From assembly GCF_052425735.1 (NCBI RefSeq), contig NC_135771.1, positions 10,850,001 through 10,914,000 on the forward strand: DNA of 64,000 nt, in the 5' to 3' direction. Every line of letters begins with the position of its first letter. Positions within the stretch are counted from its first letter, which is position 1. Below are positions 1 through 64,000 of this stretch, one piece after another. The notes under the pieces were generated by a model. That model made no database searches, had not been told where the DNA came from, and saw only the letters and a program-made list of their open reading frames with translations. Origin of the DNA: Oculina patagonica (Eukaryota). A program made the position numbers and the translations under genes.

Positions 1-779
1 GAGGGGGTGGGGGGGGGGGGGGGGAGAAGAAACTTCTTTTGTTACACGACTATAAAATTGGTCATAGCGGTGCCGGAAAACCGAGACTGCGCAGTAGCTA
101 TCGAATAGTTGCTAAGGGCATAGTGGATAACTTGACAAAGTTCACTGTTTAGTTCAAAACAAAACTCTGGGTGATGTCTTTCTTAGCAATGGCTTGATTG
201 ACACAGACTTGCACCGTTGCCCGGCACTGCTATGTCTTTAAAGAAAAGTGTCGACTTTCTCTACACCACCCCCCTCCTGTAATAATACAAGGGTCTGGAT
301 ATGGTTTAAATCTTTCAAAAGTTTAAATGTTAGCTGACAGGTGACGCGTTTTTTAAATTACTTTATGCTCATGAAGAACAGAGCGTTTAATAATAATAAC
401 ATGAACCGTGCTGCCATGAAGGAAGGGGGGGGAAACCAACATCCCGTACATTCTTTTAAATAAAATCTGAAGGATGCAATCATTTAGGTGGTGGTCAGCG
501 GATACCTCTAAGGCGCATGAACAGATCCTCGCATGAATGCATGTGCCAAAACAATTTCAAAAACAGCAAAAACAACATAGTGGTCAATTATAGAGTTAGT
601 TACATTATTACATTACAATAAGGATAAAATTTAAAACGACATTAAAACTAATTGAAAAAAAACCTTAATTAAAACTTAAAAGTTCATTTAATTTAAAAAT
701 TTACAAGTTTTCATTTAAAAATTTACAACTACAGGTTTTCATTAAAAACTTTACAACCAGTACGACGTGTACTAGTAGA

Positions 780-1058
780 TCCCATGATAGCAACTGGGGA
801 TGTAGTCAGGGTGATGAGATTGGAATCGTCCTAACAGACCATCAAAACAGCATATTGGCTCCACTTTCAGTCAACAGTGACGGATGGTACCTTCTGCCAG
901 GTTACACCTTCAACTCACCGGTCCTCGAGTTCTGTCAATCTCTCTCTTTCTCCGCTAGCGACGAGCTGCGTCTGTGGTATGGAGAGGATTTAATGGACAC
1001 TGGCGAGTACGACAACTATGGTACATCGTGCGCAGACCTGTATGATCTTACGGCTTAA
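780..1058 (+). pseudogene. 3' half of a divergent family member (type IV); 5' half absent from the window
   Basis: Reads in frame as SHDSNWGCSQGDEIGIVLTDHQNSILAPLSVNSDGWYLLPGY...LRLWYGEDLMDTGEYDNYGTSCADLYDLTA*. Sequence upstream of ~770 is unrelated and A-rich. Confidence 0.8.
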
Positions 1059-1872
1059 ATCAGCAGCCAACACTAAGCTGACCCGATGCAGCCGCAAACC
1101 TCGCACAGTACAATAAAATAGTAATTTTCAGTAGATGGGACAGTTTTGTAGTTACTTGATTGAAGGCATTAATAAAGGTACTCGAGGTGAAAAAGTTGTG
1201 TTTGTTCAGCGTCGTCTCCGAATACATTTTTTCCATTCACAAAAACTTAAGCTTGCTTCTCTATTTAAGCACTCGCATGCAGCAAAAACTCTGCAATCTG
1301 TCGTTTGGATGCGTTTCAAGGCGAACGTACAAAGTAAAGCCATTTTGAAAGAAATTGAACAGCACCTGATGCATAGAAGTACAATTCTTTGTAAATATTC
1401 CTAAAATATTGAAATTAAACTATCGATCAAATTTTGCCAGAGATGATGTAAAAATATGCAAGAATTTCTCTCAAGCGTTCGTGACAAAAATTACTCTAAC
1501 ATGCATTGATCATAGAGTTTCAATTTAAATTCCATTGGTTAGGTAAAAAAAAACATTTATTTTCCAGCTGAAAGAAAGAGGGAAAAGAATCAACAAAAAT
1601 TACTAAGAAATAAACAAAAAAAGAAAATAGAACTGTGAAAAAGTTGTAAAAATGTGTCCTAATTTTGGGCTGTGTATATGCTTGAGAATGATAGTTAACT
1701 CGCAACTGCCAGATAATCCGCATTTTTAGCAATTCAGTTTATCTTTAAATGTCTTTTGTCAGGAGTCATGGGCTCCTGCATTTTCCCAGTCAAAATTTGC
1801 TCAAATCCCAGTTCCCATTTACCCCCTTCAGGCCCCTCTTCCCTTTTCTAAACTTTTTATTTCAGTTGGACC

Positions 1873-2036
1873 CAGCCTAGTCCCTAGGCGTTCTCTCTTT
1901 TGTCCTGTAATCCGCGCGAAGTCTGGGACTGGGACGCTCAAGAGAACGCTGTTCTCGACGAGTCTTTCTCGGTGACGTCATGGCTCACAATAGGGTCCAG
2001 GGTTGACCGAGCCGAGAACGCCAAGGGACTAGGCTG
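1873..2036. mobile_element. MITE-like element with 23-bp terminal inverted repeats
   Basis: CAGCCTAGTCCCTAGGCGTTCTC ... GAGAACGCCAAGGGACTAGGCTG (1 mismatch). Paralogous copies at 21541-21704 and 35015-35178. Confidence 0.8.
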
Positions 2037-2489
2037 AGTTAATTAGACCCGGGTATCCAAACCTCTTTCACGGTTATGATTTTCCTTGTTTTAACTTGAT
2101 GAATTATTAATAAGTTTCAGAAGATTGTTTCTACAACTCCAAAGAAACACGGAGAAAATGTTCTCTAAATCTTTCAGAAAACACTGTGAGAATAAAAAGA
2201 AATCAATCGTTTATTTCGATTATCAAAATGTAAATTCTGTTTGTTCGCGCCATCATTACGTCAACATGTACACGTCGTGTTTGTCATGTCTTTCAGTCGA
2301 GTTTCAGAAGCACGGCTTTTAGTACAGAAAAACCCTTCAGTTCAGACGCATTTTTTCTACCAAGTGAATAGCCATCTCTGTTGTTTCCTATCAATCGATT
2401 TGAGGCGAAATAAAAAAAAAACTTATTCACAATAAATTAGGAGAAGGTTTTGCTTGCTGGGTATTGTTCAATTTAACGACAAACATAAC

Positions 2490-2792
2490 AAATAAATAAA
2501 ATAATAATAAATATGTGTTTATAGTGGTCATGCACTTAGCTTCATATCTCAACGAGATAGCTAGTTTACAGGCATGCCACTGAAACAGAGGAAACAAAGA
2601 ATTTATAAATGAACATAACAGGGTTAAAAATCCCAACTGGCAGGAGGCAGACCAGTTGGCTATATACAAAGCGTGGTCGAGGATTTGAAGTCAGGACAAC
2701 CGAGAAACAAATCCAGCTAGTGGCAGGCCTCGAACCGGTGACCTCCGGATTACAACACCAGCGCCCTAAACCACTCGGCCACGCTTGCCTCC
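2490..2792 (-). mobile_element. tRNA-derived SINE
   Basis: The minus strand has an A box (TGGCCGAGTGG), a B box (GGTTCGAGGCC) and a T-rich tail. It is absent at the paralogous empty sites ~22163 and ~35623 (..AAC|TATTCAAG). Confidence 0.85.
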
Positions 2793-3418
2793 TATTCAAG
2801 CAGACTGCCTGCTAAGGACTTCTTATGTAAACTTGCAAGATTGTGATGTCAATTGTGTGTGTAGAACATCACGTCATTCTAACTTAATAGCTTTTAAACA
2901 AGGTCCTTTTTATCGACTTCCGCTAGTTTTATCGTCCTAACTTACGAACTGTGTTTACATGTTAGAAGCCCCCTGTATGGGTATTTCTGAAAAAAGACGC
3001 GACGATTACCGCGAAAAAAGATCGAAGCGAGGATTTTTAAAGCTTCGAGCCTGTGGGATCGTATAAGAGTAAACTTGAAAAGCAAAAAAATGTCATAGGT
3101 AAAAGTTAAACACTGAACAAACAGAACAACGCTGGCCACAATAATTTTCCTTGTTATTGATTCCGAAACTGTTTGCTTGTTATGAATTTCAGTTATTTAT
3201 GTATTTTGTTGCTGAGGTGAGATATTTATTCGGCTGTGAATTACACTGACTACACTGTCACGCAGTTTCAATCATAAAACGAAGATCTGCTTAAAAAATA
3301 GAAGATTTGCAAAAACAAATGCGACGAAAACAAAGTTTACGTGTACCCATAGAGAGCCACATGTATTGTTAAACGTGAACGTCTTTGGGCGACAGATACT
3401 TAGAAGTGCCAACTTGTC

Positions 3419-3905
3419 GAAACTTGAAACTGGCTTTTAGCAGCTGTTTTTCAACTCATAGAAGTCGTTGAACAGTTAGCTAACTTTTGCTTTGACTGAA
3501 ATGTCGTCATCCGATCCACTTTACAGTCTGACTGTGAAAAGACCACGCGGGGGATCAATATTTGTCGAATCACAATAGCTGGCTAATAGAAAACCCGACC
3601 CGACGGTCACGTTTTGTACTCTTTAAACTCAAATGTCAACAAATCCATTGCGATCTTTTTTCAAAACTTGCACGGCATTAAGCAGCTGTTTTCCAACTCA
3701 CAGAAGACGTTGAACAGTTAGCTAACTTCTGCTTTGAAGGAAATGTCGATAGTAACCGTATCCACTTTACAGTCTGACTGTGAAAAGACGACGCAGCCTG
3801 AGGGATCAATATTTGTCTTGAATCACAATAGCTGGCTAATAAAATCCCACCCGATGAACACGTTCTGTACTCTTAAACTCAAATGCTAACAAAGGCATTC
3901 TGATC
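3419..3905 (+). repeat. Tandem ~245-bp sub-repeat upstream of the promoter
   Basis: Two copies, 3419-3662 and 3663-3905 (AAACTTG..GCAGCTGTTTT..CACAATAGCTGGCTAATA..CTCAAATG). Some other units carry only one copy. Confidence 0.9.
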
Positions 3906-4290
3906 TTTAACAAACACCTTCCTACGTAACAAATAACAAATCTGTTTCGTCATCCCTTTTCGCAGCCTCTGTCGTCTTCGTTTTTAAAATTGGCATAAAA
4001 TTGAGCGTTATTTTGGTATTCAGCATTAGCCCTATACGAGTTCTAAAACAGAAGACTCATTTTTAGTATTACACTCTCTCTGACTGTTTTTACTTTTGTT
4101 GAAGTTCACGGCACAACAAGTGAAAGTTTGCCCTATTTTAACTCGGCGAAAATTCACATTAATGTTAATGTTTAGAAGCCACGTCACCCAAGATGAATGC
4201 AACGGGATATGCTCCGTCTGCAGGTTCTTCTGACATTTTTCCAACTTGATAGATCTCAATTTGATATCTTAACGTTTCGAATTACAACCT

Positions 4291-4395
4291 TAGAAAAGCA
4301 CAGAAAGCCACTGATCACATTCAGTTCTTCACAGAGAGCTAACCAGTAACGAAGTCTTAGACTTGAAGATCAAGAGACAAGAAACCCACATTACG
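4291..4395 (+). promoter_or_regulatory. Putative core promoter and non-coding exon 1 of the first type I gene
   Basis: Initiator-like TCAGTT at 4321-4326 and a weak TATA-like TAGAAAA ~30 nt upstream. Donor CG|GTGAGT at 4396 is conserved upstream of all nine intact genes (other donors at 7650, 11602, 16576, 19575, 36984, 40390, 43555, 46805). Confidence 0.6.
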
Positions 4396-5036
4396 GTGAG
4401 TCATTCTTATAGCTAGTTTTAGCAAGTTTGCCTTTTTAACAGCAGAGTAATAAAGTTGCTCGTGTTTTTCGTGGATAATGAGAAGCGAATACATGAGCCG
4501 GGAAAATACTGAAAGCCGTCCGTTTTTTCTGGCAAAAATCCGTACTGATTTTCAATTTTTTTTTTGGCAATTTTATTCCTTCAAGACGGTCCATATTAGT
4601 AAACGGAATTGAAATCCTAATAGAAGATCGTAAATTACCCAGGCTTCATAAATCATAAATCATTACTGTAGTCAAGATGCGCAATTTCGTGTACTCCTTT
4701 GTGTGCAATCTCTGACTCCTCGTTTTGTGATACAATTCGTTTTGTGAACTCGTTTCATCTTGATGACACAGCCTGTGTATTTAACAACCGCTTGTTGGAC
4801 TAAGAAAAGGCTAGGACAGGCAACGGTCTAAAACTTTGACGCCTTCTGTAAGCTAGATACAAAATGCGAGAAAAAAGAAAGAAATATTCGTATAAACAAG
4901 CCCTTCTACTAATGTTCGACTATTCAATTGCTAAACATAAGCAGGACAAAGTTCGTCGCGATTTCTGAGGCGCAATAGCGAAGAGGAGCCCCATAACATC
5001 ATGTCTTATAATCTTCTCATTTTTCTTCTGTCTCAG
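4396..5036 (+). other. Putative 5'UTR intron
   Basis: GTGAGT donor; polypyrimidine tract plus CAG acceptor (TCTCATTTTTCTTCTGTCTCAG) ending 17 nt before the ATG. The acceptor is conserved in all full-length copies. Confidence 0.7.
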
Positions 5037-5053
5037 ATCAAAACGAAGTGATC

Positions 5054-5557
5054 ATGTTGTTCAAATTCCTTTTGATGTCCTTGATGGCCACCGTGCTGAT
5101 GTCCGACGAAGCTTCAGCAAATACCTGTCCTAATCAATGGGTGAAACTCAACGAGTATCCAGTTTGCTTCGGAACCCGAGATAGCCAGTTCGGTAAGTTT
5201 ACCGTCAAGACAAACATCGCCGTGAGCTCCCTGATGCTCGTGCACCGCTTAGGTGCGGTAAATTGTCAACATACCACTAAAGCCCGTGACAGCAACTGGG
5301 GATGTAATCGTACTAGCATTGGTGTCGTCCTAACAGACCATCAAAACAGCATACTGGCTCCACCTTCAATCGACAATGAAGGATGGTACCTTCTGCCAGG
5401 TTACACCTCCAACTCGCCAGTCCTCGAGTTCTGTCAATCGTTCTCTTTCTCCGCTAGCGACGAGCTGCGTCTGTGGTATGGAGAGGATTTACGTGGATCC
5501 ACCGAGAGCAACAACGCTGGTACATCGTGCGCAGACGTGTATGGTCTTGTGGCTTAA
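5054..5557 (+). CDS. Secreted Cys-rich protein, type I (167 aa, NQW variant)
   Basis: ATG at 5054 (the ORF track starts at an upstream GTG). Hydrophobic signal peptide MLFKFLLMSLMATVLMSDEASA, 6 Cys, NRT sequon, WYGEDL motif, downstream AATAAA. Confidence 0.93.
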   Translation: MLFKFLLMSLMATVLMSDEASANTCPNQWVKLNEYPVCFGTRDSQFGKFTVKTNIAVSSLMLVHRLGAVNCQHTTKARDSNWGCNRTSIGVVLTDHQNSILAPPSIDNEGWYLLPGYTSNSPVLEFCQSFSFSASDELRLWYGEDLRGSTESNNAGTSCADVYGLVA

Positions 5558-8213
5558 ACCAGCAGCCAACACTACGCTGACCCGATGCAGCGGCAAACCT
5601 CGAACAGTAAAATAAAACGGTGATTTTCAGTAGAGGGGACAGTTCTGTAGTTACTTGTTTGAAGGCATTAATAAAGGTACTCGAGGTGAAAAAAAGTTGT
5701 GTTAGTTCAGTGTCGTCTCCGAATACATTTTTCCCTTCACACAAACTTAAGCTTGCTTCTCTATTTAAGCACTCGCATGCAGCAAAACTCTGCAATCTGT
5801 CGTTTGGATGCGTTTGGAGGCGAACGTACAAAGTAAAGCCATTTTGAAAGCAATTCAACAGCACCTGATGCATAGAAGTACAATTCTTTCTAAATATTCC
5901 CAAAATATTGAAATTAAACTATCGATCAAACTTTGCCAGAGATGACGTCGAAATATGCAGGAATTTCTCTCAAGCGTTCGTGACAAAAATTACTCTAACA
6001 TGCATTGATCATAGAGTTTCAATTTAAATTCCATTGGTTAAGTATAAAAAAAACACATTTATTTTCCAGCTGAAAGAAAGAGGGTAAAGAATCAACAAAA
6101 ATTAAGAAATAAACAAAGAAAGAAAATGGAAGGTGTGTAAAAGTCGTAAAAATGTGTCCTAATTTTGGACTGTGTATATGCTTGAGAATGATAGTTAACT
6201 CGCAACTGCCAGATAGTCTGCATTTTTAGCAATTCAGTTTCTATATAAATGTCTTTTGTCAGGAGTCATGGCCTCCTGCATTTTCCCAGTCAAAATCTGC
6301 CCAAATCCCAGTTCCCGTTTACTCTTTCAGGCCCCTCTGCCCTATTCTAAACTTTTTACTTGAGGTACCCCTTAAAATTCTTGGTTTTCACGTGACGTAA
6401 TCAAAATTACAAAATCGCAAGAACCCTGAGTTTTTATCCTTCACTGGATATTAGACATTTTTTTTGATGATATATATTTTGTTGAACATTACACTGACTA
6501 CACTGTAAAGCAGTTTAAATCATAAAACGAAGATATGCTTAAAACAATAAAAGATTTGCAAAAAAAAGCGACGAAAACAAAGTTTACGTGTACCCATAGA
6601 GAGCCACATGTATTGTTAAGCGTGCACGTCTTTGGGCGACAGATACTTAGAAGTGCCAACTTCTCGAAACTTGAAACTGGCTTTAAGCAGCTGTTTTCCA
6701 ACTCATGGAAGCCGTTGAAAAGTTAGCTAATTTCTGCTTTGACTAAAATGTCGTCATCCGATCCACTTTACAGTCTGACTGTGAAAAGACCACGCGGGGG
6801 ATCAATATTTGTCTTGAATCACAATAGCTGGCTAATAGAAAACCCGACCCGACGGTCACGTTTTGTACTCTTTAAACTCAAATGTCACTGAACAAATCCA
6901 TTGTGATTTTTTTCTCAAAACTTGCACGGCATTAAGCAGCTGTTTTCCAACTCATAGAAGCCGTTGAACAGTTAGCTAACTTCTGCTTTGACTGAAATGT
7001 CGTCATCCGATCCACTTTACAGTCTGACTGTGAAAAGACGACGCAGCCTGAGGGATCAATATTTGTCTTGAATCACAATAGCTGGCTAATAAAACCCCAC
7101 CCGATGGACACGTTTTGTACTCTTTAAATTCAAATGCTAACAAAGGCATTTTGATCTTTAACAAATACCTTCCTACGTAACAAAAAACAAATCTGTTTCG
7201 TCATCCCTTTTCGTAGCCTCTGTCGTCTTTTGTTTTAAATTGGCATAAAGTTGAGCGTTATTTTGGTATTCAGCATTAGCCCTATACGAGTTCTAAAACG
7301 GAAGACTCATTTTTAGTATTACACTCTCTCTGACTGTTTTTACTTTTGTTGAAGTTCACGGCACAACGTACAAGTGGAAGTTTGCTCTGTTTTAGCTAGG
7401 CGAAAATTTACATTAACGTTAATGTTTAGAAGCCACGTCACCCAAGATGAATGCAACGTGGCATGCTCTGTCTGCAGGTTCTTCTGACATTTTTCCAACT
7501 TGATAGATGTCAATTTGATATCTTAGCGTTTCTAATTACAACCTTAGTAAAGCACAAAAAGCCACCGATCACATTCAGTTCTTCACAGAGAGCTAACCAG
7601 TAACGAAGTCTTAGACTTGAAGATCAAGAAACAAGAAACCCACATTACGGTGAGTCATTTTTGAAGCTACTTTGCATTTTTAACAGCAGAGTAATAAAGT
7701 AGCTCGCTTTTTCGTGAATAATGCGAAGCGAATACATGAGCCGGGAAAGTACTAAAATCCGTCCGTTTTTCTGGTAAAAATTTCTACTGAATTTCTATTT
7801 TTGTTTCGCAATTTTATTCCTTCAAGACGGTCCATATAAACGACATAGAAATCCTTATAGAGACTGTTATTGAAGATCGTAAATTCCTCAGGCTAGCTTT
7901 CAGGCTTCATAAATCATAAATCATTACTGTAGTCAAGATGCGCAATTTTGTGTACTCCTTTGCGTGCAGTCTCTTACTCCTCGTTTTTACAATTCGTTTT
8001 TTGTTTAACTTGTTTCATCTTGATATCACAGCCTGTGTATTTAACAACCGCTTGTTGGACTGAAAAAAGGAAAGGACAGGGAACGCCTTCTGTAAGCTAG
8101 ATACATAATGCGAGAAAAGATGAAATATTCGTATAAAAAAGGCCCTCTATTAATGTTCGAATATTCAATTGCCAAACATCAGCAGGACAAAGTTCGTCAC
8201 GATTTCTGGGCAC

Positions 8214-8323
8214 TATTCTGTCGAGGAACTATCGGCTGATAGTTGCCCCGCGGAAAACTGATGTTCTTAAAACAAATATTAGCCCGAGAAGCGAAGCTTC
8301 GAGGCCTATTATGCTAGTTTTAA

Positions 8324-8355
<32 letters not shown>

Positions 8356-8608
8356 CCGATAGTTCCAAGTCAGAAACACTCTATCGTTTTTATTGTTCAC
8401 CTGACTAAATTTTCTTCCGCGCGCCCATTCAAAAACGAGCATTTGAAATATTTTTTACTTTTCAGGATAAAAAACTCAATTGTAAACCGAAATTTAACAA
8501 TCGAAACAAAACCAGACAAGAAACCCACTAAATGCAGTGAATTTGGTTGGGTTTTTTGGTCTGCAGGCACGCTTTTTTACCAAACATTTCACGGGCGGGC
8601 ATATAACG

Positions 8609-8642
<34 letters not shown>

Positions 8643-8908
8643 TTTTATTAAAAACGCCCAAAGAATTGCAATATTTAAACTCTTCAGCTGTTTTCGTTGA
8701 CGCGTTTCGGTTACCATACTTGTGGTCAATGGTATATGAGTTCATATATTATTGCCTGTTAACCAATCAAAACGCAGGAATTGCAATATACCATTGCAAG
8801 TTTTTAATAAGGGCTGATAGCGCCCTTTGCAGATGAACATTATCGCGTCACGTGATCAATTAAAACCAATCAGAATCGGAAAAAATTTGGTGGTGTGCTA
8901 CAATACAT
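8214..8908. mobile_element. ~695-bp insertion in the intron of the type II gene (unclassified repeat)
   Basis: Interrupts ..GGCAC|AATAGCGGAGCTCCC, which is contiguous at ~33590. Absent from all other introns. Confidence 0.7.
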
Positions 8909-9009
8909 AATAGCGGAGCTCCCATTCAACGCGCGCGAGAGGAGCCCCATGACATCATGTCTTATAGTTCTGTAAATTTTCTTCCGTCTCAGATCAAAAC
9001 CAAGTGATC

Positions 9010-9525
9010 ATGTTGTTCAAGTTCCTTTTCATCTCCATGATGGCCACCGTGCTATTGTTCGAAGAAGCTTCGGCTGACTGGGTTTCTCAATGGGTGAAGC
9101 TTAACCAGGATCCAGTTTGCTTTGGAGCCAAAGATAACCGGTACGGTAGCTTTAGAGTCAGTACAAACATCGCCGTGAGCTCCTTGATGCTCGTGCACCG
9201 GTTAGGTGCTGCGATAAGGTGTGATGCTTCACCATCCCATGATAGCAGGTGGGGATGCGGTGATGACAGAATTAATGTCCACCTAACAGACCATAACAAC
9301 ATGCAACTGGTTCCAGCAACTTCAGTCCCGAAGGACGAGTACACATATTTTTACACTATGCAAGGTTACACCTCCAACTCACCGGTCCTCGTCTTCTGTC
9401 AATCTCTCTCTTTCTCCGCTAGCGACGAGCTGCGTCTGTGGTATGGAGAGGATTTAATTGACAATGGCGAGTACGACAACTATGGTACATCGTGCGCAGA
9501 CGTGTATGGTCTTAAAAAATACTAA
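9010..9525 (+). CDS. Secreted Cys-rich protein, divergent type II (171 aa)
   Basis: Intact ORF with signal peptide and the same framework motifs; 5 Cys, different loops, C-terminus KKY. Acceptor AG at 8991-8992. Confidence 0.93.
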   Translation: MLFKFLFISMMATVLLFEEASADWVSQWVKLNQDPVCFGAKDNRYGSFRVSTNIAVSSLMLVHRLGAAIRCDASPSHDSRWGCGDDRINVHLTDHNNMQLVPATSVPKDEYTYFYTMQGYTSNSPVLVFCQSLSFSASDELRLWYGEDLIDNGEYDNYGTSCADVYGLKKY

Positions 9526-12254
9526 GCTGATCCGATGCAGCCGCAAACCTCGAAAAGTAAAATAAAATGGTGATTTTCAGTAGAGGGGACAGTTTTGTAG
9601 TTACTTGATTGAAGGCATTAATAAAAGTACTCGAGGTGAAAAAAGTTGTGTTAGTTCAGTGTCGTCTCAGAGTACATTTTTCCCTTCACACAAACTTAAG
9701 CTTGCTTCTCTATTTAAGCACTCGCATGCAGCGAAAGCTCCGCAATCTGTCGTTTGGATGCGTTTGAAGGCGAACGTACAAAGTAAAGCCATTTTGAAAG
9801 CAATTGAACAGCTCCTGATGCATAGAAGTACAATTCTTTGGAAATATGCCTAAATATTGAAATTAAACTATCGATCAAATTTTGCCAGAGATGATGTAGA
9901 AATATGCAGGAATTTCTCTCAAGCGTTCGTGACGAACAATTACTCTAACACGCATTGATCATACAGTTTCAATTTAAATTCCATTGGTTAGGTATAAAAA
10001 AACACATTTATTTTCCAGCTGAAAGAAAGAGGGAAAAGAATCAACAAAAATTACTAAGAAATAAACAAAAAAAGAAAATAGAAGAAGTGAAAAAGTCGTA
10101 AAAATGTGTCCTAATTTTGGGCTGTGTATATGCTTGAGAATGACAGTTAACTCGCAACTGCCAGATAGTCCGCATTTTTAGCAATTCAGTTTCTATATAA
10201 ATGTCTTTTGTCAGGAGTCATGGCCTCCTGCATTTTCCCAGTCAAAATCTGCCCAAATCCCAGTTCCCGTTTACTCTTTCAGGCCCCTCTGCCCTATTCT
10301 AAACTTTTTACTTGAGGTACCCCTTAAAATTCTTGGATTTCACGTGACGTAATCAAAATTACAAAATCGCAAGAACTTTGAGTTTTTATCCTTCACTGGA
10401 TATTAGACATTTTTTTTGATGATATATATTTTGTTGAACATTACACTAACTACACTGTAACGCAGTTTCAATCATAAAACGAAGATATGCTTAAAAAAAT
10501 AAAAGATTTGCAAAAAAAACGCGACGAAAACAAAGTTTACGTGTACCCATAGAGAGCCACATGTATTGTTAAGCGTGCACGTCTTTGGGCGACAGATACT
10601 TAGAAGTGCCAACTTCTCGAAACTTGAAACTGGCTTTTAGCAGCTGTTTTCCAACTCATAGAAGCCGTTGAAAAGTTAGCTAATTTCTGCTTTGACTAAA
10701 ATGTCGTCATCCGATCCACTTTACAGTCTGACTGTGAAAAGACCACGCGGGGGATCAATATTTGTCTTGAATCACAATAGCTGGCTAATAGAAAACCCGA
10801 CCCGACGGTCACGTTTTGTACTCTTTAAACTCAAATGTCACTGAAAAAATCCATTGTGATTTTTTCTCAAAACTTGCACGGCATTAAGCAGCTGTTTTCC
10901 AACTCATAGAAGCCGTTGAACAGTTAGCTAACTTCTGCTTTGACGGAAATGTCGATCGTAACCGTATCCACTTTACAGTCTGACTGTGAAAAGACCACGC
11001 AGCCTGAGGGATCAATATTTGTCTTGAATCACAATAGCTGGCTAATAAAACCCCACCCGATGAACACGTTCTGTACTCTTAAACTCAAATGCTAACAAAG
11101 GCATTCTGATCTTTAACAAACACCTTCCTACGTAACAAAAAACAAATCTGTTCCGTCATCCCTTTTCGCAGCCTCTGTCGTCTTCTGTTTTAAAATTGGC
11201 ATAGAATTGAGCGTTATTTTGGTATTCAGCATTAGCCCTATACGAGTTCTAAAACGGAAGACTCATTGTTAGTATTACACTCTCTCTGACTGTTTTTACT
11301 TTTGTTGAAGTTCACGGCACAACAAGTGAAAGTTTGCCCTGTTTTAACTAGGCGAAAATTCACATTAACGTTAATGTTTAGAAGCCACGTCACCCAAGAT
11401 GAATGCAACGGGATATGCTCTGTCTGCAGGTTCTTCTGACATTTTTCCAACTTGATAGATGTCAATTTGATATCTTAGCGTTTCTAATTACAACCTTAGT
11501 AAAGCACAAAAAGCCACCGATCACATTCAGTTCTTCACAGAGAGCTAACCAGTAACGAAGTCTTAGACTTGAAGATCAAGAAACAAGAAACCCACATTAC
11601 GGTGAGTCATTTTTGAAGCTACTTTGCATTTTTAACAGCAGAGTAACAAAGTAGCTCGCTTTTTCGTGGATTATGCGAAGCGAATACACGAGCCGGGTAA
11701 GTAATGAAAGCCGTCCGTTTTTCTGGCAAAAATTCCTACTGATTTTCTATTTTTGTTTCGCAATTTAATTCCTTCAAGACGGTCCATATAAACGACATAG
11801 AAATCCTTATAGAGACTCTTATTGAAGATCGTAAATTCCACAGGCGTCAAACATCATAAATCATTACCGTAGTCAAGATGCGCAATTTCGTGTACTCCTT
11901 TGCGTGCGTCTCTTACTCCTCGTTCTGGGATACAATTCGTTTTTTTTAACTTGTTTCATCTTGATATCACAGCCTGTGTATTTAACAACCGCTTGTTGGA
12001 CTGAAAAAAGGAAAGGACAGGGAACGGTGTAAAACTTTGACGCCTTCTGTAAGCTAGATACATAATGCGAGAAAAAAGAAAGAAATATTCGTATAAACAA
12101 GCCCTTCTACTAATGTTCGACTATTCAATTGCTAAACATCAGAAGGACAAAGTTCGTCGCGATTTCTGAGGCGCAATAGCGAAGAGGAGCCCCATAACAT
12201 CATGTCTTATAATCTTCTCATTTTTCTTCTGTCTCAGATCAAAACGAAGTGATC

Positions 12255-12758
12255 ATGTTGTTCAAATTCCTTTTGATGTCCTTGATGGCCACCGTGCTGA
12301 TGTCCGACGAAGCTTCAGCAAATACCTGTCCTAAACACTGGGTGAAACTCAACGAGTATCCAGTTTGCTTCGGAACCCGAGATAGCCAGTTCGGTAAGTT
12401 TACCGTCAAGACAAACATCGCCGTGAGCTCCCTGATGCTCGTGCACCGCTTAGGTGCGGTAAATTGTCAACATACCACTAAAGCCCGTGACAGCAACTGG
12501 GGATGTAATCGTACTAGCATTGGTGCCGTCCTAACAGACCATCAAAACAGCATACTGGCTCCACCTTCAATCGACAATGAAGGATGGTACCTTCTGCCAG
12601 GTTACACCTCCAACTCGCCAGTCCTCGAGTTCTGTCAATCGTTCTCTTTCTCCGCTAGCGACGAGCTGCGTCTGTGGTATGGAGAGGATTTACGTGGATC
12701 CACCGAGAGCAACAACGCTGGTACATCGTGCGCAGACGTGTATGGTCTTGTGGCTTAA
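12255..12758 (+). CDS. Secreted Cys-rich protein, type I
   Basis: Near-identical to 5054-5557. Confidence 0.93.
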   Translation: MLFKFLLMSLMATVLMSDEASANTCPKHWVKLNEYPVCFGTRDSQFGKFTVKTNIAVSSLMLVHRLGAVNCQHTTKARDSNWGCNRTSIGAVLTDHQNSILAPPSIDNEGWYLLPGYTSNSPVLEFCQSFSFSASDELRLWYGEDLRGSTESNNAGTSCADVYGLVA

Positions 12759-12939
12759 ACCAGCAGCCAACACTACGCCGACCCGATGCAGCGGCAAACC
12801 TCGAACAGTAAAATAAAATGGTGATTTTCAGTAGAGGGGACAGTTTTGTAGTTACTTGTTTGAAGGCATTAATAAAGGAACTCGAGGTGAAAAAAGTTGT
12901 GTTAGTTCAGTGTCGTGTCCGAATGCATTTTTTTTTACC

Positions 12940-13089
12940 AGCCTCCCCCTCAGGCGCCTCGATTTTCGCTGCAACAAAGCGAGAACAAAGCGAACGCGAA
13001 GCGCGAGTTACTGGTGACGAGACCTTCCCCTACTCCCTTGCGCGCCCATGTCCCACAAAACAAGAGAGACGCGTCTGGGTACGAGGCAG
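12940..13089. mobile_element. 150-bp MITE-like insertion in the 3' flank
   Basis: AGCCTC...TACGAGGCAG; absent from most units. The same insert occurs at 38318-38467 and 41729-41878. Confidence 0.8.
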
Positions 13090-14223
13090 TTTTTTCCCTT
13101 CACAAAAAACTTAAGCTTGCTTCTCTATTTAAGCACTCGCATGCAGCGAAAGCTCCGCAATCTGTCGTTTGGATGCGTTTGAAGGCGAACGTACAAAGTA
13201 AAGCCATTTTGAAAGCAATTGAACAGCACCTGATGCATAGAAGTACAATTCTTTCTAAATATTCCTAAAATATTGAAATTAAACTATCGATCAAACTTTG
13301 CCAGAGATGACGTCGAAATATGCAGGAATTTCTCTCAAGCGTTCGTGACAAAAATTACTCTAACATGCATTGATCATAGAGTTTCAATTTAAATTCCATG
13401 GTTAGGTATAAAAAAAACACATTTATTTTCCAGCTGAAAGAAAGAGGGAAAAGAATCAACAAAAATTACTAAGAAATAAACAAAAAAAAAATAGAAGAAG
13501 TGAAAAAGTCGTAAAAATGTGTCCTAATTTTGGGCTGTGTATATGCTTGAGAATGACAGTTAACTCGCAACTGCCAGATAGTCTGCATTTTTAGCAATTC
13601 AGTTTATATGTAAATGTCTTTTGTCAGGAGTCATGGCCTCCTGCATTTTCCCAGTCAAAATCTGCCCAAATCCCAGTTCCCGTTTACTCTTTCAGGCCCC
13701 TCTGCCCTATTCTAAACTTTTTACTTGAGGTACCCCTTAAAATTCTTGGTTTTCACGTGACGTAATCAAAATTACAAAATCGCAAGAACCCTGAGTTTTT
13801 ATCCTTCACTGGATATTAGACATTTCTTTTGATGATATATATTTTGTTGAACATTACACTGACTACACTGTAAAGCAGTTTCAATCATAAAACGAAGATA
13901 TGCTTAAAAAAATAAAAGATTTGCAAAAAAACAGCGACGAAAACAAAGTTTACGTGTACCCATAGAGAGACACATGTATTGTTAAGCGTGCACGTCTTTG
14001 GGCGACAGATACTTAGAAGAGCCAACTTCTCGAAACTTGAAACTGGCTTTAAGCAGCTGTTTTCCAACTCAAAGAAGCCGTTGAACAGTTAGCTAACTTC
14101 TGCTTTGACTGAAATGTCGTCATCCGATCCCCTTTACAGTCTGACTGTGAAAAGACCACGCAGCCTGAGGGATCAATATTTGTCTTGAATCACAATAGCT
14201 GGCTAATAAAACCCCACCCGACC

Positions 14224-14487
14224 AACTGGGGATGTAATCGTACTAGCATTGGTGCCGTCCTAACAGACCATCAAAACAGCATACTGGCTCCACCTTCAAT
14301 CGACAATGAAGGATGGTACCTTCTGCCAGGTTACACCTCCAACTCGCCAGTCCTCGAGTTCTGTCAATCGTTCTCTTTCTCCGCTAGCGACGAGCTGCGT
14401 CTGTGGTATGGAGAGGATTTACGTGGATCCACCGAGAGCAACAACGCTGGCACATCGTGCGCAGACGTGTATGGTCTTGTGGCTTAA
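14224..14487 (+). pseudogene. 5'-deleted type I copy
   Basis: The upstream sub-repeat (AAAACCCCACCCGA) is fused to CAACTGGGGATGT (NWGC). About 1.4 kb is missing, covering the promoter, exon 1, intron and signal peptide. Confidence 0.9.
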
Positions 14488-17228
14488 ACCCGCAGCCAAC
14501 ACTACGCTGACCCGATGCAGCGGCAAACCTCGAACAGTAAAATAAAATGGTGATTTTCAGTAGAGGGGACAGTTTTGTAGTTACTTGTTTGAAGGCATTA
14601 AAAAAGGTACTCGAGGTGAAAAAAAGTTGTGTTAGTTCAGTGTCGTCTCCGAATACATTTTTCCCTTCACACAAACTTAAGCTTGCTTCTCTATTTAAGC
14701 ACTCGCATGCAGCAAAACTCTGCAATCTGTCGTTTGGATGCGTTTGGAGGCGAATTACAAAGTAAAGCCATTTTGAAAGCAATTGAACAGCACCTGATGC
14801 ATAGAAGTACAATTCTTTCTAAATATTCCCAAAATATTGAAATTAAACTATCGATCAAACTTTGCCAGAGATGACGTCGAAATATGCAGGAATTTCTCTC
14901 AAGCGTTCGTGACAACAATTACTCTAACATGCGTTGATCATAGAGTTTCAATTTAAATTCCATTGGTTAAGTATAAAAAAATCACATTTATTTTTCAGCT
15001 GAAAGAAAGAGGGTAAAGAATCAACAAAATTAAGAAATAAACAAAGAAAGAAAATGGAAGGTGTGTAAAAGTCGTAAAAATGTGTCCTAATTTTGGACTG
15101 TGCATATGCTTGAGAATGATAGTTAACTCGCAACTGCTAGATATTCCGCATTTTTAGCAATTCAGTTTCTATATAAATGCCTTTTGTCAGGAGTCATGGC
15201 CTCCTACATTTTCCCAGTCAAAATCTGCCCAAATCCCAGTTCCAGTTTACTCTTTCAGGCCCCTCTTCCCTATTCTAAACTTTTTACTTGAGGTACCCCT
15301 TAAAATTCTTGGTTTTCACGTGACGTAATCAAAATTACAAAATCCAGAATCGCAAGACCCCTGAGCTTTTATCCTTCACTGGCTATTAGATGTTTTTAAT
15401 ATATATTTTGTTGAACATTACACTGACTACACTGTAAAGCAGTTTAAATCATAAAACGAAGATATGCTTAAAAAAATAAAAGATTTGCAAAAAAAGCGAC
15501 GAAAACAAAGTTTACGTGTACCCATAGAGAGCCACATGTATTGTTAAGCGTGCACGTCTTTGGGCGACAGATACTTAGAAGTGCCAACTTCTCGAAACTT
15601 GAAACTGGCTTTAAGCAGCTATTTTCCAACTCATAGAAGCCGTTGAAAAGTTAGCTAATTTCTGCTTTAACTAAAATGTCGTCATCCGATCCACTTTACA
15701 GTCTGACTGTGAAAAGACCACGCGGGGGATCAATATTTGTCTTGAATCACAATAGCTGGCTAATAGAAAACCCGACCCGACGGTCACGTTTTGTACTCTT
15801 TAAACTCAAATGTCACTGAACAAATCCATTGTGATTTTTTCTCAAAACTTGCACGGCATTAAGCAGCTGTTTTCCAACTCACAGAAGCCGTTGAACAGTT
15901 AGCTAACTTCTGCTTTGACAGAAATGTCGATCGTAACCGTATCCACTTTACAGTCTGACTGTGAAAAGACCACGCAGCCTGAGGGATCAATATTTGTCTT
16001 GAATCACAATAGCTGGCTAATAAAACCCCACCCGATGAACACGTTCTGTACTCTTAAACTCAAATGCTAACAAAGGCATTCTGATCTTTAACAAACACCT
16101 TCCTACGTAACAAAAAACAAATCTGTTTCGTCATCCCTTTTCGCAGCCTCTGTCGTCTTTTGTTTTAAATTGGCATAGAATTGAGCGTTATTTTAGTATT
16201 CAGCATTAACCCTATACGAGTTCTAAAACAGAAGACTCATTGTTAGTATTACACTCTCTCTGACTGTTTTTACTTTTGTTAAAGTTCACGGCATAACAAG
16301 TGAAAGTTTGCTCTGTTTTAACTAGGCGAAAATTCACATGAACGTTAATGTTTAGAAGCCACGTTACCCAAGATGAATGCAACGGGATATGCTCTGTCTG
16401 CAGGTTCTTCTGTCATTTTTCCAACTTGATAGATGTCAATTTGATATCTTAGCGTTTCTAATTACAACCTTAGTAAAGCACAAAAAGCCACCGATCACAT
16501 TCAGTTCTTCACAGAGAGCTTACCAGTAACGAAGTCTTATACTTGAAGATCAAGAAACAAGAAACCCACATTACGGTGAGTCATTTTTGAAGCTAGTTTG
16601 CATTTTTAACAGCAGAGTAATAAAGTAGCTCGCTTTTTCGTGGATAATGCGAAGCGAATACACGAGCCGGGTAAGTACTGAAAGCCGTCCGTTTTTCTGG
16701 CAAAAATTCCTACTGATTTTCTATTTTTGTTTCGCAATTTTATTCCTTCAAGACGGTCCATATAAACGACATAGAAATCCTTATAGAGACTCTTATTGAA
16801 GATCGTAAATTCCACAGGCGTCAAACATCATAAATCATTACTGTAGTCAAGATGCGCAATTTCGTGTACTCCTTTGCGTGCGTCTCTTACTCCTCGTTCT
16901 GGGATACAATTCGTTTTTTTTAACTTGTTTCATCTTGATATCACAGCCTGTGTATTTAACAACCGCTTGTTGGACTGAAAAAAGGAAAGGACAGGGAACG
17001 GTGTAAAACTTTGACGCCTTCTGTAAGCTAGATACATAATGCGAGAAAAAAGAAAGAAATATTCGTATAAACAAGCCCTTCTACTAATGTTCGACTATTC
17101 AATTGCTAAACATCAGCAGGACAAAGTTCGTCGCGATTTCTGAGGCGCAATAGCGAAGAGGAGCCCCATAACATCATGTCTTATAATCTTCTCATTTTTC
17201 TTCTGTCTCAGATCAAAACGAAGTGATC

Positions 17229-17732
17229 ATGTTGTTCAAATTCCTTTTGATGTCCTTGATGGCCACCGTGCTGATGTCCGACGAAGCTTCAGCAAATACC
17301 TGTCCTAAACACTGGGTGAAACTCAACGAGTATCCAGTTTGCTTCGGAACCCGAGATAGCCAGTTCGGTAAGTTTACCGTCAAGACAAACATCGCCGTGA
17401 GCTCCCTGATGCTCGTGCACCGCTTAGGTGCGGTAAATTGTCAACATACCACTAAAGCCCGTGACAGCAACTGGGGATGTAATCGTACTAGCATTGGTGC
17501 CGTCCTAACAGACCATCAAAACAGCATACTGGCTCCACCTTCAATCGACAATGAAGGATGGTACCTTCTGCCAGGTTACACCTCCAACTCGCCAGTCCTC
17601 GAGTTCTGTCAATCGTTCTCTTTCTCCGCTAGCGACGAGCTGCGTCTGTGGTATGGAGAGGATTTACGTGGATCCACCGAGAGCAACAACGCTGGTACAT
17701 CGTGCGCAGACGTGTATGGTCTTGTGGCTTAA
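17229..17732 (+). CDS. Secreted Cys-rich protein, type I
   Basis: Intact; same protein as 12255-12758. Confidence 0.93.
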   Translation: MLFKFLLMSLMATVLMSDEASANTCPKHWVKLNEYPVCFGTRDSQFGKFTVKTNIAVSSLMLVHRLGAVNCQHTTKARDSNWGCNRTSIGAVLTDHQNSILAPPSIDNEGWYLLPGYTSNSPVLEFCQSFSFSASDELRLWYGEDLRGSTESNNAGTSCADVYGLVA

Positions 17733-20228
17733 ACCAGCAGCCAACACTACGCTGACCCGATGCAGCGGCAAACCTCGAACAGTAAAATAAAATGGTGATT
17801 TTCAGTAGAGGGGACAGTTTTGTAGTTACTTGTTTGAAGGCATTAATAAAGGAACTCGAGGTGAAAAAAAGTTGTGTTAGTTCAGTGTCGTCTCCGAATA
17901 CATTTTTCCCTTCACACAAACTTAAGCTTGCTTCTCTATTTAAGCACTCGCATGCAGCAAAACTCTGCAATCTGTCGTTTGGATGCGTTTGGAGGCGAAT
18001 TACAAAGTAAAGCCATTTTGAAAGCAATTCAACAGCACCTGATGCATAGAAGTACAATTCTTTGTAAATATTCCTAAAATATTGAAATTAAACTATCGAT
18101 CAAACTTTGCCAGAGATGACGTCGAAATATGCAGGAATTTCTCTCAAGCGTTCGTGACAAAAATTACTCTAACATGCATTGATCATAGAGTTTCAATTTA
18201 AATTCCATTGGTTTGGTATAAAAAAAACACATTTATTTTCCAGCTGAAAGAAAGAGGGAAAGGAATCAACAAAAATTACTAAGAAATAAACAAAAAAAGA
18301 AAATAGAAGGTGTGTAAAAGTCGTAAAAATGTGTCCTAATTTTGGGCTGTGTATATGCCTGAGAATGATAGTTAACTCGCAACTGCCAGATAGTCCGCAT
18401 TTTTAGCAATTCAGTTTATATATAAATGTCTTTTGTCAGGAGTCATGGCCTCCTGCATTTTCCCAGTCAAAATCTGCCCAAATCCCAGTTCCCGTTTACT
18501 CTTTCAGGCCCCTCTGCCCTATTCTAAACTTTTTACTTGAGGTACCCCTTAAAATTCTTGGTTTTCACGTGACGTAATCAAAATTACAAAATCGCAAGAA
18601 CCCTGAGTTTTTATCCTTCACTGGATATTAGACATTTTTTTTGATGATATATATTTTGTTGAACATTACACTGACTACACTGTAACGCAGTTTCAATCAT
18701 AAAACGAAGATATGCTTAAAAAAATTAAAGATTTGCAAAAAAACAGCGACGAAAACAAAGTTTACGTGTACCCATAGAGAGACACATGTATTGTTAAGCG
18801 TGCACGTCTTTGGGCGACAGATACTTAGAAGTGCCAACTTCTCGAAACTTGAAACTGGCTTTAAGCAGCTGTTTTCTAACTCAAAGAAGCCGTTGAACAG
18901 TTAGCTAACTTCTGCTTTGACTGAAATGTCGTCATCCGATCCACTTTACAGTCTGACTGTGAAAAGACCACGCAGCCTGAGGGATCAATATTTGTCTTGA
19001 ATCACAATAGCTGGCTAATAAAACCCCACCCGATGGACACGTTTTGTACTCTTTAAACTCAAATGCTAACAAAGGCATTCTGATCTTTAACAAACACCTT
19101 CCTACGTAACAAAAAACAAATCTGTTTCGTCATCCCTTTTCGTAGCCTCTGTCGTCTTTTGTTTTAAATTGGCATAGAATTGAGCGTTATTTTGGTATTC
19201 AGCATTAGCCCTATACGAGTTCTAAAACAGACGACTCATTGTTAGTATTACACTCTCTCTGAATGTTTTTACTTTTGTTAAAGTTCACGGCATAACAAGT
19301 GAAAGTTTGCTCTGTTTTAACTAGGCGAAAATTCACATGAACGTTAATGTTTAGAAGCCACGTTACCCAAGATGAATGCAACGGGGCATGCTCTGTCTGC
19401 AGGTTCTTCTGTCATTTTTTCAACTTGATAGATGTCAATTTGATATCTTAGCGTTTCTAATTACAACCTTAGTAAAGCACAAAAAGCCACCGATCACATT
19501 CAGTTCTTCACAGAGAGCTAACCAGTAACGAAGTCTTATACTTGAAGATCAAGAAACAAGAAACCCACATTACGGTGAGTCATTTTTGAAGCTAGTTTGC
19601 ATTTTTAACAGCAGAGTAATAAAGTAGCTCGCTTTTTCGTGGATAATGCGAAGCGAATACACGAGCCGGGTAAGTACTGAAAGCCGTCCGTTTTTCTGGC
19701 AAAAATTCCTACTGATTTTCTATTTTTGTTTCGCAATTTTATTCCTTCAAGACGGTCCATATAAACGACATAGAAATCCTTATAGAGACTCTTATTGAAG
19801 ATCGTAAATTCCACAGGCGTCAAACATCATAAATCATTACTGTAGTCAAGATGCGCAATTTCGTGTACTCCTTTGCGTGCGTCTCTTACTCCTCGTTCTG
19901 GGATACAATTCGTTTTTTTTAACTTGTTTCATCTTGATATCACAGCCTGTGTATTTAACAACCGCTTGTTGGACTGAAAAAAAGGAAAGGACAGGGAACG
20001 GTGTAAAACTTTGACGCCTTCTGTAAGCTAGATACATAATGCGAGAAAAAAGAAAGAAATATTCGTATAAACAAGCCCTTCTACTAATGTTCGACTATTC
20101 AATTGCTAAACATCAGAAGGACAAAGTTCGTCGCGATTTCTGAGGCGTAATAGCGAAGAGGAGCCCCATAACATCATGTCTTATAATCTTCTCATTTTTC
20201 TTCTGTCTCAGATCAAAACGAAGTGATC

Positions 20229-20732
20229 ATGTTGTTCAAATTCCTTTTGATCTCCATGATGGCCACCGTGCTGATGTCCGACGAAGCTTCAGCAAATACC
20301 TGTCCTAAACACTGGGTGAAACTCAACGAGTATCCAGTTTGCTTCGGAACCCGAGATAGCCAGTTCGGTAAGTTTACCGTCAAGACAAACATCGCCGTGA
20401 GCTCCCTGATGCTCGTGCACCGCTTAGGTGCGGTAAATTGTCAACATACCACTAAAGCCCGTGACAGCAACTGGGGATGTAATCGTACTAGCATTGGTGT
20501 CGTCCTAACAGACCATCAAAACAGCATACTGGCTCCACCTTCAATCGACAATGAAGGATGGTACCTTCTGCCAGGTTACACCTCCAACTCGCCAGTCCTC
20601 GAGCTCTGTCAATCGTTCACTTTCTCCGCTAGCGACGAGCTGCGTCTGTGGTATGGAGAGGATTTACGTGGATCCACCGAGAGCAACAACGCTGGTACAT
20701 CGTGCGCAGACGTGTATGGTCTTGTGGCTTAA
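20229..20732 (+). CDS. Secreted Cys-rich protein, type I (ISMM signal peptide, ELCQSFT)
   Basis: Intact ORF with conserved acceptor. Confidence 0.93.
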   Translation: MLFKFLLISMMATVLMSDEASANTCPKHWVKLNEYPVCFGTRDSQFGKFTVKTNIAVSSLMLVHRLGAVNCQHTTKARDSNWGCNRTSIGVVLTDHQNSILAPPSIDNEGWYLLPGYTSNSPVLELCQSFTFSASDELRLWYGEDLRGSTESNNAGTSCADVYGLVA

Positions 20733-21540
20733 ACCCGCAGCCAACACTACGCTGACCCGATGCAGCGGCAAACCTCGAACAGTAAAATAAAATGGTGATT
20801 TTCAGTAGAGGGGACAGTTTTGTAGTTACTTGTTTGAAGGCATTAATAAAGGTACTCGAGGTGAAAAAAAGTTGTGTTAGTTCAGTGTCGTCTCCGAATA
20901 CATTTTTCCCTTCACAAAAACTTAAGCTTGCTTCTCTATTTAAGCACTCGCATGCAGCAAAACTCTGCAATCTGTCGTTTGGATGCGTTTGGAGGCGAAT
21001 TACAAAGTAAAGCCATTTTGAAAGCAATTCAACAGCACCTGATGCATAGAAGTACAATTCTTTGTAAATATTCCCAAAATATTGAAATTAAACTATCGAT
21101 CAAACTTTGCCAGAGATGACGTCGAAATATGCAGGAATTTCTCTCAAGCGTTCGTGACAAAAATTACTCTAACATGCATTGATCATAGAGTTTCAATTCA
21201 AATTGCACTGGTTAGGTAAAAAAGAAAGCATTTGCAACTAAGAGAAAGAGGGTAAAGAATCAACGAAAATTAAGAAATAAACAAAGAAAGAAAATAGAAG
21301 ATGTGAAAGAGTCGTAAAAATGTGTCCTGACTTTTGGCTGTGTATATGCTTGAGAATGATAGTTAACTCGCAACTGCCAGATAATCCGCATTTTTAGCAA
21401 TTCAGTTTATCTTTATATGCCTTTTGTCAGGAGTCATGGGCTCCTGCATTTTCCCAGTCAAAATTTCCTCAAATCCCAGTTCCCATTTACCCCCTTCAGG
21501 CCCCTCTTCCCTTTTCTAAACTTTTTATTTCAGTTGGACC

Positions 21541-21704
21541 CAGCCTAGTCCCTAGGCGTTCTCTCTTTTTTCCTGTAATCCGCGCGAAGTCTGGGACTAG
21601 AACGCACGAGAGAACGCCGTTCTCGACGAGTCTCTCTCGGTGACGTCATGGCTCACAATAGGGTCCAGGGTTGACCGAGCCGAGAACGCCAAGGGACTAG
21701 GCTG
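21541..21704. mobile_element. MITE-like element (paralog of 1873-2036)
   Basis: Same terminal inverted repeats. Confidence 0.8.
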
Positions 21705-24200
21705 AGTTAATTAGACCCGGGTATCCAAACCTCCTTCACGGTTATGATTTTTCTTGTTTTAACTTGATGAATTATTAATAAGTTTCAGAAGATTGTTTCT
21801 ACAACTCCATAGAAACACGGAGAAAATGTTCTCTAAATCTTTCAGAAAACACTGTGAGAACAAAAATAAATCAATCGTTTATTTTGATTATCAAAATGTA
21901 AATTCTGTTTGTTCGCGCCATCATTTATACGTCAACATGCACACGTGGTGTTTGTCCTGTCTTTCAGTCGAGTTACAGAAGCACGGCTTTTAGTACACTG
22001 AACAGCCCTTCAGTTGAGACGAATTTTTTCTACCAAGTGAATAGCCATCTCTGTTGTTTCCTATCAATCGATTTGTGGCGAAATTTAAAAAAACACTTAT
22101 TCACAATTAATTAGGAGAAGGTTTTGCTTGCTGGGTATTGTGCAATTTAACGACAAACATAACTATTCAAGCAGACTGCCTGCTAAGGACTTCCTATGTA
22201 AACTTGCAAGATTGTGATGTCAAGAACATGGAGGGAGCGGAGGCGAAACCCACACGACAATTCGAGACAAGTCGTCCTGAAGAAATTGCCTAAACTTGCC
22301 AGGTAGGCTTTTGTATTAATTTAGATTTCACCAAATTCGCGAGCCCAAAGCCGTATTAATCACATTTAAGTAAAATACCAGGTGAAAGAAAATACTTTAA
22401 TGTTGACTTCATCTTTATTACGCCATTTTAGGCCAAATAGTGCGGCCCTCAAAATGGCATATCTTGCAAATTTTTGTAATTTACCTTGTATGTATTGAAC
22501 GCCCATCGCGAAAATATAACTTTCCCAAAAAATATTTTATAACATTTAGAAACTACAATAACCGTTTTAATTCTGCTCAGTTCTAATTTGGTTTCAACAA
22601 ACTGAGCACTTTGCGAGAAATTGCGAAATTGGTTGTGCTTGATTTTCCCACTTGTCAAAATGGCCGACAGACACTATGATAAAGCGACAGTTTTTTCCTT
22701 GTACATAAATCGCAAAATAATTTTACGGTAATTTTTATAAACTAGAAGAATGACTCTACTTTGTGCTGGGATTTCGTTTGATTTGGTTTACACATATTAG
22801 AGAACTAGACTCGTATATTTTTATATTTTGAGAGTGATTTCTTAGCTCAAAACATAAACCTGAGGCGTGCGTGACCAACTGCGGTTGCCATGGCAACAAT
22901 AGATCTATCAATCAAAATATGCTTGTTTTTGTTCATCCCCCAAGGTAACCTACCTACACACCAAAAATGAAGGGGTGTTTCAATAATTTATTTCCAAGTT
23001 TGATTCACTTTCTCAAAGAAGTGTTCTTAATAGCTCATTTGACGACTGTCAGCTGTCAGTAATTTCGTGCTCATTCCGCGTTGCTCCTAATTTTCAGTTT
23101 CTAATATCCTCTTTTCTCACTCAAATATTTCGTACCTTCACGTTTTTTCTTCTTTGTAACTTAAGACTTACAGTAAAGCATCGTGAACAAAAATTTATCT
23201 GAATATAACTTCGATACGGAGCACGTGCTAACTGGTCAAAAACCTAATATGTAACTACGCTCGACTTCGCGTAAGGACGAAGAATTGCTTAGCATTAGTT
23301 TAATGTTTTATTTTGCCCTATCAGTTGATGAAAACAGAAGATATGGTTCTCATAAACGTTCGAAATGCAAACTAAATAAGGTCATTACAACGAATTTTCC
23401 CGCCCGCCGTAGTTAATTAAAATAGAGCAAAGGACCTCGAGGGGAAAAAACGAAAACAAACACAAGAAACAGTTTTCGCTTTCACTGGCCTGGCATGATA
23501 TTGATAGCGTTGATATGTTCTCATTCAACATTCTACTACTCGAAAACCTTATTTGTAAGGAGAAAAACTACTACAAACAGGACGCGATAAAAGCTGAGAA
23601 GAAACTTTATAGACTCTATATAAACGCCGAGTCCTCGCACGCCGACTTGAATTCTGTACATGTTAAGTCTGTTATTCGGCAAATAACCGACGAAGAAATA
23701 CAGGCATTAAGTTAATAAATTCGGAATAAATTTCGAAAGCAGAATTTCTAGAATAAACCTCTATTCCAAATTTCGCCAGTCTTTGAAATTTGTAAACTTG
23801 CAAACTTTCCGTGCAGTCCATATTTACTCTCGTGATGAATGACTCCGGCCGATTTCGTGAACGTACTTTTAAATCATTGAACAAATTTTCTGCCTTTAAC
23901 CGATTGCCATTTTCATTTGCTTTCATTTGCTTTCAAATTTTCAATTTCGTATATTCTGTTTTCTCACTAAAAGACCTTTATAGCTTATTACCTTTTAAAA
24001 ATGTTCGTCGTGTTGATCAGTAAAATTCTAAGCGTGGAGCTGAACCTGTGTCTTATTTTTTCAGCCACTTTTATTGGCTGACCGAGTCATTCGATGAGTG
24101 TGTTGAGAATAAGCAAGTAGTTGATCTTGAAATTTAAACAAGATTTCTTTATAAAAGCAATAGACTGCACTGTCCTCACAGTGGAGTTTTATTGGCATAA

Positions 24201-24466
24201 GGGGGAGCAGGGATAGCGCAGTGGTGAGAACGCTCACTTCCCACCAATGTGGCCCGGGTTCGATTCCCGGACATGGTGTTATATGTGGGTTGAGTTTGTT
24301 GTTGGTTCTCGTCCTTGCTCCGAGGGTTTTTCTCCTGGATGTCCGGTTTTCCTCCCTCCACAAAAACCAACACTTCTAAATTCCAATTCGATCGGGAATC
24401 CGAGGGCCACAGGTTTGTCAGTTGCAAAACTGTTACGAGCAACCCTCGTTAAACAAAGTCGATTTA
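24201..24466 (+). mobile_element. tRNA-derived SINE (V-domain-like body)
   Basis: A box TAGCGCAGTGG, B box GGTTCGATTCC, body GGGTTTTTCTCC..CCGGTTTTCCTCCC, (ATTT)n tail. Confidence 0.85.
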
Positions 24467-25264
24467 CAGTTGACTCCCGATAACTCGAACCTTCAAGGGA
24501 AATTGAAAATGGTTCGAGTTATCGGGAGTTCGAGTTATCGTGAATTGAAAATAAATTACCGGAAATAAGGGCAAAAAAAGGTGTTTACTGATTTAAATGG
24601 ATTTTCTATTCATAGAACAGTGTAGATCAGTGTACATTTTAAATAAACAAATTTAATTGGAGAATAGATAAGCCGAAAGAGAAAGGAACAACATATTTCC
24701 AAATCACTGTCAGGTATACATCAGAACGTAACGTAAAACAGCAAATTTAATAGCTGCGAACTTTGCAGGTTTCAAAGAGAACAACGCTAATGCTATAGGC
24801 TACTGATTCATAGTTTATGCGACTTACTTTTCGAGAAATAGTCAGTTAATTCGCGCTGGCGATAACCCTTTAAAGTTTTCTAAGGTCGGATTTGGAAGAA
24901 TCGGTATCAACCTCCACACCCGGGCTTCCACAAACGAACTGAACGTCTGTAGCACGTCAAAAGCGGGACACAGTTCGTGTTTTGAGGGGCGTTCTAACTA
25001 GCGTAAGTTTTTATTTCAAATAATTTCAACGTTTTGGACTACAGCACACTGTTTGTTTTGACTTGTCATGTATTGACCGACATGGTTCGAGTTATTGAGG
25101 TAAAATTATATAGAAAATGACCTGAAGGGAAACGAAAGTTGGTTCGAGTTAGCGGGAGATTCGAGTTACCGAGGTAAAATTACAGTAAATGTAGAACGGA
25201 AATCCAGGAAAATAGATTTTGGTTCGAGTTAGCGCGAGGTTCGAGTTAGCGAAGGAGTCGACTG
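24467..25264. mobile_element. Non-autonomous Tc1/mariner-pogo-like DNA transposon
   Basis: TA|CAGTTGACTCC ... GGAGTCGACTG|TA; repeated subterminal TTCGAGTTA motifs; no ORF. Confidence 0.8.
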
Positions 25265-25267
25265 TAT

Positions 25268-25322
<55 letters not shown>
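25265..25322 (+). repeat. (ATTT)n microsatellite, the displaced SINE tail
   Basis: About 14 units here versus ~3 in units 2 and 3. Confidence 0.95.
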
Positions 25323-25323
<1 letters not shown>

Positions 25324-27035
25324 TAAAACCACTTGGGATGTTGGGAAAACACTCTTAAAGCATGCAAATCACTCGCATAACGGCTAGTCATTTATAAGCT
25401 TTTCTTCTCTTCTCCTAGTCCAGTCCCTGAATTCTCTTCCATCTTCCCGCGTGGTTTAATTACGCCAGTAAACCCGTTAGAAAGTGCAGTCTATGGCTTA
25501 AAGTAAAGTAAGAAAACTCTCCGCTTGGCATGTAAGTTTTCTAGGCACTTCTTTTCTAGCGCTAGTAAGCTCTGCTCAGTGATAGAAAAACGCCACAAGG
25601 CATGCGCTGTTTCTTGGCAACGATCTGGCGCTAGCAAGTTCTGCTCAGTAATTTTCTATTTTCTCATTAAAATATTTCATTCCGTCACGTTTTTATACTC
25701 TTTGTAACTTAAGACTTATCTAAAGCATCGATCTTACAATCAAAATATGCTTGTTTTTGTTCATCCCCCAAGGTAACCTACCTACACACCAAAAATGAAG
25801 GGGTGTTTCAATAATTTATTTCCAAGTTTGATTCACTTTCTCAAAGAAGTGTTCTTAATAGCTCATTTGACGACTGTCAGCTGTCAGTGATTTCGTGCTC
25901 ATTCCGCGTTGCTCCTAATTTTCAATTTCTAATATCCTCTTTTCTCACTCAAATATTTCGTACCTTCACGTTTTTTCTTCTTTGTAACTTAAGACTTACA
26001 GTAAAGCATCGTGAACAAAAACATATTTATCTGAATATAACTTCGATACGGAGCGCGTGCTGACTGGTCAAAAACCTAATATGTAACTACGCTCGACTTC
26101 GCGTAAGGACGAAGAATTGCTTAGCATTAGTTTAATGTTTTATTTTGCCCTATCAGTTGATGAAAACAGAAGATATGGTTCTCATAAACGATCGAAATGC
26201 AAACTAAATAAGGTCATTACAACGAATTTTCCCGCCCGCCGTTAATTAAAATAGAACAAAGGACCTTGAGGGGAAAAAACGAAAACAAACACAAGAAACA
26301 GTTTTCGCTTTCACTGGCCTGGCATGATATTGATAGCGTTGATATGTTCTCATTCAACATTCTACTACTCGAAAACCTTATTTGTAAGGAGAAAAACTAC
26401 TACAAACAGGACGCGATAAAAGCTTAATAGAAACTTTATAGACTCTATATAAACGCCGAGTCCAGTCGCACGCACTTGAATTCTGTACATGTTAAGTCTG
26501 TTATTCGGCAAATAACCGACGAAGAAATACAGGCATTAAGTTAATAAATTCGGAATAAATTTCGAAAGCAGAATTTCTAGAATAAACCTCTATTCCAAAT
26601 TTCGCCAGTCTTTGAAATTTGTAAACTTGCAAACTTTCCGTGCAGTCCATATTTACTCTCGTGATATATGACTCCAGCCGATTTTTTCGTGAAACGTACT
26701 TTTAAATCATTGAACCGCAAATTTTCTGCTTTTAACCAATTGCCATTTTCGTTTGCTTTCATTTGCTTTCACATTTTCAATTTCGTATATTCTGTTTTCT
26801 CACTAAAAGACCTTTATAGCTTATTACTTTTTAAAAATTTTCGTCGTGTTGATCAGTAAAATTCTAAGCGGGAGCTGAACCTGTGTCTTATTCTTTCAGC
26901 CACTTTTATTGGCTGACCGAGTCATTCGATGAGTGTGTTGAGAATAAGCAAGTAGTTGATCTTGAAATTTAAACAAAATTTCTTTATAAAAGAAATAGAC
27001 TGCACTTTCCTCACAGTGGAGTTTTATTGGCATAA

Positions 27036-27205
27036 GGGGGAGCAGGGATAGCGCAGTGGTGAGAACGCTCACTTCCCACCAATGTGGCCCGGGTTCGATT
27101 CCCGGACATGGTGTTATATGTGGGTTGAGTTTGTTGTTGGTTCTCGTCCTTGCTCCGAAGGTTTTTCTCCTGGATCTCCGGTTTTCCTCCCTCCACAAAA
27201 ACCAA
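27036..27205 (+). mobile_element. 3'-truncated SINE copy
   Basis: Matches 24201 onward, then breaks into unrelated sequence at 27206-28126. Confidence 0.8.
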
Positions 27206-28126
27206 TCAAGTTTACATCGCCGTTACATCGTTCGTCACAGTGATTTTACAGTCGTTAAAGTACCATATTCCAGTGTTTGTTTTGTCGTCATCCACGTTCG
27301 GTTACTGAAACACCACTTGTTAGCTAGGCAATCTTCCGTAAGCGGCAATCTATCCCCTTCGCCTCTTGTGGTTTACAATAATCATTCTCGTAAGCGGCAA
27401 GCTTTAGTTACGGACAGTTTTTTCGCTTCCCGAGGGTGTCCGCTTACGAGAGCTTCGACTGTATGAAGAAGCAAGCTCTACAGAAGCCAGCAAATCTAAA
27501 TATTTGTAACCAGCCTTCCACATCACTTTTAATGCCATTTTTAGCTGCCGATTTCATATTATTTCATTAAACATTAGGACAACTACAAGCAAAGGTAGCC
27601 CTTGATCAATGGGACGCTTTAATTTTACACGTGTACATGGGAATATTACAATTTGCTTCGCAGGTTATGTTTTGCTGTTTGATAAAATCACTTGATTAAA
27701 AAATTTTCACTGGCTTTGTCGGCTACGGACATTTTTTAACATCCTATGGGTGTCCGCAAACGTGAGCTTGGACTTAAACCAATATCTGTTTAAATTATTA
27801 TTATTTTGTTTATTTATTTATTTTCCTGCTCTTTCTCCGAGAAATTAGCTTTGTCATGTAGTTTCTTCTTGTAGCTAATCTTGAAATCCGAGGTTTAAAT
27901 AAAGGTGATGTTTGTATGTATTTGTATCTGTAGTGACCGAATATTCAGTCTGATTTCCATCATGAACAGAATCTTCACATTTTCTCAAAAGAATTTCTTT
28001 AAACAACCAATTTATTGTTTTTAGTTAGTATTCAGTTTCGTCAAACAAAGAATATTGATCACCAGTTTCATTTCGTGACTTGTAATGAGCAAACAATTGG
28101 CGCACGCTATTTGAGAATCATTTCCA

Positions 28127-28695
28127 TGCGAACTTTGCAGGTTTCAAAGAGAATAACGCTAATGCTATAGGCTACTGATTCATAGTTTATGCGACTTACT
28201 TTTCGAGAAATAGTCAGTTAATTCGCGCTGGCGATAACCCTTTTCAGTTTTCTAAGGTCGGATTTGGAAGAATCGGTATCAACCTCCACACCCGGGCCTC
28301 CACAAACGAACTGAACGTCTGTAGCACGTCAAAAGCGGGACACAGTTCGTGTTTTGAGGGGCGTTCTAACTAGTGTAAGTTTTTATTTCAAATAATTTCA
28401 ACGTTTTGGACTACAGCACACTGTTTGTTTTCCTCAAGAGTCCTCATGGGCTCGATGAGGATGAGTGAGTGAGTGATACTGTTTGTTTTGACTTGTCATG
28501 TATTGACCGACATGGTTCGAGTTATTGAGGGTAAAATTATATAGAAAATGACCTGAAGGGAAACGAAAGTTGGTTCGAGTTAGCGGGAGATTCGAGTTAC
28601 CGAGGTAAAATTACAGTAAATGTAGAACGGAAATCCAGGAAAATAGATTTTGGTTCGAGTTAGCGCGAGATTCGAGTTAGCGAAGGAGTCGACTG
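28127..28695. mobile_element. Right part of the TA-TSD transposon (unit 2)
   Basis: Homology resumes at TGCGAACTTTGCAGG and ends GAGTCGACTG|TA. Confidence 0.75.
28432..28477 (+). mobile_element. 46-bp 5'-truncated retroposon (LINE 3' end) with 12-bp TSD
   Basis: ACTGTTTGTTTT duplicated at 28420-28431 and 28478-28489; (GAGT)n tail; absent in units 1 and 3. Confidence 0.75.
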
Positions 28696-30433
28696 TATTT
28701 ATTTATTTAATAAAACCACTTGGGATGTTGGGAAAACACTCTTAAAACATGCAAATCACTCGCATAACGGCTAGTCATTTATAAGCTTTTCTTCTCTTCT
28801 CCTAGTCCAGTCCCTGAATTCTCTTCCATCTTCCCGCGTGGTTTAATTACGCCAGTAAACCCTTAGAAAGTGCAGTCTATTGCTTAAAGTAATAATATTT
28901 AGGCTTTTTAATATAGAAACTCTCTGCTTGGCATGTGAGTTTTCTAGGCATTTCTTTTCTAGCGCTAGTAAGCTCTGTTCAGTGATAGAAAAACGCCACA
29001 AGGCATGCGCTGTTTCTTGGCAACGATCTGGCGCTAGCAAGTTCTGCTCAGTAATTTTCTATTTTCTCATTAAAATATTTCATTCCGTCACGTTTTTTAT
29101 TCTTTGTAACTTAAGACTTATCTAAAGCATCGATCTATCAATCAAAATATGCTTGTTTTTGTTCATACCCCAAGGTAACCTACCTACACACCAAAAATGA
29201 ATGGGTGTTTCAATAATTTATTTCCAAGTTTGATTCACTTTCTCAAAGAAGTGTTCTTGAATATCTCATTTGACGACTGTCAGCTGTCAGTAATTTCGTG
29301 CTCATTCCGCGTTGCTCCTAATTTTCAATTTTTAATATCCTCTTTCCTTACTAAAATATTTCGTACCTTCACGTTTTTTTCTTCTTTGTAACTTAAGACT
29401 TACAGTAAAGCATCGTGAACAAAAATTTATCTGAATATAACTTAGATACGGAGCGCGTGCTGACTGGTCAAAAACCTAATATGTAACTACGCTCGACTTC
29501 GCGTAAGGACGAAGAATTGCTTAGCATTAGTTTAATGTTTTATTTTGCCCTATCAGTTGATGAAAACAGAAGATATGGTTCTCATAAACGATCGAAATGC
29601 AAACTAAATAAGGTCACTACAACGAATTTTCCCGCCCGCCGTAGTTAATTAAAATAGAGCAAAGGACCTCGAGGGGAAAAAACGAAAACAAACACAAGAA
29701 ACAGTTTTCGCTTTCACTGGCCTGGCATGATATTGATAGCGTTGATATGTTCTCATTCAACATTCTACTACTCGAACACCTTATTTGTAAGGAGAAAAAC
29801 TACTACAAACAGGACGCGATAAAAGCTTAATAGAAACTTTATAGACTCTATATAAACGCCGAGTCCTCGCACGCACTTGAATTCTGTACATGTTAAGTCT
29901 GTTATTCGGCAAATAACCCACGAAGAAATACAGGCATTATGTTTATAAATTCGGAATAAATTTCGAAAGCAGAATTTCTAGAATAAACCTCTATTCCAAA
30001 TTTCGCCAGTCTTTGAAATTTGTAAACTTGCAAACTTTCCGTGCAGTCCATATTTACTCTCGTGATGTATGACTCCGGCCGATTTCGTGAACGTACTTTT
30101 AAATCATTGAACAAATTTTCTGCTTTTAATCGATTGCCATTTTCCTTTGCTTTCATTTGCTTTCAAATTTTCAATTTTGTATATTCTGTTTTCTCACTAA
30201 AAGACCTTTATAGCTTATTACCTTTTAAAACTTTTCGTCGTGTTGATCAGTAAAATACTAAGCGTGGAGCTCAGAACCTGTGTCTTATTCTTTCAGCCAC
30301 TTTTATTGGCTGACCGAGTCATTCGATGAGTGTGTTGAGAATAAGCAAGTAGTTGATCTTGAAATTTAAACAAGATTTCTTTATAAAAACCAATAGACTG
30401 CACTGTCCACTCAGTGGAGTTTTATTGGCGTAA

Positions 30434-30699
30434 GGGGGAGCAGGGATAGCGCAGTGGTGAGAACGCTCGCTTCCCACCAATGTGACCCGGGTTCGATTCC
30501 CGGACATGGTGTTATATGTGGGTTGAGTTTGTTGTTGGTTCTCGTCCTTGCTCCGAGGGTTTTTCTCCTGGATGTCCGGTTTTCCTCCCTCCACAAAAAC
30601 CAACACTTCTAAATTCCAATTCGATCGGGAATCCGAGGGCCACAGGTTTGTCAGTTGCAAAACTGTTACGAGCAACCCTCGTTAAACAAAGTCGATTTA
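30434..30699 (+). mobile_element. tRNA-derived SINE (unit 3)
   Basis: Paralog of 24201-24466. Confidence 0.85.
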
Positions 30700-31700
30700 C
30701 AGTTGACTCCCGATAACTCGAACCTTCAAGGGAAATTGAAAATGGTTCGAGTTATCGGGAATTGAAAATAAATTACCAGAAATAAGGGGGAAAAGGGTGT
30801 TTACTGATTTAAATGGATTTTCTATTCATAGAACAGTGTAGATCAGTGTGCATTTTAAATAAACAAATTTAATTGGTAAATAGATAAGCCGAAAGAGAAA
30901 GGAACAACATATTTCCAAATCACTGTCAGGTATACATCAGAACGTAACGTAAAACAGCAAATTTAATAGCTGCGAACTTTGCAGGTTTCAAAGAGAACAA
31001 CGCTAATGCTATAGGCTACTGATTCATAGATTATGCGACTGACTTTTCGAGAAATAGTCAGTTAATTCGCGCTGGCGATAACCCTTTAAAGTTTTCTAAG
31101 GTCGGATTTGGAAGAATCGATATCAACCTCCACACCCGGGCCTCCACAAACGAACTGAACGTCTATAGCACGTCAAAAGCGGGGCACAGTTCGTGTTTTG
31201 AGGGGCGTTCTAACTAGTGTAAGTTTTTATTTCAAATAATTTCAACGTTTTGGACTACAGCACGCTGTTTGTTTTGACTTGTCATGTATTGACCGACATG
31301 GTTGGAGTTATTGAGGGTAAAATTATATAGAAAATGACCTGAAGGGAAACGAAAGTTGGTTCGAGTTAGCGGGAGATTCGAGTTACAGAGGTAAAATTAC
31401 AGTACATGTAGAACGGAAATCCAGGAAAATAGATTTTGGTTCGAGTTAGCCTGCGAACAGGCTCCCGAGTGGGGTTTTTACGCGAGCGAAGCGAGCGGAA
31501 GAGCGGGGTTTTACGCGAGCGAAGCGAGCGGAAGAGCGGGGCCTGAGCGGCGCCCCCGTACTTCCCCTCAGGCCCCGCTCTTCCGCTCACTTCGCTCGCG
31601 TACGCCGCTCGCTTCGCTCGTGTAAAAACCCCACTCGGGAGCCTGTTCGCAGGCTAGGTTCGAGTTAGCGCGAGGTTCGAGTTAGCGAAGGACTCGACTG
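30700..31700. mobile_element. TA-TSD DNA transposon (unit 3) with nested MITE
   Basis: TA|CAGTTGACTCC ... GACTCGACTG|TA. Confidence 0.8.
31447..31656. mobile_element. GC-rich fold-back MITE with 9-bp TSD (Mutator-like)
   Basis: ~50-bp TIR starting TAGCCTGCGAACAGGCTCCCGAGTGGGGTTTTTAC; TSD GGTTCGAGT at 31438-31446 and 31657-31665; empty sites in units 1 and 2. Confidence 0.9.
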
Positions 31701-33691
31701 TATTTATTTATTTAATAAAACCATTTGGCATGTTGGGAAAACACTCTTAAAGCATGCAAATCACTCGCATAACGGCTAGTCATTTATAAGCTTTTCTTCT
31801 CTTCTCCTAGTCCAGTCCCTGAATTCTCTTCCATCTTCCCGCGTGGTTTAATTACGCCAGTAAACTCTTAGAAAGAGCAGTCTATTGCTTAAAGTAATAA
31901 TGTTTAGGCTTTTTAATGTAGAAAACTCTCCGCTTGGCATGTGAGTTTTCTAGGCATTTCTGCTCAGTGATAGAAAAACGCCACAAGGCATGCGCTGTTT
32001 CTTGGCAACGATCTGGCGCAAGCAACTTCTGCTCAGTGATCGCACGTACCTTAATAACTCATTTGACGACTGTCAACTGTCAGTAATTTTCTTTTTTCTC
32101 ATTAAAATATTTCATTCCGTCACGTTTTTTATTCTTTGTAACTTAAGACTGATCTAAAGCATCGTGAACTATAATTTATCTGACAAGAAATAGTTTTTAG
32201 GCTTTTTAAATGTAGAAAAATCTACCTTCCCTGGAAAAACGCCGCTTAAAATATGGTGTTTCTAGGCAACAATCTGGCGCCAGAAAGCTCTGCTCAATGA
32301 TTGAGTTTACCTAAATGGCTCATTTGTCAACTGTTAACTGTCAGCTGTCATTTTTGTTTTTCTAACTGGCTTATTAGGACCCCTTAAAAGAGAGAACGTC
32401 TAAGATCGTATCCCATTCTCAACAGAGAACCAACTATTAACGGATATCTGACTTGTCGCAGAAGAGGTTCATAAGTGAAGAAAAAGTGCAGTGCAGTAAG
32501 TAACGTCTTTTATCATGTTTATAAGATTCTCTCCTCCGCAGAGGCCTCTCTTTTTTTCGTACGGGCTGGGAAAAGGGGCAATGGGGAGAGGTGAAAATAA
32601 GCGCACGGGGCCTGGGGATATAACGGCTGCCTGATGTAGTACCTCTCGAAGTATAAACCAATGCCAAACACGAGGAAGTGGACGCATTCTTCACAACAAA
32701 TTTTTACAAAAGTATAAAATACCAAAAATACCGAGTCGATAATAGCTTTTGTATCACAATACCTGAAATGTTTGTTGAAAGCCTTAGTTCTTTGTATTCT
32801 TTTTAGAAAGTGGATAATGCTTTGATAAGGGAGAAACAGGGAAGTTACCTACCCTTTGGCCGTTTTTCTATGATTTTCTAAGTATGAATGTTTACTCGTT
32901 TTTCACACGTACGTGGATAAAAACAGAAAGTTTTATCACAGGTATCGGAAAAAAAAAATGCGTTGGCTCAAGTGTCGATAGTTAAGGGTTACAATTGTTA
33001 CTGTTGATAGTTAATTAATGTGTTTAAAAAGAGAAAGTGAAGTTTCTGACGGTGCTTTTGCCGCAGATCATCCATCGTTAAGGTCTAAAGCAAGAGCATT
33101 GATAAAATATTTGTTCAATAAATAACAAGTTTTAATCCCGCTTTTTGATCCCAATTTCTTTTAAACTGGTACCAGTTCTCGAAGGATTTCTTGTTTTCGT
33201 GGGGAAGGTTGCGGATTGACACATTTTGCATAGGAAACTCAAGGTGTTACGTTGCTATGAATTGCAACCTCCCCATGAAAAAACTCAGTAAATATTCATA
33301 CATGTACCACCAATTTTTTTTTTATTTTGATTTTTGAGTCCAGCTGATGGGTTGTAATTTCAATTTTCAAATTTACACTTACCGCTTTTTAAAACATTAT
33401 ATAACGAAACATGCTACAAATGGTTTTACAATGTTATCAAAATACTTAAACTATAAGCTATAAAAATACAAAACGAATAATGCGAGAACAAGAAAGAAAT
33501 ATTCTTATATACAAGGCCTTCTACTAATGTTCGACTATTCAATTGTCAAACATCAGCAGGACAAAGTTCCTCGTCACGATTTCTGAGGCACAATAGCGGA
33601 GCTCCCGTTCGGCGCGGCGAGAGGAGCCCCATAACATCATGTCTTATAGTCTTCTCATTTTTCTTCTGTCTCAGATCAAAACGAAGTGATT

Positions 33692-34201
33692 ATGTTGTTC
33701 AAGTTCCTTCTCATTTCCTTGATGGCCACCGTGCTGTTGTTCGACGAAGCTTCAGCAAATACCTGTCCTAAACACTGGGTGAAGCTCAACGATGATCCAG
33801 TTTGCTTTGAAGCCAAAGGTAACCAATACGGTTCCTTTACCATCAGTAGCAGGATCACCGTGAGCTCCTTGATGCTGGTGCACCGCTCTGGGTGGGTAAG
33901 ATGTTCTTTTGTTTTATCCGCTCAAAGCAACTGAGGATGCGGTGATGGCAGAATTAGTGTCCACCTAACAGACCATAAAAACGGGCGACTGGTTCCAGCA
34001 GCTTCAGTCCCGATAGACAGTTACGGGTATTACCATATGCCAGGTTACACCTCCAACTCGCCAGTCCTCGAGTTCTGTGAATCTCTCTCTTTCTCCGCTA
34101 GCGACGAGCTGCGTCTGTGGTATGGAGAGGATTTAACTAACAAAACCGAGTTCGACAACGCTGGTACATCGTGCACAGACGTGTATGGTCTTGTGGCTTA
34201 A
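33692..34201 (+). pseudogene. Divergent type III copy with a single in-frame TGA
   Basis: TGG>TGA at 33932-33934 (W of SNWGC). The frame continues intact as GCGDGRISVHLTDH...WYGEDLTNKTEFDNAGTSCTDVYGLVA*. Upstream homology stops at ~33477, so exon 1 is missing. Confidence 0.88.
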
Positions 34202-35014
34202 ACCAGCAGCCAACACTAAGCTCACCGGATGCAGCCGCAAACCTCGCACAGTACAATAAAATAGTAATTTTCAGTAGATGGGACAGTTTTGTAGTTACTT
34301 GATTGTTGAAGGCATTAATAAATGTACTCGAGGTGAAAAAGTTGTGTTAGTTCAGTGTCGTCTCTGAATACATTTTTCCCTTCACAAAAACTTAAGCTTG
34401 CTTCTCTATTTAAGCACTCGCATGCAGCAAAATTCTGCAATCTGTCGTTTGGATGCGTTTGGAGGTGAATTACAAAGAAAAGCCATTTTGAAAGCAATTA
34501 AACAGCACCTGATGCATAGAAGTACAATTCTTTCTAAATATTCCTAAAATATTGAAATTAAACTATCGATCAAATTTTGCCAGAGATGATGTAAAAATAT
34601 GCAAGAATTTCTCTCAAGCGTTCGTGACAAAAATTACTCTAACATGCATTGATCATAGAGTTTCAATTTAAATTCCATTGGTTAGGTAAAAAAAACATTT
34701 ATTTTCCAGCTGAAAGAAAGAGGGTAAAGAATCAACAAAAATTACTAAGAAATAAACAAAAAAAGAAAATAGAACATGTCAAAAGTTGTAAAAATGTGTC
34801 CTAATTTTGGGCTGTGTATATGCTTGAGAATGATAGTAAACTCGCAACTGCCAGATAATCCGCATTTTTAGCAATTCAGTTTATCTTTAAATGTCTTTTG
34901 TCAGGAGTCATGGGCTCCTGCATTTTCTCAGTCAAAATTTCCTCAAATCCCAGTTCCCATTTACCCCCTTCAGGCCCCTCTTCCCTTTTCTAAACTTTTT
35001 ATTTCAGTTGGACC

Positions 35015-35178
35015 CAGCCTAGTCCTTAGGCGTTCCCTCTTTTGTCCTGTAATCCGCGCGAAGTCTGGGACTGGGACGCACGAGAGAACGCTGTTCTCGA
35101 CGAGTCTTTCTCGGTGACATCATGGCTCACAATAGGGTCCAGGGTTGACCGAGCCGAGAACGCCAAGGGACTAGGCTG
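35015..35178. mobile_element. MITE-like element (paralog of 1873-2036)
   Basis: Same terminal inverted repeats. Confidence 0.78.
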
Positions 35179-37634
35179 AGTTAATTGTATCCAAACCTCT
35201 TTCACGGTTATGATTTTCCTTGTTTTAACTTGATGAATTATTAATAAGTTTCAGAAGATTGTTTCTACAACTCCATAGAAACACGGAGAAAATGTTCTCT
35301 AAATCTTTCAGAAAACACTGTGAGAATAAAAAGAAATTAATCGTTTATTTCGATTATCAAAATGTAAATTCTGTTTGTTCGCGCCATCATTACGTCAACA
35401 TGTACACGTCGTGTTTGTCCTGTCTTTCAGTCGAGTTACAGAAGCACGGCTTTTAGTACAGAAAAACCCTTCAGTTCAGACGCATTTTTTCTACCAAGTG
35501 AATAGCCATCTCTGTTGTTTCCTATCAATCGATTTGAGGCGAAATAAAAAAAAAACTTATTCACAATAAATTAGGAGAAGGTTTTGCTTGCTGGGTATTG
35601 TTCAATTTAACGACAAACAAAACTATTCAAGCAGACTGCCTGCTAAGGACTTCTTATGTAAACTTGCAAGATTGTGATGTCAATTGTGTGTGTAGATCAT
35701 CACGTCAACCTGACTTTTAAACAAGGTCCCTTTATCGACTTTCACTAGTTTTATCGTCCTAACTTACGAACTGTGTTTGCATGGTAGAATCCCCCTCTAT
35801 GGGTATTTCCGAACAAAGACGCAACGATTACCGCGAAAAAAGGCAGATCTCAAGATCGAAGCGAAGATTTTTAAAGCTTCAAGCCTGTGGGGTCGTATAA
35901 GAGTAAACTTGAAAAGCAAACAAATGTTATAGGTAAAAGATAAACACTGAACAAACAGAACAACGCCGGCAACAATAATTTTCCTATTTATTGTTTCAGC
36001 AACTGTTTGCTTGTTATGAATTTCAGTTATTTATGTATTTTGTTGCTGAGGTGAGATATTTATTCGGCTGTGAATTACACTGACTACACTGTCACGCAGT
36101 TTCAATCATAAAACAAAGATCTGCTTAAAAAAATAGAAGATTTGCACAAAAAATGCGACGAAAACAAAGTTTACGTGTACCCATAGAGAGCCACATGTAT
36201 TGTTAAGCGTGCACGTCTTTGGGCGACAGATACTTAGAAGTGCCAACTTGTCGAAACTTGAAACTGGCTTTTAGCAGCTGTTTTCCAACTCATAGAAGCC
36301 GTTGAACAGTTAGCTAACTTTTGCTTTGACTAAAATATCGTCATCCGATCCACTTTACAGTCTAACTGTGAAAAGACCACGCAGCCTGAGGGATCAATAT
36401 TTGTCTTGAATCACAATAGCTGGCTAATAAAACCCCACCCGATGGACACCTTCTGTACTCTTAAACTCAAATGCTAACAAAGGCATTCTGATCTTTAACA
36501 AACACCTTCCTACGTAACAAATAACAAATCTGTTTCGTCATCCCTTTTCGCAGCCTCTGTCGTCTTCGTTTTTAAAATTGGCATAAAATTGAGCGTTATT
36601 TTGGTATTCAGCATTAGCCCTATACGAGTTCTAAAACGGACGACTCATTGTTAGTATTACACTCTCTCTGACTGTTTTTACTTTTGTTGAAGTTCACGGC
36701 ACAACAAGTGAAAGTTTGCCCTATTTTAACTCGGCGAAAATTCACATTAATGTTAATGTTTAGAAGCCACGTCACCCAAGATGAATGCAACGGGATATGC
36801 TCTGTCTGCAAGTTCTTTTGACATTTTTCCAACTTGATAGATCTCAATTTGATATCTTAGCGTTTCGAATTACAACCTTAGCAAAGCACAGAAAGCCACT
36901 GATCACATTCAGTTCTTCACAGAGAGCTAACCAGTAACGAAGTCTTAGACTTGAAGATCAAGAGACAAGAAACCCACATTACGGTGAGTCATTCTTATAG
37001 CTAGTTTGCCTTTTTAACAGCAGAGTAATAAAGTTGCTCGCGTTTTTCGTGGATAAGGAGAAGCGAATACATGAGCCGGGAAAGTACTGAAAGCCGTCCG
37101 TTTTTTCTGGCAAAAATCCGTACTGATTTTCTATTTTTTTTTTTTTGCAATTTTATTCCTTCAAGACGGTCCATATTAGTAAACGGAATTGAAATCCTAA
37201 TAGGAAGATCGTAAATTACCCAGGCTTCATAAATCATAAATCATTACTGTAGTCAAGATGCGCAATTTCGTGTACTCCTTTGTGTGCAATCTCTGACTCC
37301 TCGTTTTGTGATACAATTCGTTTTGTGAACTCGTTTCATCTTGATGACACAGCCTGTGTATTTAACAACCGCTTGTTGGACTAAGAAAAGGCTAGGACAG
37401 GCAACGGTAAAAAACTTTGACGCCTTCTGTAAGCTAGATACATAATGCGAGAAAAAAGAAAGAAATATTCGTATAAACAAGCCCTTCTACTAATGTTCGA
37501 CTATTCAATTGCTAAACATCAGCAGGACAAAGTTCGTCGCGATTTCTGAGGCGCATTAGCGAAGAGGAGCCCCATAACATCGTGTCTTATAATCTTCTCA
37601 TTTTTCTTCTGTCTCAGATCAAAACGAAGTGATC

Positions 37635-38138
37635 ATGTTGTTCAAATTCCTTTTGATGTCCTTGATGGCCACCGTGCTGATGTCCGACGAAGCTTCAGCA
37701 AATACCTGTCCTAAACACTGGGTGAAACTCAACGAGTATCCAGTTTGCTTCGGAACCCGAGATAGCCAGTTCGGTAAGTTTACCGTCAAGACAAACATCG
37801 CCGTGAGCTCCCTGATGCTCGTGCACCGCTTAGGTGCGGTAAATTGTCAACATACCACTAAAGCCCGTGACAGCAACTGGGGATGTAATCGTACTAGCAT
37901 TGGTGCCGTCCTAACAGACCATCAAAACAGCATACTGGCTCCACCTTCAATCGACAATGAAGGATGGTACCTTCTGCCAGGTTACACCTCCAACTCGCCA
38001 GTCCTCGAGTTCTGTCAATCGTTCACTTTCTCCGCTAGCGACGAGCTGCGTCTGTGGTATGGAGAGGATTTACGTGGATCCACCGAGAGCAACAACGCTG
38101 GTACATCGTGCGCAGACGTGTATGGTCTTGTGGCTTAA
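37635..38138 (+). CDS. Secreted Cys-rich protein, type I
   Basis: Intact; GAV and FTF variants. Confidence 0.93.
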   Translation: MLFKFLLMSLMATVLMSDEASANTCPKHWVKLNEYPVCFGTRDSQFGKFTVKTNIAVSSLMLVHRLGAVNCQHTTKARDSNWGCNRTSIGAVLTDHQNSILAPPSIDNEGWYLLPGYTSNSPVLEFCQSFTFSASDELRLWYGEDLRGSTESNNAGTSCADVYGLVA

Positions 38139-38317
38139 ACCCGCAGCCAACACTACGCTGACCCGATGCAGCGGCAAACCTCGAACAGTAAAATAAAATG
38201 GTGATTTTCAGTAGAGGGGACAGTTTTGTAGTTACTTGTTTGAAGGCATTAATAAAGGTACTCGAGGTGAAAAAAGCTGTGTTAGTTCAGTGTCGTCTCC
38301 GAATGCATTTTTTTCCC

Positions 38318-50873: not shown

Positions 50874-53171
50874 TTATTTATCCAGGGAGCTCACATCACC
50901 AAAGGTGTTATTCAGTGAGGCCCTGCAAAATAATAGTTCAAAATTAAAATTAAAAGATTAAAAAATAGTTAAAGAATTAAAAAAGTTACAAGATAAAAAA
51001 TGTATAGTATTAAAGTTCACAATAAAAGGCATAGGATTACTGTGTGAATTATCTGTATTTTTAAGTACTTTGTGGAATTTTTTTTAAATCGAAGTAAAAC
51101 TATTTCCAGAAGTTTGTGGAAGTTTAAATCTCGTTAGTGCCAAACGATAACAGGTCAAGTGAAATAAATAATTATTTTTGTGTAAATATTATATTTCATT
51201 CATTCTATGTTCTTTTGGCTCGTCACATCTTTCTCACACTTATCCTCCTCGCGTTTAGTGAGGTATAAGCATGGAAACTAACTTTGACATAAGGCATACT
51301 ACTAGTAGGCCGATCATGTCGGTTTTTTTGCCACTGCCTGCTTACCTTGGGTCTATATTTTACCTATAGGTGGAACGCACTCCCCTAATCTCTGATTACT
51401 ACTAGTAATATGTAATACATTTATGCTTACATGTCAGCTCGTGTTTGTTCCGCTGAGTTGGTTTTATTTTAGACTTATTTTGCTATGGATTTACTGATTA
51501 TCTATAGGTGTAAGTTGATTTTCATCGGCCGCGCGGCCGTATAGAGTCGATTTCTAATCCCTTGAAGTGATGTTCTGTCAGATGAGAGTTTATTTCTTTA
51601 TATTGCTGTGAGTTCATTTCGACTTTAAGCCGTAAATTCTCCCGGCAGAAGAAATTGTACAGTATAAGTGACGTTTTTCGAAGTGCTGAACGACGACAAA
51701 ACAGAAAGCTCGAGCAAAATTTATTTAGTTAAACTAAACTTGTTCTGAAAATCATGTTTACCCCATCTAGCTCGAGAGCGCGAACTGTGAATACAACCTG
51801 ACTTATATTTTTCTTAAAGTAGTTCAAACAATTTTTTGCTTTAGTGAAGTTCACTTTTCTGACTTTTACACTGAATGATTACACTGAATGAAGATGATTT
51901 AGTGTACGTTAAAATTTGTTTAAACTGTGCACACGGTAAGAAATAAAAAGCTAAAAAATGACCAACGATTTGATCAGTGTACCGATGTTTAATAAGACAA
52001 GAAAAGCAAGACGGGAATATTTGTGCACGAAATATATTGACGTCTCTTTTGTAGAAAGCAAAAAGATAAGAGGATCGCGAAACTATTTTCTATTCTTAGA
52101 AAGCAGAGAATTAACTCTTAAATAATTTTTAGGCCATGAGCTGTTCTGCCTCGAGATTATTATTTTTTTTGTACCGTATAAAAACATTCATTTTAACCAT
52201 GATCGATTTAAATTTGTCTTACACCAATGGGCCAGTGTATACATTTTAATGTATGGTTCAAATTAGTGCCACTGAAACTTTTATTTAAAAAAAAACAACC
52301 CAGCCACTAGTAGTTTATGCGCTGACTCAATTCTCGGTTGTCTTTTGACAGCTTGTATTGCTGTGCCGTTATTGAAAATTGAACATCGGCTGCAGGCAAA
52401 AAATTGATTGAAATGTATATTGCGTAGAAAACCGTTTTTTTTGACTGAATCTTTCAAGGTAGAGTGCTAAAATTGGCTTGTAAGCTATTTAGATTAGCTG
52501 AACACTGCTAAACCCAACTTTGTTATAATATTTGTTCCGTGAGTACTAGTTTTCTCCTCTCTCGAACCAAATTGTTAACTAAATATTCCATTACCCCCAC
52601 TGTTTTTGTTTCATGGGCCTTTAGTGTGAAAAATTAACATTGAAAACTGAACTAAACTCACTTAATTCTCATACGCAACTGTCGTGAGTGAAAAGCAATT
52701 GTTGTGTCTTATCACATAAAGATTTGAAAATAGCAAAAAAAAATGACGACAGAGTGGCTGTAAATGGAAAGAAAAGTTTTTTTTTTAAATGGGCAGGGAA
52801 TATTTCATGTAGGTCGCACTAAAAATTATATCTAAATTTATTCCATTTTTACAGTCAGACAACGGATTGTACATTGGCATGCATAAATATTCTTTCCAAT
52901 GTTTTCGGCAATTAAGTAGAAATAACAGAAAAACAATGAAAATCACAGAAACCAAGATCGGGGAAAAAATTTACCCAATCTTTAAAGTGAGTCAATATTT
53001 ATAAGATCGGCTCCTTATCTTCATAAAGAAGATGTTATGATTTTTTTTTTTATCGAGCAGCATCTTGTTATTCAAATTTTGCTTTAGTTCTGTATAAAGA
53101 CAAAGTCATTCCAACGTTTCTTTGCTCGAGAAAGTGGCGTTTGTTAAGGTGCTGGTGCAAAAGCACGTCAT

Positions 53172-53591
53172 CCAGGGGGGAAGAACTCGAAAAAGTTTTG
53201 TACGGGGAGGCTCCGCCCGAAGATCCAACCCCTTACCCTTTTATATACCATTTTGATAGAAAAGGTACCCCTTTTGTATACCTTTTATTGCAAAAAGGCA
53301 CCCCTTTCATATACGTACACGACATCACATTTACCTAAAACGGGAGTTTTCTTGTCATTTTTATGTAGCGCTTAATAAATTAAGACGATACATCCAAAAG
53401 TTGCATCTGCTCGAAATATTTAATGTAAAGGCCTTTTAAAATATCATTATGGAAGATTTCTCTACCCTTTCATATACCTAAATTTGTGAAATCCCTACCC
53501 TTTTATATACCTGGAGCCTGAAAAAGGTACCCCTTTCGGGCGGAGCCTCCCCGTATAGGCCATTATAGGGAGTACCCCCCCCCCCCCCCGG
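53172..53591. mobile_element. MITE with poly-G/poly-C ends and 8-9-bp TSD
   Basis: (G)CACGTCAT flanks both ends; inverted pair TACGGGGAGGCTCCGCCCGAA / TTCGGGCGGAGCCTCCCCGTA. Confidence 0.85.
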
Positions 53592-53628
53592 GCACGTCAT
53601 ACACAGAACTAACCATGCAAACCCTTAA

Positions 53629-53868
53629 GGTCTCCGCACGCGTGGGGACAAGACGCAGAGACAAGTCGCAGCAACAAATGGCAGGGGACGTTGAGAGGGG
53701 ACATGTAGCAGCAACAAAATAACAATGTGTGCACACACAAGAAAATGTAGCGGGGATATGTTCCAGGAACATGTCGCAGCGACCCGTCCTCTCGTGTGTG
53801 CTGATTGTTTTTGGCACGCGCATAATGAACTTTGAAGCTGTTTTGTCCCTGCGACGTGTTGGGAGACC
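53629..53868. mobile_element. Small TTAA-target element (Kolobok/piggyBac-like)
   Basis: TTAA|GGTCTCC ... GGAGACC|TTTA with internal inverted GTCGCAG motifs. Confidence 0.55.
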
Positions 53869-54378
53869 TTTACGTAGCACACTGATAGTACGCTTTGGTA
53901 ATGAAATGAATTTATTCGAGATAAGTTCTCACTGTTTTTTAGTTTCACATTAAGCAGCATCGGCTGGAAAATAGGAAACCTCCTAGATAAACGCCGTTTA
54001 GGATCGTTGCGTGTTCCTCCCCCGTGTTCTAGTGGGAAGAAAAATTGAGTAAAGATCCCTGCGTAGGATGTTTGCGTAGGACACTAGAAAAAGGTCCCTC
54101 TTCAAATATGGACCATGGTCATCGCATCCTTGCAGTAGAACGCTGAAATGAGGAGTATGTTTTAGTGAGAGGAAAAATTTAAGTTTAAGCGACTATTTGC
54201 AATTGTTTGAGCTAGTGGTGTTCGTAATTTGGCCTAACTGTGTTCTTATTTCGTCTGCCAAATTTAAATTTGGCCGAAAGCAAAAAGTGTGCATGATGAA
54301 AATGTATCTTGCATGCAGAACTTGTGTTGGCGACTGCATCTTTTGAAGTGGTAATAGCTGACGAGTTTAAATAAATAA

Positions 54379-57300
54379 CATATGTATTTTCTACTGGTAT
54401 GCAGTCAATACAGTTCATTAACAGGTTTTTGGTTATTTATTTCGCTGTGTATGACACGCCGCTTGGGCGTGTCCCTTGGGTATCTCTGATTGGTTTGATA
54501 AGGTATTTATAGACTGTTCAGAGTTGTTCAGTCCTCTCGCTTTCGCATTCCATGCTGACATTGAAGTTGTAAACCCGCCCGCCCGCCCGCCCGCCCGCCC
54601 GCCCATTTCGTTTTTGTTATCTTGTCTTATTGATTGCTTGTCAATTTTATACATGTTTTTTTGTCCGAACAGAATGTGTTGCAGGTGTTAGTTTTTATTT
54701 CAAACAGCGGACAGTGGGCTAAGGACTGCAGGTTCGGAAACTTTTGCAGACTGCAGTAAAACTAAAGTAGTTGAACTTCCCATTAATTACTGGAGCAGCG
54801 CCGCTTCCACTAAGCCCGCCGGCATCAGGAGCACGCAATGATGGGGCATCGAAATGATATTGGTAATGTCGATCTGTTTGACGAATTGAATGAGGTAACA
54901 CAAAAATCAGATATGAGCGTGAAGTTTCTACTAGACCAGGTGTGTTGCAAGTTATTAAAGGGCAGTCTGGGAAGAAATATTCATTTCTGTTATTTTTAGG
55001 CGCCTCAGAGATTATTGTATCAGTTGTTTTAGATGGTTTTCGTCTTCCTTTCAAGAAGATTCCCTCAGAAATTTTTCAAAAGCTATGTGTCATCTTTGCA
55101 TCATTCTGTATTTGTAGATAAGCTATTTAGTGCCTTTACATTTTACCGGGTTGGCAGAAGTTAAGGCTCCTTCTTATATGGTTTACCCTTTAGTGTTTCG
55201 AATTAACCCTATGGAAGAAGAGATAAACATTTTTATGAACAAGGATTTAGTGCGTAAACGGGAATATCACTTTGCCCTATTCTAAAAGGGAGTATTTATG
55301 GTTTTGTTTGGTCCAAGTGGCTATTACCTATCACCTATATAGCTATTCACACCCTGATCATCGCACATTTATATTGTTAGGTTTTCGCTTGCTTTTCGTT
55401 AGGTGACGCTTAGTTTAGGTGTTTTTCTGTTTACTTTATTTCCATTTGGGTTGGATCTTTATTCCATGCCTCAAGTCGCTCGAACTGAATATTGAAGGAT
55501 TTTAAGGGGGTCAACATTGTTCTATTCCTGGACGAGGAGAAGTTGATCCATATTGATTATTACTCTTGTGCAGTCTTAGATCCAGTTTACGGAAGTTCAG
55601 ATTTATTTTTTAGCTATGGCGGGAAGTTTTAGTGGACCCTTGTTAATTTTCGAATGGTATAGTATAGAACACTATCTATAGAACAATTCCTATTTCGGAT
55701 AGACGGTTATTTTTACTTCGCATTTCTGTATGTCTTCATAATTGTTTCAGAAAAAAGTTTATGGGGAATTGTTTAGCCTGGCTTGGGGGAAATTTGTTTC
55801 CATTGGTGTAGTATTTGAGGACATTTCCCGAATTATGACTAGTTATTACAACAAGGACATTGAGGCTGCGCAGGATTACGATTTCACTAGACGTTTACTT
55901 TGGCCCAATTTATTCTCTAAGAAAACATGTTGAGTATTGAAGTGGACTGGACAGGATGAATTTGAAAAGTCATTATGGATTGGCCCGTCTTATTGTATTG
56001 TTAGCTCAGATGCTAGTGCCACAGAATGTGGCGTCCATTTAGGTAACAGTGAACAAGTGCGCCATAATGATAACTGGGTGCATGTATACACGTTTGTGGT
56101 ATGACTTGTCTGGAAAAGTTTTTGTCATTTCAGCAAGGCTCTTATGTTAAGTTGGTTTTAGATGGTTGTTCGTTTGCAGAGTATTACATTCGAGTAGCAC
56201 GAAGTTGAAGTTTACATGTTATATAGCCCAAAATTTTCAGCTCCTATTGACAGCGGTGTCAAATTGTATGCTATGGTTTCCCGTACGGAGCTCGTTGTGA
56301 GGATTATAAAGTCGCATTATTTATACATAAATGGTTGACTAATTACAACTCATCATGTTTTCAAGCATTGAATATGGGTGGGAATCCCATATAGTGGTCT
56401 ACTTTGTCAGTTTGGCAACAACTAGGTATGTTTTCACTTTAGTTTTTGAAATCCATGCAGGACTTACGGAGTGGATTTATTAATTCACTAGGTATTCACT
56501 GCTCGTATACATGCGAGGCCATTACCACATTTATCGTCCTGTTCTGGACCTCGTCTCGTTTTTTCCTAAGCTTTCAGAATAATTGCTCGTTTTGCAATAG
56601 ATGGCAAGCTGTTTATAGTCTTTATAGCAAGAGTGTACTGGAACATCGGCGAAATACTGTTTTACTTCGAGCAGATTCTTTCATTTCAACATTGGAAGCT
56701 GTTTGTATAAAGTTTTCGCTGATTACAAGACCGCTGGGCCAGTTTCTATTTATGTTTGGTTAAGATTGATTGACGTTATCAGAAAGGAGGCGCTGGCCTG
56801 ACTTTGGGACGCTTGTCCATTCACTCATCAGAAGGAGGCGCTGGCCTGTTTTTTGGACGCTTGTCCATTCACTCACCAGCAAGGAGGCGCTGGCCTCATT
56901 TTGGGTCACTTGTCCGTTCACCTTTCAGAAAGGAGGCGCTGGCCTGATTTTGCAGAGCAATTTGTCTGCATTCAGCTTATGTTAATTTATTTCAGTTTAT
57001 GTGATCGCTCGCTTCCATGTAGGTTTATATGGATACAAATGCCTGTCACTTCTCTTTTTTCTTCATTATAGATGTTAACTATTCAAGGTTATCAGAGGAG
57101 CCCCCAGCTAGCAAGAAACCAAGCACGAAGGACGTCCTGAAGTTGTTTATGAAGGTTACTTCACAGCAAAAAGATATTAAAAAAAACTGAAAAAAAAATC
57201 GTCAAGTTCTTTATAAGATGCGGTATCTTGTCCTCATACTGTCTCAGTTTAGGTTGTATCGCTTTACAAGCCGCATGCGCATCTTACGTAGTTTCAAGTC

Positions 57301-58162
57301 TTATGCTGCTTTTATTTTGATTCATGTCCGCATTATCATTAATCATTTGGCCGGGTAGCTCAATTTGAAATAGTTTTTTAATAGCGGTTCAGCGTTTGTT
57401 AGGGTGTTTATCTCTGCTAATAAAATCATCGATAAGTATGCTGCTCCATCAACAAGCCTGAAGGACTTGCGCTTAGCTTGCATATGTTTGTTAGGTAGCG
57501 AAAGATTCTTCGAAATGATGTATTGAATAGTTTGTTACCTTAAGCTTAGCTTTTGGCATTTTGGCTGTTCATTCTAGTTATTTGTTCCTTACGTACATGT
57601 GGAAATCTACTGATGTTTACAGTGAAGGGACTAATGTTTAAATTAAGAGGTTAAAAACTTATGTAACTATATTATCTCGTCTCAACAACAGCCTAACATT
57701 ATTGGATCAATAAGTTTTTTGTGGTTTTTCAATACCGTCTAGCAGAATGGTACCAAGCTGTTATGCGCAAGATGTAGGGAGCTATTGAAGAACTGTAAAG
57801 GATCTTACTCTGAGTATTTTATTGTCATTGATAGCATAAGCTCGAAGAAGCTACATCCGTGGTTAGAAGTAGCGCCAATTTATCACAACGATTACTTTTA
57901 TTACATTGTACATATAATTATTTTGAAATAACTGCTCACCTTATCCTAACTGATTTAATAAGTATTTTGGCACTTCTATTTTTTCTGGTAGGCGTCAACA
58001 TTAGCTCTAAACGTTCCTTTTTCACTGTATGAAATGTATCAATAAATGTCAGCTTGGATTGCCTGAGCATCCAACCATCATTCCCTTGGTGTGTATTTTT
58101 TGCAGTATTGAAGAAGAAAATAATTTACGTTCGTTTGAGCGTAGCGAATTAGAACGTAAGTA
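54379..58162 (+). mobile_element. Decayed tyrosine-recombinase retrotransposon (DIRS/Ngaro type)
   Basis: Frameshifted remnants appear in the expected order. RT: GASEIIVSVVLDGFRLPF (~55.0 kb), FTLFPFGL (~55.43 kb), IVLFLDE (~55.52 kb). RNase H: SDASATECG (~56.0 kb). Methyltransferase-like: CEAITTFIVLFWTSSRFF (~56.5 kb). Recombinase: DLRLACICLLG..RFF (~57.46 kb) and KSTDVYSEG (~57.6 kb). Confidence 0.75.
56779..56950 (+). repeat. ~49-bp minisatellite, 3.5 copies
   Basis: Core AAGGAGGCGCTGGCCT occurs four times with similar intervening sequence. Confidence 0.9.
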
Positions 58163-58652
58163 CAACTTCAGTGGGAATAAATAACAATTTAAAATGGCAC
58201 TGAAGTAACTTGATTCTCACATAAAACATTCGTGAGTCGAATTTAATTGTTTAATGTTCACCTTAAGGCATGAGACAAAATGGCTCCACATTGAACAATA
58301 ACTGAAGCTTTTTTTGAGTATGGAGAGGGTGTTTCGCAACGACTGCCTGCTCATCCATAATTTTACAAGGTTTATAGCGTGTATCCGAGATAAGCTCTCA
58401 TCATTCATCTGGACAAAGCGTTTCTGCTCGGGTATTATTTCAAAGTTCCAGTTTAGGAAAGGTAAAAGCTTCTTTTATATCGTTTTAAGTCTAAGTTTTA
58501 ACAGTTAGACTTTGTTACAGGTTATAAATTGGTATAAACATTCCGTTTTTCAATATTTTCCATAATTTGCTAGAAAGGTAAACTGACTTGTGTTGGTGAC
58601 TGCATCTTTCGAAGTGGCAATAGCCAACGAGTGTAAATAAATAATGTGTTCA

Positions 58653-61600
58653 ACTTCAGTGAGAATAAATAACAACTTAAAACGGTACTGAAGTCACTTG
58701 ATTCTCACATAAAACTTGCGTGAGTCGAGTACAATATTGTTTACTGTTTACCTGAAGGCATGAGACAAAATGGCACCACATTGAACAATAACTGAAGCTT
58801 TTTAGCATGAAAAGGGAGTTTTTCCAGACGCTGCCGACTCATACATAATTTTACAAGGCTTATAGCTTGTACTGGAGATAAGCTCTCGTCATTCATCTGG
58901 ACAAAGCGTTTCTGCTGGGTCTCATTTTAACGTTTCACTTCAAGAAAGGTAAGGGCTTCTTTTAAATTGTATGAAGTCTTACTTTTAACAGTCGGAATAT
59001 GTTACAGGTTATTTATTGGTATAAACATTCTGGTGTTTTTAATTTTCTGTAATTTGCCAGTAAAGGTAAACTGGGACCTTTTAGAAGCTAGCATGAATAG
59101 CAGAATATAAAATAAGTCGATCTTTCAATGGATTTCAGTCAAAGTATCTTCTCCACATCTTTAAGGAGAAGATCGTCCATTTTTAGCCTCTCAATACAAA
59201 ACATGCAGAATTTTGGGGCGCATAAATCAAGAACAACGTGTCGTTCTAACAGCTACTAAAATATGTACAAATCTAGATGTGATTCTAATTTGTACCACTG
59301 AAATTTCTGGTAGATTCTACTTGCCTACTTGCATTTTATGCGCTGATTTTTGGATATCTTTCAACGGCTTTTCCCGCTATCAGTGAGTCGCAATTAAAAA
59401 TTGACTTGAGGCGAAAATTGATTGAAATGTATATTGCATGGAAACTCGTATCATTGAATCAGTGTTTAAGAGTCATAAAATAACCCATTGAAGCCATCTA
59501 AATAAGACTAAAAATGTTAAACCGACCTTTGTTGTCTTATCTTTATTTTTTGAAACAGCACCGTTTTACGCCATCTAAATAAGACTAAAAATGTTAAACC
59601 GACCTTTGTTGTCTTATCTTTATTTTTTGAAACAGCACCGTTTCACGACAAATAGGTAGCAAGAAGTATTGTGTGCGCACCCTTGATTTGAGTTGCTTCG
59701 ATCGCTTTACTGTGAATAAGTAAAGGCTAAAAAAATAACACAAGTCACCTTACCATATGCCCGGGCATATGCAACAAGCGTGAGAAGAGAACAATTGTTA
59801 ACTGTTTAGCTGAGGGTTTTCAAAAGACCAAAACATCAGGATAAAATCGGCTACATATAGAACAATGAAAATAATAAATACTTTGTAGATAAGGATAGCA
59901 AATATTAATTTTTATGCGGCTGTTCATCACTCCTTAATTCGTATTAAAGGACGATAGACTGAAATCTAAGTTTTCTTTTTGATACAGTGCATTGGCAAGC
60001 AGTCAGGCTGTGAGAATGGCGATATTTACTTGAAAGCTATGCAACGCAATTTTCAGCGGTAAACATTGGAAGGAATAGTGTGACTGAAATGAGTGATAAT
60101 AATAAATATGCAGATAGGGAGTCGTCCACAGACTGCCAACTCACCAATTAATTATACAAGGTTACAGCATTTGTGCGGAATAAGCTCTCACCAGTTATAA
60201 GATTAAATAGTTTTTTTTAAAGTTTCCGCAAAGGTACGAACTGCGGCTTACTTCAGTGAGAATAAATAACAACTTAAAACGGTACTGAAGTCACTTGATT
60301 CTCACATAAAACTTGCGTGAGTCGAGTACAATATTGTTTACTGTTCACCTGAAGGCATGAGACAAAATGGCACCACATTGAACAATAACTGAAGCTTTTT
60401 AGCATGAAAAGGGAGTTTTTCTAGACGCTGCCAACTCATACATAATTTTGCAAGGCTTATATAGCTTGTACTCGAGAAAAGCTCTCGTCATTCATCTGGA
60501 CAAAGCGTTTCTGCTGGGTCTCATTTTAACGTTTCACTTCAAGAAAGGTAAGGGCTTCTTTTAAATTGTATGAAGTCTCACTTTTTAACAGTCGGAATAT
60601 GTTACAGGTTATTTATTGGTATAAACATGCTGGTGTTTTTAATTTTCTGTAATTTGCCAGTAAAGGTAAACTGGGACCTTTTAGAAGCTAGCATGAATAG
60701 CAGAATATAAAATAAGTCGATCTTTCAGTGGATTTCAGTCAAAGTATCTTCTCCACATCTTTAAGGAGAAGATCGTCCATTTTTAGCCTCTCAATACAAA
60801 ACATGCAGAATTTTGGGGCGCATAAATCAAGAACAACGTGTCGTTCTAACAGCTACTAAAATATGTACAAATCTAGATGTGATTCTAATTTGTACCACTG
60901 AAATTTCTGGTAGATTCTACTTGCCTACTTGCATTTTATGCGCTGATTTTTGGATATCTTTCAACGGCTTTTCCCGCTATCAGTGAGTCGCAATTAAAAA
61001 TTGACTTGAGGCGAAAATTGATTGAAATGTATATTGCATGGAAACTCGTATCATTGAATCAGTGTTTAAGAGTCATAAAATAACCCATTGAAGCCATCTA
61101 AATAAGACTAAAAATGTTAAACCGACCTTTGTTGTCTTATCTTTATTTTTTGAAACAGCACCGTTTTACGCCATCTAAATAAGACTAAAAATGTTTAACC
61201 GACCTTTGTTGTCTTACATAGGCGTACGGGCCGGGGGGGGCAGGGGGGCTGCAGCCCCCCCCCCAAATTTTGGGCAACTCAGATTTTTTGGGCAGCAAGA
61301 GAAATTTGGGCAAAGCCAGTTTTTAAAGAAGTTTTTTTCTTCGAAGGGATAGATTATTCACACAAGACAGTGGTTGCTTAGCACCTGACGAGTTTCTGGT
61401 TAAAAGTGAAGGGGGTCATTTGTTGATATTCATATTTGTAAATTTTTACTGTTGGGCACTGTAATGCAAATATCTGTCACAGTTAAACACCTGATAAAGA
61501 AAGCTTCTCCGTGTTGCTAAATTTTACAAAATCGACGGCGAGATTCTGGAAGCAGAAAATGTGCCCAAGTTTTCGTCGTTTTCGCGGATTAGGCTACATG

Positions 61601-64000
61601 ACTGTTTCATAAATACTTTTTAAATTCTAGCGACAATGCAAGAGAATGATCTATTTGATAAGTTTCAGAGTTTTCTTACGTGGTTCATATCCATGCAGTG
61701 ATACCTGATACGTACATCGTGTTCTGCACAACGATCATTCAGTGCGTTTCACAGATTGAAAACTTACCTCTGCAGCACCTGATGGGACGACAACGTAAAA
61801 AAAACCCAAATGTTTCTCGTCCCCGCCTGCTTCATTTTTTGGGGCCGCCACTCTTTTTTTATTTTTTTTGTTTTTGGAAAAGTTAGAAAGAACAAAAACC
61901 AACCATGTTTACTTTCACTTTGTACGGAGTAAGACATGACTTTTGTCTGCGTTTTAATGCAAACTAAGGCCAAAACTTTAAATCCTCGTTACGCTAGGTC
62001 CGTACTGGATAGGTCAATTACCTTGCAGGATTTAATTATAAAGTTCGCTTCTGGCCAGGAGAATTTGACGATGGAGGAAAAAACCATCGATATTTGAACA
62101 ACACGGGTATGAAATGCAACAAAATAATAAATAATTAAAAAGAACAAAAAATATGCGCCGGCCCGCTCTCTTTTTTATAGAAATCCGGACGAAAAACATT
62201 TATTTATTATTACTTGTCATCGCATGGGCATATTCCAACTTTGTAGTCAACAATGACATGGATCGTATTGTTAATAACTTCAGCCGTCGAAATGGTAGAG
62301 TTATATGAGCTCATATGATAGATTCTTATGTAAGAATTTTTTTCACTTCATTTGTAAGACTATGTTAGTGCATCGTTTGACCCTCGTTTCTTCTCGACTG
62401 TTTCGTAAAAATTTGGGCAACAAGCGAAAATTTTTTGGGCAAATGTCTCGCCGCCCCCCCCTGGCAAAAAATTGCCCGTACGCCTATGTTGTCTTATCTT
62501 TATTTTTTGAAATAGCACCGTATCACGAAAATATGTAGCAAGAAGTATTGTGTGCGCACCCTTGATTTGAGTTGCTTCGATCGCTTTACTGTGAATAAGT
62601 AAAGGCTAAAAAAATAACACAAGTCACCTTACCATATGCCCGGGCATATGCAACAAGCGTGAGAAGAGAACAATTGTTAACTGTTTAGCTGAGGGTTTTT
62701 AAAAGACCAAAACATCAGGATAAAATCGGCTACATATAGAACAATGAAAATAATAAATACTTTGTAGATAAGGATAGCAAATATTAATTTTTATGTGGCT
62801 GTTCATCACTCCTTAATTCGTATTAAAGGACGATAGACTGAAATCTAAGTTTTCTTTTTGATACAGTGCATTGGCAAGCAGTCAGGCTGTGAGAATGGCG
62901 ATATTTACTTGAAAGCTATGCAACGCAATTTTCAGCGGTAAAAATTGGAAGGAATAGTGTGACTGAAATAAGTGATAATAATAAATATGCAGATAGGGAG
63001 TCGTCCACAGACTGCCAACTCACCAATTAATTATACAAGGTTACAGCATTTGTGCGGAATAAGCTCTCACCAGTTATAAGATTAAATAGTTTTTTTTTAA
63101 AGTTTCCGCAAAGGTACGAACTGCGGCTTACTTCAGTGAGAATAAATAACAACTTAAAACGGTACTGAAGTCACTTGATTCTCACATAAAACTTGCGTGA
63201 GTCGAGAACAATATTGTTTACTGTTCACCTGAAGGCATGAGACAAAATGGCACCACATTGAACAATAACTGAAGCTTTTTAGCATGAAAAGGGAGTTTTT
63301 CCAGACGCTGCCAACTCATACATAATTTTACAAGGCTTATATAGCTTGTACTGGAGAAAAGCTCTCGTCATTCATCTGGACAAAGCGTTTCTGCTGGGTC
63401 TCATTTTAACGTTTCACTTCAAGAAAGGTAAGGGCTTCTTTTAAATTGTATGAAGTCTTACTTTTTAACAGTCGGAATATGTTACAGGTTATTTATTGGT
63501 ATAAACATGCTGGTGTTTTTAATTTTCTGTAATTTGCCAGTAAAGGTAAACTGGGACCTTTTAGAAGCTAGCATGAATAGCAGAATATAAAATAAGTCGA
63601 TCTTTCAATGGATTTCAGTCAAAGTATCTTCTCCACATCTTTAAGGAGAAGATCGTCCATTTTTAGCCTCTCAATACAAAACATGCAGAATTTTGGGGCG
63701 CATAAATCAAGAACAACGTGTCGTTCTAACAGCTACTAAAATATGTACAAATCTAGATGTGATTCTAATTTGTACCACTGAAATTTCTGGTAGATTCTAC
63801 TTGCCTACTTGCATTTTATGCGCTGATTTTTGGATATCTTTCAACGGCTTTTCCCGCTATCAGTGAGTCGCAATTAAAAATTGACTTGAGGCGAAAATTG
63901 ATTGAAATGTATATTGCATGGAAACTCGTATCATTGAATCAGTGTTTAAGAGTCATAAAATAACCCATTGAAGCCATCTAAATAAGACTAAAAATGTTAA
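58653..64000 (+). repeat. Tandem ~1.6-kb repeat, at least 3 units (runs off the window)
   Basis: Units start ACTTCAGTGAGAATAAATAAC at ~58653, ~60250 and ~63130. Internal ~77-bp duplication at ~59493-59645. Confidence 0.95.
61217..62488. mobile_element. Non-autonomous hAT-like DNA transposon (1272 bp)
   Basis: 15-bp perfect TIR CATAGGCGTACGGGC / GCCCGTACGCCTATG; 8-bp TSD TTGTCTTA at 61209-61216 and 62489-62496; empty site in unit 1. Confidence 0.9.

Follow-up and report, generated by a model that had tools for sequence, protein, structure and literature searches.

The tandem array and its 47-nt block

The window, by which we mean the whole 64,000-nt stretch of Oculina patagonica DNA that was analysed, contains a complete tandem array of 12 gene copies. 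Each unit of ∼3.2 kb consists of a 5′ UTR exon, an intron and a single coding exon, which encodes a protein of ∼167 amino acids predicted to be secreted. An earlier note on this DNA had distinguished four types of gene, and these are real, distinct gene classes; all features described here lie on the forward strand. Type II comprises eight full copies and one truncated copy. The first of these, copy a (5054–5557), is an ORF of 167 aa plus stop; the other full ORFs lie at 12255–12758, 17229–17732, 20229–20732, 37635–38138, 41045–41548, 44208–44711 and 47461–47964, and the truncated copy (14223–14487), whose 5′ end is missing, starts at codon ∼81. Type I (780–1058), recognised by translation and alignment, is a mosaic, 5′-truncated fragment which retains codons ∼78–167 and the stop, with neither start codon nor signal peptide. 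The type III gene (9010–9525), delineated by its ORF, by trees and by RNA-like runs, encodes 171 aa, and the type IV gene (33692–34201) carries an in-frame TGA (33932–33934) in place of the conserved Trp82 codon.

The type III intron (7649–8991, 1343 nt, GT..AG) is defined by a joint, 7648 to 8992, that appears in contigs from runs X1 and X3. The intron of type II copy a (4397–5036) is positionally homologous to it; the acceptor lies at 5036/5037, the genomic match of an RNA-like contig begins at 5036 after 21 unplaced letters, and the presumptive donor follows a 5′ UTR exon whose end is near 4396. The RNA-like runs, which are presumed to be RNA, also gave exon-only cover of type II copy a and covered the type III gene. 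From the exon-only cover and the GT..AG joint in these presumed-RNA runs, the array genes are probably transcribed.

The 47-nt identity of types I–IV that the earlier note had pointed out is exact (0 mismatches) at all four positions cited, 946, 5445, 9410 and 34089, and the same 47-mer recurs exactly at eight more (12646, 14375, 17620, 20620, 38026, 41436, 44599 and 47852). Thus there are 12 copies in the window, every one on the forward strand, where shuffled sequences lead one to expect 0; a whole-genome scan tolerating up to three mismatches gave 12 matches in total and none outside the window. The invariant run common to types I–IV is in fact 50 nt. In type I the block occupies 946–992 and encodes (L/F)-S-FSASDELRLWYGEDL, of which FSASDELRLWYGEDL is the most conserved motif of the protein family, the conservation analysis of the family profile placing ELRLWYGEDL at the top. 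Immediately after the block the sequences diverge strongly, again as had been noted, the next nine codons reading RGSTESNNA (II), MDTGEYDNY (I), IDNGEYDNY (III) and TNKTEFDNA (IV). This variable loop, codons 147–155, lies at 993–1019 in type I, and by alignment at 5492–5518 (II), 9457–9483 (III) and 34136–34162 (IV).

Relationship to the lectin AJLec

[quoted passage not shown] When a profile built from 91 sequences was run against the PDB with hmmsearch, the sole match was AJLec (6a56_A, E 4.8e-37, chain residues 2–162). An AlphaFold2 model of type II copy a (pLDDT 84.4, pTM 0.76) likewise had 6a56_A as its top Foldseek match (E 8.8e-12, TM 0.74–0.76, rmsd 2.4, 34% identity), the next matches having TM values of 0.44 or less. 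The array proteins are thus modelled with the small jelly-roll beta-sandwich fold of AJLec, and, on profile and model together, the genes are predicted to encode AJLec-type Ca2+-dependent lectins. In round figures, array proteins and AJLec have in common ∼34% identity, a profile E of 5e-37 and the jelly-roll fold (TM 0.75, model), together with their size (∼145 aa mature, with an N-terminal signal ahead), the cysteine pairs of two intrachain disulfides, the sugar-site Ca2+ ligands (E144, D/N153, N154) and an aromatic residue, AJLec F103, retained as W/F/Y111.

The block itself contributes E144 and D145, which align with the AJLec Ca2+ ligands Glu141 and Asp142 (residue roles according to PMC6070535), and the codons directly after it correspond to the AJLec Ca2+/sugar loop, residues 144–151, which includes N145, M147, E148, D150 and N151 (PMC6070535). 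In the profile alignment AJLec E141, D142, E148 and N151 are retained as E144, D145, E151 and N154, while AJLec D150 appears as D153 in types I, III, IV and V and as N153 in type II, where the substitution of Asn for Asp looks to be a conservative change. Family-wide, the sugar-site Ca2+ ligands are conserved at 96% (E), 89% (D) and 99% (N). The AJLec pairs Cys15–Cys156 and Cys48–Cys61 correspond to C38–C159 and C71–C84, which are present in every type and are invariant or 98% conserved in the family alignment, and which would form intrachain disulfide bonds. Cys25 and Cys127, equivalent to the interchain Cys3 and Cys122 through which AJLec forms its disulfide-linked dimer, occur in types II and IV. 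The counterpart of AJLec Cys3 is missing from types III and V and from the C7 paralog, which have DWVSQW in place of NTCPxW.

Further differences from AJLec bear on ligand recognition. The loops that carry its Gal-contacting Arg64, Phe67 and Tyr97 are shorter or replaced in the array proteins, and type II is without two second-site Ca2+ ligands (S44 and G148); because of these differences the sugar specificity of the array proteins is probably not that of AJLec. Secretion, sugar binding, divergent specificities and a part in recognition or immunity may all be proposed for them.

The gene has also been amplified relative to AJLec, with 12 copies in the array and at least 149 matches across the Oculina patagonica genome, and no Pfam domain was found in the family. 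Predicted AJLec homologues have been reported previously, 29 in Stylophora pistillata and seven in Nematostella (PMC6070535, PMC10377782), and the published pattern, in which Ca2+ ligands are conserved and sugar-contact residues are not, extends to the array. In the papers found, those reports come without genomic organisation, selection analysis or expression evidence, to which the present work adds the array structure, loop omega above 1, mosaic recombination and probable transcription. It also names, and interprets structurally, a large unannotated coral gene family.

Silent identity of the block and exchange between copies

Neutral divergence among the types, as measured at flanks and 4-fold sites, is only 0.04–0.15. 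The 3′ flanks have p-distances of 0.02–0.07 within groups and 0.11–0.13 between groups, and at unchanged codons over the whole coding sequence 8/53, 4/57 and 6/50 4-fold sites were changed between types. Against this background the identity of the 47-nt block is real yet ordinary, and a special mechanism is needless. Its invariant run far exceeds what the divergence of the coding region itself predicts, and is just slightly above what the noncoding 3′ flank attains, where invariant runs extend to 44 nt among four types and to 43 nt among 12 copies. With the peptide held constant, the probability of no silent change in the block is 0.23–0.26 at the flank rate and 0.04–0.07 at the coding silent rate, both values concerning a region that was picked after the fact. 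The silent sites are therefore identical largely by chance, the array being young and the block having only ∼10 such sites. The earlier note had held that uniform silent divergence, with a run expected by chance, would speak against its reading, and approximately this is seen. In mechanistic terms, the block would form a strand and the start of a helix bearing the Ca2+-coordinating Glu-Asp pair, a peptide so constrained, the most so in the family, that amino-acid change would not be tolerated, with the ∼10 silent sites left unchanged largely by chance. Because the probability is only 0.04–0.07 at the coding silent rate, mild homogenisation of the block may still be compatible with the data.

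Exchange between copies, on the other hand, demonstrably occurred: the paralogs are mosaic, with loops and flanks swapped and breaks in other conserved stretches. Type I resembles type II as far as 898 and type III from 917 onward (max-chi2 p = 0.0008), so that II-like loops are joined to a III-like C-terminal loop, and its 3′ flank clusters with types IV and V; its break intervals are 898–917, which is 29–48 nt upstream of the block, and 1050–1076. The last type II copy has a type II coding sequence followed by a 3′ UTR that is type IV/I-like, with the break at 47938–47982 (triplet max-chi2 = 89, p = 0.0002). In type III the coding sequence has as its sister a paralog located just beyond the window, and the 3′ flank turns type II-like at about 9542–9553 (triplet break test, p = 0.006). 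Type IV alternates on a fine scale between II-like and III-like stretches, with a break at 33791–33794 (triplet break test, p = 0.03). Trees from coding and flanking sequence are in conflict (AU p = 1.8e-5 and 9.5e-6).

Given that exchange among the paralogs is certain, one could suppose that short-tract gene conversion keeps the block identical and that the block anchors the exchange of loop cassettes. All 12 array copies are identical, as conversion would have it, where the nearest paralog outside the array (type V, 4 kb past the window end) differs at 4/47 nt; the type III block is II-like with V-like sequence on both sides; and the value of 0.04–0.07 is on the low side. However, none of the five mapped break intervals overlaps 946–992 or its equivalents, and in types I and IV the informative sites before and after the block agree. 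The four changes in type V match its mean divergence from type III, and the C7 paralog altered the same codons in different ways, so that the shared state is most simply ancestral. Nor is framework 4-fold divergence between types II and III reduced (6/31), and invariant runs of 43–44 nt arise in noncoding DNA as well. We regard this explanation as unlikely. The suggestion that homogenised frameworks serve as crossover anchors is thus unnecessary for the block, with no mapped break inside it and probabilities of 0.04–0.26, and is partly right in its premise that the copies exchange sequence. Unequal crossing-over or gene conversion between units would also shuffle loops and flanks, with breaks falling in various conserved stretches and not specifically at the block.

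Selection on the sugar-contact loops

The loops that contact sugar in AJLec evolve much faster than neutral DNA, with a loop dN of 0.7–0.8. Over the nine codons after the block, NG86 dN is 0.76–1.08 for type II against I, III and IV and 0.09–0.57 among I, III and IV. The same pattern is seen in three more loops of the AJLec sugar groove (residues ∼72–79, 85–92 and 104–115), and family-wide entropy peaks coincide with the same loops. By GY94 maximum likelihood, omega exceeds 1 in the loops (2.55; 2ΔlnL = 9.6, p = 0.002) and is 1.16 outside them (p = 0.52), in a test on five sequences whose recombination violates the single-tree assumption; dN/K4 in the loops is 4.8–9.2 (II versus III, V, C7 and IV). 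The post-block codons would thus be those of the Ca2+/sugar-binding loop, in which the ligand positions E151, D/N153 and N154 are kept and the residues between them replaced under positive selection, the likely outcome being paralogs with differing glycan specificities. The alternative offered in the earlier note, young paralogs with rapid loop change under selection, agrees well with the low neutral divergence, the loop dN and the omega of 2.55.

It might instead be argued that the variable segments are old lineages or balanced cassettes, around which concerted evolution has homogenised flanks, signal peptide and frameworks. NG86/YN00 dS in the variable region (0.26–0.36) is above the flank divergence (0.04–0.13), which at face value would imply a greater age for the variable parts than for the flanks; moreover, the type II variable part has 73% nucleotide identity both to its array neighbours and to chromosome-12 genes, and for more than 1 kb the noncoding DNA of the type III unit matches that of a type II unit at 99–100% identity. 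However, 4-fold sites at unchanged codons of the variable region, counts being small at 1–3 of ∼22, changed at only 2/22, 3/25 and 1/21, a divergence of 0.04–0.12 between types compared with 0.24–0.29 between type II and the chromosome-12 genes. Because these clean sites are not elevated, the raised dS is attributed to multi-hit codons. The excess differences are nonsynonymous: variable-region dN between type II and III, IV, V or C7 (0.42–0.47) is greater than that between type II and the chromosome-12 genes (0.31), even though 4-fold divergence for the former comparisons (0.07–0.17) is below the 0.24–0.29 of the latter. For the type II variable part the rest of the assembly offers no donor above 73% identity, and old cassettes seem to us quite improbable.

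We give very little credence to the block as a nucleotide-level element (RNA structure, regulatory site or splicing signal), or to a locally raised mutation rate in the loops, since, for all that 12 copies have 0 silent changes and the 3′ part of the block is near-identical even in chromosome-12 genes, the silent positions of R139, Y142, E144 and L146 vary like those of other conserved codons (heterozygosity 0.16–0.61 in 48 distant paralogs spread over 12 chromosome-scale pieces and three small contigs), and the unelevated 4-fold sites of the variable region argue against targeted hypermutation. The best account, which we hold to be probable, is of a young AJLec-type array in which selection acts on the loops and exchange is unrelated to the block.

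In snake PLA2 isozymes and conotoxins, whose evolution is accelerated, UTRs, introns and signal are conserved and the mature region is hypervariable. The array resembles such venom and defence families in that noncoding flanks and signal peptide differ far less than the mature coding region does, and in having dN above dS on the functional surface. It differs in encoding a predicted lectin and not a toxin, and in that part of its flank similarity stems from recent unit-level recombination. Hayes, Eytan and Hellberg (2010, ref. 73 in PMC10236652) reportedly described diversity of tachylectin-2 in Oculina corals among alleles and copies, and not in a mapped tandem array; that lectin is unrelated to the array lectins in fold and family. 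Like the coral tandemly duplicated gene arrays of Noel et al. 2023 (PMC10236652), where lectin orthogroups were picked via InterPro lectin-domain hits, the Oculina array is a species-specific, clustered amplification of a candidate recognition family. In contrast to that study, which judged gene conversion to be very rare, it gives a clear instance of sequence exchange within a coral tandem array (AU p ∼ 1e-5).

It is conceivable, and we put it forward tentatively, that the array constitutes a germline combinatorial repertoire, in which four independently evolving sugar-binding loops set between conserved frameworks are reshuffled into new sets by unequal crossing-over or conversion between units. 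The type I fragment would be an example, with loops 1–3 of type II and loop 4 of type III. If true, few mutations would suffice to supply the coral with many glycan specificities, within a lectin family of ∼150 loci unrecognised by Pfam. The fast-changing positions are those lining the Ca2+/sugar site of AJLec, the only solved relative. Since Oculina patagonica serves as a model in the study of bacterial bleaching and of facultative symbiosis, its diversified set of predicted secreted glycan binders is a candidate for microbe or symbiont recognition.

Copies and probable transcription of the array

The earlier note had reported a 47-nt block identical in types I-IV, and this was confirmed by exact matches at 12 places on the + strand (starting at 946, 5445, 9410, 12646, 14375, 17620, 20620, 34089, 38026, 41436, 44599 and 47852), with none expected in shuffled sequence. 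The same 12 sites, and no more, were found when the 529-Mb genome was scanned allowing up to three mismatches, and the array therefore lies wholly within the window. The fully invariant run in the alignment of the four types is 50 nt. Type II is present as eight full copies of 167 codons each (the first at 5054-5557) and one 5'-truncated copy; type III (9010-9525) is a complete gene, with 171 codons; type IV (33692-34201) is full length, with a TGA at 33932-33934 replacing the conserved Trp82 codon; and type I (780-1058) is a 5'-truncated fragment beginning near codon 78. The two truncated copies, type I at 780 and type II at 14223, begin about three codons apart, at codons 78 and 81, each with different, unrelated sequence upstream. 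In the public gene model P0001 the first 42 codons of type IV are spliced to the type II gene that follows it 3.8 kb downstream, so that the TGA is skipped; this is probably an annotation artefact, and possibly a read-through chimera.

In each gene an intron separates a 5' UTR exon from the one coding exon. Contigs from three RNA-like runs cover type II at 5036-5622 only and type III at 8992-9387 and 9543-9611 only, in each case exons, and contain a GT..AG joint from 7648 to 8992. The assignment of these runs to RNA is a guess by the tool, supported by the exon-only cover and the joint.

The units also carry several other features. Three type II copies, among them those at 37635 and 41045, carry in their 3' UTR a 167-nt insert with a poly-T head (12928-13094 in the third), bordered by GAAT(G/A)CA-like direct repeats. 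The insert looks like a SINE-type retroposon, and marks a sub-lineage of units duplicated after the insertion. An intergenic stretch of ∼250 nt is tandemly duplicated in each array unit, at about 88% identity (6661-6911 and 6912-7159). Within the spacer that separates type I from the first type II unit, ARAGORN found a tRNA-Thr(TGT)-like sequence (2714-2789, − strand), possibly a tRNA gene or else the head of a tRNA-derived SINE. Summed contig depth in the DNA-like run X11 reaches ∼370,000 at 8111-8874, inside the type III intron, and ∼30,000 at 6201-6582, neighbouring sequence having a few hundred. Both segments, for which the RNA-like runs likewise give some cover, look like high-copy repeats and are possibly transcribed.

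Relation to AJLec and the position of the block

A Pfam scan gave no match for types II and III, and there is no Pfam model for the AJLec-type family. A profile built from 91 relatives matched only one solved structure, that of AJLec (6a56_A, E = 4.8e-37), a Ca2+-dependent galactose-specific lectin of Anthopleura japonica, a sea anemone. An AlphaFold2 model (pLDDT 84) superposed on 6a56_A with a TM score of 0.74-0.76 at 34% identity, the next matches having TM ≤ 0.44. A fold search of the Swiss-Prot part of the AlphaFold DB returned only weak, generic beta-sandwich matches. At least 149 tblastn matches to the family are spread over many clusters in this genome (C6, C10, C11, C12, C13 and other pieces). 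Coral homologues of AJLec have been noted as predicted proteins only (PMC6070535; PMC10377782). The array adds a new and well-characterised member to a known lectin family.

In AJLec, the Ca2+ at the sugar site is bound by Glu141, Asp150, Asn151 and the main-chain oxygens of Met147 and Cys48, the second Ca2+ by Asn21, Asp142, Asn145 and Glu148, and galactose is contacted by Arg64, Phe67, Tyr97, Phe103 and Met147 (PMC6070535). The profile alignment places the WYG-E144-D145-L of the block on WYG-E141-D142-L of AJLec, from which the block would encode a strand and the start of a helix, with one ligand for each Ca2+ site. Residues 147-154, which follow the block, align with AJLec 144-151, so that what the earlier note described as a hypervariable loop would, on this alignment, be the Ca2+/sugar loop. 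Within it E151, D/N153 and N154 are kept and the positions between them are replaced. The best-conserved stretch family-wide is ELRLWYGEDL, and the entropy maxima (residues 72-79, 86-90, 107-109 and 147-149) coincide with the segments that carry the sugar-contact residues of AJLec. A difference from AJLec is the loss, in types III and V and the C7 paralog, of the equivalent of Cys3, which forms the interchain disulfide (DWVSQW replaces NTCPxW); judged from sequence, these proteins may lack the covalent dimer.

Neutral divergence, the block and exchange between copies

Over 900 nt of 3' flank, divergence inside the group {II, III} and inside {I, IV, V} is 0.02-0.07; between the two groups it is 0.11-0.13, and to the C7 paralog, which lies on chromosome-scale piece C7, it is 0.15. 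At codons whose amino acid is unchanged, 4-fold sites differ at 8/53 (II-III), 4/57 (II-IV), 6/50 (II-V) and 3/62 (III-V), and in the variable region alone at 2/22, 3/25 and 1/21. Together these indicate a neutral depth of ∼0.04-0.15 everywhere. The NG86/YN00 dS of the variable part is higher (0.26-0.36), largely as a result of multi-hit codons, from which about half of the 'synonymous' differences arise; we therefore dropped it and took as the neutral yardstick flank divergence together with 4-fold sites in codons whose amino acid is unchanged.

The block contains 9.7 synonymous sites. For a fixed peptide, the probability that no silent change separates the types is 0.23-0.26 if the flank rate applies and 0.04-0.07 if the coding silent rate does, values that apply to a region picked after the fact as the longest run. 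The identity is thus beyond chance when compared with the rest of the coding region, but not when compared with neutral DNA, where the noncoding flanks contain invariant runs of 44 nt over the four types and 43 nt over all 12 copies.

Exchange between copies is real, without being centred on the block. The patterns of informative sites change along the gene: type I is II-like to 898 and III-like from 917 (p = 0.0008), with a marginal III-to-IV switch near 1050-1076 in a triplet comparison (p = 0.05) and a 3' flank that clusters with those of types IV and V; in the last type II copy a break at 47938-47982 (p = 0.0002) leads into a IV-like 3' UTR; type III passes from V-like to II-like at 9542-9553; and type IV shows fine-scale mosaicism (p = 0.03). 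Across more than 1 kb, noncoding DNA in the type III unit matches a type II unit at 99-100% identity. The coding tree (codons 24-131), II | (IV, (C7, (III, V))), with support of 100/99, conflicts with the flank tree, which separates (I, IV, V) from the II copies and III (support 99-100), and the AU test rejects the swapped groupings (p = 1.8e-5 and 9.5e-6). Whilst gene conversion has been judged very rare in coral tandem arrays (PMC10236652), this array, as regards the exchange of units and segments, is a case to the contrary.

The proposal that the block is homogenised by gene conversion, as an anchor for crossovers, was not supported, since all the mapped breaks lie outside it and, in types I and IV, the sites on either side of it agree. 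Type V, the nearest outside paralog (4 kb past the window end), differs from the block at 4 nt, consistent with its mean divergence from type III. In the C7 paralog the same codons are changed in a different way, and the state common to types I-IV is therefore most simply ancestral. A nucleotide-level element or constraint is ruled out by a comparison of 48 paralogs drawn from 12 chromosome-scale pieces and three small contigs: silent positions in the conserved codons of the block show variation like that seen at other conserved codons.

Selection on the loops

It is the loops, rather than the block, that are unusual. Comparison of type II with III, IV, V and C7 gives an NG86 dN of 0.42-0.47 for the variable region and 0.68-0.80 for the loops; against the more distant chromosome-12 genes it is 0.31 and 0.39-0.44, respectively. 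The closer set thus has the higher dN, yet a 4-fold divergence two to three times lower. Fitting the GY94 model by maximum likelihood in IQ-TREE to five sequences (II, III, IV, V and C7) assigned the 50 loop codons an omega of 2.55 (2dlnL = 9.6, p = 0.002), and the remainder of the mature protein one of 1.16, without significance. Given this and the shallow neutral depth, the other possibility raised in the earlier note, of young paralogs whose loops changed rapidly under selection, is supported. The evolutionary pattern is a familiar one: positive selection has been reported for a different lectin, Oculina tachylectin-2, as cited in PMC10236652.

Import or micro-conversion from extant distant donors is unsupported by a genome-wide donor search, in which no locus elsewhere exceeded 73% identity to the type II variable part, and the sole matches to that of type III were type V next to it (88%) and the C7 paralog (84%). 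Targeted hypermutation of the loops is disfavoured, as the variable region shows no raised divergence at its 4-fold sites.

Variation within type II was also compared. Among the full coding sequences compared (5054-5557 and seven others) all seven variable sites are nonsynonymous and none is silent, the changes being M8I, L10M, N27K, Q28H, V91A, F126L and S131T. In the adjoining flanks 3.6-5.4% of sites are variable, these counts being usable to ∼1 kb downstream, beyond which the edge units are misaligned in the unit alignment.

Follow-up and report, generated by a model that had tools for sequence, protein, structure and literature searches.

A tandem array of lectin-type genes in the coral Oculina patagonica raises the question of whether two divergent copies, here called types III and IV, are reciprocal mosaics of the type I and type II genes that accompany them, and whether such loop shuffling diversifies the encoded proteins, as a first-pass annotation made from the sequence alone had proposed. 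We analysed a window of 64,000 nucleotides from chromosome C14 of O. patagonica, comparing types I–IV with two further paralogs (V and VI) and seven outgroup paralogs. The reading that we favour, with a probability of roughly 0.6, is of a lineage-specific array subject to ordinary germline gene conversion, in which type IV is a recombinant and type III is a stable lineage of the type II clade.

The array and its lectin family

The genes of the array each have a single coding exon and encode secreted AJLec-type lectins. Type I is present in eight nearly identical copies (98.8–100% identity) and type II in one; three further copies are dead, namely a type I fragment, type III with its in-frame TGA, and type IV, which is 5'-truncated and lies at the edge of the array. 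Its features are listed below by position in the window.

770–1058, + strand: type IV, pseudogene of an AJLec-type lectin, truncated at its 5' end and lying at the left edge of the array; blastn homology begins at 770 (780 in the first-pass annotation)
815–898, + strand: type I-lineage tract in type IV (loop C, the AJLec Tyr97/Phe103 loop); 29 of 30 sites differing between types I and II match type I
917–1050, + strand: type II-like 3' part of type IV (conserved block and loop D); grouping with type I rejected (AU p=0.008, +7 to +11 steps)
1059–2489, + strand: B-type 3' flank and 'tailB' after type IV, homologous to the flank after type III
5054–5557, + strand: type I gene, intact, 167 aa, open frame; match to AJLec (PDB 6a56), E=5e-23
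9010–9525, + strand: intact type II gene of 171 aa; also a mosaic, with a 5' third resembling paralog V and a type I-like 3' flank
12255–12758, 17229–17732, 20229–20732, 37635–38138, 41045–41548, 44208–44711 and 47461–47964: the other seven type I genes, open frames
14223–14487, + strand: pseudogene, 3' fragment of a type I gene; unit position 347 is joined to 1784 by an internal deletion
21534–33476, no strand: 12-kb interruption that splits the array into two sub-arrays; by self-comparison, unrelated tandem repeats of ~2.9 kb
33692–34201 (from the ATG), + strand: type III, complete in length but carrying a single in-frame TGA (33932–33934)
33877–33925 (interpolated from the column map), + strand: loop B region of type III, grouping with paralog VI against the rest of the gene (III+VI bootstrap 96, columns 184–270)
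34037–34060, + strand: position in type III equivalent to the breakpoint in type IV (894–917), at the start of the conserved block

Types III and IV lie where the first-pass annotation had placed them, and all of the residue motifs quoted for them are present. Type IV lacks about 82 first codons, a TAG at 774–776 closes its frame upstream, and no further array units occur within 20 kb upstream of it. The truncation point of the type I fragment falls 21 bp from that of type IV. In type III, the TGA replaces a Trp that is otherwise invariant in the family, in the motif 'NWGC'. The interruption at 21534–33476 has no match in Rfam or Pfam. Additional members used here are paralogs V and VI, the latter on chromosome C7, and outgroup paralogs on chromosome C12. 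Coding identity between types is 76–85%, against 91–96% in the 3' flanks, such that the genes appear as diverged islands in similar surroundings.

Membership of the AJLec family, with a small jelly-roll beta-sandwich as the predicted fold, follows from both sequence and model comparisons. Using phmmer, PDB 6a56_A is matched at E=5.2e-23 by type I and 1e-25 by type II, covering residues ~29–169, while an AlphaFold2 model (pLDDT 87.8) has 6a56_A as its top Foldseek match (E=1.2e-11, TM 0.75/0.77, rmsd 2.2 Å), the next match being at E=2e-3. AJLec is a Ca2+-dependent, galactose-specific lectin of Anthopleura japonica (PDB 6A56; PMC6070535); homology to the array proteins is full-length (E 1e-25) and extends to the jelly-roll fold, four intrachain cysteines, the YGED motif, Glu and Asn Ca2+ ligands, secretion and a length of ~165 aa. 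The intrachain cysteines (AJLec Cys15–Cys156 and Cys48–Cys61) all align; C38 and C159 never vary among 62 members, and C71 and C84 hardly do. The N-terminal cysteine of the AJLec dimer disulfide, in contrast, is missing in types II, V and VI. Multiple homologues had already been noted, seven in Nematostella and 29 in Stylophora (PMC6070535); the family differs here in having at least 150 loci in the genome.

Of the predicted Ca2+ ligands at the sugar site (Glu141, Asp150 and Asn151 in AJLec), the Glu of YGED and the Asn are retained, and the position of Asp150 is occupied by Asp in types II–VI and by Asn in type I. The galactose-contacting positions (Arg64, Phe67, Tyr97, Phe103, Met147) lie in hypervariable patches, where they are type-dependent and not conserved; hence, galactose specificity is not to be assumed. 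Family membership is untouched by these changes, since sugar-contact residues are likewise unconserved in other AJLec homologues (PMC6070535). [quoted passage not shown] The dN/dS ratio is ~1 overall and nominally 1.3–3 in the loops (dS ~0.15–0.27), the excess over 1 in loops being significant in no pair tested. The Ca2+-dependent sugar-binding activity of the array proteins is a prediction.

Recombination and the placement of types III and IV

In the quartet of types I, IV, III and II, 17 consecutive informative sites (alignment columns 273–382) support I+IV|II+III, and seven of the next eight (columns 405–547) support I+III|II+IV (quartet MaxChi permutation p=1e-4; PHI p=0.0002–0.0004). The switch falls between columns 382 and 405, corresponding to 894–917 in type IV and 34037–34060 in type III, at the start of the conserved block; a GARD-like parsimony dynamic programming scan puts the best single breakpoint at columns 382/385 (permutation p<0.005). 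These results uphold the earlier proposals of a breakpoint in the conserved block and of recombination among tandem copies, and they support the conclusion that gene conversion or unequal crossover has shaped these genes. When V, VI and the outgroups are included, only type IV changes its place in the tree across the breakpoint, and the segment trees of the intact genes I, II, V and VI are largely congruent. The earlier view of both divergent copies as I/II mosaics therefore stands for type IV (AU p=1e-5 in segment C, 0.008 in D2) but not for type III, which keeps one place in A, C and D2; the segment-wise trees and breakpoint scan that the annotation had suggested confirm the breakpoint and the movement of IV, and leave III where it is, with shared states that are ancestral.

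Comparison of segments and flanks identifies type IV as a true recombinant with a type I-like middle loop and a type II-like 3' end. Forcing it into the II/V/VI clade in segment C costs 34 lnL and 16–17 parsimony steps, and 895–1050 is 95% identical to 9359–9514 of type II over 156 bp. Its loop C tract differs from type I at 16 of 99 sites, which implies an old exchange, and no donor closer than type I was found in the assembly. Downstream, 1800–2489 matches 34942–35623 at 97.4%, and the 3' flanks of III and IV are 1.9–4.2% apart. The choice of IV, not III, as the probable recombinant draws on the flanks, the upstream structure and the 95% match between IV and II; in C and D2 alone the quartet conflict is symmetric, and III as recombinant with IV stable fits equally.

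Type III is better read, on its tree placements and shared states, as an old intermediate lineage that branched early within the II/V/VI clade. It is sister to (II,V,VI) with bootstraps of 80 in segment A, 99 in C and 91 in D2, and segment C rejects a grouping with type I (p=1e-4). In A and D2, the segments that had been called 'type I-like', I+III is worse by 7.5 lnL (AU p=0.07 combined; 0.11 for each alone), and 31 of 35 sites over the whole gene support the quartet I,III|II,V. The outgroup paralogs on chromosome C12 also have ANTCP, a short loop C with GWY, NAG and GL(L/V)A, and the 'type I' features of III (ANTCP, NAG, GLVA) are therefore ancestral. A 730-bp upstream insert of II and V (8208–8938) is absent from III. 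In loop D, III resembles the II clade at more derived positions than it does type I.

Loop B of type III has a different affinity. The alternative to III+VI is rejected there (AU p=0.008), and 10 sites, within columns 204–258, are exclusive to the pair; only VI shares the loop B block with III. This old likeness, which could have arisen by transfer in either direction, provides the only donor candidate among the dead copies. The suggestion that broken copies act as conversion donors finds no counterpart in the type I genes, in which no coding state is shared exclusively with III or IV; type II has four scattered sites in common with IV.

Exchange is evident elsewhere in the family. Type II and paralog V differ at 3 of 162 sites in columns 1–183 and by 9–20% in later segments, and the distal 3' flank of II is 0.9–1.2% from type I units. 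Type I genes at the sub-array ends carry B-type flanks, all four gametes are present among type I copies, and a cluster of the same family on chromosome C12 is also mosaic (PHI p=2e-4). The flanks of III and IV are 2–4% apart and their loops 21–35%, a mismatch that requires extra events or flank homogenisation. At paralog VI, two alleles differ by five nonsynonymous changes clustered in 72 bp of loop B (scan p=2e-4), for which the genome contains no donor.

On the reading that we favour, recent tandem amplification would have produced the eight type I genes, ~99% identical, while the three loops forming the predicted sugar-binding site diverged fast. Occasional ectopic gene conversion or unequal crossing-over would then act with tract ends in the conserved framework and flanks, because strand exchange requires high identity, leaving diverged loop 'islands' amid homogenised sequence. 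Type IV would be a dead II-clade copy with an old type I-lineage tract of ~85–130 bp over loop C. Type III would be a recently inactivated, early II-clade gene that traded loop B sequence with the paralog VI lineage, and whose derived loop C, ancestral N-terminus and partly ancestral loop D make it an I/II hybrid in appearance only.

Alternative explanations

The alternative that survives best, although we consider it unlikely, is that III is also a true mosaic, its 5' end (upstream region and N-terminus), its 3' end or both having received type I-lineage sequence through separate, non-reciprocal conversions. Triplet tests with III as the child are significant (p=2e-4 with parents I and VI; p=0.002 with I and II), AU does not reject I+III in A or D2, and I and III share the upstream region from -190 to -88, a derived Glu in 'VLEF' and an additional codon in 'CPKHW' ('CPRW' in the outgroups). 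Yet one complex replacement on the stem of II/V/VI could explain the N-terminal run, optima by ML or parsimony favour I+III by at most one step and only with two of four outgroups, and in A (17–20%), and likewise in D, the distance of III from type I matches its distance from the outgroups.

It is very doubtful that the loops are exchangeable cassettes, recombined by recurrent short-tract conversion, with dead copies among the reservoirs, together with loop-focused mutation, to give new combinations in populations or colonies. Were this so, corals would possess a diversified glycan-recognition repertoire, of which the allelic cluster in loop B of VI would be a trace. The functional combinatorial diversification first envisaged is not borne out by the array, as both 'mosaic' copies are dead and the segment trees of the intact types are largely congruent.

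Slightly less credible still is the origin of III and IV as near-reciprocal products of one exchange in which a type I and a type II-like gene crossed over within the conserved block. In its favour are the mirror-image site patterns across one breakpoint, the four similar parent-product distances (0.42–0.58, scaled to the segment I–II distance) and the sister 3' flanks with the same downstream tail. However, III does not join type I in A or D2, where the II clade is ahead by 7.5 lnL (bootstraps 80 and 91), its I-like residues are ancestral, and its loop D is closer in derived positions to the II clade. A single exchange between direct repeats does not place both reciprocal products on one chromosome in direct orientation; they are expected on separate chromatids, whereas III and IV share an orientation and lie 33 kb apart. 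Only one copy, IV, changes partner, and one recombinant together with one non-recombinant lineage accounts for the four loop combinations.

Programmed or somatic diversification within individuals, drawing on pseudogene donors in the manner of chicken Ig or SpTransformer, is highly improbable. Dead copies do adjoin intact genes, allelic differences are concentrated in one binding loop and the family has at least 150 loci, but the intact type I genes contain no tract traceable to III or IV, the inferred exchanges are all old (5–18% off the nearest donor) and TRF across 1–49000 showed neither microsatellites nor other targeting repeats beside the genes. We give less credence again to parallel or convergent substitution under binding-site selection with retained ancestral states and no recombination: the loops do show unusual selective regimes (dN/dS ~1–3), and the clustered nonsynonymous differences between the two VI alleles lack a genomic donor, but 17 or seven coordinated homoplasies would be needed in contiguous blocks, including synonymous sites and shared indels, and neither the 95% identity of IV to II over 156 bp nor the flank swaps in non-coding DNA would be explained. 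Assembly artefact can practically be dismissed: arrays of 99% identical units are difficult to assemble, but chimeras of mis-joined reads should be ~100% parental in each part, and the parts of IV are 84% and 95%, and those of III 79–83%, identical to their nearest relatives.

Known systems and the significance of the array

MHC, KIR and plant NLR clusters are tandem families in which concerted evolution and ectopic gene conversion operate. The array resembles them in that its paralogs are mosaic, breakpoints fall in conserved sequence, flanks are homogenised beside diverged recognition segments and pseudogenes gather tracts; nothing essential is different, and the array adds a new family and organism to a known process. 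Snake-venom PLA2 isozyme genes and conotoxins combine accelerated coding evolution with conserved non-coding DNA, and the coding sequence of the array is similarly more diverged than the adjoining 3' flank; here, however, homogenisation of the flanks by conversion would account for this equally well, and a venom role is not known.

The SpTransformer (Sp185/333) genes of sea urchins are clustered, immune-type genes with block-mosaic variants, defined by presence and absence of elements, and flanking microsatellites. The likeness to these genes drawn by the first-pass annotation does not hold. Copies in the array are collinear, with indels of one to three codons only and no mosaic of element presence and absence; TRF (score 50) detected no microsatellites at unit borders across 1–49000; and the coding sequence is a single exon of an unrelated protein family, known here from genes alone. 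Within the same coral genus, Tachylectin-2 of Oculina is a putative recognition lectin with high nonsynonymous diversity (PMC2880987). That lectin belongs to another fold and family, and its diversity is allelic at one locus, unlike a mosaic tandem array.

The mechanism is thus an ordinary one, germline gene conversion in a tandem family, and not a system of reciprocal shuffling. The locus offers a worked example of shared ancestral states mimicking a reciprocal recombinant, in which the true recombinant (IV) and the boundaries of exchange could be identified. Corals are without adaptive immunity and distinguish symbionts from pathogens by surface glycans, and O. patagonica is a model for coral bleaching and disease. 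An array whose members diverge in their predicted sugar-binding loops is a candidate recognition repertoire of this coral.

A tandem array of AJLec-type lectin genes

The window lies on a chromosome-scale contig of Oculina patagonica (C14:10850001-10914000) and contains a head-to-tail array, spanning 770 to approximately 48870, with units of 3-3.4 kb that each carry one uninterrupted reading frame for a secreted product of about 167 aa. Types I and II matched no family model in a Pfam scan. [quoted passage not shown] The O. patagonica genome holds at least 150 AJLec-family loci in many tandem clusters (for example, C6:31.27-31.59 Mb, C11:10.2-10.97 Mb, C10:23.11-23.17 Mb and C12:3.22-3.30 Mb), a few of which carry in-frame stops; published counts are 7 homologues for Nematostella and 29 for Stylophora (PMC6070535). 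A search of the protein collection found no relative above 60% identity outside O. patagonica. An 80-aa piece from the 5' part of type III had no exact match on record, and a metagenome scan with a 39-nt pattern from the conserved block gave 0 matches. Among 24 sequencing runs identified, the share of sequence words present was at most 42%. The copies fall into six sequence classes, types I to VI, of which the last two lie beyond the window.

Lectin gene copies of the array and their close paralogs
Type I genes: eight copies, intact, 98.8-100% pairwise identity
9010-9525: type II gene, one copy, intact
14223-14487: 3' fragment of a type I gene
33692-34201: type III, full length, with TGA at 33932-33934 replacing a family-invariant Trp
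770-1058: type IV, the leftmost unit, with ~82 codons missing from its start and a TAG at 774-776 that closes the frame
4 kb beyond the right end of the window: type V (L002), close paralog
Chromosome C7:30574617-30575120: type VI (L003), close paralog

No array unit was found within 20 kb upstream of type IV. The two 5'-truncated copies, IV and the type I fragment, are independent, and start within 21 bp of one another in gene coordinates, just 5' of the 'NWGC' motif. A 12-kb block (21534-33476) divides the array into two sub-arrays and holds an unrelated 2.9-kb repeat in roughly three tandem copies (for example, 22899-25233 and 29129-31450 are 96.6% identical); it had no match in Rfam or Pfam, and a Pfam scan of stray ORFs was negative. 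Types II and V have in common a 730-bp insert (window 8208-8938 in II), situated ~70 bp ahead of the region of the start codon and absent from I and III, within which a 129-aa ORF had no Pfam match; judged from this sequence difference, the promoter-proximal region of II and V may differ from that of I and III. The GenBank model KAL9951002.1 (P0003) fuses 33692-33819, which covers 42 codons from the start of type III, with the type I gene that follows, from ~37610 onward, giving a protein with two signal peptides, and is probably a prediction artefact. Near ~33819 a GT follows 'GCCAAAG', and a pyrimidine-rich stretch ending in CAG lies about 20 nt upstream of the ATG of every gene, which hints at a 5'-UTR intron.

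Across the family, the entropy maxima lie at type I residues 72-79, 85-91, 104-112 and 147-151, which the model places in loops or in its short helix 3, so that 'loop', the term of the first-pass annotation, is structurally apt. These patches align in 6a56 to the Cys48-Cys61 loop with Arg64/Phe67, the Tyr97/Phe103 loop and Met147-Asn151, the elements through which AJLec binds Ca2+ and galactose, and glycan specificity probably differs between types. For the gene as a whole dN/dS is ~1.1, against nominal values of 1.3-3.1 in the patches, and none of the individual comparisons reaches significance. Positive selection is no more than suggested, because tests of patch against framework on intact genes were not significant.

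A mosaic origin for type IV

Types III and IV had been described in the first-pass annotation as reciprocal mosaics of I and II, produced by shuffling of loops with a breakpoint in the conserved block. Every residue motif that it quoted is present, and germline recombination among the copies holds. In the quartet I, IV, III and II, 17 consecutive informative sites (DNA columns 273-382) group I with IV and II with III, and seven of the following eight (columns 405-547) group I with III and II with IV; MaxChi (permutation p=1e-4) and PHI (p=0.0002-0.0004 across several taxon sets) are both significant. A GARD-like dynamic programme over all 945 rooted topologies gave the interval from column 382 to column 385 (IV 894-897; III 34037-34040) as the best place for a single breakpoint; this is the start of the conserved block, as had been proposed. 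Since this breakpoint saves 10 steps, a gain equalled in 0 of 200 permutations, no single tree fits all segments, and the outcome that the annotation itself had named as refuting it did not occur. Pure convergence was considered as a cause of the pattern and rejected, as was an assembly chimera, the parts being only 79-95% identical to their nearest relatives.

Maximum likelihood (ML) trees of separate segments, with V, VI and outgroups (seven copies from a chromosome C12 cluster, 50-55% identical to type II in protein) added to the quartet, identify the copy that moves. Segment A (columns 1-183) gives (I,(III,(VI,(II,V)))), with bootstrap 80 for III joined to the II clade; segment C (columns 271-390) sets (I,IV) against (III,(VI,(II,V))) with bootstrap 99; and segment D2 (column 391 to the end) gives (I,(III,(IV,II,V,VI))) with bootstraps of 91 and 99. 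Only IV changes place. Approximately unbiased (AU) tests reject a place for IV within the II clade for segment C (delta lnL 34, p=1e-5) and, for D2, a pairing of IV with type I (delta lnL 19.6, p=0.008), and parsimony agrees, at a cost of 16 to 17 and 7 to 11 extra steps respectively with four different outgroups.

The mosaic claim thus stands for IV, with its switch between C and D2, and is not supported for III, which keeps one position in A, C and D2. A pairing of III with type I is rejected in segment C (p=1e-4), and in neither A nor D2 is it the optimum; in A and D2 concatenated, the parts that had been called type I-like, it is worse by 7.5 lnL (RELL 0.03, AU 0.07). The quartet I,III|II,V is supported at 31 of 35 informative sites, spread along the whole gene. 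The outgroups carry ANTCP at the mature N-terminus, a short form of loop C with '...ILAP...GWY.L.GY', and 'ES(D/N)N(A/G)G' with 'GL(L/V)A' at the C-terminal end, so that the 'type I' appearance of III at its N-terminus and C-terminal end reflects shared ancestral states. Its upstream region is of type I style, without the 730-bp insert, and its loop D is intermediate, having more derived positions in common with the II clade than with type I. That III also took up tracts from the type I lineage is unlikely, at perhaps one chance in five; we keep this much room for it because I with III is not formally rejected in A and D2, a triplet test for III as recombinant is significant, and both types carry the additional 'KH' codon and, in 'VLEF', a derived Glu.

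With the type I-like ends of III ancestral, the four loop combinations (ancestral-ancestral in I, derived-ancestral in III, derived-derived in II, V and VI, ancestral-derived in IV) need only one exchange, and reciprocal products are neither needed nor supported. When two direct repeats undergo one exchange, each product lies on its own chromatid; the two do not come to stand 33 kb from one another in one orientation.

Scored only at sites where I and II differ, type IV is II-like at 780-788 (three sites), mixed at 793-814 (six I-like, four II-like), I-like at 29 of 30 sites in 815-898, and II-like at 917-1050 except for two sites at 928-929. Identity between IV 895-1050 and II 9359-9514 is 95%. 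The 3' flank and downstream 'tailB' sequence of IV belong to the same class as in III and V, with differences of 1.9-6% (identity between 1800-2489 and 34942-35623 is 97.4%). On the simplest reading, IV would be a II-clade copy in which a type I-lineage tract of ~85-130 bp came to cover loop C. This tract differs by 16% from type I as it now stands and retains the ancestral 'VN', and a genome search found no closer donor for IV, III or the VI allele patch; the exchange is therefore old, preceding the recent amplification of type I.

Exchange elsewhere in the family

Mosaicism is general and not peculiar to III and IV. In loop B, III groups with VI (bootstrap 96; alternative rejected, p=0.008; 10 exclusive shared sites in columns 204-258), in conflict with segment A, where VI joins II and V with 100% support. 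Types II and V differ at 3 of 162 sites in the 5' third and by 9-20% in later segments; in its distal 3' flank, II differs from type I units by 0.9-1.2%; and the last type I gene of each sub-array (20229, 47461) bears parts of the B-type flank, the kind that follows IV. Among type I copies there are four informative sites, pairs of which show all four gametes, and the C12 cluster alone gives PHI p=2e-4.

Between types, coding identity is 76-85% (dS 0.15-0.27) against 91-96% for the adjoining 3' flank (for example, 9010-10864 compared with 41045-43000), so the diverged loops are islands within homogenised repeat units. Homologous recombination requires sequence identity, and conversion tracts would pass through the conserved framework and flanks and end at the diverged loops, which would explain breakpoints in the conserved block. 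Two alleles of VI, L003 and L035 (GCA_044670265.1 contig JADOBR010005427.1), differ by 10 mismatches and one indel in 3504 bp; five of the mismatches, each of them nonsynonymous, are clustered in a 72-bp coding interval (nt 215-286) that covers loop B and runs into the strand after it (scan-statistic p=2e-4). A search of the genome turned up no donor of either allelic state.

Consequences for the lectin repertoire

As assembled here, types III and IV are both dead, and IV may never have been functional. For the intact genes (I, II, V and VI) the segment trees largely agree, and no type I gene has a coding state common only to itself and III or IV. Consequently, the pseudogenes are best seen as unprotected recipients and relics of exchange. 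Neither functional combinatorial diversification nor a role for broken copies as donors, both of which had been suggested, agrees with these results, and the assembled sequence gives no sign of somatic shuffling. The array is a tandem, immune-type lectin family shaped by duplication, divergence of loops and ectopic gene conversion, a process that is itself already known. As described here, the array offers a candidate repertoire for glycan recognition in a coral that serves as a disease model.
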